Assembly (NCBI GenBank): GCA_905178155.1
Contig: CAJINV010000034.1
Span: 1 to 64,000, forward strand
From: Amoebophrya sp. A120
Lineage: Eukaryota; Protista; Dinoflagellata
Reading direction: 5' to 3'
DNA: 64,000 bases
The translations under genes and the position numbers were made by a program. Positions 1 to 64,000 of this stretch are shown here, one piece after another. Each line of letters begins with the position of its first letter. Position 1 is the first letter of the stretch. The notes under the pieces were generated by a model that ran no database searches, had not been told where the DNA came from, and saw nothing but the letters and a program-made list of their open reading frames with translations.

Positions 1-680
1 TTACCGGATCAGTTGCAAAACAGGCTGGATATCTGCAAAAAGTAAATTAGGTTTTCTTTCCAGCTCAGTCCGCTTTAGGTTTTCGCATTTTTTTCCCTGC
101 AAAAACGAAACTTTGCATATTCCCACCCTGTTTGCAACTGATCCGAGTTTACTTTTGGTCGCAAAAGGGGACTGCGGATCAGTTCTTTTTGGCCAATAGT
201 AAATTACCGGATCAGTTGCGCAACAGGCTGGGTATCCGCCAAAAGTAAATTCGGTTTTCTCTCCAGCTCTGTCCGCTTTTGGCTTTCGCATTTTTTTCCC
301 TGCAAAAGCGGAACTTTGCAGAGTCCCACCCTGTTTGCAACTGATCCGAATTTACTTTTGGCCGAAAAAGTTGACTGCGGATCAGTTCTTTTTGGCCAAT
401 AGCAAATTACGGGATCAGTTGCAAAAGGGGGTGGGAATCTGCCAATAGTAAAATTAGGTTTTCGCGCCGGCTCAGTCCGCTTTGGGATTTCGGGTTTTTT
501 TCCCTGCAAAAACGGAATTTTCCAGATTTCCACCCTGTTTGCAACTGATCCGAATTTACTTTTGGCCGAAAAAGTGGACTGCGGATCAGTTCTTTTCGGC
601 CAAAAGTAAATTACCGAATCAGTTGCAAAACAGGATTGGTGTCCGGCAAAAGTAAATTAGGTTTTCTTCCCAGCTCAGTT
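1..680. repeat. About 203-bp tandem repeat (about 3.3 copies visible) inside a partial intron ending ...CCATA at 802
   Basis: ttac(c/g)g(g/a)atcagttgc recurs near 1, 204, 407, 611; internal inverted motifs ggatcagttgcaaa/tttgcaactgatcc. Confidence 0.85.
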
Positions 681-803
681 CTGCTGTGGGAAGAAGCAAA
701 GGCACAGCAGCTTGCTTCTAGAGTCTGCTTCGGGGTGGCGTGTTGTTTGCAGATCACAAGCCCCTGATCCCCTCCCAGACAAAAAACCTTCCAACTTCCA
801 TAC

Positions 804-3800
804 CCCGACTACCTGTCCGGCTGCCACTGGCAACACGCAGTGAAGCTCCGGTTTGACAAATGTTCAGAACGAGAAGTCGACATGGACGCGTCTATTCTCA
901 AAGAGAACAACCTACCGGAGGACGGGAGGTATTTTGAACAGGTCACGGAATTTTTCAACGAGACGGATGAGAACGGAACGGTGCTTTTCACCTACAACGT
1001 GACGAAGATGGTCCGGATTTTCAACGAGTCCGATTCTCATGATTCCGGTATCCCCTGTTGGCGGGATAGAAAGATTCCCAGAAGGCTCTACAACGAACAC
1101 AGCCAATATGCTGCGAAAAAAATTGCCGGAAACAAGAAATTCCCGCCGGGAGTCTTCGAGGATTTCGAGCAGAATTACATGGTAGTTCTAGAGAACGTCG
1201 ATGTGGAATGCAAGGGCCACAACTTCTGCATCCGCGATTTGGAGAAGATGTACTACACGCGAGTTCTCACCGACACGGAGGGAATCGAACCGAAGGAGAC
1301 GAGAAAGAACTTGCGCCGCTGCCCGCGTGCAAACATTCCGAACGACATGAACAAGGACGTCACTGCTTTCGCCGTTGGCGGCGGGATCGAAACAAGTGGG
1401 TATTCTCCGGAGGATCAGCGATTCTACAGCACGAGTGGGCTTTATGACAGTGCACAACTCCCCCTCGTCCATCTCATGTCTATAGCATGAACGGCAATAC
1501 AAGCATCAGCAAGAATGCCAGTTTTGCTTGACAAATTTCCATTGGATTCGGATTGTAGTGCAAGTGCTATTTGGGGGGCTACCAGAACTTGTCATGCAAA
1601 TAGTGCCAAGAGGCACAGCCCGGATTTGGGATTTTGCATGACAAACGAGGGGGAGTTGCGCACTCTTATAGGCTTTACAGCGAGGAATACGCGTCGGTTT
1701 TGGAAGTTTGTTGGGACTTTTACGATAAACAGCAAAACGCCCGGACGAACACGACAGGACTACATGAGAACACCATCGCGATATTCAGCCCCCACCACTG
1801 CCATCAGTCTTGCTGGAAGAACAATGTCGTCAGAGGGTTTGGTGTCTGCGAATCAACGAGTCCGAGCGGGAAGATCGCTTTCGACACAGAGACGAAGTTC
1901 GACCAGGTGCCGTTCTACTCGCCAGTGTCGGTTTCTTTTCAAAACCTGCAAGACAAATTCTACACGGACCGGAAAATTTACAATCAGGAAATTTCCGGCG
2001 CGCACAAATTCCGCGAGACCTGCTGGACGCATCCGACGAAGGAACGGATTGAATTCGACTCGCCGAAGGTGTTGGATTCGAGGCTGTTGCTGCCATTGAC
2101 TTCTCCCGGGGTCCGGGCTAGGAAGAAGGTGGAGAAAAAGCTAGAACTTCAGTACAAACTCCTCGTGCAGCCGTACGTGAAGTGCAACATCAGTTTAGAG
2201 GCGATTTTATGCATCGCAAATGTGTCTGGGTCTGGGAGGTTGCAACCTGTGACGCTGTTTTTGGATTCTAAAAAAATCTGTATTTTTGCATCGAGAGGTG
2301 GCCCTGCGCCACCCCTGAGCCACCCCTGGGCCACCCCTGGGCCACCCCTGAGCCACCCCTGGGCCACCCCTGGGCCACCCCTGAGCCACCCCTGGGCCAC
2401 CCCTGGGCCACCCCTGGGCCACCCCTGAGCCACCCCTGAGCCACCCCTGAGCCACCCCTGAGCCACCCCTGAGCCACCCCTGAGCCACCCCTGAGCCACC
2501 CCTGGGCCACCCCTGGGCCACCCCTGGGCCACCCCGGGGCCACGACTGAGCCACCCCGGGGCCACCCCGGGGCCACCCCTGGGCCACCCCTGGGCCACCC
2601 CTGAGCCACCCCTGAGCCACCCGTGCATCCTTCCATCCAGACCCAGACATATTTGCGGTCCATAGATAGGGATAACGGATTTTGTCTACAACAAAACCCT
2701 TTACGATTTGTTCCAAGTCGACGGGTCAAACGTGTCTATGAAGCACGAGGTGAACCGCCCGCTGTTCCGGTTCGCGATTGGGACTACGAAGTCGCAGATC
2801 GAGCAAATCCACAGCAATCTGACGACTTTGTTCCACATCGCGAACCTGACGGATTTCCAGCAGCAGCTGTACTCCACACCGTTGGAGGAGATTGCTGTGC
2901 CTGAAGCGTCGATCGCACGATTTTTCCAAAAGATGACGAGTACGACGACTACTACGTCGACTACCACCACGGTTCTGAACATCACGAACGTCACAAACGA
3001 AACAGATTCGGACGAGATTGGGTTTGGCGTAAATCGGAGCAACACGAGCAATGTTACGAATGTGAGTCTAAGGCAGTTGTTGCTAGAAGAGGAGCTTTTG
3101 GCGGGTGGCGGCGAACAAGAAGCTGCAGCAGCAGCTTCATCCTTCAAGCGGCTGTTGATGGGAATGGCTGGTGGTGTTGCACCAGGTTCGGGTAACGCGT
3201 CAGCATCTACTACTGCAGGACCTACATCCGAAGAGAAGGCTATTGCAATTCACAACGCGCAGCTGAGGAAAAAGTACAATGAGATGTTGCAAGCCTACAA
3301 CAACTTCACCATCGAGCACAACTCGCTATACAGACAGGCGAACGACTTCGTCATGCAGGTGTACAACAAGCTGATCGCTGATTTCGAAACCTTAGATGGT
3401 GGGAATTTCACCTACTACCTGCAAACGGCGATGCACGATAAGCAGCTGATGCCGACGAGTGAGATTGCGAAATCTTTGCCGATTGTGGATGTTTATGAGT
3501 TGTACTACAATTTGACGAAGACGTGGCAGCCGGACGCCTTGCTCTCCAACATCGACGAGTTTTACCGAACTTCTATGAGACAGAAAATTGCTTGCGTAGC
3601 CTACGCAGCGTAGGTGAAGATTTTTGTCATGCATGAGGAGCTTCCGCATCTAAAGGTAGTACCAGGGTCGGACCGGGGTCGGACCGGGGTCGGACCGGGG
3701 TGGGACCGGGGTCGGACCGGGGTGGGACCGGGGTCGGACCAAGGTCGGACCAAGGTCGGACCAAGGTCGGACCAAGGTCGGACCAAGGTCGGACCAAGGT

Positions 3801-6800
3801 CGGACCGGGGTCGAACCGAGGTCGGACCGGGGTCGGACCGGGGTCGGACCGGGGTAGGAACCAGGTAGGAACCGGGTAGGAACCAGGTAGGAACCAGGTA
3901 GGAACCAGGTAGGAACCAGGTAGGAACCAGGTAGGAACCAGGTAGGAACCAGGTAGGAGCCAGGTCGGACCAGGGTAGGACCGAGGTCGGACCGGGGTGA
4001 TGCCTGGCGTCCCATTGGGTTGGGAAGTTCGCACGTTTTTATGTGTGTCGCCGTATATCCATATCTGATTGCTTGTCGATGGATCGGCCTTTTGAATTGC
4101 CGGAAAGAATTCTATATATCTGTCACATGTACGCTACGCAAGCAATTTTCCCACCGATAGCCCACGACAACCTGATGGCGACCTACCTAAAAGAGCTGAA
4201 CTACGAGAAAACCCCAGCAGACGCCCAAGACCGCGGCTCCCTCTTCAGGAAGATTCTGGTCGGGCAAAAAGTGGAAGATTTGGTTCTTCACGGCCAGCTC
4301 TACGACTACCTGCCGCTCTTCATGGACGTTTTCGAAACCAACATCCAGCCGCTGTTCGTGGAGCACAGAAGGGATTTGGAAAATTCGCTAACCCAGTTAG
4401 TGAATTCTACAAAGACCACGGTCGAAGCGATATTGCGGCTGGACGTCTCGGACTCGAATGTGACTGCGACGAGTTCCTTTCAGACGCAAGTCATGACCGC
4501 GGAGCAGGATTTGGATAGCCGGATAGTGCTGTTGCGAGAGACCTATCATGGAAATCTGACAAATGTGGTAAAGCAGTCGCTGAACTTTTTGCAGCATGAG
4601 TTTAAAAAGGCAACAGAATTCGCAGCGGATGGCACCTACGACGACGTCTGGCGGGTGAACGAAGTGCACAACTTCCAGCAAACTTCGATTGGTATGAACG
4701 AGAACCGCGATGGGGTTTGTTACCTTTCCTCTTACCGCAAAGCCTACTTCTACGGGTTCGATTCGGGCAATTGTAATCTCGAGCTTCGCGAGTGCCACTG
4801 CGACAACTTGTGCAACGAGCGGAGACACAAGGACTGCTGCCTGAAGTGCATGCCGCAGGTGCAGCTGTCCGGGTCTGGCCTTCTTGCGGTGGAGGATGAC
4901 GAGGAGCTTCAGGACGTGTTTACGACAACTGCGAACGCTGCTGTCGCTGGTAGTAGTACCGCCGGAAGTAGTAGTGCAGCTTCGACGAGTGCAGCCGCTT
5001 CCTCGTCGACTTCTTTTAACTACGAAACTTCCTGCACGCTGTGGCGGCAGCGGATCCAGGAGCGGTTCCCGCGGTGTCAGCCCTACCTGTCCGTCGTCAA
5101 CTCGGAATTCATCGGGGGGAACCCCTTTGAGATGGATTTTGGTTACATCGTGTCGGACAACAGCACAGTCTGTTGGGAAGACGACACGCAGGCAGGGGCG
5201 GCTGATATCAAGCTGAAAAACGTGAGAATGGAAAACTGCGACAGTGGGCCAGACAACCAGTTCCACCAGACCAGTTTCTGTATCTCGGAACTGAAGCAAC
5301 TCCTTCACATCACCCAGTGCCGGGACTACACAGTGTACCCAGAGTCCGTCTGCATGTCGTTTCGTCCGAAGGAACAGTACCGGTTGGAAAGTGGAATTTC
5401 TTTGGAGGCAAATCCAGAAGCCTACGACATCATTCTCCAAGCGCCGCCGATGTGCATTGGAACGTGTTGGAAAGATTCCGTTTTGAAGGGGCCGAATTCC
5501 GCGGTGGACAAGATCACCGATCTATCAAAAGGAAAAATCCACCCTCCCCATACCAAAAAGAGGCACTCCTGAAAATTTGCGATGCTGATTTGTGACCCCA
5601 AATCCTCTCTGTGTTGCACGAGAGCAACGCCAGAGACTCCGCTGCGTTTTTCAGGCAATTTGTAATGCTGTATATCCTGCAGAGGATATGCCTACCTTGC
5701 TAGGTACGTACACCAAAACGCCCCTGCTCAGGCTGTGTGCCTACCTGCAGTCCCCCACTGCAACACAAAGTCTATTTGTGTACACAAATCCCGCATCACA
5801 GATTTTCATTTCGATATGGGGAAGGGGAATTTTTCCTTTTGATACGACCCAAAGCGGATCTGCATCCACCCGAGTGGGGTGCCGACAATTTGGTCAAGAC
5901 TCCCCGATTGGTGCTACGAGCCTTCGGTGACGTTTGGGAAAGAGTGGAGACTGGCGATTTACGACTCTGCGGGCACAACTAAGACGACCTGCGGACACAG
6001 TGTTTCCACAACCGGTGTGGCGAACACGCCGTCGATTCTAATCCAGGGATCGAACTCCCTGTCCTGCGTGAATTTAAGCGAAGCGCAACGTTTGTCCTTC
6101 GGGTTCTCTTCTCTAAAACTCCGGTCCTGCTTCGGGAAAAGAACTGCGCCAATGATATGGCTTGCTCAGGTGTTACAATCTCAAACATTACAATAGAATC
6201 TGGAATTCGTCTTGCATGAACAGCATGAGTACCATACAGAGACTTGGACTTTTCGCAATACAAATTTCGTCAGATTCTCATGGGGTTTTGGAGCTCCGAA
6301 ACTTGTCATGCGCGCTCCTTTGGGAGTAAGCCAGATGTTGCGCATATTGCAACACAAATTCCACATTCTATTGTAACGTTTGAGATTGTAACACCTGAGC
6401 GGGTTATAGATGACAGTAACGCAGTTGAACGGGACGGAGAATTTTGCAATAAGTAGTTCGAAGTTTCTGCCGCACGAAACTTACAACGGACAGTCCGCAT
6501 TTCAGTTCTTCAACGAGACAGACTGTAAAGGGAACACGGTAGTTTTGCACTACGAGAACAAAAAGTGCGAACCGTTGTTGCCGAACACGGTGACTGGGGA
6601 TGAGCAATACGGGATGTTTCCGGATTTGACGAACCTGCAACAGTACACCGAGTTCTTCGACACGCAAACATTGCTCCCCGGGCAGTTCCGATCGGCGGTA
6701 AATACGAGGCAGGCGAAGGAACTGACGATCATGGCGACGTGTGAACCGGAACTGTTCGAAGGGGAAGTGATCGGGACAAGTGGAAAACAAGTCCTCCCTG

Positions 6801-9800
6801 GTCGCAACATGGACAAACTAGTTTTCTTCGAGGACGCAAGCACTTTGATGCCGCTATTGACTGACGAAGGAGATTTATCAAAGAAAAAAACTGTGTAAGT
6901 GTAAGTCTGTGATGCAGAAAATGCAAAACAGTTACGCGTGTCATGCTCCACATGCATGGTAGGCTCGTTTCCTACGTGTTTTCCCGTCGTATCCACGCAT
7001 GACAAGTTTTTCCTGTCACGGCAGACAAACTTGTGATGCTGTTTTCCCAAAAGACGAAGACCTACACGAACACAGTTTTTTTCTTGGATAAGATTTCATT
7101 GCTGTAGACAATCAGGAAAGGAACACTATGGAGCAAACAGTCGAGCTAGTCCGCGTTTCTCAATTCGGGGAAACAACCACAACCACTCCAAGTCCGGAAA
7201 TTGTCAAGGAGCACCTGTCCTATGATTTCGACCCTGCGGGTAAAACCTTCGGGAAGAATTTGCGGTTCCAGCACGTTTACTCAGTACCCGATTTGCAGCA
7301 AATCACGCATGGGTACGAGCCCTGCCTACCCGAGTACAATAGTATGCTGCAGTCGAAGAATTTGGCGAAAATTTGGAAGAACCCGGCTTACCAGGACGTG
7401 CCCAGCCAGGACTGGCGAATCGAGATTTTCCAGCAAGATTTAACCTCCACCTGCATGAAGAACGCGAACACTGCTGACCCAGCAGATCCGGAGCGGATTC
7501 AAAATTCTCGGTCTGGACCTTTACGGGCCCAGTCCGGTGATGTGTGCATCAATTTACCGGTACAATATCACGATTTGATTGGGTGGAAGTCTGTTTCTGT
7601 CTCTTCCTGCAACGAGCAGAATGTAGGTTCGTACATCTTCTACCAGTATTTGAACTGCCAGGGGGTTGTGACAAAGGAGATGTTTGGTGTTACCCCAGCG
7701 ATTGAATCTGGTGTTGCTTGTGACGATGGGGTTGCGAGTAGAATCCCGGTTTCTAGTCTAGTGGATGAGGAACACGAGAAGCCGGTGCGGGTGGTGGAGG
7801 AGTGTGTGATATCAAAAGGAAAAATCCCCCCTCCCCATATCAAAAGGGCATGCTTGAGAAAATCTGTGATGCTGATTTGTGTTCACAAATCGCGTCTCTC
7901 TTGCAATAGAGCAAAGTCAAAGAGTCCGCCGCATTTCCCAGGCGGTCTGTAATGCTGATACGCCAACAGGGCACACGTCTGCCTTGCCAAGCGTCTACCT
8001 CAAGCCACCCCTTTCCAGGCTTTGTATCTGGCTGCTGTCCTCTAGTGCAAGACAAAGCGGATTTGTGTACACAAATCCCGCATCACAGATTTGCGTTTCG
8101 ATATGGGGAGGGGGGACTCTTCCTTGCGATATGTGATTGAGGAGGTTTTCATCCCGCACAACTTCACGGATGAGGACTCGGCAGCGGGGGTTGTTGGTGC
8201 AGGAGATTTCGCCGACAACACGACAAATATGACGAACGAAACCAATGTGACAAATGGGACAGAGGAAGAAGTGAATGAAACCAGCACGACAAGTTCATCC
8301 GGAAGTTCAAGTTCTGGTATGGTCAGTGGAGGTTCATCATCTTCCAGCTCCGGAGCAGTGACATCAAGCTCGGAAGACAACAGCACGAGCACTATGACCA
8401 ACAGTTCCAACGACACCAACGCGACTAATGGCACGGACGAAAGTTCTGATGCGGTGACGCAAACAGACGGCGGTCCTGCCGGCTACGTCCAAACCGGGTA
8501 CTATGTGAACCAAACGATCTGCCGAAACGTCTCCCGCCCGCAGATCTTTCAAATCACGGCCGCGTGTGTGCACAATCCCGCTGGTTTCACCCCGGAGGTC
8601 AGAACCGAGTTTGAGATGCGGGCCAGGGAGGTGTTCTACACAGAAGTGAGGACGGAGGTGACGGATTTTTTGGTCGAAGTTCCGACTTTCGACATGGAAT
8701 ACGCCGAGGAGTACAGTGTTGAGTACGCAGCAGATGCTGCTGAGAACGCAACAGATGCAAACGGTACGAACGGAACAGGCTCAGCTTCGAACGGAACTAG
8801 GGTCATGCGGCTGGTGAATGGCACCCTATCGCAGAACGGAACCATCAATGAGACGCACTACAATTACAGCAACTACACGGTGGATTTGAACGACACGGTA
8901 ATGGTGAATACCAGCTACCAGAAAACCTACTTCTTCAACACGCAGGTTCACTACTCCTTCCCGATCGTCGAAGCCATTGACTGGCCGGACAGCAAGAAGG
9001 TTGCGGACATGAACGCGGAGTTTGATAAAGCTGAACGCGACGTCACCACGTTTTCCAACTACGAGCTCATCGCGTCTTTGGAGAATGAAATTTCACAAAG
9101 ACGTCAGAAGGTCTGCTGGCGCCCGATGGCGATTGCGGAAATTAAAGAGCAAAGTGACATTGTGAACAGTCAAAACAACGAGCGGTTTTTCAACGAGACA
9201 TCCAATCAGTACGAGTTTCCAGCGACTGATTTCCATCCGATGCCCAACCCGAGGATCTTAGACTTCGACAACCACACGATCGAATTCGTCGCGCCCGTGA
9301 AAATCGAGCCGAAGGTGGTGAGAACTGCGTTGACAAACGATGTAAATTCCTTCGAGCTCGCGTTTGAAATCACGGAGCCGAAGAAGTGTGATTCCGTGTT
9401 GGAACGGCTGTGCTACTGCGACGACGATTGTGTGAAGAGAAACGACTGCTGCTTCAAGTGTCAGCAGACCGAGCAGCTGCGGGACTGCGCGAACGACTGG
9501 CATACGCTCGTGAAGCAGAAATTCCCGAAATGTGAGAAAACTTCTGTCTTGAGCAATTGGCACGAAGACACGGCGGAGATTTTGCTGGATGGGAAGCCAT
9601 ACGGGGAATACAGACCGCCGGTCGCCGGTGCGAGCACGTCTTCATCCAGTCAGCGGCAAGATTTCATGCTCTCAAGTATGATGTACGAGTCGACCTTGGG
9701 TAGGAGGCGGGAAAGACAGCTCGCTGGACATGGTGCGCAATCTTCAACCCCTCCCGGGATGAATCTGCTGAACCCTGGCATTGCGCAGAACACGATTCCT

Positions 9801-12800
9801 GCTGGCGTTGCAAATGAATTGAAGCAGCATCTGGGATCGGGCACCGAGCTACCGTTTTACCCGGTGCCGCATTGTGGGCCGGGGGAGGAGAACTGCATGG
9901 AGCCGAGAAGATATGAAGTGGAATTATGCCTTTCCAGCAACATCTGAAAAAGAAAATTTGCACTGCGTCTGGAGGTTGTGGAGGTTCTACGCCCGCCCGC
10001 GGGCGTACAACCTCGGAAAACCTACCGTGCCAGCCTGTTTGGCGTGGGCGTACAACCTGTTTTCTCGCTGGTTTCTGAGGTTCTACGCCCGCTCGCGGGC
10101 GTACAACCTCGGAAAACCTACCGTGCCAGCCTGTTTGGCGTGGGCGTACAACCTGTTTTCTCGCTGGTTTCGGAGGATCTACGCTCGCCCACGGGCGTAC
10201 AACCTCGGAAAACTCACCATGCCACCCTGTTTGGCGTGGGCGTACAACCTGTTTTCTTGCTGGTTTCTGAGGTTCTACGCCCGCCCGCGGGCGTACAACC
10301 TCGGAAAACCTACCGTGTCAGCCTGTTTGGCGTGGGCGTACAACCTGTTTTCTTGCTGGTTTCGGAGGTTCTACGCTCGCCCGCGGGCGTACAACCTCGG
10401 AAAACCTACCGTGTCAGCCTGTTTGGCGTGGGCGTACAACCTGTTTTCTTGCTGGTTTCGGAGGTTCTACGCTCGCCCGCGGGCGTACAACCTCGGAAAA
10501 CCTATCATGCCGCCCTGTTTGGCGTGGGCGTACAACCTGTTTTCTTGCTGGTTTCGGAGGTTCTACGCTCGCCCGCGGGCGTACAACCTCGGAAAACCTA
10601 CCGTGCGAGCCTGTTTGGCGTGGGCGTACAACCTGTTTTCTTGCTGGTTTCGGAGGTTCTATTTGGAATCCGCACTTCCCCCCCAAGTCCAAGAAGTGCA
10701 GGATAAGTGATGACGTTGATGATGAATTGTGGCCGGGGGCATAATTTTTGTCTTGCATAACCCACCGTGCTACTCCGAATCCTTCCAGTCGGACACGAGA
10801 ATCGCTCTGGAGAACGTCTTAGCCCCGGGCGCAACCGGCCTTCCCTCCGGTGCGACGTTTGAGAACGACCACGGGGTCATGGCGAATAGTCTCGCTTTCG
10901 TCAACTTGACGGATTTGGCTGAGCAGATTGAAGCCAACAATCTACAAACTCACACCGACATGCTCGAGATCTCGGAGTTTGAAATGTTGAAGGACCGGTT
11001 GAGACGGATCCAGCGACAGTATCAAAGTGAAAGATTCCCCCTCCCCAGATTGAAAACGGTTGTTCCTAAAAATTTGTGATGCTGATTTGTGACCACAAAT
11101 CCTGCCTCTCTTGCAAGAAGGCATATCCCAAGAATTCGCCGCCTTATGGAGGCGATTTGTAATGCTGTTTCGCGTACATGGAAAGCCTCTGTCATGCTAA
11201 GTGCCTACAACAAAACACCCCTACGCAGGCTGAGGCTTTGCCTGTTGTAGTGCCTCACTCCAAGACAGGGCTGATTTGTGTACACAAATCCAGCAGCAGA
11301 AGTTTCCGTTTCAATATGGGGAGGGGGAATTTTTCAGTTTGATAGACAGAGCACCGGGAAAGACATGGACTACTACGTGCCGGAGCTGCATTATCACACA
11401 AAAGAAGTGTTACAGTTACACATTTGTTGTCAATTGAGCAACACAAATTTCTCTGCACGAGAGAGAAACCTTGTATTGCAGAAATTCTACAGGAAAACAC
11501 GTACGAAACAAGGCTTTTATGCATATCTGGCATGACGAAGCTTGTCTGTCTTGCTATGCCTGCAACACTGTAACTGGAACACTTTTTTCTTGGGATATGC
11601 ATGACAAGTTACTGCACTTTGTGGAAGCGAACAAGCTGAACAAAACCAATGCGACAATAAGTGGTTCTTCGATGCTTGTCACGACGCCGGAGCTCCACCA
11701 CTTCGACCACAGCATTTCCTCATCCTTCCCAGGGAGCACCAGCACCATGTCGGAACGCCATTCCGACTGCATCGATTCCTACTGTATGAGAGTGTCCAAG
11801 AACTTCCTCCCAACCTCATATGTATGGCATGAACAGCAACACAAGCGTCAGCAAGAGTGCAGGTTTTGCATGACAGGTTTGCATGAAGACAAGAGTAGTG
11901 CTATTTGGGGCGCAAAAACTTGTGATGCGAATAGTGCTGCCAAGAGGCATCGTAAGTGTGGATTTGGTATTCTGCATGACAAATGAGGGAAGGGGGGGTT
12001 GTGCACTCTCATAGACTGCGCCCCGGACTTACAACCCCTCTTCGGGATCCACGAGTGCTACTACGAACAGAATTCGGTATTAAAATGAAAAATCCCCCCT
12101 CCCCATGTTGAAACGGAAACTTCTGTTGCTGGATTTGTGTACACAAATCAGCTCTGTCCTGCAGTGAGGCACTGCAGGCAAAGCCTAAGCCTGCGTAGGG
12201 TGTTTTGGTATAGGTGCTTAGCATAGCAGAGGCCTGCCATGTCGGCGCAACAGCATTACAAATCGCATGCATAAGGCGACAGACTCCTTGCGTTTGCCGT
12301 CCTGCATGAGAGACAGGATTTGTGGCCACAAATCAGCATCACAAATTTTCAGAAGTATACCTTTTCAATATGGGGAGGGGGGTGTTTCCTCACAATATTT
12401 GGAGTACAAAAACATTATGGTCTGCTACAACTCGACGAAAGTGGATTTAACAAAACAAATCTACTACCAGCCACCCCCTCTCATCACCACCTACCACGAC
12501 GGCAGCACCAGCCAGCAAAATTTCGACCCGGTTTACCTCTACGTGGAAAACGCAGCGAACTCGCCCCAGATCGTCGCGACGCCGCAAGACCCGATAGAGT
12601 TGTCGATGATCGTACTGGAAAATCCCGAATATTGTCAAACCGCAGAAAACAACAACCCCCGGTGCTGGAAGGACCGGGTAGCGAGAGGGTACCCGCCGTG
12701 TACTGAACTGCAATCTAACGATTTCCACTTATCCCGGACGGCGAGGAAGAGGTCGACTTGCTGGGTGAATTACGGGGAATTCATCGATTTCCACGTAAAC

Positions 12801-15800
12801 GACACTTACACTCCGGGTACGACGTACAAAAACGGGATCGTCACGTACATGAAGAACAGCTCGATTCCGGCGTTGGGTATGGACAGCTGCGGGAAAAATG
12901 TGCAGCCGTGGCTGCAGGCGATGCCAACTGCGGATGAAGTTCTCTTATCCGACGAGAAGTTTAAAGTGGAGCATTCTCTCCACGGCTTCGCGTCCTCCAA
13001 CATCTCGGATTACGACGGGATCGAATCCTTAACCGAGGACGCGTTCTACAGCTGCGCCGCGTCCGATTTTTCCGGCGACTGGTCCACTTCCGCGAGTGTG
13101 AACCCGGGGACTACACCTGAAGCTGCGGATATCAACCGCAAAAGTATCGTACTCGTGCGGTTTGCAGATATGCATGACAAATCTGCTTCCCAAGGGAAAT
13201 CCGCATGACAAACTCCATTCTTCAAGCTGAGAAAATTTGTAATGCAATTTGTACCAGTACGTTACTTTTGCAATGCATAGCGGAGCTGCAGAAACAATCC
13301 GTCTCCTACGGGTTGGAAACAAGGGAAGTTTTGGTCGACGGAACTCTTGAGTCGTACGATTTGGAGCGGGATGTGACTTTAGCGGATGACTTCGGAACTT
13401 TAGCCTCGTTCTACAGTCCCACGATCAACAAGACGATTATCGAGATAGAACAGCAACTATGAGGGTGCACAACTCCGCCCCCTCTGCCGCATTTGTCGTG
13501 CAAAAGTACCAAATCCTGTCTGAGCCTTTAAGCCACGTTTGCATGGCAAGTTCTGAAAGTCCACACTGCACTTTTTTCCGGGCTTAAGTTTCAGTTTGTC
13601 ATGCAAGCCCTGCATTTTTAAGAGAGTTTCTGTTGCTACAAATGCACCGCACATGAAGGGCTGGGGAACTGTGCACTTTCATAATAGTCAACGCTGTATG
13701 GTGGCGCAATGAAAATGCAGGGGAACAGCTCGTTTTCCTTGGAGACGAGTGTGAAGAGGGGAAATATATCGCAAGAAAAAACTGTTTCACTGTAAACTTG
13801 TGATGCATAGAACGGAACGCAAATGTGTTTGTCTTGCTACACATGCAAGACATTGGATTTTTAGCTGTGTTTTCCCTTAGGAAGCACGCATGCCAAGTTT
13901 TCTTTGTCATGTGTAACAAACTTGTGATGCAGATCTTGCAAAATCATCACAGTGAAACAGTTTTTTCTTGCGATAAAATACTGGCCAAAATAATGCAGGG
14001 ACGGCGGGGGCAGCTTCATTGCGGGAGCTCCAAGGCGGTATAGTTGGTGGAGTCGTGGACTACAGCGCAAGCCAACAGGCGGGAGGTATGTCAAGTTCTA
14101 CAGCGACAGGTTCCGCGCCGAACCCGCTTATGAAGCACAATCCGACCCACACAATTTTCGGTCCGGATCCGAAATGTCCGATTCAGTCGCAGCCCTGCTA
14201 CTGCGACGACAGCTGCATGCACGTGCGGTACCGGGATTGCTGTGTGAAGCCGTTTGGACAGGCGGAGACCTGTTGGAAACGGGAGGAGCTCGCTGGGTGT
14301 GACTGGCATTGGTTTGTGGACGAAAGGTTCCCGCACTGTATGGAAGAGGAAAAGAACTTTGTGTTTGTTTTGCATTTACGGGAGCCGGTTTCATTTTTCA
14401 TGCGCCAATAAAAATGTACACCAAAGGTAATAGAGTAAAGATGTATTGAAACACGAGCGAAATCTCCGCCTTCCCCATTCAAAAGCCCCAGCAGCCAGCC
14501 AAGGCTTGCGAGGGGGGAAGGCACGTAGTCCGGCCGTGTTTCGTTTTGCTCTGCAACGGCGTTTGCCGTTCAGCAGCTTTGGGACATGCAATCTTTTTGC
14601 GTGAGTCATTTTTGAAACACGAGCGGAATCTCCGCCTTCCCCTTTCCAAAGCCCCAGCAGCCAGCCAAGGCTTGCGAGGGGGGAAGGCACGTAGTCCGGC
14701 CGTGTTTCGTTTTGCTCTGCAACGGCGTTTGCTGTTCAGCAGCTTTGGGACATGCAATCTTTTTGCGTGAGTGACTTTTGAAACACGAGCGAAGTCTCCG
14801 CTTTCCGCCTTCATCCAAAGCCCTAGAAGCCGAGCAAGGCCTGCGAGGGGGGAAGGCACGTAGTCCGGCTGTGTTTCGTTTTGGATGGTCGCGGGAAATT
14901 TTTGCTCTCCGCTGATTTTACGCAAGACCAATCAGCATAATTTCTAAAAATAAAGTTGCCTTATTTCACCTTCCATACCCCGCATCCGCGAGTTCCATGA
15001 CAATCCAGACTTCATCAACAGCAACCACAGACAAACTTGCTGGATCGAGTCGCCGATCGATGATAAAAACATCTGGCTCTACATATCCTGTACAAAAACG
15101 CTTCCATACCAGATTCAAGATGGGAAATCTGCTATACAAATCAGCCAGCTTTGTTTGTTTCGCATGACAAGTTTGGCCTCGCAGTGTCATCCTGTTGAGC
15201 TAGCGCAGCAGCATCACAGATCTAGCATATCATGCTGCTTCTAGCATCGCAAATTCCAAAACTCGACTAGAAAACGCCTCTCCTGGGGCTTCGCATGAGA
15301 AACCTTTTTGGCATGCGGATTTGCATGAGAGCTCTGGAGTGGGGACGCTTTTACAAACGATACTACAATGTCGAGAACGTCGTTGACGAAAACCAAAACT
15401 GTGCCCAAGCAATCGACGGTCGGATGTGCTTATGAACTGCAAAAGTATCGTAGTAGTATGGATTGCATTACAAATTTCCTCAGTATGCGAAATGAAATTT
15501 GTGATGCTGAAAGACGCTAGGAAAAAGATTTGTAATGCATAGCCGCAATTACTACGAATGCGGTACTTTTGCAGTGCATAGTGCTTATCAACTTTGGAAA
15601 AAATGTACACGATCTTCCGCTGCAACAGTTTGAATCTAGGTGGTTTGGCTGTCTATCAAACGCAAATATGTCTGGGTCTGGAAGAGTGCAGATGTTTGCC
15701 ATGCTGTTTCTGCATGACACAGAAGGCCTGTCATGGAAGCCCTAGCATCACAGAACTGCTCGAGAAGCTTCCGCATTGCGTGATCCGCATGACAAATCCC

Positions 15801-18800
15801 GTCCCGCTTTGGTGACAGAAAGCGCACCTCTTTTGCTGCCTATGCATGAGAGATTTGTCTGTGTTGTGAAATGCGCATCACAAGTTCGCACTCTTCCACA
15901 GGACCCAGAGAGTTTTGCAGTTGATACTGTCTGCTACAACGACATCTTCCCCAGGGATCTGATCGCGGCGGGGGTGCAAGAGCCACTCGATGATATGGAT
16001 TGCAAAAGTGTCTGGGTCGGGAAACTTGTGATGCTGACTGGCAAATCATACATGAGGACGCCACAAGTGACGGCTCAGCATGACAAGTTTCTGAATTTTT
16101 GCTACGTGTTGTCTATTCAGCATGACAGACAAGTTGCGTTTTTGCATGACAGAAAATTGGAGCTTTTGGGTAACGCGCATGACAAACTTCCGCGCTTCCA
16201 GACCCAGACATATTTGCACTTGATAGATGATCTCTACGGCTTGTACAGGGAACAAAAGTATCCTGTGCAAAAGTATCGTACTCGCATTGCAGTCATGCAT
16301 TACAAATCATCTTCTTAAGGCAAATCAGCATTACAAATTTTATTTCTCATGCTGAGGAAATTTGTAATGCATTTATACGAGTGCGATACTTTTGCAATGC
16401 ATAAAAAGGTCAATGTCGAAACGCAAATCCTGGAGCTCCAGAGCTGGGGCATCGACAACAGAATCGAGTTGCAGGACCCGTTACCCTGCCTCGCCGTTTG
16501 CTACAAGACGCCGTTAGTTCGGGGGGTGAAGAAGTGCGAGGATTATCACGATCCGGTGCAGTATTACAGATTCAACGCGACGGAGATGTTTGGGAAGGAT
16601 AATGAGAATGAATTCGACTATGATTTGTGTTTCAACAGTACTGATGAAGGGCTGACGTTTCAATACGGCCATTTGGCATCGAGACAACAGAAAGATTTGC
16701 TGGACTATTTGACAACTACCGTTTATCCGGAATGTAACGAGTATCAGCAATCTCTCGTAGTCGATCCGAACGTCACTGTTGCTATCGAAGGCAGTTTCTA
16801 CGAGTGCAACGCGGGGAATCCGGCGTTGAACCAGACGAGGATCTTCGAAGTTTTGAACGACACGATTGCGAATGATCCAATTTTACATTTCACAACTTTG
16901 AGAAATGCAAGTGTACATTTCACCGTCATCGGCCACACACACTCCGTATCAAATGCAAATATGTCATCTGGGTCTGGAAGAATGCAAGGAGGTTTGTCAT
17001 GCTTGTCTGGCATGACTCTCAAATCTGTGTTGCGTGAGCACGAAGAGGCTCTGTTGTATGTCATGCAAAAGCGCAGTTCGTCATGACATGCGGAATACGC
17101 AACACCTAGCAGCCCCCCAAACAACTTGGCTGCGTATTGCAGTGCGAATGTCATTCATTTTTAGCATTACAAGTTTCCAGACCCAGACATATTTGCAGTC
17201 CATACTCCGATTACCCAGCCGGGAAAAACTACTTGCCCACGATTGCAGAGGCTTCGAGCAGTGGAGGTGTTGCCGGTTCTTTCTCCTTCGCCGCGTTTCA
17301 GCAGCATTTAGTCGCGACTTTCGGCCCAGGATCGGAAGTTGCGGGGAACATTTCCTCTCTCCCGGAGTTGGTCGCGTTGTGGGGTAATTGCAGCGCGAAT
17401 TACGTGAGTAGGAATGTGACGACCACTTTCACGCATGCGACCACGCCTGGTTTCGGGGAAACGCAGACCTGCTACGTCAACCGGTCGTATACCTACGCTT
17501 TGCCGATTTTCGGGAATATCGCCTCGAGAAATGTTTCGGAGACGAATACTTTGTTCAACGAAAGCGGAAATTTCTCCTACGAGGAGGACAAATTCTACAC
17601 GGAATTCTTCGATCAAGTTCTCTACGGTGAGGAACAAACTGGGTATCACATTGACTGGTACGGCCCGGCTAAGGAGAAAGCGTGCGACGCTTATGAAGTG
17701 GAAAAATCACCCCTCTCCAAATCAAAACGAAACTTCTGATGCTGGATTTGGATACACAAATCAAATTTGTGTTGCAGTAGAGGAATGCACACAGATCCTG
17801 AGCCTAGGCGGGGGCCCCGTTTTGGTGTAGGCGCCTAGCATGGTAGACGGCTACCCTGTAGGCCTTACAGCATTACAAATCGCCGGCGTAGCGTGGCGGC
17901 CAGCCTGGGCGTCCCTTCTTGCAAGACAGAGCCGATCTGTGGGTACAAATCCGCATCGCAAATTTTCACAAGCATGCGTTTTCAACATGGGGAGGGGGGA
18001 TTTTTCCTTGCAATAGCGCTTTACTCTTCCCCTGCAGCTCCGATTCCACGACCTGCAACCTTCCTTTCTACTACGACTGCTGCCTGAAATCCTTCCCGTC
18101 GCAGTCCCTCCGTCCGATCTCCAAGGCGGACCAGTGGCAACCGAGATTCATGGAGAGGTTTAAAAAATGCGTGCCGGGTGAGTTAGAGCCCTGTTGGGAA
18201 CTGATTCCGATAAACACCTTCGACTACAACGAGGCGAGCAGTCTCGCCTTCGGGGACACGAGTCAAGGGCAGGTGCACTTAAGGCAGCCGACGAACCGCA
18301 CTATGGGAAGGACGACGGCTACAGTTGCTACGACAGTGAATCCGATGACGGGACAAATCGAAATCCAAACGGAATCCACCGCGTTTGACGGGTCATTATA
18401 TCCGTTTTTGACTTACGACCACCACATGTACTTCCGGAACATCTACAACGTCTCCTGTTTCGCGGGCTACTGTGTGGAGGACTTGCAAAGACAGTTCGAA
18501 CTCGAAGTCTGCCCGGAACAGTCCGAGCCGTGGTACATCGAAAACCGGAACCACTGCTTCGAAAGGCTACCGTTCAAACACTTGGACAACCAGTTCGACC
18601 GGGTTGGAAGACAGGGGGTCCGGCACATCTCCGTCCGCATTAAAACGCCGTATGAACATTTGGTCCCGTTATGGATTGCAAATACGTCTGGGTCTGGAAG
18701 GTTACAACTTGTAATGCTGTCTTTGGATTCCAAAAAAATTTGTATTGCATGACCAGCTGCAACAGCTGTCCAGGTTGTGTTACGCAGAGAGGGCATTTCT

Positions 18801-21800
18801 CATGCGGAATACGCATTAGGAGGCCCTCCAAAAATCTGTGATGCTAGAGCATGCATTACAGGCATCATCTTGGATCATGCAAGATATGCATGACAAACCT
18901 GACAGTCTTCCAGACCCAGACATGTTTGCATTTGATAGCCGTGTTGGAAAGACGATGTTGTCCGTGGCGGCTACCCGGAGTGCGTCGCCGGGACGACGTA
19001 TGCGAGCTGTTTCGAAAGTTCTGGAAGACAGCAAGATCAGGTCTGCTACGACAACTACAAAGATCACAGAAGAGTTGTTTACCACCACGTTGATTTCCGG
19101 GAATTTAAGAGGCTAAGGGGAAACTTCTCCGAGTGCCACTTCCCGACAAGTACAAAAGGGCGGTCGGTAGAATTTGCTAATTTGAATATCGACTACTTGA
19201 CCAGGAACAACTTGATCACGGGGTCGTTTCCGCACCACTCGCAAACGGTCTCCGAGTTGAGCGGCGGAAGGCAGTTCTCCACTCTAGATTATTTCCTACG
19301 AGAATTCGTCGGCTTTCGAATGAACTACTCATTGCCGCACGCCTGCTACCTAGCTCCGTTTCCAACCGCGACCTTCACAGCCGCGGAGCAGGCGGAGGCG
19401 ACGAGTGGGAACCCGCATAGTGTCCCCTCTTCCATCTCCTGGACGGATGAGACTTCCAACGGTGCTTCGACCGCGACTACTTACACCGCTGCTACGAAGT
19501 TCCCGATCGCGTTTTTTGGCGCTAATTACACCTGTTCGCCGGATGTTCGAGACTGCTACTGCGACGACGTTTGTCACGAGCATCGGTTTCGGGACTGCTG
19601 TCCGAAGTGCTGGCCGCAAGAAAAATTGGAAAATTCGTGTAGTTGGAAAATGCAGGTGGCGGAGAAATTTAGGGGTTGTGTCATGCCAAAAACGATTCAA
19701 GAGCTGTACGATGAAGTTCTCTTGATTTCAAATCGGAACAAGAACACGACGAGCTGCGGCGCTGAGCCGGAAGTCGGAATTTTCCAGTCAGCGGACCCGA
19801 ATCAGAAGATTGTCCCGACGAATTACCAGTACCCGTCGAGTGAAGTGACTGGCTTTTCCATCGCGGATTGGGCTTCGAACACCGACGCGCAGATCGCTGG
19901 GGCGACTAACCTCGTGCAGCAAGTGCAGACGGGAATTGCGGATGGGAATAGTACGAGAACGACGGTGCAGATGCAGAATTTCAATATCACAATCGCGGAG
20001 AATCTGTTTTCTGTGTTGAAAAACGCCTGCTGGTGGTCCCAGCGGGTTGCGGTTTTTGAAGTCATTCTGGACAACGTGCTGCGGGGAAATTCTTATCGAA
20101 ATGCAGAAGGGGAGGTGTAGTATCGCTAAGTTGTGCTGCGCCGAAGATTTGCATTTTTGTCATTCGGGAAAACGAAGTCAAAACGTTTGGGGCTTTTTCA
20201 GAATGCTCGTTTTTCGAGAGCGCTCATACCATCGGCGGGAGAGGGTGGCGCAGGGATTTTCGTGTTTCGGGTTCTTAATCTTGCAGAATCCCCCTGCGGA
20301 TTCGGGAAAACGAAGTCAAAACGTTTGGGGCTTTCTCAGAATTCCCGCTTTTTGAGAGCCCTCGTAGCATCGGCGGGAGATGGTGGCGTAGGGATTTTCG
20401 TGTTTCGGGTTCTTAGTCTTGCAGACCCCCCCCAGCGGATTCTGGAAAACGAAGTCAAAAAGCTTGGGGCTTTTTCAGAATTCCCGCTTTTTGAGAGCCC
20501 TCGTAGCATCGGCGGGAGATGGTGGCGTAGGGATTTTCGTGTTTCGGGTTCTTAGTCTTGCAGACCCCCCCCAGCGGATTCTGGAAAACGAAGTCAAAAA
20601 GCTTGGGGCTTTTTCAGAATTCCCGCTTTTTGAGAGCCCTCGTAGCATCGGCGGGAGATGGTGGCGTAGGGATTTTTGTGTTTCGGGTTCTTACCTTTGC
20701 AACTGTCCCCTGCGGATTCTGGAAAACGAAGGCAAAACTTTTGATTTTTTTTCAGAATTCCCGTTTTTTGAGAGCCCTCGTACCATCGGCGGGAGATGGT
20801 GGCGCAGGGATTCTCGTGCTTCGGGTTCTTACCTTTGCAACCGTCCCCTGCGGATTCTGGAAAACGAGGTCAAATCGTTTACGCTTTTGTAGAGTTCCCA
20901 TTTTCTGAGAGCACTCATACCATCGGCGGGAGATAGTTGGCTATAGGGATTTCCATGGAAAATGAAAAGGCAGAAGTGTACGTCGCGCAGTTTAGCGAAA
21001 AAAAAATCTCCCCTCCCCCACCAGCTCCATACCCTCGGCGTCTACCAGAGTCCGAACATTTTGGACATCCACTACATGACGAAAAATTTAATGAAGATCA
21101 TCCGAGGGAAAACACGGGGGATCCTCATCCCCGGCATTCACGAGGATTATCCAAATGCCGGCTTGAAAAACGACGACTTCACTTTGGAGCTGCTCGCCTA
21201 TCAACTGCAAATATGTCTGGGTCTGGAAGAATGCAAGGTTTGTCATGCGTGTTTTGCATGACCCATGATGCCTTCAACGCATGACCTAGCATCACATATT
21301 TTTAGAAGGCTTCCTGATGCCTATTCCGCATGACAAATGCCATCCCCAGGTAAAACAAACTGGACTCCTCTTGCTGGTCATGCAATACAAATGTTTTTAG
21401 ATGAATCCAAACACAAGATCAAAAGTTCCATCCTCCCAGAAGCAGACATTTTTGCATTTTATATCGCCTCCGCTATCAACGAGTACCGCCACCCCTATTA
21501 CCACGACAACGACACAAAAAAAGCGCTGGATTACGCGGTCGAAGCGGGATACCAGGTGGAGATCGTCCCGAAAAACAAAGAAAGCCAGCTGGTGAAGCAG
21601 AACTCCCTAGATCTCTGTTCCTTCGAATCAGACTTCTTCTGCTTACGGCATTTGTTAAACCTTTTTGACATTCCGCACTGCGATTTTGTGCAGAAAGTAG
21701 AAACCCGGGCTTGTTGGAAACGGGCGGATTTAGAGATGCTGTATTGGACGAGACAGGTGGATAAGGCGTACGATGGATTCATGGGCGGCTCCAGGTCGGT

Positions 21801-24800
21801 CTACAATCCAGTTGTCGACTACCGGCCGATGGGCTCTGGTAGTTACTCAAGTGTCATCGGTGCGGATGGGTTGCCAATGACGGCCATGTCCGATTTCCAC
21901 TACGCTTCTGGGACCACGGTGGAGACGAGAGAATTGCAAGTCCAGGAACACCAGCAACAGTTCAAACAGGTCGGGGAGTTGCTAACGCTATCCGAACAGC
22001 AAGCGAAGGTCGCTCCTTATATGACTTTAGGGAATGCGAGGTATACGAGGTTGGGAAACGAGAACAAGCAGGTTCTGAACAACAACTTCCAATCACCGAC
22101 CGTGAACTTGATGCAGGATTCGATCATTTTACACGCGCCGGATTTGGAAGACGGGAGTACTTCTGGGAAGTGCTCAAGCTTTATGAGAGTGCACAACTCC
22201 CCCTCCCCCTCATTTGTATAGCATGAACGGCAATACAAGCATCAACGTGAGTGCCGGTTTTGCATGACAAATTTGCACTGGAGTGTAGTGCTATTTGGGC
22301 CACCAGAACTTGTCATGCAAACAGTGCCAAGAGGCAAAGGGTGAGTTGGGTATTTTGCATGACAAATGAACGGGGAGGGGGAGTGGTGCACTGTCATAAG
22401 CTTATCCAACGTCGAGACGGACTTCTCTGCTTCCCCAGCGTACCGTCCCTACAACAGCCCGGCCACTGGTAAGCAAGTCGCCATGTCCAGTACAGGTTTA
22501 TTGTCAGAAGAGATGACAGCGACGAAATCGATGTTAGAAGACATGTCGTACTCCCAAGACTGCTGGAAAACGGATTTGCTCCGGGGGCACTACCCCTGCG
22601 ACTCGCCGATGTACTTGGAAGCTGTAGCGGACTACAACGCGGCGGTGATTGCCGCGGCGACTCTGGCTATCAAATGTAAAAATGTGTGGGTCTGGAAACT
22701 TGTGATGCTGGGTGGCGTCTCATGATGAGGCCACAAGTGCTGGCTCAGCATGACAAGTTTCTGAGCTTCTAGGTGTTGCGTATTCTGCATGGCAAACTGC
22801 GTTTCTGCATCATAAAACAATGGAGCTCTTGGGTAACGTGCATGACAGATTTAAGAGTCATGCCAGACAAGCATGACAAACATGCACTCTTCCAGACCCA
22901 GACAATTTTGCACTTGATACTGGCGGCGTCGGGGACAAACACGACTAGAAGAACGAAAACCATCGAGACGGATGTGATTTCCGGTCCGGCGTACATCGAT
23001 GAAATAGCAACCCCGCCGAGCTGCTTTGTCCACAATGACGTGTCAATCACATTGTTCAATGCGCCAAAGTATCCTGTGCAAAAGTATCGTACTCGTACTA
23101 ATTGCAATCATGCATGACAAGTCTTGTTTCTTAGCGAAATCAGCATTACAAATTCCATTTTTCGTTCTGGAAAAATTTGCATTGCGATTTATACTAGTAC
23201 GATACTTGTGCAATGCATACAAAGCAGAAGATGGACAGGATTATCGCGGAGATGGATCCGTGTAGCAACTACGTGAACGTCACGAAACGGTATGGATTGC
23301 AAAAATGTCTGGGTCTGGAAGATTGCTAGACTTGATGTCGTGCAGGTTTTCCATAACTCATGAGGTCTGGTATGTAGGACATAGCATGACAGATTCTGCA
23401 AAAGAACCTTTCCAATGCCTATCCTGCATGAGAAACTGCCGCTCAATTAGGTAAGGCAGGTCAGCCACACATAGCGCCCACTGGTTGTAGCCATGCGTAA
23501 GCAATCGATAGCGGTTTTGCAGGCGCAGCCGGGTGGTAGTTAGGAAGTGGATCGTGTCTCCACCTAGGGGTATCGGCAGAGGCTAAGTCTGTTCTAACGC
23601 CCAGGTATTGGCAGAGGCTAAATCTGTTCTAACGCCAGGAGTTAAATGGTGCTACTACTACTAATTAGGTCAAAAGTGCACAACTTTTGGCAATCATGCA
23701 ACACAGTTTTTTGCCTGATTCAGATTTAGCATGACAAGTTGCATTCTTCCAGACCCAGACATTTTTGCATTTCATAAACGAATCGACTACACAAAAACGA
23801 CGACCTCAACGATGCCGCCCTTCGTCCTGCCGAACGCTACAGCTCCTCGTTGCTGCGACCAGAATGATGATGAGTTTTTTCAGAAGTTGGTGCAGAATTG
23901 TCGATTAGTGCACAACATCGACGGCTTTTACATTTGCGCAAGACAAAATGCGCTGAACATGACAAACGTCCCCTTGAAACCGCTGGTAGACCTAAACAAC
24001 TTGACGACAGATGCAGACGACGTGTATCAAATGCAAAAATGTCTGGGTCTGGAAGATTGCCAGGTTTGTCATGCACATTTTGAATGACCCATGATGTCTG
24101 TGATGCATGCCCTAGCATCACAGATTTTTGGAACAATTTGCGATGCCTCTACCGCATGAGAAATGCCCTCTCCGCGTAGCTCAAACTGGAGTCCTCTTGC
24201 TGGTCATGCAATACAAATTTTTTTAGAATCCAGAGACAGCATTACAAGTTTAGAATCTTCCAGACCCAGACATTTTTACAATCCATAACGTGGTTGTTGG
24301 AGCGACTTTTTTCCACGACAAATACGGGTATTACGGCGGGAATAATACAAATGATCCAGTGGGGCTTGCGTTTAACCAAACTGTGAAGCTGTTTTCCCAG
24401 TTACTAGACCAGGACGGGAACGGGAATATCGACTTGGGGCCAGTTGTATGCATTGCAAAAGCATCGTACTAGTATAAATCGCAATACAAAAAATTTTCTC
24501 AGAAGGAAAAATGAAGTTTGTAATGCTGATTTGGCTAAGAAAAAAGGTTTGTCATGCATGATTGCAATTAGTACGAGTGCGATGCTTTTGCACAGGATAA
24601 GTTGGTTCTTCCATCAACGGCGCTTTGATCAAACAACTCGGCTGCAGCTTCGTTTTCACGATTAGTGAGGAGAACGATTTACAGCCAGAAACATATCTTT
24701 TCAACAGCACGAAAAACCCGAACAGAACAACTATCGGTATCCAGACGAATGACTTTTTCACGGAAGAACAATCCTGGCTGACGTTCGATTATCCGAACGT

Positions 24801-27800
24801 AACAGTAAGTGGCGGTATCGAGTACGCCTGGCGTCCGACGGGTCTGAACACGCTGTACGAGCGGGTTTTGGACGCGACCATTGAGGCCTTCTTTGCTTTT
24901 GACACGGAAGGTTTCAAGATCGGGACGCACGCAACCGGGACGGTTGTCCAGGAAACGACGAAGTTGAAACTCTATTACGAAAATGATGTAAACGCCGGCA
25001 CTTACCTCGCCCATTCCTCCGCGGTCGCAACCGCGGCGACTGTGAAGAACTATTTGACACAATTAGTGATTTTAAACAACGCGGGCTACTACGATTCTTT
25101 GAGTGACAACCAAAAGCTCACTCTCGACTACGTGCAGACCCGGCATTTTCCGACGACGTTGAATGCGAACGGGGTTACGACAAGCAGTGCATCCGGTGGA
25201 GCACCACTTATGCTCGGCAGTAGCGTGAACCTGCCTTCCACACAGTATGTCTGGGAGCAGGAGGCGGCGGCTTATTCGATCTGCCCCAGCCCGAATTTTA
25301 CGAATCTAACCGGGGTGAACATGACTTTATACGGTGGAAATTTGCTCGGGATCGGAGATGAGGACTACGATTCTAGTGCTGCAGCGGGAACTGGTAGTAC
25401 CACCAGCGCAGGAACTGCTGCTGCTGCTGCAACGACCACACAGGACATCGCTAGTCTCTTTCCGGACGGAAAAATTGTCTACGTTTACGAGTACTATTAC
25501 CCGAAATCGGATCTGTGCTACAACATCTCTATGAGCACTAGCTCAGGAACGGGGTCCAGCAGATTGCTAGCAGAGGTCAACATGATCGGGGACGAGCTGC
25601 TTGGAGTGGGAAACTACGCCGGGAACACAGGAGCAGCCAATCCTAATCCTACAGCTACCTTCGATGCGACAGCAGCATTACAAGTTGCGACTGTCGCTGT
25701 GGAGGATGGTTCTGGATTTGCAGAGGATGCAAGTTTATTCCTGCGCCGCTTAATGGGGAATGAAAACGACACGAATGGAACGAACAGCACGGACGGGGAA
25801 CTGAATGACACGAATGTGGTATGGGAGAAAAAACAAAAAGAGTTTTAGTTGTAATGTTTTCATCATCACTTTCACATGCTTCATTTTTTATGAGCCAAGA
25901 CTCAGCTCGGCTAAAGGGCTCAGGGACCTAGGATATTCTAGAAAAAGCGATCGCCTTTTTCTGGTGCCGGCGACGGTATGGTGGCTTTCGAAGTTGCTTC
26001 TTTTTTTTCTCTTTCACATTCCTCATTTTTTATGAGTCAAGCGTTAGCTCGGCTAAAGGGCTCAGGGACCTGGGATATGCTAGAAAAAGCGATCGCCTTT
26101 TTCTGGTGCCGGCGACGGTATGGCGGCTTTCGAAGTTGCTTCTTTTTTTTCTCTTTCACATTTCTCATTTTTTATGAGTCAAGAGTTAGCTCGGCTAAAG
26201 GGCTTAGGGACCTAGGATATGCTAGAAAAAGCGATCGCCTTTTTCTGGTGCCGGCGGCAGTATGGTGGCTTTCGAAGTTGCTTCTTCTTCTTTTCTTTCA
26301 TATTCCTCATTTTTTATGAGTCAAGAGTTAGCTCCGCTAAAGGGCTCAGGGACCTAGGATATGCTAGAATAAGCGAGCTTCGTTTTCTGGGGCCGGCGAC
26401 GGTATGGTGGCTTTCGAAGTTGCTTTTTCTTCGTCTCTTTCACGTGCTTCATTTTTTCGGTGCCGAGAGTTAGCTCGGCTAAAGGGGTCAGGGACCCAGG
26501 ATTTGCTAGAGAGAGCGAGCTTCGTTTTCTGGGGCCGGCGACGGTGTGGTGGCTTTCGAAGTTGCTTGTGCTTTTTTTCTTTTACATGCCCCATTTTTTC
26601 GCTGCCAAGAGTTAGGTCGGCTAAAGGGCTCAGGGACCTAGGATTTGCTAGAGAAAGCGAGCTTCGTTTTCTGGGGCCGGCGACGGTATGGTGGCTTTCG
26701 AAGTTGCTTTTTCTTTGTCTCTTTCACGTGGTTCATTTTTTCGCTGCCAAGAGCTAGGTCGGCGAAAGGGCCAAGATGTCCGGAGGTCGTGCGTCTGCAT
26801 GTCGAAGTCCAGCTGAAATAAACCAAAGCCCTTTTATTTCCCTCCTTCCATACCCCACCAACGACACGGCAACTACCCCTGCTCCGAGCCCCACTCCCGC
26901 TCCAGCCCCTGCTCCAGCACCGCAAAACGCTTCGGACGCAGCCGAAATTGACACGACAAACGTCGTCACGGCGAATATTACGATCTTCCACCGGCACGCG
27001 GTGATTGGGATCGACCCGAATCCGCTTTCCGTTGCCACCATTGCGCCGAAGTGCGCGCCGCAGTACAAGCCGTGCTACTGCGATTCGAAGTGCGAATTGG
27101 AGAAGGATTGCTGCATTAAGTGTCACGAACCGACGGACATTTCCATGCAGAACGACACGAGCATGACGAATGTAAAGGCGAAGCAGATGTGTAAAAAGTA
27201 CAGCTGGCAGAACGACTTGAAGCTGCGCTTCAAAAAATGCCCGAACTACGACAACAGCAACTTGTTTGATCATGTCTCGTTAGAAAAACGCGACCAGCAG
27301 AACTTCCTTGACTACCCCTCGAACGCCTTCAAGTCGCAAGAAACGATGATTGGCAGAGACAACCTAACTTTCTTCTACACCGGAACGCAAACCCGGATTT
27401 TCCAGGACCAAATCCCTAGCGTTATCGAGTACGATTCTTATGGGAACCGAATGAAGAAAAAGGGCGTGGATCACTACACAGGTCGTTCCATCTTGGAAGA
27501 TTTCGACGCGGCGCAGGAGCGGTTCCGGCTGGAGGAGTCAAATCGGGTGGACAAGTACGATGCAAGCTCTTTGTCGTCGAACAACGAGAAATTGAAGTAC
27601 AAGTACGAATCGAATGAAGTGATCGAACCCTGTTGGCGCGAAGAGTTCCGGGTGACGAGGGAGGGAACGCTGTATGACATCGTCTTGGACAACGTGTTGG
27701 AAGTCGACTGCGAGTACGGGTTCTGCGGGAATGACTTCGATGTGATGTATCCGTATTTGCCAAAATGCAACGCGACAAAAACCGAGGAGTACGGGTTTTG

Positions 27801-30800
27801 GTTGACTTCGACTACTATCCTGTGCAAAAGTATCGTACTCGTATTGCACTCGTGCATTACAAATCCTTTTGTTGTTGTAAATACGCATTACAAATTTCAT
27901 TTCTCATGCTGAGGAAATTTGTAATGCATTCATACGAGTGCGATACTTTTGCAATGCATAACCACGACGACCACCGCGACGCCGGAGATCATTGAAAGAA
28001 CGAAAGAGGAGTTGGTGATGGTGAACTCCACGGTGTATGATTCAACCTCCGGGCAGAACATCACCGTTTCGAACTTCGTCATGCAGAACGTGACGAGAAA
28101 CGTGTCCTTCGCCCAGTATCTCACCGAAATCGGCCCGAACGCGACTGCGGCTTATTTCGCGCCTGGGCCGGATATCCGATATGCAAGAAAAAAACTGTGG
28201 AAGTGTAAACCTGTGATGCAGAACATGCCACAGAGTTACACCTGTCATGCCAGACAGCCATGCAGTCCCCTTTTCATATGTGTTTTCCCTTACAAACTAC
28301 GCATGACAGGTTTTTTATGTCATGTAGAGCAAATTTGTGATACTGTCAGCCAAAGATAGTTACACTAACACAGTTTTTTTCTTGGATATCCGACGGGAGA
28401 ACTTGAATAGACTGGAGGAAGTTGCTTGCACAATTGAGAAAGAGTCCGTGAACAAGGTGAATCGGGATGAAGAATTGGATCTGATCCTCCTCTCCGATAG
28501 AGAACGGAGGAAATACTTCACGCCCGGCGTGCCGCAGTTTGTCAACACCATGACCATGATTAACGAGTACCAGCCACCGATGATGCCAAACCCACCGAAT
28601 TTGACTCATTTGCGCGAAGTGGAAAACAGGACTGATAGTCAAATTCAGCAACAAGTCGATTACTACAACCAGGTGACGGTGCACGACCCATTGTACAGTG
28701 CTATGCCCAGTAAGACGAAAACCTTGAAATATCATTTGTAAAAACGTCCCCACATCAGAGTCAAGATGGGAAATCTGCTAGACAAATCAGCCAGCTTCGG
28801 TCGTCTGGCATGAAAAGTTTGCCCGCGTAGTGTAATCCTGTTCGGGTAGTTCAGCAGCGTCACAGATCTAGTCCGTCATGCTGATTATAGCATCACAAAT
28901 TGAAACTCCAAAACACGACTAGAAAATGCCTCTCATGGCCCTCCGCATGAGCATGACGAACTTTTTTGGCATGCAGATTTGCATGACAGCTCTGGGGTGG
29001 GGACGTTTTTCCTCAGGATATGAAAGACTTAGTCGTCCAGGAATCCCACTCCTGCGGGACTGGGGTTCCCTGCTGGAAAAACGAAATCGTCCGTGGGTAT
29101 CCGAGGTGCGGTGCGTTCTTACCCGAGGGGCTGCCTGATCTCGACGATATCAGCAAGACCTACACGACGCCGAGTATCACCCACGTCCAGCACATTTACC
29201 CGAACAGCACAAAATTGCTAAACCGGTGGCTGGAGAACCGGGCGAAACAGAGAGCGGTGAACTTAGCGAGTCAAAACATCTCCAACCACACAGTGCAGGA
29301 TGTGGTTTGCTACGAGGAGGACACGCATTCGAGTTTCATCGTGTTCAAAAACACAAATTCGAGCACTACGCCTCTGATTATCCTCAACCAGGAGATGTGT
29401 AGCCACGATTCTATCACGAATGAGCCGATTCTGCCGACCTGGTTGGATAAACTGTGCTACAGTTTCGTGAAGCACAAGATTGTGATTTTTGAGGAGATCT
29501 TGGCGGAATTCGACGAGGCGCTGCCGTATGGAAGGGGAATTTGTTGCCGCATGCACGTTGTATTCTTGCATGACAAAATTCTTTTCGGAAGAAGCTTATC
29601 CAGCAATACAAGTGTGTGCGCTGTCAACATGTTGTCACTGACCGAAGTTTGTCATGCATTTTCTCTGTGTAGTAGGTACTACTACGGCAAATTCACCATG
29701 CATATCCTCCTACACCGTGCGTACCAGAACTACACGGAGTGGTTTTTGGAGCAGGTGGTATCCTGTGCAAAAGTATCGTACTCGTATTGCAATCATGCAT
29801 TACAAATCTTCTTGTTCTTTTTAAAGTAAATCCGCACGACTACAAATTTTATTTCTCATGCTCAGAAAATTTGTAATGAATTAGCATTTATACGAGTACG
29901 TTACTGTTGCAGTTCATAGGTGGTAATCAACAACAATTGGGCGATGACGATCGAAGACACGGCTTTGTACGCTGCGGACGGAACGACGTTGCTGAATGGT
30001 GTTTACGAGAACAGAACGGTCACGAATGCCAGCACCAACGGGACCTCTGTAGAGCAATTCCTGATTGGCTACGAAAACTACACCGATTACTTGAACATGA
30101 CCGGTTGGAACCCGGACAACCTCACCGACCCGACCGACGTAACAGACACCGAGGCAACGAAATACCTCAACGCGGTTATCAAGCGCATCCCCTACGCGGA
30201 TAGGAAATCACGGCTGGCGATTTCGAGGGCTTTCGAGCAAGAGCTGGAGTACAGGTGGAATTTCCAAACGGAGAAAAATGTCAATGGAACCCTCTCAACC
30301 CAGTCCGCGGTGTACTTCTTCGGCACGCCGAAATGCTTACTGAACTTAAAGCCGTGCTATTGCGACGAGATGTGCAAGCACGAGCGCAATCTAGATTGCT
30401 GCTTGCACTGCTGGCCGAAGTCGGACGATCTGAAGCAGTGCAGTATCCCCGCGACTAGAACCCCGACATCCAGTTGGCATGCGGAAATAAAGCAGAAGTT
30501 TGAGATGTGCGACAATAGCTACCGGTGGTTCGAATCTCAGCAAGTCGCATCGAGGCAGTGGCTATGCATTGCAAATACGTTTGGGTCTGGGAGAATGCAC
30601 CTTCTGATGCTGTCTTCGGATTATAAGAAAATCTGTGTTGCATGACCAGCAAGAGGAGTCGACTTTGTGCTACGCGGAGAGCAGGGCATTTGTCATGCAG
30701 TATACGCATCAGAAAGCCCCCCTCAAAAATTCTGTGATGCTAGGGCATGTGTCCCAGTTCGAGAAGGTACCCCCGGAGCGGTAAGGTACCTCTGGAGAAA

Positions 30801-33800
30801 GAGAACCCCCCGAAAAGCAACCACCAACATACGAAAAGGACAGGTGGAAACCGCGAAGCGAACAATCTCCGCGCACAAGAGACGCACTCGCAGCGCCATA
30901 CTTTACAAAACGTAGGAAGAGAAGGGGCGCAAGGACAAGAAGCGTCGCTGCGAGCCAAACAGCGCGGAACTTTGGCGTGCGTGATTCCTAGCGCGCGCGC
31001 GCGCGACTTCGACGCCAGCGGCTCTTGTCGGTCTGTTTATTTGTTTTTGGCGCGCGCGCGCGCGATGCAGTACGACGCAGCACGCAGCGCATTTGAAGAT
31101 ACTTCTCGAGGCGCGCGCAACGGTAGCGCGCGTCGCACTTTTAAAGCAAGTGAGTGAGGGGCGGACAGGAAGTAGGCGTCACCATCTAAAACGACTTCGC
31201 TGCGGCATTGCAGGTACCGACCCGAACCGGGGTCGGAGAACATCCGACCCCCGCGTTGGGAACGTACCAGACAGTTTGAGAAGGTACCTGCCGGAGAAAA
31301 TAGGCGCCCCCCCATACGAATGAGGAGCGCCTTTTCGTCATACTAAAGCGCTATTTGTTCTAGCATTTTTAGGCACGGGGCCGGTTTTGAACTGGGGGTA
31401 CAATGCTGAACCGGGGACCCGTTTGAACGGCTACACATGCATCACAGACATCATGATCATGGGTCATGCAAAATGTGCATGACAAGTCCTGCACTCTTGC
31501 AGACCCAGACATATTTGCAGTTCATAGTGGCTCACCGCCGATCGGCACAACTATGTGGAATTCTCTGGCCGGGATATGATCTTCTTCGATAGTTTGCACA
31601 AGACCTTCGAGTATGCATTGCAAATATGTCTGGGCCTGGAAGGTGGTGACTTGTCATGGTAAATCTGAAGCATACAAAAATCTGTGTTGCATGAGTGCCA
31701 AAAGGTGTCCATTTTCGACCAAGTTGGGAGGGAGTTTCTCATGCAGGATAGGCATGGCAGAGATCTCGCAGAGCCTGTTATGCTAAGCCCTGCATTCCAG
31801 ACCTCATGGGTCATGGAAAATCTGCATGACAATTTTACACTCTTCCAGACCCAGACATTTTTGCACTTGATATCGAAGGCGTCCCGAACGCTTTGCGAAC
31901 CCCCTTCGTCACCCAGTTCCGGAAATCCCAGGGGCAGGTGGTGAATCTCGAGCTCTTCATCTCTAAAAACATCACCGATCACCGGAACGCGCAGATCTCG
32001 AAGCCGCAGCCTTGTTGGGCCGAATCTTTGAACCGGGAGTCGATTATTTTATCCAATCTAGACGACCAGAGCAGAGCTGCTACTACTTGTGACGGAACTT
32101 CCTTCTGCCTCCAAGACATGACGAAAGGTTATCCGAATTTAAACACTTGTCCAACCGATTACTCAGTCGTGGAGCGGACGTTTGAGATGATCCAAGCCCC
32201 CCCGGATGAGAACGGGACGGTTTTGTTCTTGAAACCCCTAACTGAAGAAATCCAAAAAAGGAAGATCACGAACACGCGAGGGTCAGCGACGGTGGTATTG
32301 CGGTACAACACGACGGAGGAGGTGGAGGTGGTGGAATATGATGAAGAATTCTTGGACTACCTGGTGCAGACGAGATTGGTCACGAGCAGGTTTGACTTCA
32401 AGCGGGCGATTGCTGGAAATCAGTCGAATGGCACCAACGACACGAACGGCACAGTTTCGAATGACAGCAACATGACGACCGCAGGCGATCAGCAGCAGTA
32501 CGAGATTTTCACGAACTTCAGCTACGAAAACGTCACAACGAACGAGTCCAATGTCTCCCTCGGGATTCAGGAACTTCGCTCCATGGTCAACCAAACGGTG
32601 GAGCAGCGGGTGGAAGAATTGGATGTCTGCTACACGGACGTTTTGGCGTCTAACTTCACTATCATGCTGGAGAATCACGTGAACTGCACAAGCTTGGAAT
32701 CCGGGGACTGCTGGAAGGACATCCCGGTGCGGAATTACCCAAAGTGTGAAAAACACTACACTTACGAGTTTGAGGAGGAAGAAATCACAACTGCAGCTGG
32801 GACCACGACTATCAGGAGAATTTTAAAGGAAAAAACCGAGTGGATATCGCCGAACCGGAATGCGAATGCCGGAACTTATCAAATGCAAATATGTCTGGGT
32901 CTGGAAACTTGTGATGCTAAGATCTTACTATGGTAGACACACTGCAATGCGCAGCCAAGCATGACAAATTTTTGGGCTGCTATTGTGTTTCGTTTTCCGC
33001 ATGGCAAACTGCGTTTTTGCATGACAGGCGTTAGGCCTGTTGCCCCCTCATGCATCACAGATTTATGAGTCATGCCAGACAAGCATGACAAACTCGCATT
33101 CTTCCAGACCCAGACATTTTTGCATTCGATAGAACTTATCAAGACACCATCTGCTGGCACAACGAGAAAAACGCGATCAAATTTGAGCACATTAGCAGCA
33201 CGTTGGAGCATGACAACGTGACGCTCGGGTTTCCGAGGTGTGACTGGCAGTTGCGGGACGTGAACTTGCAGACGCCGGAGGCGAATGATTTGTTCTACAC
33301 GAAGGAGAACGTCGAGAAGATGCAGAACAGGCTGTTGCACATAAGCATTGCAAAAGTGTCGGACTAAGTAGAAATAGCATGACAAATTTCTCCAGAAGGG
33401 AAAATGAAATTTGTAATCCTGAATGAGCTTTAGAAACCAGATCTGTCATGCATGGCTGCAATTTGTTGTACGAGTGCGAAGATACTTTTGCAGAGCATAG
33501 CACAACAACACGTATAATTTAACAAGTGACGCGATCTGTTGGACGAACGGGACGACTTTCAGGGTGATCGAGTACCACCCGTATTTGATGGAAAACAACC
33601 AACCTCTTGTGGTCAGGGATGAGTACGAGGCGCACGTGCGGTTCTACTCTTTAGGTAGTCCGAACTGCGAAGCAAGCACGCAGAACTGCTACTGCGATTC
33701 CATTTGCCACTTGCTGCGGTTTAATGATTGTTGTCAACAGTGCTGGAAGAACGAGGCGCTCGGCTGCGACTATCAAGCGAAGCTATCCTCCCGGTTCCAG

Positions 33801-36800
33801 CAGTGCGGGGCCGAGCTTCCCTCTTTTTTCAACTACACAGAACAATTAGGGGAGATGTCGAGTCTCATCACCCCTCCCGCCTTCACTTCCACGGACCAAA
33901 TCAAAAAGCAACTGGACATAAACCAATTTTCCGAGTACGAATTGATCCACAGCAAGGTCTCGACCCTAGACCGGCGATTTATCGCCGACCCTACCGCGGT
34001 GAACGTCCCGTGCTACTCCACCTGGGAGGACCAGGGCGAGACGAGTCCGAGCTTTTCTCTGTTGCAACTACAGGACTCCGAGCTCCGCGCCATGCACTTG
34101 AACCGAATCCCGTTGGATTTCTGCAGCAACACGACGTTTTGCTTAGAGGATCTAGTCGGTATGTTCGCGGGGGATTTGGTACAGTGCTTCAACAACTCTG
34201 GGAGGGAATACTTCTCCAGCTGCTACGTGATTGAGTACGAGAAGTCGAATTCGCCGGATCTTTATGGGAATGGGTTGCTGATGCCGGACGACCAGCGACA
34301 GGTTTCCCTGATCGACCGAAAAGGAAGGGAGTTAGTTACGAACGTCAACTACCGGGAAGCACATGCGGACTACGATCTATTAGAACAGAAGCAGCAGCTG
34401 GTCGTGACAAATTCCGGTGGTGTTTACGGCAACGAAACGCTTTCTTCTTCCCTGGTCGACGCGAAACTGTACCAAATCACGATCTGGCGGGCGTTGCAGT
34501 GTACTTGGAGCTGCTGGAAAGATTATGTGGTTCGTGGTTACCGGAAATGCGACAACGAAACGGTTTCCGCAGATCAGGTTTGTTGGTTCGACCAGAGGAC
34601 CTTGCTCGATACTTCCGGCGACCCGAGCAACTTCGTGACGATGAAAAACGTGAAGACGGATGAGCAAATCACGAAGTTCAAAAACCAGTACGCGACCTGT
34701 ATTCCAGAGGATATCATCGCGAACAGGACCGCGCTTTGTCAAGAACAGGTGAACTTCTACACGTACACCCAGTCAACTCCGCAACTGCAGGAAGAGCACG
34801 AGAACACGACTTTCACCGGGACCGTGACGAAGATGGAAGATTGCTTCAACTACCAGGCGGCTGTGAATCTGACCATGGAATACGCTGCAGTCATATGCTG
34901 TGCAAATATGTCTGGGTCTGGAACAAAGCAACTTGTCATGCTAAATCTGGATCATGTAAAAATCTGCGTTGCATGATTGCCAAAAGCTCCTGCTCACTTT
35001 TGACCTAATAGAGAGGTAGTTTCTCATGCAGGATAGGCATGGTAGAACTCTCACAGAATCTGTCATGCTATGTCCTACACATCAGACCTCATGGGTCACG
35101 GAAAACCTGCATGACAAGTCTGGCATTCGTCCAGAGCCAGACATTTTTGCAGTTGATAAGTCAGTCCCATCAACAAAAACCCGTGCTACATCCACAACCC
35201 GTACGCGCCGGCGAGTGACAACGGGGGGCACTTGCACATCGGGGGGCCTTATGGATTGTAAAAATGTCTGGGTCTGGAAGGTTGAAACTTGTAATGCTAG
35301 CTTTCCATTATACGTAGAAAATCTGTATTGCATAACCAACAAAAGTCGCAGCCTCTTTTGTCATGCAAAAACGCAGTTTCTCATGCGGATTGCCTATGAG
35401 AAAGCGTTTTGGGAAGTTGTCATGCCGGACTGCATTCGGAAGTGTCTTCATCATGCACATTTTAGCATCACAAGTTTCCAGACCCAGACACTTTTGCATT
35501 TCATATGCCTTTCGCCTGTCCGGTGTCAATAACCCCCGGTGGGAACTGGTCCGATCCGAACTCCTGGCCGAATAAGTACGTGCCGGTGGATATCAAATGC
35601 AAAAATGTCTGGGTCTGGAAGAATGCAAGATTTGTCATGCATATTTCTCATGACCCATGATGCCCGTAATGCATGACCTAGCATCGCAGACCTTTAGAGG
35701 GCTTCCTGGTGCACCTTCCGCATGAGAAAAGCCCTGTCCGTGTAGCACAAACTGTGCCCCTCTTGCTGGTCATGCAATACAAATCTTTTTAGAGTCCAAA
35801 AACAGCATGACAGGTTGCAATCTTTCAGACCCAGACATTTTTGCATTTGATAGTGGACGGGGAAGATGTGTACATCGAGAATTACATGTCGATTGTCTTG
35901 GACGTGAATTCGACCGCGAAATTGGGCAGGTTGTCTGTGCACGGGGAATTGATTTTTAGTGATAATGCGGAAAACGTGAAGATCGTGGCGAAGCAGATTT
36001 ACATCGGCGCGAAGGGGGTGTTCCGGGCTGGGACAAGCGAGTCGGAGCCGTGGAGCGGGGAGAGTGGGGTGATTGAGCTTTGGATATCCTGTGCAAAAGT
36101 ATTGTACTCGTAGTAATGGCAAGCATGCATTACAAATCTTTCTCTTATAGGTAAATCAGCATTACAAATTTATATTTCTCATGCTGAGTAGAAAATCAAA
36201 ATTTGTAATGCATTTGTACGAGTACGATACTTTTGCAATCCATACTGGAACGACAATGACGATGTGTCAACCGCGGTTGGACCAGCGGCGGGTGCGACGA
36301 CAGCGGGTACTGCAGGTGATTCTTCCGCTTCCGACGTGAACGGAACAAGCAATGGCACAAACGGGACCGAATTCGGCACCAACGACACGGAAAATGACGA
36401 CATCGCCTCTTTGTTAGCGGCGAACAGCATCACAAGTACGACAACAACCACCACCACGACAACCACAGACCCGAACAATTTGGCGAATCTTCTCTACCCG
36501 GAGTCAAATGGATTGGCCCAATTTGACCCGTTACAACACTTGATTTTCGACTGGCAAGATGTAACCGCTGATACCGGCGCCGCCAGTTCTGCGAACGACG
36601 CTGACACCAACATCGAGCAGGGCAGTTCCTGTTTACCCACTCCGAAGAAAATTGGTTATTGCAGATCGCAAATCGGGGAGTATGTCAGATCCACCGGGAG
36701 GGAGACGGAGTGCCAGAGACTAATAAACGCCTACGATCCGACGATCCGGCACTTGATCCAAGGTTTCTTCTACGGAGAATACTCGCAAAATAATCTCCAG

Positions 36801-39800
36801 TGGTCGGCCTGCTACATCTACTTCCACGCCTCGATGAGCGAGAAGTTCGGCGCGGGGTGTCCGGTTGGAATTGACACTACTGTCACCACCGCTTCCGTCG
36901 TCGCGAATTGCTGTCCGGCGATGCCGGTGGCCGCGATGGGAGCGAGCTCCGCATCGGAATTGATGACCTTCGTGGAGTACGGGCACATTACCGGGATCGA
37001 GAGGATTTTCCCCGATTTCGGCTTTTCTTCGATCCAAATCGACGCAATGGGCGAGGCGGGTACGCTGTCGGAATACACGACCTACGCACCTTTGTATTGG
37101 TCGAACACGAAATGCTTTGTGCTGCAACAATCCTACCCTACGGAAGCGGAGCTCGCACCGGCAATCACAACAACCACAACCCCGAACCCCTGGTCGCCGT
37201 TAATGGAAGAGTTCCGCCGGATCCAGATCCACGGAAAGTTTGAGATGTACGGAAAGGATGTCAGGAGACAGGTTTTGAAGCTCGCCAGCCCGGTCGTCGT
37301 GAACCCCGCGACGCAAGCGACAAACCCAGTGAATAAAATTTTCATTGACGACTACTTCACGGTGACTCAGTATTGGGGCGTCGGTAGCAAGATCGCGATT
37401 TCCTCTACAGCCGAGTACTCAATGAAAAATGAAACCGTTTGCCCCGAATCGGCGCAGAAGAACATTTGGCGATGTCCAAGTGGTTGGCGGTCCGTCGCCG
37501 TGGAGTTAGCTACGGCCGCGGGGGTGGATCACAATAAGCAAATCCCTGGTAATCGGCCAGAGGAGGGGGTGTGCTACAAGCTTTTCGGAACGGGGAATGC
37601 CGCGACTTCTCCCGAGCCGGAGAAGCCGAAAACCGCTAGTGAGGCAAATGCGTACTGCAAGCAGCAGCACCCGAACGCGGTGTTAGCGACGATTCGAACC
37701 ACTTCGCAGAATACTTTTGTGCAAAACATGGTGGCGGAGTTTGAGCAAGCACAAACAGCAACAGGTAGTTCTTCCGGTACTCCTAAGGTTTTTCTAGGTG
37801 CGCACTACAACCCGGATTCCTTAACCAGTCAGATCGGATTCTACGATAATACCGTCCCGGTGCCGAGTCTGTGGACGCCGTTGCTCGAAGCGGACGTAAA
37901 TCTCGCTGGGACAAACGACTGCACAAAAATGAATACCGCGAACGGCCGGTGGCAGCCGGAGCCGTGCACAAACGAAAATGCGTTTATCTGCAGCATCCAC
38001 AGCAAGTGCAAGCACGGATTCGTGTTTATCGATGGGGAGTGTTTGCTAGTGACGCAAATCCCACCGCCCTACCATACTGTCGCCCCGTTTGACGATTACA
38101 ACTCGACGTTGCCAAGCTCGATGCCGATCTACCCGAAGGAGTTAGCGGAAGAGTACTGCAGATTACTCGCGCCGTTGGAAAACGCACACCTGGCAGTCCT
38201 CCGGACCAACAACCAGAACAACGCCGTGCAGGATCTGGCGAAAGCGTTGTCGACCAACGTGCAAGCGACGTACTTCGGGTTAGCGTTTAACACCACAGCA
38301 CTTTTACCCGGTTACGAGTGGAGCAACGGGAGAGATAGCTTTTGGAAGCCCGATTATCGTGAGAAAAAAGTGCTTCACTGTAAGGCTTTTGCAGTTTTTG
38401 CATCACAAGTTCGTTCCACATGACAGAGAAAATTTGCCATGCAAGATTCCTAATGGGAAAGCAGGTAAAAATCCACTGTCTTGCATTTGTAGCAAGGCAA
38501 ACACTTGCGAGATGCTTTTTCTGCATTACAAGTTTACAGTGAAACAGTTTTTTCCTTTGATACGGATGTCACTTGGGAGCCGTTTGACTACGTGCCGGAA
38601 GTGAATGAAAAGGACAACGCGGTTTGCGACGTCACGTATCAAATGCAAAAATGTCTGGGTCTGGAAACTTGTAATGCTAAAAGTGAAGATAGACGAAGAG
38701 AAAACTAAACTAAAAGTGAATGATAGACGGACTGCATTACGCAGCTACGCATGACAATTTTTTTGGCCCCATGTCTTTACGTATTCCGCATGGCAAACTG
38801 CCTTTTCGCGTGACAAGTGAGAGGGCTCTTTCGTGTCTATGCAACACAGATTCTCGAATCATGCCCGACAAGCATGAGAAACTTGCGTTCTTCCAGACCC
38901 AGACACTTTTGCATTTGATATCACGAAGACGAAACTTCTAACTTCCTCCGCCGAGTGCCAAGCCGCAGCTGCTACGATGACGACGAGAACCGGTGGGGTA
39001 ATTGTTTACACCTGGGCGGGCACTTTGACGACTGCGGATGAGCCGTTAGGTTGTTTGTTCTTTACCGCATCGAGGGAAATAAAGTACAATTTTGGCGCAG
39101 CGACGGGGATTCAGACAAATTTTGCTTTAGGGAAGCAGTTCCGGAAGGCGGTTTGCAACATTCCGTCGATCAATTTAAACACGATTTCCTCAACGGATTT
39201 ATGTGTGTCTGCGGACAGAACCACAGCTAAGTGGATTGCAAACCACTGCGGGAGAATGCAGCAGTTCGCCTGTTCCTACACGCCGATCTGCCAACCCGGA
39301 AGTAAATTGGTTGACGGGGAGTGCTTCTTTTTGGCGAAAACCAGTCCGCTGATCCCGAATGCGGTACAGCATGACAGGGTCCAGCCGCACGTCGCAGATC
39401 TGAGGTGTGACGAGATTGTCCCGACGGCGAAATTATGAATGGCAAAAGTATCGTACTCGTATAAATGCATTACAAATTTCCTCAGCGTGAGAAATATAGT
39501 TTGTAATGCGGATTTCTCTTAAGAAAAAAATTTGTAATGCATGATTGCAGGGCATGTACGATACTTTTGCACAGGATAGAAATTAGCGAAAATCGTGACG
39601 GAGGAGCAGGATTTCGCGGTATCAGAGTTTATGCACTGCAAATATGTCTGGGTCTGGAAAAATGCACGTCTGTCATGCTTGTCTCACATGACTCTTGAAC
39701 CTGTAATGCGTGAGCAGGAGAAGACCCTCTTGCCTGTCATGCTAAAATGTAGTTTGTCATGCGGAAAGCGAAACACATAGGAGCCCAGAAACTTGTCATG

Positions 39801-42800
39801 CGTAGCTGCCTATTGCAGTCGTGTCCCCTCAATTCATACATTAGCATCACAAGTTTCCAGACCCAGACGTATTTGCAATGCATAGAGCTGTTACAGGAGC
39901 AATCCGTAACGTCTGCGAGTATCGGGTTTAAGTATAACGACGAGGTGGATCGACTCCAGTATTACGACGAACAGGGGGTAAATTACGAAGACAATTTCCT
40001 ACCATACACCGGCTCCTGTTGGTACGCGAAGCCGACGTTGTTCTCGATTGAGAAGTGCGTGAAAATCTTCGCCAAGGGCATGGCCTCCTCCACCACTCCG
40101 GAAAAGTGCTGGTCTTCGATGCCGTGCGAACAGGTGAACAATTTCGCGTGCAGCTACACGCCAGACCCGTACGAGGAATCTTTGGTGCAGCAGGTGACAA
40201 CAAGCTTCACGATCATGGAAAACCGGGCGCCAATCGCGTATCCTGCGCAAAAGTGTCGTGGTACTCGTACAAAATCAAAATGCAATCATGCATAGAGAAA
40301 TCTCGTTCGTGAGCTAAATCAGCATGACAAACTCCGTACTCTACTTCATCCTGAGCAAATTTGTGATGCAAGTACCACTAGCGCGGTGCTTTTGCAAGGC
40401 ATATTGCGCTCGGGTCGACAGTCTTGAAAAGGTTCGCGGACACCACGGATCTAGAAGTGATCGGGAACTCGTATCAAAACGGACCATTGCTAACCCCCGG
40501 GACGGGGAATTCTGCTGTGTACCTACACTCCATGTACTCGAGACGGAAATTGGACAACGCGTGTCAGCAGGGGACTTTGGCCGTACATCTCTACCGGGAT
40601 ATGTTCGGGCACTTTTCCACTGATGCGATCAGCTCTATCTACAAAACCTTCGGTTGTCCGGTCGATGGTTGCTTGCAAGAGGAGTCGATCCACGCTGCGT
40701 TTGTAGCCGCGCCACCGGATGTCGGGATGACTTACACGGTGAAAGATTTGTTCAACGCGACAGCGGAGAGATTTATGCAATGCAAATTTCCCCTTCCACG
40801 ATGTACAACATGCATCACAAATTTCACCAATTGGGAGCGTTAAACTTGTCATGCTGAACTAGGATCAAAGCCAAGTTTTGTCATGCGGAGACCGCATCTG
40901 TACGTGTACGGGAAATTTCCTGTGGATAAGATTAGGAAACGACAGGTTCGTCCCGGGGACCGGGACTCTAACCACTCCCGGCACGATGAACGGGGGATCC
41001 AACCGGACCAGCGACGTCGAAACCTTGCAGATTACCATATCAAAATGAAAAAAGTCCCCACCCCATATCAAATGGGAAATCTGTGATGCATGATTTGTGT
41101 ACACCAATGCGCGTTGTCTTGCACTACGGCATCGCAGCCAGGTCCGCAGCCTAGGGAGGGACACTTGGGTCTAGGTGCTTAGCATTGCAAACGGCTGTCC
41201 TCTAGGCCCCACAGCATGCCAAATCTCTTCCATAGCGGCGCGGAAGCCTCTGCGTTTGTCTTCTTGCAGGACAGACGTAATTTGTGGTCTCAAAGCACAA
41301 GCAGCAAGACAAATTTTCGGCAGCATGCCTTTTCGATATGGGGGGGGGTTTTTCCTCTCAATACACCAGGGGGATTGGTTGGAAAATTTTAGACCTCTCA
41401 ACCATCTTCCAGCACTGGTGTAAGAAATGGCAGTTAGACGGAAATCCGACAGTAATGGATGCTGCTGGCACTGCGGATAAGGTGCACTTGATTTTAGAAT
41501 TGACCCCGTCCACGCCTCAGACCGCGATCCGGTTTTCTGGCGTCCATGCAGTGTATCCGGAGTGGCGCCCGATGTTTGTCACGAACTGGATTTCCTCGGA
41601 CTCGTATTTGACGAATAAGGAGTGCCGCGTCGAGCACCAGTCTTCATCGGAGTTACAAACAGAAGTGCGGACGATCACGGGGTATGCATTGCAAAAATGT
41701 CTCGGTCTGGAAGGACCCAAACTTGTCATGCTGTCTTTGGATTCTAAAAAAATCTGTATTGCATGACCAGCAAGAGGAGCCCAGACTGTGCTACGCGGAG
41801 AGGACATTTGTCATGCGGAATAGGCATCAGGAAGCCTTCCAAAAATCTGTAATGCTAAGTCATGCACTCGAGGCATCATGGGCCATGCAAATTATGCATG
41901 ACAAACCTGGCCATCTTCCAGACCCAGACATGTTTGCATTTGATACGGGGCTCCAGCAGGGCGGGATTGACTCCGCGCTGGCGATTTTGGACAAGCCATT
42001 GGATTTATGAATGAGCACAACTCCCCCTCCCCCTCATTTGTCATGCAAAATTACCTAAGCCACCCTTTGCCTCTTGGCACTGTTTGCATGACAAGTTCTG
42101 GTAGCCGAAATAGCACTCTACTCCAGTGGAAATTTGTCGTGCAAAACCGGCATTCTTGCTGATGCTTGTGTTGCCGTTCATGCTATACAAATGAGGGGGA
42201 GGGGGGGTTGTGCACTGTTATAGGATTATTCCCACGCGGCCGGGAAAAACAGCTTTGCGCGAGTGGCGTTGCTGAGTCGGAACTTGAAAGTCGTCTCCAA
42301 CTTCCCGAACGGGCCTGGGTCTAACTCACTGGAAAGAACACACCTCCGAATGATCCGGGGCGGGGTGACGGTGGATGTGCAGGGTGATTTCAAAATGGTG
42401 AACACGGAGATTACCGGGGGAGGGAAGTACGGGGGAAATCTCCCAGCAGTGGACTTCAAGCCGAACGCTTTACAAACCCTTGTTTCCTTAGTGAATCCCA
42501 CGACTGTATGAAATGCAAATATGTCTGGGTCATCTGGAAACTTGTGATGCTGGGTGGTGTATCATGAGGAGGCAACAAGTGCTGGCTCAGCATGACAAGT
42601 TTCTGAGCTTCTAGGTGTTGCCTATTCTGCATGACAAACTGCGTTTCTGCATGGCGGAAAAATGGGGCTCTTGGGTGACGTGCATGACAGATTTAAGAGA
42701 CATGCCAGACAAGCATGACAAACATGCATTCTTCCAGACCCAGACATTTTTGCATTTGATAGACTGGTACCATCGGTCCGGTGTCGAGCAGCAACCGAGT

Positions 42801-45800
42801 TTTCAAAAAATCGACGATCACCGATGCCAGTGCCGACGCGGTAGTAGTCCGGGACTCGACTTTCAACGATATGAACTGCAAAAGTATCGTACTCGTCTTG
42901 CAATCATGCATTACAAATCTTTTTCTTAAGGTAAATCTGCATTACAAATTTCATTTCTCATGCTGAGGAAATTTGTAATGCATTTATATATGCGAGTGCG
43001 ATACTTTTGCAGTTCATAAACGACGACATTCAGCAAAACGTGTTCGTGAAAACACGCGGACGGGCGGTTTTGGTGGAGCAAAAAGCGAGAAATGTGAAAT
43101 TGATCGCAAATAATTTCTTAGGACATATTCTACATCCTCGAACTGCGGAAATAAGGAAAATGAAGGCGGAAGACACGGCCTTGCGGATTTTGGGGAAGTC
43201 ATCAGATTACAGCCCAGAAGCGGTGGTCGAGATCCAGTCGCGGAGAGGTTTAGCGACAGAAGAATTCTACGAGTACGTGACAACCGAGCAGCAAGTCGAC
43301 TCTGATAATGACGGGATTTTGGATACAACCACGACAATCAAGACGATGACGACGTTCTATTCCCCGATAAGTGAAATGCGGCAGAACTACATTGGTGGCT
43401 TATCCTGAGCAAAAACGTCCCCATCCCAGAGTCAAGATGGGGATCTCGCAATACAAATCGAGAAGTTTTATTGGGAGTCAAGCATGACAAGTTTGTCTCT
43501 GTATTGTATGTAGTGAGGTCACCGAACGGTTCTAACCAGGGAGTTTTCTTGACATATACCCTGAAAAACGACCGGCAGTTTTCAAGCGGTCGGAAGCGTT
43601 TTTTGACAAAAAAAAATTTCAATTATCAAGCGGCCCTGGCTGTGTCGGCACCGAATCGCCAGCGGATTCTATCGATCGCCGCTTGGTAAAACGACGCAGA
43701 GAAGCCAGCAAAAGGGGCGCCCTTCTGAGGCGCCCACCGCCTTAGTTTCTGGCGGTCTGGGGCGCCCAAAAAGGAGCGCGAAAAAAACGCGCCCAAAATC
43801 AGAACAGCGAAACAGCATGGCACGGCCACGGTTCCGGAGCATTTTGGGCGGCCGCGAAAGCGGCCGCGTTGTCGCCGGTGTCAGAGCCTGGGAAGGTTTG
43901 CAAAAAGCGCCGGCTAGAAAAATAGAAACGCAAAAAAGCAAAAGCGCGCCAGACGCGCCAAGCCAATCCGCATGCTATGGGCCCGATTTTTCTTCGCTTT
44001 TTGGGCGCCCCCCGTGGCACCCGGATCGGCCCTATAGCATGGGGGCTGGCTTTCGGAAAGGACTATCGGGAATTTGCCAAAATTTGCGACGTTTACCAAG
44101 CGGCCGCCATACCGTGCGGCCTAACGTTACTCGCGGCGGTATGGCGAGGCCAGAAAAAGCAAAGCCGCGGCCAAGGCGACGGCCGGCAAGAAAACGCCCA
44201 CGACCTCACTACCCCCGCCCCGGCGGCTATATTTGGTAGTGCAGTTTAGCAAGTACAGCCGCAACGCAAATCCATTAGCTCATCTTGTTTAGAGCATTAC
44301 AAAGTCCAAAACACGATTGGAAATAATGCTTCTCGTGGGGATGCGCATTACAAACTTTTCTGTGACTGGAAATCTGCATGACAACCCTGGGGTGGGGACG
44401 TTTTTACTTGGGATATGGGTGTTACGACATCGGGATGCAGTACAGGCCGGACAAAACGACAATCTACGATGCGGATAATTTCGACACAGATATCCCTGGT
44501 GCGAAGAGGATCGCGAAGATTGCGAATAACGAGGTGTCTGGCTGTGTGATCGGGTTCTTCTTGCTAAGGCCGTGTGATTTACATGGTGGTGGCCCGAGCT
44601 ACGGGTGCGCGGAAAGGGGGATTCACGAGGCGATATTGCAAGGAAAAATCCCCCCTCCCCATATTGAAAGCAGAGCATTCTGAAAATTTGTGATGCAGAT
44701 TTGTGACCACAGATTGGGTCTGTCTTGCAGATAGGGACAATCAGGCTGCCCGCCACGTTATGCAGGCGCTTTGTAAAAATGCTGTAAGGCCTACAGGGTA
44801 GCCGTCAACCGTGCTAGGCGCCTACACGAGAAGGCCCGTGCCTAGGCGTGGGGTCTCTCTGCGTGCAGTCCTCTACTGCAACACACATTTGATTCGTGTA
44901 GCCAAAGCCGGCATCAGAAATTCACGGCTTGTTTTGATATGGGGAGGAGGGATTTATTTTCCTTTGGATAGGCGAAGGTCGGGAAGCTCTTCGCTTGGCG
45001 GAACAGCCACGTTGGGATTTTCTTCACGGATTTCCCGTCGAGACTCCACTTCGTCAACGTAACTGTATCGGAGAACCACATTGGCGTCACGGGTAGCTTC
45101 CACCGGATGCCGGGGGATCATGACTTAACATCAGATTTATTCACCATGACGAATTGCACGGTGCAAGGGACGGACGAAGATCAGTACTTGGCGTCGTGTC
45201 CGGGTTACACGTACATGATCCAAAACAGCAATACTGCTAAAACTGGATCTTCCTTCGACAACGCTAATTGCTTCAATTACAACTACTTTGACAAACTCGC
45301 GTATCACACAGGAAGAAGGTGGCAAGGCACCACATTTGTCATGCAAAAATAACTACACAAGAAAATTTCTCTTGCATATCTGAAACAGCATGCTATGGGC
45401 GAGCGCGAGCCCCTTGAGCAGTAGATGAGATCTGTCTGTGAATTCATTCTATGCATTACAAACATGCCTAATACCGGCTTTTTTCTGTGTGATATCGCGA
45501 CAAAGTGCACGTCGATGGGAAGACGGTTCCACCGGATGGGCATCTTGCTCCCTACAGTATCGAATCTGGGAAAAACGTGCGAAGACGGCATGGAAGTGAA
45601 CGGGTACAGCAATAAACTACCCGACGGAGGAGCGGCGGCATTAACAACATCCTCCACAACCAGCTTCCGAACTTGCGGCACTGCATCCTCGATGAACAGC
45701 CGAAGACCAAACATCCCGGAGAGGGCGTGTAATTTACCGTATGATTCGCGGTTTGGTCTACGGGGGTCGCGGTTCGCCACGTATTACTTCAAGAATACGT

Positions 45801-48800
45801 ATCTCGATGGATATGGGACTGTGACGGAGGCGAACGTGTTTCACCGCTGCACTTTCAGGAACAACATTGCGGTCAGCTACAACCCATCCGCGATCGACTA
45901 CATTCCCGAGGCGCGTTTTGAGTCGGTGTCGAGGAAAACCGGGACGAGTTTTTTACTGAACAACCAAGCAGATTTGCTTCCTGCGCCAGGAACGTTATGC
46001 GACAGCGAGTACGGGTGTGACGGGCTGAATTCGCTCTTCATTTCCGATTTGGACGGAAGTTTCTTGAACCAGGTCTTCCCTTCTCTGTTGATAACGAAAA
46101 CAAACCAACTCTTCTATCAAAATGAAAAATCCCCCCACCCCACATCAAAACGAAGTCTGTGATGCTGGATTTGCGTACACAAATCAGATTTGTCTTGCTG
46201 GAGAGGACTGCAGGTCCATACCAAGCCTGAGTAGAGAGGTTTTGGACTAGGCTCTTAGCATGAGAAACGTCTGCGCTGTAGGCCCAACAGCATCACAAAC
46301 CGACTGCATAATGCGGCGGAGCCTGTGGAATTCCCTTCTTGCAACACAGAGATGGCATGTGGTCGCAAATCAGCACTGCAAATCTTTTGCGACGGACCTT
46401 TTCGATATCGGGAGGGGGGATTTTTCCTCACAATATTTTCTCGTCCCGATCCGTCGATTCTGGGACGACGTTTTACCAAGATTGCCAGAAGGATGCCGCC
46501 GGGTTCTACTACTGCTTCAACGCGAGAGCCGTCACCGTTTCTTGGGAGTTATGGAATGCAAATATGTCTGGGTCTGGAAGAGTGTACGTTTGTCATGCTT
46601 GTCTGGCATGACTCTTAAATCTGTGAGGTATGAGCAGTAAAAGGGCCTCTTGCCTGTGATGCAAAAACGCAGTTTGTCATGCGGAAAGCGCAACACTAAG
46701 CAGCGCAGACCTTTCTCATGCAAGGCTGTGCATTACAGAGCATTCACTATTCCCAACCAAGCATTACAAGTTTCCAGACTCAGACCTATTTGCATTTGAT
46801 AGGAGTCCGCGGACGAAGGCCAGTGCTGCGGGAACACGAGGAGAGCTTTAGGGTACTTCGTATCAAATGCAAAAGTGTCTGGGTCTGGAAGGATGCAACT
46901 TGTGATCCTGCGTTTGGATTTCAAAAAAATCTGTATTGCATGAGCAGCAAAGGGAGTGTGATTTTTGCTACGGGAAGAGGGCACTTGTCATGCGGAATAG
47001 GCATCCAGAAGCCCTCAAAAAATCTCTGATGCTAGGGCATGCATCACAGACATCATGGCTCATGCAAAACACTTGCATGACAAGTCTCAGAATCTTCCAG
47101 ACCCAGACATTTTTGCATCTGATATTTCGAAACCTACCGCGATCTATCTCTATTAGCGAGCCGAGACAACTACCGGAAAAATTCCATGACGCAAGCCGGG
47201 CCACGGGACTCACTACACGCTTACGCGATGAAGCAGACGCGATTTTTCGGGTCGGGACGGGACGATTTGCCCGCGCTGTGCAGCAGGGAGATTTTGTACG
47301 GAGATTCGGCGTATCCGATGTTGCTGCAAGAGAACAACTACTACAACATCACTTTACTCGAAAAGCCGCCGAAAATGATCCGGTTGATGTGCGACTCCAT
47401 GTCAACTACCACTTCTGGTTCCACTGTGAACCAGAACAGCAATTATTTCATCTTGCGGATGCAATTGCCGATGAAGCAAGATTTGCGGATCTACACGACC
47501 GCGACGGAGTTTTCAACCCAGCCAATCATGAATTCAGATCTGAAATTGGCGAATGGAATCGTGTATCAAATGCAAAAATGTCTGGGTCTGGAAGAATACA
47601 AACTTGTGATGCGCATTTCAGAACACAGAAAAATCTCTCATGCATAGGTAGCAAAAGCTGCCCGCTTTCTGTCACCCGAATGGGGGGTTTGTCATGCGGA
47701 TTCGGCATTGCGGAAGCTTCTCGAAACCTGTGATGCTGGAGCTTCCATGCCAGACCTTCTGTGTCATGCAAAAACAGCATGACTCTTCCAGACCCAGACA
47801 CTTTTGCAATCCATATCGTGCCGAATCCGTTGGAACCCGCGGTGGTTCATGGGTCGTTCAGTGTTGATCCAGTGGCGTATCCTGTGCAAAAGTATCGTAC
47901 TCGTACAAATGCAAGTTTAGCATCACAAATCTTGTTTCCAAGGCAAATCAGCATTACAAATTTTTTTTCTGATGCTGAGGAAATTTGTAATGCATTCATA
48001 CGAGTGCGATGCTTTTACAATCCATATGGCGATGACGCAAACGATCTTGTTCCGGTCGAAGCCGGGAACGGGCCGGTGTCCGACTTTGTACTTGCAGATG
48101 CTGGACGTGGTGGAGGTTCAGATTGTTTTGGATCTAGAACTATGAATTGCATCAAAAGTATGATCGTACTCGTCGTAAAATGCATCACAAATTTCCTCAG
48201 CATGAGAAATATAAATCTGTCATGGGGGTTTGACTTGAGAAAGAAATTTGCATTGCATGACTGCGATTAATAGTACGACTGCGATACGTTTGCGATGCAT
48301 AAGAACTCTCCGAATTCAACTCGCAGAAGCAGTACGATTTGCGGATTTCGTTAGCTACGTTACTCGGGATTGCGTCGACGAGAATCGAGTTTATCGCAAC
48401 GGCGGCGAGGCGGAGGCTGACGTTTGCGGAAATGGATAAAATCGATGCGGAGAAGGAAAAACGGATTCTGTCAATGGACCAGAACGTGCTGGACATGCCG
48501 ATGGATCAGAGTTCTTTTGGCGGTGGTGTTAAGGAGGGTGCTCAGGAGGTAGGTGTTGGTCGTTTGGGGAAGATTGGGACCAGGGGGTCTCAATCGAGAA
48601 CAACTGCGGATGTTGGTGCTACGAGGAGCTTGGGCGGTCACCAGGACGGCGTTCCTGATGGCAGCAGGGCTTCTGGCGGTGATGGTTTAGGGCTGCCAAA
48701 TGGGTTTGGGGAAACGGGTTCACTTCTCGGAGGCGACGATGCAAAACAGTTACAACTCAATTCTGATTCATTCGAAGTCGACAGCAGTGCTGTGCACCGC

Positions 48801-51800
48801 ATGTTGGCGACGAGTTATGAGTGTGCACAACTCGTCCCCCTCCCCCTCTCCTGTAATATTGCGAGGAAAAGCAATACAAACACCAGCACACATGGAGCCT
48901 TTGCATGACAAGGAGGTCATGCGCCACCTAGTGTAGTACTGTTTGAGCTTCCGGACTTTGTCATGCAAACGGTGCCACAAGGACAAGGCAGCAGTTGGAT
49001 TTGATATTTTGCATGACAAATGCGGGTGAGTCTCCTGACCCTTCTGGTCGTCACCATTCCGCCGGTGTCTGTGCTCTCGGGCGCGTCACCCACCTCAGGA
49101 CCTCAGGACCTCAGGTTAAGAGTTTGTCGACGTAATTTACAAAGGGACGCCCTGCCCTTAGTTTCCCAACATGACAAATGCGGGGGGAGGGGAAGTTCTG
49201 CAGTGTCATACGAGTGTCTCGGTCTTGATCAAGGAAGACGCGGAGCAGCCGGTATGCAAGACAAAAACGTATTCTGTCATCACATTGTCAACTTGTCATG
49301 CTATTTTGGAGCTATAAATTCTTTTGCCTTCGTGCCTGAGTTGCATGACAAACCGAAGCTGGTCATGCCGAGCTGTGCTACATGAAGAAGCCTCATGACG
49401 GTGGTCTACTTTTTGTCTTGCATATTCCACATCACTTTCGGACACACCAATTTCGGCGACTACCACTTCTTCTACCACTACAACTTCTTCAACGCTTTCG
49501 GCGAACGAAACAGCACTACTTGAAGACGACGCGGACAACGACACTAACGTTACGACGATTATCACAACCACAACCGCAGCAGCTTCTTCTTCTACCGTGC
49601 AGCAACTCCCTTCGTTTACGAACCTCCAGCAGATTTCCACACAGATCAACAGCGGCGATTTCGTCACGAACTTGACAACCACTTCCGGGATCCAAGTGCA
49701 GCAGATTGCAGCGACGCCGCCGACCCCGGTGCAGCAGTCCACGGCGACGTACGTGTGTGATGCGAACGGGGTGTGCAGCTGTATCAAAGACTACTACGGG
49801 CAAGGGTGCGCGCAGAAGTGTCAATGCACAACGACCGGAACGGTGAAGTGCAACGATGGAATCGACGGGGATGGCAGTTGCGTCTGCAAACCACACTTCG
49901 CGGGCGATCGGTGCGAGAGATGTGGTATTTAAATAAAGTGATCGCGCTTTTAAGCAGTGGGACAGAAATTTTTGTTTCTGTATTTGATTGTTGTAGCTGA
50001 CAGCTTCGGAGTTCAGCGTTTGTCCACTTCTTCGCCCCTCATTCGGACACCTTTCGCCTCGCTTGTTTGGTGTTCGGAGTTATTTGGTAGTACTAGTCAG
50101 AGCTGTTATAGCCCCCTGAATCAAGCAACTATTGGGCAGTAGCAACACAAACTGAAACTGAATCGAACTTCAACATCAACCAAATTTACACCCACGATCA
50201 TCCACCCCCAGGTACCTTCTACTTCGGCAACACGTGTGAGTATCTTGGGCATCCGGGTCTCACTATGGCTGAGGTCAAAGCCTTGTCGATTTCCAATCTT
50301 TACCGCGGCTACACTTGCGGCAACCACGGATCCATTCTCTACGACACAAACGCGTTGACGGGACTAGTTCTCCCTTCCGGCTGCTTCTGCGACGCGGATT
50401 ACTACGGGATGGTGACGTTTCAGTGGCCGTATTCAACCGATTGCGCCGCGTTGGACGCGTTGGGGAACATATTCCACGAAAAATCTGTTTCACTGTGAGG
50501 ATTTTGCAAGAACCGCACCACAAGTTTGCTACACATGACACAGAAAATTTGCCATGCGCGCTTCCCAAGGGAAAACACGCTTGAGAATCCAATATCTTGC
50601 AGGTGTAGCAAGACAAATAGTTCTGTGCTCTATTTTCTGCATCACAAGTTCACAGACACAGCGAAGCAGTTTTTTCTTGCGATGCAACATGCTTTCCGAT
50701 GCGGGTTCCGCAATGCGACCAGATAGTGGGTGTCAAAGGAAAGGTATGACGAGCACAAGCATCCTACTTGAACTAGTAGTTCTTGCAATACAAACTTGAA
50801 TTAGCTTTTAGCATGTTGACATCAAGTGAAACTTGTCATGCTGCTGCAGGTTTGGAAAGAGATTTGTCTTGCATGATTGTGATCACCACGAGTGTGATGC
50901 TTTTGCAGAGGATACAAGGCGGTTTCACCAACGCGAATATCACGGCTGGATCGGTAATCACCACTTATCAAATGCAAAAATGTCTGGGTCTGGAAGCTTG
51001 TGATGCGTGGTGGCGTCTCATGATGAGGCCACAAGTGCTAGCTCAGCATGAAAAGTTTCTGAGCTCCTTCTAGGTGTTGCCTATTCTGCACGACAAACTG
51101 CGTTCCTGCATCACAGAAAAATGGAGCTCTTGGGTAACGTGCGTGACATACTTAAGAGTCATGCCAGACAAGCATGACAAACATGCACTCTTCCAGAACC
51201 AGACATTTTTGCACTTGATACCACTTCTACCGGTACAATAACCGTCGCGACGTACAAGACAACCGATTACCAAATCCGCTGCGAGTACCCGTGCAAGTGC
51301 AACAAAATTGGCACCAGGCATTGCGTCAACGAGCAATTTAACCCGACGACGCAAGGCGCGTGCCTCTGCAACCCAACCTTCCAGGGGACGTTGTGTGAAA
51401 AATGTATCACAAACTACTACGGCAACGCGTGCGACCGATTCTGTTCCGCGGAGCAGACCTGTCAGGGCAGAGGGGTTTGCTCGGAGACGGGGCTCTTATG
51501 AACTGCAAAAGTATCGTATTTGTATAAATGCATTGCAAATTTCCTCAGAATGAGAAATGAAATTTGTTATGCGGATTTACCTCAAGAAAAAGATTTGTAA
51601 TGCATGATTTGCAATACGAGTACCGTACGATGCTTTTGCAATGCACAGCTCTGTATCTGCAGCAACGGGTGGTACGGGGACAACTGTGAGAAACTCACCT
51701 GCATGAGCTGCAACGGCTTCGGATCGAACGGGTTGTTAGGGTGTGAGTCCATCGCCGGGCCAGCCTGCGACTGCGCGACGGACTACTCGGGGAAAACGTG

Positions 51801-54800
51801 TGAATTCCGGGTGGCGTGGCAAATCGGGCCCTGGGGGCTTTTATGCATTACAAAAATGTCTGTGTCTGGAAGATGCCATGCTGTTTCTGCATGACACAGA
51901 AGGTCTGGCATGCCAGCCCTAGCATCATAGATTTCGAGAAGGTTCTGCAATGTTGCCTAATCCGCACGACAAATTCCTCACTTTGGTGACAAGAAGTGGG
52001 CATCTTTTGCTGCCTATGCATGAGAGATTTCTGTGTGTTGTGAAATGCGCATCACAACTTCACATCCTTCCAGACCCAGACATTTTTGCAGTTGATAACT
52101 TTGCACGTATGAAGAGCCAACCCAGAGTTGCGGGAAGGGCACGCAGAACCGGGTGATTGGGTCGCACATGTACAACCATGTGAACGTCACGAACCCGATT
52201 GTGTATGTGCCAACGGTCCCCGCTGGGCTATTGCCGCAATTGTTGAAGAAACCGCTAGTGCAGCAAGAGTGTCAACACCCGTCCAGACCGTCCTGTCACT
52301 GTTTCTTCGCTTTACCAACCGTGGCCAACGGCGCGCCGGCGACAACTTGCGATCCGTTCTACGACGGTGGGTTTTGCCCGCTGATCTTATGCAACAGAAA
52401 ACTGTGTAAGTGTAAATCTGTGATGCAGAAAATGCAAAACAGTTACACTCATCATGCTGGAATTGCGTCATAGGCTACTATCATACGTGTTTCCACATGC
52501 TAGCTGAGCATGACAGCAAAACGAATTTGTGATTCTGCTCTTCTTACAAAGTTACACTTACGCAGTTTTTTATTTACTGGATAGATCTGCAACGACGGAT
52601 ATTCGGTCATCGGCGAGGGCTTTCGGTGTTACAAGGGAGCGCTACAGCAACCCTTGCCCTATTGCGTGGAAAACGCGGAGACGCAGAAGTTCGGGAGTCT
52701 TGGTGCGTTCCAGCAGATATGAAAGTGCACAACAACTCCCCCTCCACCTCATTTGTATAGCATGAACGGCAATACAAGCAGCAGCATCAGCTGCAACGAT
52801 GCCGGTTTTGCATGACAAATTTGCACTGGAGTGCAGTGGTGCTATTTGGGCGACCAGAACTTGTCATGCAAACAGTGCCAAGAAGCAAAGTGTGGATGTG
52901 GTATTTCGCATGACAAATGAGGGGAAGGCGGGGCAGTTGTGCATTGTCATAGCAGACTCTGACGTTCCAGATTTTTGAAGCAGCGGACGAAGCGAAGTGG
53001 GAGGCAGGTTTGAAGTATCAAATGTAAAAATGTCTGGGTCTGGAGAATACAAACTTGTGATGCGCATTTCAGAGCACAGAAAAATCTCTCATGCATAGGC
53101 AGCAAAAGTTTCCACTTTCTGCCACCAAAAGGGGGGATTTGTCATGCGGGTTCGGCATTGTGAACGCTTCTCGAAACCTGTGATGCTAGAGCTTCCATGC
53201 CAGCCCTTCTTTGTCATGCAAAAACAGCATGACTCTTCCAGACCCAGACACTTTTGCATTTGATATGAAGGTAGCGATTCCAGTAGTTTTAAGTCAGATG
53301 ACGGGAGTGGACGTGGAGGATATTCTGGTGCCGACAGTGGACGACGGGAACGTTTTTAATAGGAGGAAAGCGAGCACGAAAACGGCTTTTTCATCCTCCA
53401 CAGCTGCCCAGAATCTACTCTCTGCACCAGGAGATGAACCAGAAAGTGCTGCAGAACTTCTTCTGCACGAGGAACAGTCCACAGCTTTAGCAATAGTTCC
53501 AGCAGCGACAACACCGGACCAAAAGAAACGCAAGCTTTCTCTTTCCAACGCCACCCCGTTTGTCGTCGTCTACCAAGTGAAAATCCGAGACACTACCCGG
53601 CAGGTCGCGATCCAGTTCTATTTGAGCTCCATCGCGAGTAACCCCAACGCGGCGTTCACGACGAATCTCGCAGCGGAATTAGTCAACCACGGCATCCCCA
53701 ATGCCGTCGCGGATCTGGCGGTCGGGTTTCTGATCACCATGCCGCAAGAAGCGCAGGTGTTCGAAATTGCGGTTACCACCACAATATGCATTACAAAAGT
53801 GTCTCGGTCTGGAAGGTTGCAACTTGTGATGCTGTCGCTGGGTGCTAGAAAAATAAAAATTTGTGTTGCATGACCACCAAGAGGAGACCAGTTTGTGCTA
53901 CGCGGAGCGGGCGTTTGTCATGCGGAATAGGCAGCAGCAAGCCCGAAAAAAATATGTGATGCGTGGTCATGCATTACAGGCATCATGGGACATGCAGAAT
54001 ATGCATGACAAACCTGGCAATCTCCAGGACCCAGACATATTTGCAATGCATATCCAACAACATCAACCACTACAATCACCGTAACAACAACGCAAGGAGC
54101 TGCGGCGGAAACCACAGCGGAATCAAAAACGGACTTCTTCTCCTCCGGTTTATTCTTTGGGCTAATTGGCGCCGCGTCGGCAATTTTTGTCGGTGTAGTC
54201 GGGTTTTTGATTTACAAGTATATCTATTTAGCGCATTTGGAGAAGAAACAACAGAAATATTTGGAAGAGAAGGAGAAGGAAAGAGTGGAAGACCAGAAGC
54301 AAGTGCACAGGAGAGAAGGCAGGGTCGTGACGAAGGGCGCGGACATCTTGTTACCCAATGTTGCGGATCGGGAATACGAGGACGGTTCGCATATGGATTA
54401 CAAATATGTCTGGGTCTGGAGGGATGCAACTTGTGATGCTATCTTAGGACTCGAGAAAAATCTGTATTGCATGACAGACACAAGGCGGAGTCCAGTTTGT
54501 GCTACGCGGAGAGGGTCTTTGTCATGCGGATTAGGGATCAGGAAGCCTTCTAAAAATCTGTGACACTAGGTCATGCATTAAAAACGTCATGGGTCATGCA
54601 AAATATGCATGACAAACCTGGCAACCTTCCAGACCCAGACATATTTGCATTTGATATCGCAGTATTGGGGCACAATGAACGCGAAAAACCTAAAGCATGG
54701 TACTTATTTTATGCGCATGAATGTTGATAGATTTTGTCCTGGGATTTCTGAAAGACTTCACTTCTGCGGCTTTTGGCCTTCCGCCCGTTTGTCTAATTTT

Positions 54801-57800
54801 GCCCAAAAGGGAGACTGGACAGACAAGAATCCGCTCGTGTTTAGCAGATTAGACAAACGCTGGCTGGGGGGCTGTGGCCGGGGCGAGGCCATTTGCGTCT
54901 TCCGGATCTGCTAAACAGGAGCGGACTCTTGTCCGCAAAGCTCTACTTTTGTGGCTTTTGGCCTTCCGCCCGTTTGTCTAATTTTGCCCAAAAGGGAGAC
55001 TGGACAGACAAGAATCCGCCCGTGTTTAGCAGATTAGACAAACGCTGGCTGGGCTGTCGCCGGGGCGAGGCTATTTGCGTCTTCTGGATCTGCTAAACAG
55101 GAGCGGACTCTTGTCCGCAGCGCTTCACTTTTGCGGCTTTTGGCCTTCCGCCCGTTTGTCTAATTTTGCCCAAAAGGGAGACTGGACAGACAAGAGTCCG
55201 CCCGTGTCTAGCAGATTAGACAAACGCTGGCTTGGTTGTGGCCGGGGCGAGGCCATTTGCGTCTTCTGGATCTGCTAAACAGCAGCGGACTCTTGTCCGC
55301 AAAGCTTCACTTTTGCGGTTTTTGGCCTTCCACCCGTTTGTCTAATTTTGCCCAAAAGGGAGACTAGACAGACGAGAATCCGCCCGTGTTCAGCAGATTA
55401 GACAAACGCTGGCTGGGCTGTGGCCGGGGCGAGGCCATTTGCGTCGCCTGGATCTGCTAAACAAGAGCGGACTCTTGTCCGCAAAGCTTCACTTTTGCGG
55501 TTTTTGGCCTTGCGCCCGTTTGTCTAATTTTGCCCAAAAGGGAGACTGGACAGACAAGAATCCGCCCGTGTTTAGCAGATTAGACAAACGCTGGCTGGGC
55601 TGTGGCCGGGGCGAGGCCATTTGCGTCTTCTGGATCTGCTAATCAGGAGCGGACTCCGGTCCGCAAAGCTTCACTTTTGCGGCTTTTGGCCTTCCGCCCG
55701 TTTGTCTAATTTTGCCCAAAAGGGAGACTGGACAGACAAGAATCCGCCCGTGTTAAGCAGATTAGACAAACGCTGGGGGGGCTGTGGCTGGGGCGAGGCC
55801 ATTTGCGTCTTCCGGATCTACTAAACAGGAGCGGACTCTTGTCCGCAAAGCTTCACTTTTGCGGCTTTTGGCCTTCCGCCCGTTTGTCTAATTTTGCCCA
55901 AAAGGGAGACTAGACAGACAAGAGTCCGCCCGTTTTTAGCAGATTAGACAAACGCTGGCTGGTCTGTGGCCGGGGCGAGGCCATTTGCGTCTTCTGGATC
56001 TGCTAAACAGGAGCGATATCTTGTCTGAAAGACTTCACTATTGCGGTTTTTGGTCTTCCACCCGTTTGTCTAATTTTGCCCAAATGGGAGATTAGACAAA
56101 CAAGAAACCGTTCCTGTTTAGCAGATTAGACAAACGCTGGCCGCTGGGTTGTGGCTGGAGCGAGGCCATCCGCGTCCTCTGAATCTGCTAAACAGGAGCG
56201 ATATCTTGTCTGAAAGACTTCACTTGTGCGGTTTTTGGCCTTCCACCCGTTTGTCTAATTTTGCCCAATTTGGAGATTAGACAAGCAAGAAACCGCTCCT
56301 GTTTAGCAGATTAGACAAACGCTGGCTGGGTTCTGGCTGGGGCGAGGCCATTTGCGTGCCCTGAATCTGCTAAACAGGAGCGGATTCGTGTCTGAAGGAC
56401 TTCACTTTTGCGGCTTTTGGCCTTCCGCCCGTTTGTCTAATTTTGCCCAAGAGGGAGACTAGACAGACAAGAGTCCGCCCGTGTTTAGCAGATTAGACAA
56501 ACGCTGGCTGGGCTGTTGCCGGGGCGAGGCCATTTGCGTCTTCTGGATCTGCTAAACAGGAGCGGACTTTGTCCGCAAAGCTTCACTTTTGCGGCTTTTG
56601 GCCTTCCGCCCGTTCGTCTAATTTTGCCCAAAAGGGAGACTAGGCAGACAAGAGTCCGCCCGTGTTTAGCAGATTAGACAAACGCTGGCTGGATTGTGGC
56701 CGGGGCGAGGCCATTTGCGTCTTCTGGATCTGCTAAACAGGAGCGGACTCTTGCCCGCAAAGCTTCACTTTTGCGCTTTTTGGCCTCTCGCCCGTTTGTC
56801 TAATTTTGCCCAAATGGGAGACTAGACAAACAAGAAACCGCTCCTGTTTAGCAGATTAGACAAACGCTGGCTGGGTTGTGGCTGGGGCGAAGCCGCTTGC
56901 GTTTTCTGAATCTGGTAAACAGGAGCGGACTCTTGCCTGAGAGACTTTACTTTTGCGGTTTTTGGCCTTCCACCCGTTTGTCTAATTTTGCCCAAATGGG
57001 AGACTAGACAAACAAGAAACCGCTCCTGTTTAGCAGATTAGACAAGTCCTGGCGGGGTTGTGCCGTGGGTGGGGGTAGTACCTGCGTCTTCTTCAGAAAG
57101 TACTTGATAGAAAAATTACAATCAGAAGTAGACAAGGTGAAACTGAAAATCATCAAAACAGCACACAACACATTACGCACACCATAATCTTCAGGTATCG
57201 GCGTTTTAAAACTTCCTGCGTCCACCTACCGTGGCCACTTTGTCTACGATGAATTCCACGGATTGGGCCTGATGTGCTGGAAAGCGGGTGTTGTGTACGG
57301 TGGAAACTGGAAACACAACGAGATGTTTGGCTGGGGCTCGTTACGGGTTCCGAGAAAGTACGTCTACAAGGGCCAATTCCTGAACAACGAAAGACACGGG
57401 TACGGGAGGTGCGAGTGGTTCGAGTCCGGGGAATATTATGAAGGCATGTGGGTGAACGGGAAAATGTATGACTTGCAAAACAAGTATCGTACTCGTATAA
57501 ATGCATTACGAATTTTATCACAGGGGCAAATGAATCACATTACAAATGAATCACCATACGGAAAAAAAAATTTTTCCAAGTACCGCAGTGCATGGCCCGG
57601 CTCGCACGCATAAGGTAGCGCCCAACATATCCAACCAAATAACCTGAGACACAGCGACGCTCGTCAGGAAAGTCGCGCCTTTCTCGATAAGGTTTGCGCT
57701 ATTTGGTTGGTGGCTACGGGGGACGAACGCAGTGGCCATGAGTGTATGCTGGGGCCATCCCGCCTGAATAGCTTGCAAACAACTCGGGGGAAGCATTCGC

Positions 57801-60800
57801 AACCCAAAATACCAAGCAAAAGCCCATTGCTAAAGATAGGGAAAACGACGCCACAAAACTGAAGTGATTACACCTCTATACCGTCGGGCGTAGCGTCCCG
57901 AGGGTGTCGCATTTTCTGAAAAAAGGTCAATTTTTGCCAAAAATTCATCTTTTTCGAGGCAAAAAAAGAGGTGTAATCACCTTGCGTTTTGTAGCTATCA
58001 ATTAGCCCTATGATTCATTTGACTCCTCCCGCTTAGTATCTGCTTGAATCACCTCTGCAAAAAGTCGCGACTTTTGGCATCAAATTGATGCCCGAAACGC
58101 GTCTTTTTCGCGTCAAATCACCCAAGCAGATATCAAGTGGGTTTGCGTTTTTTTTCGTCTGAAACAGGCTGAGCATCTCAAGTGATTACACCTCCACTGT
58201 TCCACTTCCGCCACTTGGTAACAGTAGAGTAGGGAAAAAGTAAGAATAATACGCCAGTAGCACCATGCGGGGTAACATTATGCACCACGGTATGACGCTT
58301 TGGGGTTGGTCTTGGGGTATCTTCTATGACATGTTCTGCGCACTACATCTCGCAGTCTTTTCCTTACCAAAATGCGACGCCTGGGGCTTTTGGTCGCAGC
58401 CTTCTCAAGCATTCGCCCACTGCAATCTACCGACCAGCTGTGTCTGGCGCGGGGAAAAAAGCTGCAGGCGCTACGGCAGTTGGGGACGCTCCGAATTTTT
58501 TTTTTTTTCGGCCCTATGATTCTTTTGAAAGTGATTTACTTGCTCCTTTGATAAATTTCCTCAGCATGAGAAATGAGATTTGCAATGCGGATTTACGTTT
58601 AAGAAAAAGATTTGTGATGCATGACTGCAATTACTACAAGTGCGATACTTTTGCACAGGATAGAATGCACGGGCCTGGGCTGTACGGAACGGAGCGGGTA
58701 AGTGCGATTTGGAATTGGAACGAAGGGACCATGGGAAGTTTGCTACACAAACTCCCGTCTTCGGTTATCGGAGGGCCAGTGCAGTTGGTGGTGCTGGAGG
58801 CTCCGAGGTAGAGGTTTTGTCTTCTTGGTCTTCTTGCATCATGACAAAAATTTGTTTGAGTGCCTGTTTTGCAATACAAGTTTAACACCTACCACTCAAC
58901 GTTCAAAAACCAAAAACTATCAGGCGCGTCCCGGAGCTCCAGGCATCGTACAAGCAGCTCTCCACGCTTCTATGAATTGCAAAAGTATCGTACTAGCATA
59001 AATTGCATTACAAATTTGCTCAGCACGAGAGCTGGAATTTGTCATGCTGTTTCACCTTGAGGACAAGATTTGTCATGCATAATTGCAATCAGTATGATTA
59101 CGATACTTTTGCACAGGATAGCTTCTCACCCGCTACCACGTCTCCGCCGAATCAGCGAGGTCAAGTTCCCAACAAATGCTCTCCGCCATGGGGTCACCGA
59201 CGAGCCGGCACCGGTCCATGTCACCGAGACTGACCTACTCCAGCAGCATATCCTGAGTAAAAATGTCCTCACCCCCCCAGGGTTGTCATGCAAATCTGCA
59301 TGCCAAAGTAAGCCAAAAAAGTCTCTCATGCGGAGCCACATGAGAACCATTTTCTAATCCTGTTTTGGAATTTGTGATGCTAGAATCAGCATGATATGCT
59401 ACATCTGTGATGCTTCGGAACTAGCTAAACAGGAATACACTACGAGGATAAAAACCTTGTCATACGAAACAACCAGAGGTGGCTGATTTGTCTAGCGGAT
59501 TTCCCATCTTGACTCTGGTGTGGTAACATTTTTGCTCAGGATACAGCAGACCGGGGACTTCTTCTGAGCAGTTGATGCTCACTACCTACGGGTCCGCGGG
59601 CACCGCCGACTCGCAGTATCCTGTGCAAAAGTATCGTACTCGTATTGCAATCATGCATGACAAATCTTTATCTTAAGGTAAATCTGTATCTGCATTACAA
59701 ATTTTATCTCTCATGCTGAGGAAATTTGTAATGCATTTATACGAGTACGATACTTTTGCAAAGCATACGCAGAACCAAGCTACCACGGTGAGCAAGAAGT
59801 TCATATCAAATGTAAAAATGTCTGGGTCTGGAAGAATGCAACTTGTGATGCTGCATTTGGATTCCAAAAAAATCTGTATTGCATGAGTACCGAAGGGAGC
59901 GCAAGTTTTTGCTACGCTGAGAAGGCATTTGTCATGCGGAATAGGCATCAAGAAGCTCTCAAAAAATCTGTGATGCTAGGGTATGCATCACAGACATCAT
60001 GGCTCATGCAAAACGTGCATGACGAATCTCGCAATCTTCCAGACCCAGACATTTTTACAGTTGATAGTTCATGAACGTGAGCAATTTGCACGGGGTGCGG
60101 AACGCACATTCAATGTCCCCGTCGCAAAGAGAAACGATCCGGAAAGCGGTGACAAGTGGTGCGGCGAGTTCCAGTAGGCACGATTTTCAGTACAGCACGA
60201 GAACTGGGGTATCTTCGACGGGAGAGGATTCGCAGATGGAGCTCTACGACGGTCCGGAAGTGTTCGGCGGGAAGACTTCCACATTGGCAGACCGATACGC
60301 AAGACAGATCGACACGAACCGGAGTCAGTCACCAAGGTATAGCAGCCCGCACGATACAACCGGCGGAGGGAACAACGATACCGGTGGATCGGCGCGGAAG
60401 ACGCAGAAGAAGGACCTGAAACCGCCAACGTATCTTTTGATATTGAATAAATGTGTTGCGAAATAAACGCATGGCATGACAAACTGTGTTTCCACATCAT
60501 AGTGCAAAATTTCGCATGACAAAATCACTTCCAAAAATGATTTCTATCAGCCTCGACACGCAAAAAGCCCGGGACAAGATAACGCCTGCGATTCAGGACC
60601 AAATGGGCGCGGACGTACCGCCAAGACCGGGATCGTTATCCATTGCAAAAGTATCGTACTGACTTTAACTAGTAGAAGTAGCATCACAAATTCGATGGTC
60701 AGGAGCATGAAAAATGGAATTTGTAAAGCTGGTTAGAGTACATCAAACATTGACCTGTAATGCGTGACTGCCATTATTACCACGAGTACAAGGTATTTTT

Positions 60801-62390
60801 GCCGTGCATACTCCCCCGGGAAGGACAGCAAGCTTTCCAAAGACAGCAAGTCCAATTTCCCAGACCCGCCAGCTCTCATCCATATCGCAAGAAAAAAGTG
60901 TTACAGTTACACATTGTGTTGCAGGAGCAGCAACACAGACAACCTTTCTCATGCAGAAAATGCTTGCGAGCCTCGTTTTCTTCCTGTTTTCCCTTATGAT
61001 CTTCGCATATACAAGTTTTCTCTGCCACATCACAGAGAGAATTCGTGATGCAGAAACTCCAACAAATGTGTAACTGTAGCACTTTTTTCTCGTGATAATC
61101 CAGTTCCTCCCATTAGAACGGTACGAGCAGCATCACCCTCTGGACTGCATCCACAACAACGCATTGTGTAAGTTCGACCTGGATTTGGAGTGCGAAATTG
61201 ATTTCCCGCAGTGGGGCTTCCGAGTCGGAAACCCGTTTGTGTGGTCGGGATCGAAGGTGAAGGACTGTTTGGTAATAACGGAGATCTATGGCACGGAAAC
61301 CGCAAATCCAAACCCCAACGCCGCCCCGTTCCCGGGTGGGCCGGTGCTGGCGATGGGGCCCCTGCGGCAGTGGAACTTAGACCACTGCGGGGACAGCGGG
61401 ATGAAAGGGATTGGCGTGTCGACGGTGGCGAGCAGTAGTGCGAGGTATAAACTACTTACTCAAGAGAGGACTCGTTCGGTTGCATTAGAAAAAGACTTTG
61501 TCATTCACGAAGATGCATACCTAATTGCAGGAGCAAGTGCAGCTTTTCAAGTTGAAAGAAATCCATCCAGTACCAAAAATCCCCCTTCAGGTCACCAAGA
61601 AGAGGCTCCTCTCCGAAGAACAGTAACAAGACCGCACCAACTTCCCAACCGAAGAAACAAATCGTCCAGAATACCTGGCCGATTAAGAAATTCGCGAGAA
61701 TAGTTTCCGTCAACGGAGTTACAAAGGATTTGGTCCGGATGCTGAAGTTGCTCTCCATGGCCACACGGGATCTGAAGCTCGGGATTGTAAACTCCGCGTT
61801 TGTGAAATCCTACGAAGGGTCGGGAGAGAAGCTATCCGACGGCACCATCGCGGAACTGCCGATGATATGCATTGCAAAGTATCGTACTCTTCGTATGAAT
61901 TGCATTACAAATTAGGTCAGCATGCCAAACGGAATTCGTCATGCTGCTTCACCTTCGGAAGGAGATTTGTCATGCATATCTGCAATGAGTACGAGTGCGA
62001 TAGTTTTGCAATGTATAGATGGCGCCGGGAGAGGAGTACGAGCGGGACGAAAAACAAGGCACGATGAAGAGAAGAAAGAAGAAGGAACAGCTTGCGTTGA
62101 CGGACGGTAGCGGCAAGGGCGGAGCAAAGAAGAGACAGCAGAGTAGAGACAGCAGGCCCGACAGTCCGAAATCGCTGGAGGATAAGAAAAGACCATTAGC
62201 GATAGAAGACCAACATCGCAGGAACCCGCCCCCGGGAAGTAGCAGCTCGAGTAACGCAAACGGCCCACCAGCGCCACCGCGGGGAGCACACTCCAGGGCG
62301 CGGCAAGAGCAGCAGGGTGGCCGGGAAAGGAGCGATAGACGGCGGGACAAGATCCGGCCCGATTTTTTTGAGGACGCGGAGGAGGTGTGA
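804..62390 (+). CDS. Giant multi-exon single-pass membrane protein (about 10,837 aa in window, 5' end upstream); fibrocystin-L/PKHD1L1-like core with SMB-like, C-type lectin, EGF, TSP1, sushi-like, TM, MORN and PDZ-like regions; 92 exons in window
   Basis: Successive + strand ORF segments join in frame when each of 91 introns is removed; joined length 32,514 nt is divisible by 3; ends ...FFEDAEEV* at 62390; motifs run across junctions (e.g. GNWSDPNSWPNKYVPV|DGEDVYI, WQIGPWG|LCTY, GK|MHGPG). Confidence 0.85.
1443..1670. mobile_element. Introner family D (TIR TATGAnAGTGCACAACTCCCCCTC)
   Basis: TSD ggctt/ggctt; removing 233 nt restores frame. Confidence 0.9.
2208..2664. mobile_element. Introner family A (TIR TAT-N7-AAAwATGTCTGGGTCTGG), minisatellite-filled
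   Basis: TSD gattt/gatag; -462 nt keeps frame. Confidence 0.85.
2305..2622. repeat. 11-bp minisatellite GCCACCCCTG(A/G) inside a family A introner
   Basis: Direct reading. Confidence 0.95.
3574..4159. mobile_element. Introner, singleton, minisatellite-filled
   Basis: IR gaaaattgcttgcgtagc; TSD decayed (acttc/gccca); -591 nt keeps frame. Confidence 0.75.
3662..4000. repeat. 11-bp minisatellites GGTCGGACC(GG/AA) and GGTAGGAACCA inside an introner
   Basis: Direct reading. Confidence 0.95.
5523..5844. mobile_element. Introner family C (TIR TAT-N7-AAAATCCCCCCTCCCCAT)
   Basis: TSD cgatc/cgacc; -327 nt. Confidence 0.9.
6156..6408. mobile_element. Introner, singleton (IR gctcaggtgttacaatctcaaac)
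   Basis: TSD aatga/gatga; -258 nt. Confidence 0.9.
6876..7090. mobile_element. Introner family E (TIR TAT-N6-AAAAAA(C/G)TGT)
   Basis: TSD agatt/agatt; -220 nt. Confidence 0.9.
7810..8131. mobile_element. Introner family C
   Basis: TSD tgtga/tgtga; -327 nt. Confidence 0.9.
9912..10759. mobile_element. Degenerate introner filled with 99-bp satellite
   Basis: Weak IR tatg...aattatgcc; no TSD; -853 nt fits frame. Confidence 0.6.
9975..10660. repeat. 99-bp tandem repeat, about 7 copies, intronic
   Basis: gcgggcgtacaacctcggaaaacc unit; 33-aa periodicity in the ORF track. Confidence 0.95.
11020..11344. mobile_element. Introner family C
   Basis: TSD gacag/gacag; -330 nt. Confidence 0.9.
11392..11597. 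mobile_element. Introner family E
   Basis: TSD tgcat/tgcat; -211 nt. Confidence 0.9.
11785..12013. mobile_element. Introner family D
   Basis: TSD tactg/gactg; -234 nt. Confidence 0.9.
12078..12397. mobile_element. Introner family C
   Basis: TSD ttcgg/tttgg; -325 nt. Confidence 0.9.
13130..13279. mobile_element. Introner family B (TIR TAT-N4-TGCAAAAGTATCGTACTCG)
   Basis: TSD gcgga/gcgga; -155 nt. Confidence 0.9.
13458..13686. mobile_element. Introner family D (extra ATA at right end)
   Basis: Flanks gcaac/gtcaac; -234 nt keeps frame. Confidence 0.8.
13767..13975. mobile_element. Introner family E
   Basis: TSD aaata/aaata; -214 nt. Confidence 0.9.
14339..14977. mobile_element. Degenerate introner filled with 166-bp satellite
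   Basis: IR tatggaag...aacttt; flanks cactg/ccccg; -644 nt fits frame. Confidence 0.7.
14445..14885. repeat. About 166-bp tandem repeat, about 2.6 copies, intronic
   Basis: tgaaacacgagcg at about 14447, 14613, 14779. Confidence 0.9.
15084..15362. mobile_element. Introner family F (TIR TATCCTGnnCAAAAACGTCCCCA)
   Basis: TSD ctaca/ctaca; -284 nt. Confidence 0.9.
15431..15580. mobile_element. Introner family B
   Basis: TSD gtgct/gtgct; -155 nt. Confidence 0.9.
15654..15926. mobile_element. Introner family A
   Basis: TSD ctgtc/ctgtc; -278 nt. Confidence 0.9.
15994..16225. mobile_element. Introner family A
   Basis: TSD gatga/gatga; -237 nt. Confidence 0.9.
16259..16403. mobile_element. Introner family B
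   Basis: TSD aaaag/aaaag; -150 nt. Confidence 0.9.
16947..17204. mobile_element. Introner family A
   Basis: TSD ctccg/ctccg; -263 nt. Confidence 0.9.
17692..18015. mobile_element. Introner family C
   Basis: TSD acgct/gcgct; -329 nt. Confidence 0.9.
18670..18937. mobile_element. Introner family A
   Basis: TSD cccgt/gccgt; -273 nt. Confidence 0.9.
20094..21031. mobile_element. Degenerate introner filled with 139-bp satellite
   Basis: Imperfect extended IR (ggggagg...tcgctaa); no TSD; -943 nt fits frame. Confidence 0.65.
20160..20935. repeat. About 139-bp tandem repeat, about 5.6 copies, intronic
   Basis: ggaaaacgaagtcaaaa recurs about every 139 nt. Confidence 0.9.
21199..21463. mobile_element. 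Introner family A
   Basis: TSD tcgcc/tcgcc; -270 nt. Confidence 0.9.
22182..22398. mobile_element. Introner family D
   Basis: TSD agctt/agctt; -222 nt. Confidence 0.9.
22668..22919. mobile_element. Introner family A
   Basis: TSD ctggc/ctggc; -257 nt. Confidence 0.9.
23070..23219. mobile_element. Introner family B
   Basis: TSD caaag/caaag; -155 nt. Confidence 0.9.
23291..23776. mobile_element. Introner family A with nested insertion
   Basis: TSD aacgg/aacga; -491 nt. Confidence 0.9.
23453..23662 (+). mobile_element. Nested 210-bp insertion with (CTA)n tail, SINE-like or truncated non-LTR element
   Basis: 8-bp direct repeat aattaggt at 23445-23452 and 23663-23670; empty site in the sister copy at 34894-35158. 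Confidence 0.7.
24025..24287. mobile_element. Introner family A
   Basis: TSD acgtg/acgtg; -268 nt. Confidence 0.9.
24447..24599. mobile_element. Introner family B
   Basis: TSD agttg/agttg; -158 nt. Confidence 0.9.
25820..26852. mobile_element. Degenerate introner filled with 142-bp satellite
   Basis: Imperfect IR tatgg...aaaag..ttt.gtt; no TSD; -1038 nt fits frame. Confidence 0.65.
25865..26770. repeat. About 142-bp tandem repeat, about 6 copies, intronic
   Basis: agctcggctaaagggctcagggacc recurs about every 142 nt. Confidence 0.9.
27816..27960. mobile_element. Introner family B
   Basis: TSD actac/accac; -150 nt. Confidence 0.9.
28180..28388. mobile_element. Introner family E
   Basis: TSD tccga/tccga; -214 nt. 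Confidence 0.9.
28730..29020. mobile_element. Introner family F
   Basis: TSD tgaaa/tgaaa; -296 nt. Confidence 0.9.
29527..29704. mobile_element. Introner, singleton; in-frame and stop-free
   Basis: IR tatgga.gg.gaatttg / caaattcaccatgcata; internal gcatgacaaa and tttgtcatgc; -183 nt. Confidence 0.7.
29759..29918. mobile_element. Introner family B
   Basis: TSD ggtgg/ggtgg; -165 nt. Confidence 0.9.
30563..31526. mobile_element. Introner family A with nested element
   Basis: TSD gtggc/gtggc; -969 nt. Confidence 0.9.
30750..31435. mobile_element. Nested 686-bp non-autonomous element with TGT...ACA termini
   Basis: TSD catg (30746-30749 / 31436-31439); imperfect TIR tgt..gttc..gg..ccccgg; empty site gggcatgcatc at about 47035. 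Confidence 0.75.
31612..31872. mobile_element. Introner family A
   Basis: TSD tcgag/tcgaa; -266 nt. Confidence 0.9.
32877..33131. mobile_element. Introner family A
   Basis: TSD gaact/gaact; -260 nt. Confidence 0.9.
33342..33499. mobile_element. Introner family B (left end TAA)
   Basis: TSD gcaca/gcaca; -163 nt. Confidence 0.85.
34894..35158. mobile_element. Introner family A
   Basis: TSD agtca/agtca; -270 nt. Confidence 0.9.
35250..35505. mobile_element. Introner family A
   Basis: TSD ggcct/tgcct; -261 nt. Confidence 0.9.
35543..36083 (+). other. G8 domain (split by an introner)
   Basis: WSDPNSWPNKYVPVDGEDVYIENYMSIVLDVNSTAKLGRLSVHGELIF...IYIGAKGVFRAGT resembles the G8 domain of PKHD1/CEMIP. 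Confidence 0.75.
35591..35852. mobile_element. Introner family A
   Basis: TSD gtgga/gtgga; -267 nt. Confidence 0.9.
36085..36244. mobile_element. Introner family B
   Basis: TSD ttgga/ctgga; -165 nt. Confidence 0.9.
38355..38562. mobile_element. Introner family E
   Basis: TSD ccgat/cggat; -213 nt. Confidence 0.9.
38637..38920. mobile_element. Introner family A
   Basis: TSD tcacg/tcacg; -289 nt. Confidence 0.9.
39434..39578. mobile_element. Introner family B
   Basis: TSD gaaat/gaaat; -150 nt. Confidence 0.9.
39630..39884. mobile_element. Introner family A
   Basis: TSD gagtt/gagct; -260 nt. Confidence 0.9.
40239..40403. mobile_element. Introner family B (divergent)
   Basis: TSD tcgcg/ttgcg; -170 nt. 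Confidence 0.85.
40774..40928. mobile_element. Introner, singleton (IR aaatttccc/gggaaattt)
   Basis: TSD agatt/agatt; -160 nt. Confidence 0.85.
41038..41363. mobile_element. Introner family C
   Basis: TSD tacca/cacca; -331 nt. Confidence 0.9.
41683..41945. mobile_element. Introner family A
   Basis: TSD cgggg/cgggg; -268 nt. Confidence 0.9.
42006..42222. mobile_element. Introner family D (opposite orientation to 22182)
   Basis: TSD ggatt/ggatt; -222 nt. Confidence 0.9.
42507..42761. mobile_element. Introner family A
   Basis: TSD gactg/gactg; -260 nt. Confidence 0.9.
42870..43018. mobile_element. Introner family B
   Basis: TSD aacga/aacga; -154 nt. Confidence 0.9.
43401..44415. mobile_element. 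Introner family F with about 730-bp nested insertion
   Basis: TSD tggct/tgggt; -1020 nt. Confidence 0.9.
43509..44240. mobile_element. Nested GC-rich insertion (boundaries approximate)
   Basis: Absent from sister copies at 15084 and 28730; 11-bp IR gtagtgaggtc (43510-43520) / gacctcactac (44202-44212). Confidence 0.6.
44634..44970. mobile_element. Introner family C
   Basis: TSD ggcga/ggcga; -342 nt. Confidence 0.9.
45302..45494. mobile_element. Introner, singleton (IR tatcacacag; E-like)
   Basis: TSD tcgcg/tcgcg; -198 nt. Confidence 0.9.
46115..46435. mobile_element. Introner family C
   Basis: TSD tcttc/ttttc; -326 nt. Confidence 0.9.
46550..46801. mobile_element. Introner family A
   Basis: TSD ggagt/ggagt; -257 nt. 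Confidence 0.9.
46861..47124. mobile_element. Introner family A
   Basis: TSD cttcg/tttcg; -269 nt. Confidence 0.9.
47564..47815. mobile_element. Introner family A
   Basis: TSD tcgtg/tcgtg; -257 nt. Confidence 0.9.
47878..48026. mobile_element. Introner family B
   Basis: TSD tggcg/tggcg; -154 nt. Confidence 0.9.
48141..48301. mobile_element. Introner family B
   Basis: TSD agaac/agaac; -166 nt. Confidence 0.9.
48816..49210. mobile_element. Introner family D with nested insertion
   Basis: TSD cgagt/cgagt; -400 nt. Confidence 0.9.
49027..49169. mobile_element. Nested 143-bp insertion with 15-bp target duplication
   Basis: catgacaaatgcggg at 49012-49026 and 49170-49184. Confidence 0.7.
49253..49424. 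mobile_element. Introner, singleton (perfect IR tatgcaagacaaaaa)
   Basis: TSD decayed (gccgg/ttcca); -177 nt keeps frame. Confidence 0.8.
49924..50111 (+). other. Atypical intron (apparent GG...AG, 188 nt)
   Basis: Needed to join CERC to PPESSNYW; in-frame stops inside; no clear TIR or TSD. Confidence 0.6.
50470..50684. mobile_element. Introner family E (right end ATG)
   Basis: TSD gaaca/caaca; -220 nt. Confidence 0.85.
50745..50914. mobile_element. Introner family B (divergent)
   Basis: TSD aaagg/caagg; -175 nt. Confidence 0.8.
50966..51220. mobile_element. Introner family A
   Basis: TSD ccact/ccact; -260 nt. Confidence 0.9.
51497..51647. mobile_element. Introner family B (right end ACA)
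   Basis: TSD gctct/gctct; -156 nt. Confidence 0.9.
51842..52097. mobile_element. Introner family A
   Basis: TSD gcttt/acttt; -261 nt. Confidence 0.9.
52388..52583. mobile_element. Introner family E
   Basis: TSD gatct/gatct; -201 nt. Confidence 0.9.
52718..52951. mobile_element. Introner family D
   Basis: TSD gcaga/gcaga; -239 nt. Confidence 0.9.
53016..53265. mobile_element. Introner family A
   Basis: TSD tgaag/tgaag; -255 nt. Confidence 0.9.
53785..54052. mobile_element. Introner family A
   Basis: TSD cacaa/tccaa; -273 nt. Confidence 0.9.
54147..54215 (+). other. Transmembrane helix
   Basis: GLFFGLIGAASAIFVGVVGFLIY follows a Thr-rich stalk and precedes a charged segment. Confidence 0.8.
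54392..54656. mobile_element. Introner family A
   Basis: TSD tcgca/tcgca; -270 nt. Confidence 0.9.
54700..57194 (+). other. Canonical GT-AG intron (2495 nt) filled with 182-bp satellite
   Basis: CATG|gtactt...cttcag|GTATC gives KHGIG in a MORN repeat. Confidence 0.85.
54745..57060. repeat. About 182-bp tandem repeat, 12-13 copies, inside a GT-AG intron
   Basis: cccgtttgtctaattttgcccaaaaggg recurs about every 182 nt; internal inverted motifs gtttgtctaat/attagacaaac. Confidence 0.95.
57467..58662. mobile_element. Introner family B hosting a nested 1-kb element
   Basis: TSD aaatg/gaatg; -1201 nt gives VNGKMHGPG. Confidence 0.9.
57516..58553. mobile_element. Nested 1038-bp TAT...ATA element with long (40-60 bp) imperfect TIRs
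   Basis: TSD aattt/aattt; tatcacaggggcaaatgaatcac vs reverse complement tatcaaaggagcaagtaaatcac; removal regenerates the family B consensus. Confidence 0.9.
58808..58923 (+). other. Canonical GT-AG intron (116 nt)
   Basis: AG|gtagag...tatcag|G; frame confirmed by a downstream exon open only in the predicted frame among those tested. Confidence 0.75.
58971..59120. mobile_element. Introner family B
   Basis: TSD gcttc/gcttc; -155 nt. Confidence 0.9.
59249..59543. mobile_element. Introner family F (opposite orientation to 28730)
   Basis: TSD cagca/cagca; -300 nt. Confidence 0.9.
59617..59767. mobile_element. Introner family B
   Basis: TSD cgcag/cgcag; -156 nt. Confidence 0.9.
59804..60066. 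mobile_element. Introner family A
   Basis: TSD gttca/gttca; -268 nt. Confidence 0.9.
60430..60550 (+). other. Canonical GT-AG intron (121 nt)
   Basis: AC|gtatct...tatcag|C; frame consistent. Confidence 0.75.
60637..60810. mobile_element. Introner family B (divergent)
   Basis: Flanks atcgt/ctccc; -179 nt fits frame. Confidence 0.8.
60883..61097. mobile_element. Introner family E
   Basis: TSD atcca/atcca; -220 nt. Confidence 0.9.
61210..61790 (+). other. PDZ-like domain (tentative)
   Basis: WGFRV...LVITEI...GPLRQWN...ARIVSVNG...MLKLL pattern. Confidence 0.4.
61445..61590 (+). other. Canonical GT-AG intron (146 nt)
   Basis: AG|gtataa...cttcag|G; joins to the ORF ending at the next introner. 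Confidence 0.75.
61866..62017. mobile_element. Introner family B
   Basis: TSD gatga/gatgg; -157 nt. Confidence 0.9.
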
Positions 62391-64000
62391 TGGTGCTGGA
62401 ACGATGTTGTTAGTATCCATTAATTTGAATTTCCTAGGCAAAGAATACCAGCAGACCGTGCTGTCATAGCTGCCAGATGGATCGGAAATTGGCAATACAA
62501 GGTGAGTATTAACAAATTGATGACCGAAGAAAATAAATAGGATGAACAATATCAATATGTCAACTGCAATACCGTGAGTCAAGATGCTTTACAAAGTTGA
62601 AGTTCATGAGCAAAGGTTCGTTGAGTCAGTGTTAGGCACTGAACTGTCATTGCTTTTTGCGTATACGACTGAGAAGGACGAAGCTGATCCTTTCGGCTTT
62701 TTTTGAACCTGAGCCTCGAAATAGTCAATCAATACAAGAAATCTGAATTTATCTGAATAAAACTACGTGATGCCTGATGGCGTATTCAAACGCAACCTCA
62801 ATACTAGATATGGTGATAAATAAACAAGGAAATTTAGCTTTGATTTTATTTAGCAACAGTTCATCGATAACTTCGGGAAAGGCAAAATCAGTCGGAGAAA
62901 GGTCACAGCCTCTCACGACTGGTTCCTTTGTACTTACTCTTCTTCTTTCTTACGTTTAAAGCTACAAAAAGATTAAGATTAACTCGTTTCTGCACTGCAC
63001 CAGGCTTCCGGACACAACATGATGAAAGCCGGTTGCGGATAGAATTTTCCTTTTCCTTTCATTGTCAATCTCAATACTGTAGCACGTACAAGGACTACAG
63101 ACTCAATATTCGTATTGTATCAAATTGAAACGTGAGCTCCATTTTGATAAAATTTTACTTCTATTTCTTCTTCTTTTCCCTCGTCTTTTCACTGCTGGAA
63201 AGGATTGTCGCGAAGGTGTGTAGTACTCTGCATCTTTGTGCAGGCATTTTCGGTGGTATTTGGAGACGAGCATGATCTGGATCTGCATACGACAGATCAG
63301 TTGTTTGTACAGTACAGTAAAGCTACGGTGTGTTGGCTATGCGGCTTTGATAAAAGAATCATTGATGCTCAATGTTGTAGTTTATGCAATGCGAAAAAGA
63401 TTCCCAAAGAAGTCCATTCTGGACGATGTTGGACTAAAATGGTACTCCCGCATGCACCCGTGGACGGAGATTTGTTGACTGTATGTGGCATTTGTTTTTT
63501 CTTTTTCTTGAAATTGAAATTGTAGTATGCGCATGAACCCAACCAGAAGCGTAGAAGCTTTCTGTGCCTGCAGTTGGGACGAAATTCGAGTTTTGTGCAC
63601 TTCGTTTGAGGTCGAGGCGAGAAGTTTTGAGGAGGTGCTCACTTACAGGAACTGAGTGTCTTTTTTCAGAGTGCAGATTTATTTCATTGAGAAGGACACA
63701 GCACGCGGAGCGACTTACCCTTCATGTTGGTGATATCCCCCAGCATTGTGAGGATAATGCGCAGCGGCTTGGTTCGCAGACCTTGGGCGGCCGCGGTGTC
63801 CCTGCCCTTGACCGACGCCATCACCCCGCAAAGCAGTGGGGGGGTCGGTGAGGGTGTGGGCGGCAGCGAAGGACGCAGCCGCTCAATGACCGACATCGCA
63901 AGCCATAAGCTATGGCTTGCGGTCGCGCGGCGTTCATCTTCTTGCGATCGCTTACGATAAGCCGACGACCGAAATGAACGCCGCGCGCCCGCCTTCATCC

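Follow-up and report, generated by a model that had tools for sequence, protein, structure and literature searches.

The window, the whole 64,000-nucleotide stretch of Amoebophrya sp. A120 DNA that was analysed, carries one long host gene on its forward strand (Table 1). After removal of 86 elements, each together with 5 nt, and of five GT-AG introns, a single frame without stops extends over 10,804 codons, from 807 to the stop codon at 62388-62390. The initial annotation had described one intact gene whose frame is restored by removing element plus 5 nt. The single stop-free frame bears this out, but the five GT-AG introns must be removed too, and the gene is 5'-incomplete, because the window holds no start codon and the start lies upstream. 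Cutting any single element with 4 or 6 nt instead of 5 destroys the frame in 86/86 cases, and retaining any single element disrupts it in 84 of 86; element lengths modulo 3 are distributed 26/37/23 (n=86). An arrangement of several genes split by satellites, with apparent stops at 20120 and 25848, was rejected, since the satellites sit inside elements and the frame is continuous.

The host product is predicted to be a single-pass membrane protein. It contains seven CxCDxxC..CC repeats as well as a G8 domain, C-type lectin domains, EGF/laminin-EGF repeats and MORN repeats found by Pfam; its single hydrophobic segment is encoded at 54147-54222, and its tail is of low complexity. Two homologs (P0004 and P0005) are co-linear with it over about 2,000 aa each, and a search for longer homologs returned none. 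When a 700-aa exon was searched, the NCBI-sourced matches consisted of a partial protein of 283 aa and a piece of 106 aa, against a frame of 10,804 codons. All five GT-AG introns have GTA donors, three of them GTAT, and intron 54700-57194 contains a 182-bp satellite. Region 1..806 consists of a 203-bp tandem array followed by ...CATA-CCCC, and its sequence suggests that it is probably the 3' portion of an 87th element-type intron.

The 86 elements lie between 1443 and 62017. Their termini are TAT..ATA in 83/86, with TAA..ATA, TAT..ATG and TAT..ACA found once each. The flanking 5-bp duplications have 0, 1, 2, 3, 4 and 5 mismatches in 52, 23, 3, 2, 4 and 2 elements, respectively (n=86), and the base after the terminal ATA is G in 29/86; the earlier counts (86 elements, 52 perfect and 23 one-mismatch duplications, about 30 with G after ATA) were thus reproduced. 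TAT..ATA pairs with a perfect duplication and a terminal inverted repeat (TIR) of at least 12/20 number 49 in the window and 0-1 per block shuffle (30 shuffles). The inverted repeat has TAT in 85/86 5' arms and A at positions 11, 12 and 13 in 74, 82 and 75 of 86. BLAST clustering gave groups of 27, 18, 8, 6, 6, 4 and 2 plus 15 singletons; the family sizes first proposed, 28/21/8/7/8/4 plus 10 singletons, are obtained when strays are assigned by termini (by eye), not by BLAST alone. Decayed duplications flank 7/10 singletons, and 5/10 contain tandem arrays.

Table 1. Coordinates of the host gene, its introns and the elements in the window
Feature	Positions	Strand	Basis or remark
Host gene	807..62390	+	92 exons, 32,415 nt, 10,804 codons; frame model, hydrophobic segment, Pfam, homologs
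Five GT-AG introns	49925-50211, 54700-57194, 58808-58923, 60430-60550, 61445-61590	+	contig joints (last three), contig record coordinates (first two)
3' untranslated region	62391..63514	+	unspliced in transcript contigs
Probable 3' part of 87th element-type intron, cut by window edge	1..806	+	likeness to ends of 14339-14977 and 25820-26852
Family A, 28 copies	2208-2664, 15654-15926, 15994-16225, 16947-17204, 18670-18937, 21199-21463, 22668-22919, 23291-23776, 24025-24287, 30563-31526, 31612-31872, 32877-33131, 34894-35158, 35250-35505, 35591-35852, 38637-38920, 39630-39884, 41683-41945, 42507-42761, 46550-46801, 46861-47124, 47564-47815, 50966-51220, 51842-52097, 53016-53265, 53785-54052, 54392-54656, 59804-60066	both	27 by BLAST (12 forward, 15 reverse); 2208 by termini
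Family B, 21 copies	13130-13279, 15431-15580, 16259-16403, 23070-23219, 24447-24599, 27816-27960, 29759-29918, 33342-33499, 36085-36244, 39434-39578, 42870-43018, 47878-48026, 48141-48301, 51497-51647, 57467-58662, 58971-59120, 59617-59767, 61866-62017; 40239-40403, 50745-50914, 60637-60810	both	18 by BLAST (9 forward, 9 reverse); last three by termini
Family C, 8 copies	5523-5844, 7810-8131, 11020-11344, 12078-12397, 17692-18015, 41038-41363, 44634-44970, 46115-46435	4 forward, 4 reverse	BLAST
Family D, 7 copies	1443-1670, 11785-12013, 22182-22398, 42006-42222, 48816-49210, 52718-52951; 13458-13683		BLAST; 13458-13683 by termini
Family E, 8 copies	6876-7090, 13767-13975, 28180-28388, 38355-38562, 50470-50684, 52388-52583; 11392-11597, 60883-61097		BLAST groups of 6 + 2 merged by termini
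Family F, 4 copies	15084-15362, 28730-29020, 43401-44415, 59249-59543		BLAST
10 singletons	3574-4159, 6156-6408, 9912-10759, 14339-14977, 20094-21031, 25820-26852, 29527-29704, 40774-40928, 45302-45494, 49253-49424		clustering
Nested 1,038-bp TAT...ATA element	57516..58553		own perfect AATTT duplication; inside family-B element 57467-58662
Exactly placed intron	49252..49428	+	G-TAT...ATA-TTCC (GT..CC), element 49253-49424; deduced from contig record coordinates
Exactly placed intron	60636..60814	+	T-TAT...ATA-CTCC (TT..CC), element 60637-60810; joint 60635/60815, slide 0, in X5, X6, X7
Bounded junction	61861..62022	+	element 61866-62017, duplication GATGA/GATGG; joint 61860/62018, slide 4

With their TIRs, their fixed-length duplication and no internal transposase, the elements are copies of non-autonomous inverted-repeat DNA transposons (MITE-like). 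The ORFs of three long elements gave no Pfam match. In 0.52 Mb searched, a 2,459-bp element with similar ends (L025:476-2934) contains a 415-codon ORF, for which Pfam, homolog and Atlas matches were all lacking and no sign of a transposase was seen; the family-A terminus was absent from the viral contigs searched. Full-length relatives exist for 69/86 elements within the loci compared, with identity up to 95.7%, and DNA depth is 1e4-1e5 in element-bearing bins versus ~43 on unique contigs.

Judged by sequence, these elements are the A120 introner elements of Farhat et al. 2021, an already published class, because the A120 GenBank protein CAD7974801.1 is 100% identical over 283 aa, across the junction of 38355-38562. 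This agrees with the identification in the initial annotation, as does the published motif, an inverted repeat of TAT + 7 nt + AAA together with 3-5 nt direct repeats where exon and intron meet (PMC7789003). The phenomenon itself is already known.

Removal was followed in assembled contigs. At 57100-63900, 8/8 elements, each as element plus 5 nt, and three GT-AG introns are skipped in all three runs (X5, X6 and X7), and one 6,424-nt contig equals the gene model base for base at all listed checkpoints from 48358 to 63469, across 20 elements and five GT-AG introns. These last 20 elements are absent from transcript-like contigs as exactly element plus 5 nt and present in DNA contigs, which cross the exon-element borders unchanged. 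The whole 1,201 nt of 57467-58662, nested element included, is likewise skipped in the transcript. The transcript-like contigs represent spliced RNA, since they are missing the GT-AG introns as well; the RNA status of the runs is a tool's guess, and contigs conceal minor registers. Removal is documented for 20/86 elements by one transcript contig and for one more by the GenBank protein; for the rest it is supported by frame and homologs only. Raw RNA reads X8 and X9 were left out, giving just 90-99% repeat matches and leaving the exons uncovered. The proposal of the initial annotation that transcripts lose the elements holds, removal at the RNA level taking element plus 5 nt. Cryptic GT-AG sites do not account for it: a G[TCA]..AG pair is possible, whatever the register, in just 6/86 elements.

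Wherever the cut can be exactly placed, the intron is N-TAT...ATA-NNNN, starting 1 nt before TAT and ending 4 nt after ATA (register -1/+4), at two junctions from one sample of one study. Of these, 49252-49428 was placed from 48809 being record position 452 and 49429 being 495, with no letters otherwise; the model matches. A cut at TAT itself (0/+5) is excluded at 61866-62017, where the transcript retains the right-hand fifth base. Two conserved residues speak against taking 2 nt or more on the left, namely a Pro at 29527 that the two homologs share and, at 14339, the Cys of the repeat; a stop codon at 13458 disfavours taking 4-5 nt on the left. In this register T+2, A+3 and A-7 are constant in 86/86, which is partly built in, TAT and ATA being search criteria.

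Because the duplication is split 1+4, the donor is N+TA, like the GTA donors of the host, and not arbitrary. The target supplies just the +1 base and the last four intron bases, whereas the T in second place always belongs to the TIR. Every donor thus being N-T-A, the earlier view of the donor dinucleotides as chance target sequence is not supported as written; the removal of one target copy stands as a net loss of one duplication, but not as to the cut, which splits the duplication. Donors are GT in 27, AT in 24, TT in 24 and CT in 11 elements (n=86), and 49 distinct end-dinucleotide pairs occur across the 86. With GT..AG in 1/86 and AT..AC in 3/86, the elements do not have the ends of U2/U12 introns (GT/GC-AG or AT-AC). 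The first base of the following exon shows no purine bias (A 28, G 24, T 22, C 12).

Diverged duplications were also compared. Among pairs of copies that disagree at the fifth duplication base, G stands at +1 in 12/26 (p=0.04), a weak result and one of several tests. Decayed copies are C-rich on the intron side, with C at 19/30 differing bases versus 5/30 on the exon side (p=0.0005), and in a second assembly (JACKZZ01) at 12/26 versus 2/26 (p=0.004), where some "decayed" pairs may be mispaired. The C-rich intron-side copies resemble the host acceptors CCCCAG and CTTCAG. In the JACKZZ01 contigs a perfect 5-bp duplication flanks 301/405 elements and none is of 4 or 6-9 bp; a coding frame was obtained with element plus 5 nt for 138 elements, as compared with 36 for plus 4 and 42 for plus 6, and the 267/405 elements without a coding frame were left out of oriented counts. 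Neither C depletion at +1 (11/86 in the window, 32/138 in the second assembly) nor the synonymous excess among single mismatches (16/23, p 0.002-0.02, versus 13/25 with 9-12 expected) was replicated there, and the latter was dropped. The codon-likelihood register test on the second assembly carried little information: position 5 favoured the left copy in 9/15, against the model, with a sum near zero, and stop codons appeared solely with 0-2 bases retained on the left (2, 1, 1).

Folding predicted an inner stem in 68/76 short elements and pairing of TAT with ATA (p>0.5) in 60/76. The predicted TAT:ATA pair is retained in 4/5 long singletons folded (3574, 9912, 14339 and 25820), and none is predicted in 20094-21031 or 57467-58662; the arms of 20094-21031 match at 11/20, yet the frame requires its exact removal. 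Old introns are paired at positions 4-6 in 24/33 versus 119/225 for the rest (p=0.04). The initial annotation had postulated a system that reads the terminal stem. Selection on RNA pairing was not detected, G-U versus A-C arm mismatches at positions 4-20 having no strand bias (82 vs 75 and 92 vs 105). The corresponding values at positions 17-24, 48 vs 29 (p=0.04) and 49 vs 32 (p=0.07), were not counted.

Taken together, we consider it somewhat better than an even chance (about 55%) that the elements are removed by a U2-type spliceosome that does without the G+1 and AG requirement, the inverted repeat joining the ends. Insertion produces the 5-bp duplication, the transposase, of which none was found, probably acting in trans. 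From the left copy the mRNA keeps bases 1-4 and from the right copy base 5, so that the protein is recovered regardless of target and element length; both orientations are functional because the signals sit in the inverted repeat. The 5' arm supplies U+2, A+3 and U+4, the core of host GTA(T) donors, and may be recognised as such. The paired arms, predicted to leave overhangs of 1 nt (5') and 4 nt (3'), would hold the ends together and could replace the pairing role of the undetected U1 snRNA and of AG. The 3' cut may be fixed by distance from the invariant A-7, a candidate branch point, which in most elements is without the usual yUnAy context.

Several observations speak for this spliceosomal reading. 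All 86 elements share T+2, A+3 and A-7, the host donors are GTA in 5/5, and the decayed ends lean to G+1 and are C-rich. Moreover, 83/89 spliceosomal proteins and U2/U4/U5/U6 were detected in A120, with U1 snRNA undetected, and hybrid introns exist, in that 15% of canonical A120 introns likewise bear the repeats (PMC7789003). A precedent for a spliceosome adapting in this manner is described for Fritillaria borealis in the available parts of two reports (PMC11282704; PMC13326754). The initial annotation had set the elements apart from U2 splicing; their donor core matches the host's own GTA donors. Against the spliceosome, predicted TAT:ATA pairing would hide the donor from U6 unless unwound, and the stem-ended introns of Euglena, with similar geometry, leave as circles.

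In a possible but less probable alternative, a dedicated, spliceosome-independent system, like the one proposed for Euglena, would read the terminal RNA stem, cut 1 nt and 4 nt outside it and ligate the exons, TAT...ATA being the binding site of a putative nuclease or ligase. The geometry is fixed without need of G+1/AG (49 end-dinucleotide pairs among 86), symmetric signals function in either orientation, and the predicted inner stem, the better pairing of old introns at positions 4-6 and the undetected U1 snRNA would fit such a system, as would the Euglena signature N3CDG...CH'G N5-6, in which the 3' overhang likewise exceeds the 5' one by 2-3 nt, and the release of Euglena introns as circles (PMC12501133; PMC11282704). 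However, the donor core is that of host GTA donors, old introns tend to G+1 and C-rich ends, G-U pairs show no strand bias, no candidate enzyme was identified, and hybrid introns, common in A120 (15% of canonical), are rare in Euglena as far as its description goes. The splicing code might then be indifferent to the target, a UAU/AUA-closed stem being measured (1 nt 5', 4 nt 3') and cut by non-standard machinery convergent with Euglena, which we put forward tentatively. If so, such ends and a 5-bp duplication would suffice to make a transposon a perfect intron in either orientation. For strain A25, this geometry (U+2 with A-5, A+3 with U-6) would lead one to expect TTA...TAA + 3 nt. Strain AT5 has canonical introns.

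It seems improbable that the spliceosome reads just short linear motifs (5' N-UAU and 3' AUA-NNNN, with an A-run and a U-run) and that the hairpin is a transposon by-product. The lack of G-U/A-C bias would suit this, as would the exact removal still needed by 20094-21031 with no terminal pair predicted, but TAT and ATA are too common to specify 86 exact cut pairs in 62 kb, and most long singletons folded keep the predicted pair. IES-like excision from DNA in one life stage, the spliced contigs then coming from a cleaned gene, is very unlikely: transposon-like ends and the loss of an element with one duplication do resemble precise DNA excision, but DNA contigs from runs other than the expressing sample cross the borders unchanged, the 1/4 cut falls beyond the inverted repeat at decayed duplications too, and the contigs lacking the elements are spliced RNA, also without GT-AG introns.

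A fixed rule N-UAU...AUA-NNNN, with a cut at either outer edge, would allow gene models to be built by rule, name a candidate branch A (-7 or -5) as well as the circle or lariat junction to be expected, and account for transposon insertion anywhere in coding DNA without protein cost. We did not meet the -1/+4 register in the literature searched, which was mostly outside subscription journals; Fig. 3 and S19-S23 of Farhat et al. may exemplify it.

Like the introners of Farhat et al. 2021, as far as the available text describes them (PMC7789003), the elements belong to the A120 genome, carry inverted repeats with TAT and an A-run plus direct repeats, are removed without GT-AG, form many genome-wide families, lack an internal transposase and measure ~250 nt. 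Unlike in that description, duplications here are invariably 5 bp long, and all placeable junctions have the register -1/+4. In the same text, splice sites are variable or unknown, >60% of Amoebophrya introns are without GT-AG, and the splicing mechanism was left open, partly since duplications let junctions slide; Table S4 gives an NT donor in 9/9 predominant A120 non-canonical pairs and TT in 9/9 for strain A25. Gozashti et al. 2025 report 58 A120 introner families (PMC12130899); in 2 of 118 Amoebophrya rows, these are, as here, classed as TIR DNA elements of unknown superfamily, and tens of introns occur in one gene, whereas in those rows their splice sites are mostly "NC", automated duplications are 3-4 bp and no fixed register is given.

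Introners of Micromonas, Aureococcus, Symbiodinium and Florenciella are likewise MITE-like, and splicing restores the mRNA via part of the duplication; those elements carry or co-opt GY/AG-type sites with a constrained target, according to the part of PMC9860276 available, in contrast to the 6/86 here. Nonconventional introns of Euglena also share terminal inverted and direct repeats, an inset fixed triplet, a longer 3' overhang and slidable junctions (PMC12501133; PMC11282704). Their CAG/CTG lies at +4..6 and -8..-6 instead of TAT/ATA at +2..4 and -7..-5, the next exon has to begin with a purine, circular excision products were shown and the lineage is unrelated; the euglenid signature N3-CDG...CH'G-N5-6 followed by R differs from N-TAT...ATA-N4. 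The non-canonical introns of Fritillaria borealis, as the consulted parts of PMC11282704 and PMC13326754 present them, are, like the elements, derived from transposons with TIRs and target site duplications (TSDs) and escape GT-AG, and they are removed by an adapted U2 spliceosome; they prefer the ends AG-AC and AG-AT, with U1 retained and U2AF duplicated, whereas in the A120 elements +1 and the last four bases are free.

Scanning for TAT...ATA pairs and then following the reading frame recovered the 86 elements of the initial annotation over the same span (1443..62017), and reproduced its counts of 52 perfect 5-bp duplications and 23 with one mismatch, the remaining 11 being more decayed. A G follows the terminal ATA in 29 of 86 elements (about 30 had been reported), and all three length classes modulo 3 are present, in keeping with the earlier claim that length modulo 3 is irrelevant. 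TAT...ATA pairs with a perfect duplication and inverted-repeat matches of at least 12/20 numbered 49, versus 0-1 in each of 30 block shuffles of the window. BLAST grouped the elements as 27, 18, 8, 6, 6, 4 and 2 plus 15 singletons (65-92% identity); the annotated split (A 28, B 21, C 8, D 7, E 8, F 4, 10 singletons) was recovered after strays were added by eye according to their ends. Orientations are near-equal (family A 12/15, B 9/9, C 4/4).

Removal of each element plus 5 nt, together with five GT-AG introns absent from the initial annotation, yields 92 exons whose single frame spans 10,804 codons and stops at 62390. As had been proposed, this removal keeps the frame, and a one-base shift at any element breaks it (86/86). 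Keeping a single element breaks the frame in 84/86; elements 15994-16225 and 29527-29704 are retainable without stop or frameshift, and at the latter homologs align over the junction without insertion. All five GT-AG introns are confined to the gene's final 12.5 kb (49925-61590), the first 49 kb containing element-type introns only. No start codon lies within the window, and bases 1-806 resemble the 3' part of a further element-type intron.

The host protein contains G8, C-type lectin, EGF/laminin-EGF and MORN Pfam domains, seven cysteine repeats and one strongly hydrophobic segment upstream of the MORN repeats; from its sequence, it is predicted to be a very large single-pass surface protein; any part it may play in host attachment is speculative. 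Two homologs from environmental assemblies (P0004, P0005) are co-linear over ~2,000 aa each at 34-37% identity, spanning junctions 34-51. The A120 protein CAD7974801.1 (P0002) is 100% identical over 283 aa and spans the junction of 38355-38562, which identifies the window as A120 DNA and bears out the assignment to the A120 introners of Farhat et al. 2021.

Contigs of run X1 (depth ~43) continue over exon-element borders with no other letters, X1 depth is 1e4-1e5 in bins with elements, and this run behaves as DNA. Runs X5-X7, from one sample of one study and labeled RNA by a tool's guess, have the character of spliced mRNA. Between 57100 and 63900, each of X5, X6 and X7 shows 11/11 joints: 8/8 elements are skipped as element plus 5 nt, and three GT-AG introns are likewise skipped. 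Moreover, one 6,424-nt contig equals the model base for base at all listed checkpoints from 48358 to 63469, a span including elements 67-86 and the full set of five GT-AG introns; some stretches with several elements were verified only as a total. For the remaining 66 elements, support comes from the frame, homologs, the GenBank protein and short contigs.

Since the junction slides along a perfect duplication, only decayed duplications place the cut. Element 60637-60810 (ATCGT/CTCCC) is joined across at 60635|60815 with zero slide, so that the intron runs from 1 nt before TAT to 4 nt after ATA (-1/+4). The identical cut at 49253-49424 (GCCGG/TTCCA; 49251|49429) was deduced from record coordinates, a short middle piece being unlisted. 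At 61866-62017 the fifth base of the right-hand copy stays in the transcript, ruling out 0/+5 there, and four left-hand bases must stay at 29527 (a Pro common to both homologs) and 14339 (the repeat's Cys). Support for the register consists of two exactly placed junctions and four bounds. In it, donors are GT 27, AT 24, TT 24 and CT 11, acceptors are any dinucleotide, and T+2, A+3 and A-7 are invariant among elements found by the TAT...ATA scan. Table S4 of Farhat et al. 2021 (PMC7789003), as far as its text was available, agrees independently: the predominant non-canonical pairs begin with NT in nine of nine cases for A120 and with TT in nine of nine for A25. Therefore, the claim that the donor is whatever the target happened to be is half wrong: base +1 does vary, and +2 T and +3 A are fixed. 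Two natural variants, with ATG and ACA ends, belong to the stretch in which the transcript contig agrees with the model; A-5 and T-6 are therefore not an absolute requirement.

A search of JACKZZ01 assembly contigs with a 31-nt family-A terminus retrieved 125 loci, and no exon of this gene overlaps any of them. Among the 405 distinct elements at these loci, the 5-bp duplication is perfect in 301, and duplications of 4 or 6-9 bp are absent; element plus 5 nt gives a coding frame in 138, versus 36 (+4) and 42 (+6). No mobilizer for the elements was found in the 0.52 Mb searched. One JACKZZ01 locus (L025) carries a longer element that is a candidate cargo-carrying or autonomous copy; its ORF has no Pfam, homolog or Atlas match. 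The nested element showed no clear coding ORF; it may be spliced before its host element or leave together with it.

Coordinates of arrays, variants and unusual elements (window positions unless marked L025)
Feature	Location	Details
Tandem array	1-679	
Tandem array	2302-2622	
Tandem array	3666-3998	
Tandem array	9980-10661	
Tandem array	14446-14883	
Tandem array	20162-20952	
Tandem array	25869-26771	
Tandem array	54751-57045	
Natural end variant	33342	TAA start
Natural end variants	50684, 51647	ATG and ACA ends
Nested TAT...ATA element	57516-58553	1,038 bp; inside another element
Element with family-A-like ends	L025:476-2934	2,459 bp; perfect TTCCT duplication; 415-codon ORF, minus strand

The tandem arrays (units 11 to 203 bp) are all intronic, mostly in older introns with decayed duplications. 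Intron phases 0/1/2 at -1/+4 are uneven over 807-62390 (40/15/31, p=0.004) and in the second assembly (67/30/41, p=0.0004), possibly through target preference or frame-calling bias. Four old singleton introns (14338-14981, 25819-26856, 29526-29708, 49252-49428) start GTATG, which is near a canonical donor. TTCCATACCCC terminates two of the four as well as the intron truncated at 806, a common end that old element-derived introns may have reached convergently. The last bases of old elements tend to be C-rich (C at 19/30 differing bases of the intron-side copies vs 5/30 of the exon-side copies; replicated at 12/26 vs 2/26 in the second assembly). Old elements also favour G at +1 (12/26, p=0.04) and pair weakly better at positions 4-6 (p=0.04), values of little weight because several such tests were run.

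Taken together, 5-bp duplication on insertion, RNA-level removal, the 1+4 split at two junctions and orientation independence are demonstrated. We favour removal by a stem-assisted spliceosome, at a probability of roughly 0.55. All five host GT-AG donors are GTA, the core being identical to N-TAT, and the G+1 and C-rich-end lean of old elements points the same way. According to the available text of PMC7789003, A120 has 83/89 spliceosomal proteins and U2/U4/U5/U6, with U1 snRNA undetected, and 15% of its canonical introns bear the same repeats. Against it, AG and the usual branch context are absent and the donor is buried in a predicted stem. A separate stem-reading system is a serious, if less probable, alternative. 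Arm pairing is predicted for TAT with ATA in 60/76 and for the inner stem in 68/76. G-U versus A-C mismatches (82:75 and 92:105) gave no sign of selection on RNA pairing. Guidance by linear signals only is improbable. DNA excision is very unlikely, given uninterrupted X1 contigs and RNA-level removal.

The gene is a real, unusually dense case of a known class, plus one useful refinement, the register. The accessible portions of Farhat et al. 2021 (PMC7789003) already contain the element class, the organism and the open splicing question, and those of Gozashti et al. 2025 (PMC12130899) report 58 A120 families; the text of the literature searched gave no description of a constant -1/+4 register combined with a strictly 5-bp duplication. 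As far as the available text of the sources goes, the stem-assisted spliceosome has a precedent in Fritillaria (PMC11282704, PMC13326754), whereas Euglena introns, of similar geometry and with circular products, argue against it (PMC12501133, PMC11282704).

Follow-up and report, generated by a model that had tools for sequence, protein, structure and literature searches.

A multi-copy 1038-bp inverted-repeat element nested within an older introner of a MORN-repeat gene in Amoebophrya sp. A120

Introduction

An introner lying in an exon of a MORN-repeat gene of Amoebophrya sp. A120 is itself interrupted by a longer element with TAT...ATA ends, which raises the question of how one such element came to sit inside another and how a transcript carrying both is matured. 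The locus was analysed within a 64,000-bp stretch of contig CAJINV010000034.1 (assembly GCA_905178155.1), hereafter referred to as the window. The ends of A120 introners start with TAT, the published definition adding 7 nt followed by at least 3 A, and no transposase was found in this organism (Farhat et al. 2021, PMC7789003). The recognition of non-canonical introns is of interest in this organism, which has been reported to lack a U1 snRNA. The reading that we consider probable is that a multi-copy 1038-bp element with terminal inverted repeats (TIRs) and a 5-bp target-site duplication (TSD) entered an older introner of the MORN-gene exon; that this element is probably a non-autonomous transposon of the cut-and-paste type, mobilised in trans, probably by an integrase-like DDE transposase; and that the resulting composite is likely spliced in one step.

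Results

The features of the locus are collected in Table 1. The length of 1038 bp, the TAT...ATA termini and the perfect AATTT duplication expected from the original prediction are all exact in the sequence, and the terminal inverted repeat score of 27 was reached by none of 200 shuffles (shuffle maximum, 11). With an end-anchored method, the TIR arm measures 55 bp at 76% identity, whereas the medians of the six short families (54 copies, same method) are 48, 45.5, 96, 36, 43.5 and 62 bp. The claim that the TIRs are much longer than those of the short families is thus not borne out. The right arm contains two degenerate inverted copies of the 12-bp subterminal motif. The predicted internal repeats gtgattacacctc are present, with the second copy starting one base before the position first given (58183). 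The element occurs only once within the window. Among the 56 window elements, 38 show an exact 5-bp TSD and none an exact six-base duplication, and the target 5-mers reveal little sequence preference. A 5-bp TSD is thus already evident from exonic copies, and it has been published for the A120 family fam38 (PMC12130899).

Table 1. Features of the nested locus (window positions).
Feature	Position	Strand	Remarks
Upstream coding exon	57188..57466	+	MORN repeats (PF02493, E 1.6e-8)
Host left target copy	57462..57466	+	AAATG
Stretch missing from spliced contig	57463..58663	+	1201 nt; joint slides by at most 4 bases to the right; ends non-canonical in every register
Host family B introner	57467..58662	+	153 bp without insert; split 57467-57515 + 58559-58662
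Left target copy of element	57511..57515	+	AATTT, 5-bp target duplication
Non-autonomous TIR element	57516..58553	.	1038 bp, TAT...ATA, multi-copy
Left TIR arm	57516..57570	+	About 55 bp; 12-bp subterminal motif copies at 57527-57538 and 57543-57554
Internal repeat gtgattacacctc, copy 1	57864..57876	+	Inverted partner 57968-57980
Internal repeat gtgattacacctc, inverted copy	57968..57980	-	
Internal near-copy of right subterminal sequence	58005..58022	+	17/18 match to 58511-58528
Internal hairpin	58028..58141	.	Arms 19 bp, 84% complementary
Internal repeat gtgattacacctc, copy 2	58182..58194	+	
Right TIR arm	58498..58553	-	Inner edge approximate; 76% complementary to left arm
Right target copy of element	58554..58558	+	AATTT, 5-bp target duplication; junction bridged by DNA contig, 0 differences
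Host right target copy	58663..58667	+	GAATG, first base differs
Downstream coding exon	58668..58807	+	In frame once host + 5 bases removed
Ordinary GT-AG intron	58808..58923	+	Also absent from spliced contig

Deletion of the element together with one AATTT leaves a 153-bp element that is 64–90% identical to all 14 aligned family B copies, and the reconstructed empty site matches 175 library introners. The base immediately left of the insert target is G in this host copy and A in the family B consensus. Homologues from an MMETSP transcript and from Amoebophrya sp. A25 run uninterrupted across the insertion site. The nesting of the 1038-bp element inside an older family B introner is real. As for the mismatched first base of the host target copies, a bias towards AG/AC acceptors was not clear among such mismatches (G 4, C 2, T 3, A 1).

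The element is not confined to this locus. In public DNA contigs from one sample, 30 of 30 bins of the element were covered in each of three runs, and interior contigs differed by about 2–5% from the window element, indicating other copies with an identity of about 95–96%. The depth of the interior contigs (207–289, run X1) against that of the window-specific right junction (35.7) corresponds to roughly 6–8 copies, a figure to be read with the tool's warning that depth is not copy number. Other copies share the boundaries of the window element: one contig (X4 record 17) departs from it exactly at 57516 into a different flank, and in two more (X4 record 23 and X7 record 31) it stops exactly at 58553, followed by 34 and 22 other letters, respectively. 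A contig spanning both ends of another copy was not found among the public contigs, so that the two TSD copies flanking any other insertion were not seen together. Searches for the element in 137 related loci and in phages and plasmids yielded no copy or match, and neither did scans with the TIR pattern in viral and metagenome contigs or with the family A end pattern in viral contigs. Two TIR-pattern matches in prokaryote genomes were rejected, being confined to a 23–24-base motif with about 0.5 matches expected by chance. The exact TSD, an empty site matching family B and the dispersed copies support a DNA-level insertion into non-coding DNA with a true 5-bp TSD, in line with the original prediction.

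The fate of the composite in RNA was followed in a public contig of run X3 (record 1, 3771 nt, depth 13.8), which joins 57462 to 58664 with no differences in its three listed pieces. Also missing from this contig are the GT-AG intron and, each together with about one target copy, four introners nearby; because the GT-AG intron is skipped, the contig is spliced and its strand is fixed. X3 is RNA by guess and derives from a different sample from the DNA contigs, and a strain without the insert would give an identical joint; in run X4, from the sample of X3, one 91-nt contig of depth 3 identical to the window copy is a weak sign that the insert exists there. The removal of short introners at this locus takes one target copy along and does not depend on the dinucleotides at their ends. 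In the predicted folding of a 1.3-kb RNA, the host ends pair at 0.53 both with and without the insert, and the insert ends at 0.78–0.89, the highest value being that of the terminal 23–25 nt.

On this model, the TIRs of the insert would pair with each other in the pre-mRNA and set it apart as a side branch, and the host terminal stem would still bring the exon ends together, so that prior removal of the inner element would be unnecessary and the 1201-nt composite would likely leave in a single splicing step. We lean slightly towards such one-step removal. A twintron, in which the inner element and one AATTT (1043 nt) are spliced first and the restored family B hairpin is removed next, appears possible but the less probable course. 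The strong predicted pairing of the inner ends fits it, as does the removal of short introners irrespective of end dinucleotides; moreover, if the element belongs to the A120 family fam169 (see below), four copies are annotated as introns on their own. However, the host stem is predicted to be intact without prior inner removal, and no 1043-nt joint occurs among the X3 joints listed, in the one informative run of four (the raw RNA runs X14–X16 do not cover the exons) and at a depth of about 14, which is too low to exclude it. The missing inner joint is weak evidence either way, because contigs drop rare forms and the near-1043 joints in DNA runs, considered as empty alleles, were actually other family B copies. 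Of the intron within an intron originally predicted, then, the absence of the composite from a spliced contig is what the data bear out. A locus in which nested end-paired stems still give a correct mRNA lends itself to testing whether stems define the splicing and in what order it proceeds.

The coding content of the element was searched for the enzyme that moves it. The longest ORF lying wholly within it encodes 92 aa, and, in agreement with the original prediction, no Pfam match to a transposase, integrase or recombinase was obtained in 35 of 41 overlapping ORFs (at least 20 aa) scanned. Neither was a transposase or integrase matched in 60 of 98 long window ORFs or in 20 ORFs from long elements of related loci and the window. 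A DUF702 match of the element is weak (E 0.071), and an Rfam U4 match was rejected (E 0.71, far below threshold). Two TAT...ATA elements of 815 and 1104 bp in related loci, examined as long partners, were short introners with unrelated inserts.

Discussion

Because neither a transposase nor an autonomous copy was found, we only infer the class of the enzyme. In the mechanism that we favour, a transposase supplied in trans, likely of the integrase-like DDE type, would bind the repeated subterminal motif and make a 5-nt staggered cut. This enzyme could be the one that moves the short families A–F, the element having arisen by deletion from their autonomous parent, a relationship that we regard as doubtful. 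The element and the short families have in common the TAT start, the 5-bp TSD and a G at position 9, which 814 of 1054 library ends show. Nevertheless, in comparisons with 527 short elements, the ends of the element agree with theirs at no more than 16–17 of 25 bases; both ends lack the AAA tract (positions 11–14) that 884 of 1054 short-family ends possess, and no exact match to the 12-bp subterminal motif occurs in 137 related loci. In addition, the interior holds no coding remnant, and the element is nested, as the short families almost never are. The element was proposed as the best local bait for the autonomous partner, which these ends make doubtful; given their divergence from the short-family ends and the missing AAA tract, the only partner that it could serve to find may be its own.

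Nesting is otherwise rare. Of 535 TAT...ATA introners tested, only 1 lies in another introner, where random insertion would have given about 38, and unrelated repeats do nest inside introners. Consequently, this copy demonstrates insertion into non-coding DNA for its own family and not for the short families, and the proposed independence from exon context is to be narrowed in the same way. A joint reading, which we judge unlikely, is that TAT...ATA introners are kept out of one another by transposase exon targeting, by target immunity, or by purging since a second hairpin breaks splicing; the 1038-bp family would be a separately mobilised escapee, and the composite a natural twintron in which a U1-less, structure-guided machinery excises first one end-paired stem and then the other. 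Whichever cause applies, whether targeting, immunity or selection, the near-absence of introner-in-introner insertion provides a measurable handle on how introners reach exons.

Less probable still is that the non-autonomous DNA was integrated in trans by the integrase of an LTR retrotransposon, or by way of a tyrosine recombinase, instead of by a dedicated cut-and-paste transposase. LTR integrases produce TSDs of 4–6 bp, a range that includes the 5 bp observed; the ORFs of fam38 resemble Copia/Gypsy sequences, and Farhat et al. reported no transposase in A120. Against it stand the TAT...ATA ends, the 55-bp TIRs without long direct repeats and the little preference among target 5-mers, and Cryptons, described without TSDs, argue against a tyrosine recombinase. 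An assembly artefact or chance repeat is very improbable, for although the element is not contained in full in any one public contig and none of those listed covers the left junction of the window copy, the right junction is crossed by a DNA contig without differences, the TSD is exact and the two parts of the host align in order with family B.

Compared with known systems, the 1038-bp element resembles the A120 introners of Farhat et al. (2021, PMC7789003) in its TAT start, its inverted ends and the lack of a transposase gene, and these likewise show the 3–5-nt direct repeats and non-canonical splice ends seen at this locus. It differs from them in size (about 1 kb versus 150–320 bp for the short families of the window), in lacking AAA after TAT+7, and in its position within another introner and not in an exon itself. 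Further comparable families are listed in the later catalogue (PMC12130899). The Ginger-like fam38, described there in the text and Dataset S2 with "5-bp TSD, TA/TA Termini" and integrase-like homology, shares termini and TSD with the element; its TIRs are 49–53 bp, its length is 808 bp and its ORFs have Copia/Gypsy homology, none of which was detected in the element (Pfam only). Family fam196, with TIRs of 54–57 bp, differs in length (811 bp).

The element probably belongs to fam169 (Gozashti et al. 2025, PMC12130899, Dataset S2), an assignment made by length and DUF702 and not by sequence. This family is listed as Unknown/Unknown with a 2-bp TSD, no TIR call and 4 introns, in contrast to the 55-bp TIRs and 5-bp TSD of the element; if the 2-bp TSD called automatically corresponds to the terminal TA, its columns 33–1070 amount to 1038, in agreement with the element. 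A low copy number, judged from these 4 introns, is a further resemblance. It is also the sole row of Dataset S2 with a DUF702 match, which the element weakly shares. The element did not yield the three further weak Pfam matches that the catalogue gives for fam169, and three element motifs gave no matches in 14 supplementary files. The class of the element, with TA/TA termini and a 5-bp TSD, is already published for A120, and the element itself adds little to the TA-ended, 5-bp-TSD introners of about 0.8–1.2 kb catalogued there (PMC12130899).

Among transposons of other organisms, IS3EU/GingerRoot elements (PMC10045372) have TA..TA ends like the element and a TSD of 6 bp versus 5; the TNT..AYA ends of IS481EU (PMC10045372) fit, and its TSD is about 4, 15 or 25 bp and its transposase IS481-like; Ginger2/TDD elements (PMC2836005) share the 5-bp TSD (TDD-4, TDD-5), whereas Ginger ends are TGT and not TAT. 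The element offers no transposase by which it could be assigned to one of these groups. Finally, fungal stwintrons likewise place one intron-like element within another; there, the U2 splice signal is split and two steps are obligatory, whereas in the A120 composite no signal is visibly split.

Structure and coding capacity of the nested element

The 1038-bp element lies within a family B introner, which itself interrupts an exon of a MORN-repeat gene. Removal by coordinates of the element and one AATTT copy restored a host that is 64–90% identical to family B copies (14/14 aligned), which, together with the TAT...ATA termini and the AATTT on both sides, confirms that the nested insertion is real and that its bounds are correct. 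No second copy was found within the 64-kb window. The TIRs are imperfect (~55 bp, 76% identity), with a score matched in 0 of 200 shuffles, and each arm contains a 12-bp motif twice. The original prediction regarded these TIRs as unusually long. This did not hold, as the arm medians of the six short introner families of the window (A–F; 54 copies, same method) range from 36 to 96 bp, with the proviso that the method may over-extend arms in hairpin-like elements and that the best-defined short-family arms measure 25–37 bp at 81–97% identity.

The longest ORF fully within the element encodes 92 aa, and a Pfam search of 35 of the 41 overlapping ORFs of at least 20 aa (the other six cross the element ends) returned just two sub-threshold matches, in agreement with the original prediction, which recognised no transposase ORF. 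No transposase was detected among 60 of the 98 long ORFs of the window or 20 ORFs of long elements. Scans with the element end motif gave no matches in viral and metagenome contigs and only two, both motif-length, in prokaryote genomes. Judging from sequence, the element may rely on an enzyme other than that of families A–F, because its ends share at most 16–17 of 25 bases with the short-family ends and the AAA tract is missing; these same differences argue against its proposed role as the best bait for the autonomous partner.

Features of the nested element, its surroundings and repeats within other introners (L, loci of a related assembly)
Feature	Position	Description
Nested element	57516–58553	1038 bp; TAT start, ATA end; AATTT flank on each side
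gtgattacacctc repeats	57864, 58182; inverted at 57968	within the element
12-bp TIR motif	58005–58022	additional inverted copy
Host, family B	57467–58662 minus insert	153 bp
Family A ends	2208–2664	12-bp minisatellite expansion between them
Family A introner	23291–23776	~220-bp insert, CTA-repeat tail, 8-bp direct repeat flanks, retroposon-like
Family A introner	30563–31526	exact outer 5-bp TSD; ~700-bp unrelated insert (~30750–31435) with short internal direct repeat
Family F introner	43401–44415	~700-bp insert, 11-bp inverted ends (~43510–44211); 82% identical copy in L063; size and TIR length similar to A120 fam26/fam71 (Dataset S2)
Family D introner	48816–49210	~160-bp insert between 15-bp direct repeats
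Coding region	26758–54560	very long, full of introners; has domains of the C-type lectin and laminin-EGF kinds; may encode a single large surface protein
Tandem-repeat block	54747–57092	2.3 kb, between genes; no introner called
Three different introner families	L003 505–1608; L027 8355–9502; L060 8799–9843	one ~0.8–0.9-kb repeat family, pieces 72–87% alike; no obvious target duplication
Family A copy	L001 2129–2941	~0.5-kb TAT...ATA element, G/C-run ends; apparent direct repeat of 8 bp (TSD of another length)
Family A ends	L041 476–2934	~2.2 kb between them with 415-aa ORF, minus strand (1514–2758), no Pfam match; could be a nested coding element

Other copies of the element

Three public sequencing runs of one sample cover the element in 30 of 30 bins. 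Among the matches listed (32 of 1447 contig pieces), interior contigs from runs X1 and X2 were mostly ~2–5% different from the window copy, and the contigs suggest that most copies are more alike among themselves than to it. In X1, interior contigs reached depths of 207–289, compared with 35.7 for the contig bridging the window's right junction with 0 differences; this suggests roughly 6–8 copies, depth not being a copy number. Also among the matches listed, record 17 of run X4 departs from the element exactly at 57516 into another flank, and in X4 record 23 and X7 record 31 the match ends exactly at 58553, followed by 34 and 22 more letters, so the element boundaries recur elsewhere; none of these matches spans both ends of another copy. 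X4 record 17 (depth 55) fits only the first 108 bp (57516–57623) and is unlike the element afterwards, which may point to a truncated copy or to a family member whose interior differs.

Splicing of the composite intron

The exon interrupted by the host encodes MORN repeats (PF02493, E 1.6e-8), and the reading frame is regained once the host and 5 bases are taken out. A query with a downstream exon picked out two of 1030 candidates as homologues: a transcript from MMETSP (62%) and a protein of Amoebophrya sp. A25 (55%), both uninterrupted at the insertion site.

Four runs were checked over 57050–60150, and the exons were covered by X3 only (contigs, presumed RNA). In X3 record 1 (length 3771 nt, depth 13.8, 0 differences across the three listed pieces), 57462 is followed directly by 58664. 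The 1201 nt left out correspond to the 1196-nt composite of host and insert plus 5, and the left copy of the single mismatched target base is retained. The 1201-nt intron has GT-AG ends in no register. X3 record 1 represents a spliced molecule, because a GT-AG intron and the next four introners (155, 300, 156 and 268 nt, in each case the element and 5 more) are also skipped at joints of equal depth. The X3 sample differs from that of the DNA runs and equals that of X4, where record 21, a short contig with no differences from the window copy, is a weak sign that this sample carries the insert.

Removal of the composite in one step is the simpler model, since folding predicts that the insert ends pair with each other (0.78–0.89) and that host-end pairing stays at 0.53 with and without the insert (0.48–0.92 in five un-nested controls). 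Alternatively, as the original prediction envisaged, the inner 1043 nt may be removed first and the host afterwards; no joint lacking only 1043 nt occurs among the X3 joints listed, rare forms being lost in contigs. One-step removal is the reading we slightly prefer, and it is worth following how an intron with two hairpins still yields a correct mRNA.

Across 56 window elements, target-duplication mismatches cluster at the first base (10/19, binomial P ~0.002), which perhaps marks the splice position; the mismatched base showed no clear AG/AC bias in this set.

Rarity of nesting among introners

A scan with a family B end pattern yielded 137 overlapping loci (733 kb), all from a single related assembly in which the short families also occur. 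Across the loci and the window together, one caller identified 545 distinct TAT...ATA elements with a 4–5/5 target match, and only one of the 535 with a testable flank, the 57516–58553 element, lies within another introner (simulated sensitivity, 409/525). Coverage by called elements is 27% for the window and 17% for 27 larger loci; were insertion random and accumulation steady, ~38 nested cases would be expected, and by arithmetic from the same figures ~7 in the window alone, under a crude model and with loci drawn from a fragmented assembly. After removal of element plus 5, 327 of 340 sites had a frame open for 180 nt, versus 778 of 1005 random positions, consistent with exonic introner sites.

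Within introners, unrelated repeats were found at least four times in the window and ~9 times in the loci. Introners shelter other repeats, and their own kind avoids them or was cleared from them, since self-nesting occurs once in 535 while unrelated repeats do nest. The proposal that insertion is independent of exon context therefore stands insofar as the element's own family can enter non-coding DNA, but does not extend to a class ignoring exon context, given one nested case against ~38 expected. This scarcity of self-nesting is worth following.

Comparison with known systems

Neither nested introners nor their scarcity appeared in the introner, twintron and target-immunity literature covered, which included few subscription papers; the titles on introns within introns that came up were fungal stwintron papers and a review. 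The word "nested" has 0 occurrences in the introner papers searched, including PMC7789003, PMC12130899 and PMC9860276, the last of which reports introners enriched in genes and nucleosome linkers. The A120 introner ends described by Farhat et al. (TAT, seven looser bases, at least three A; PMC7789003) agree with those of the short families in the window, which therefore probably comes from A120 or a close relative.

Most A120 families are classed as TIR DNA elements (Gozashti et al. 2025, PMC12130899). In Dataset S2 of that paper, fam38 (808 bp, TIR 49–53) is annotated "5-bp TSD, TA/TA Termini" with integrase-like homology, and fam169, an unclassified family with 4 introns, spans 35–1068, with a 2-bp TSD assigned automatically at 33–34 and 1069–1070. 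Its length becomes 1038 on the assumption, suggested by the fam38 row, that this TSD represents the terminal TA. Among the 58 A120 rows, only that of fam169 has a DUF702 match, and our element matches DUF702 at E 0.071; the three other weak domain names of fam169 were not recovered in it by Pfam. We consider it fairly likely that the element is fam169, judged from length and the DUF702 match.

As described in the sources cited, IS3EU/GingerRoot has TA..TA ends and 6-bp TSDs, IS481EU has TNT..AYA ends and TSDs of 4, 15 or 25 bp (PMC10045372), and Ginger has TGT ends, with 5-bp TSDs in TDD-4/5 (PMC2836005); the element probably works in the way of these integrase-related transposons, and shows the full set of defining features of none. 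The element likely belongs to a published class of non-autonomous TIR transposons and is present in few copies, and its family is probably already catalogued.
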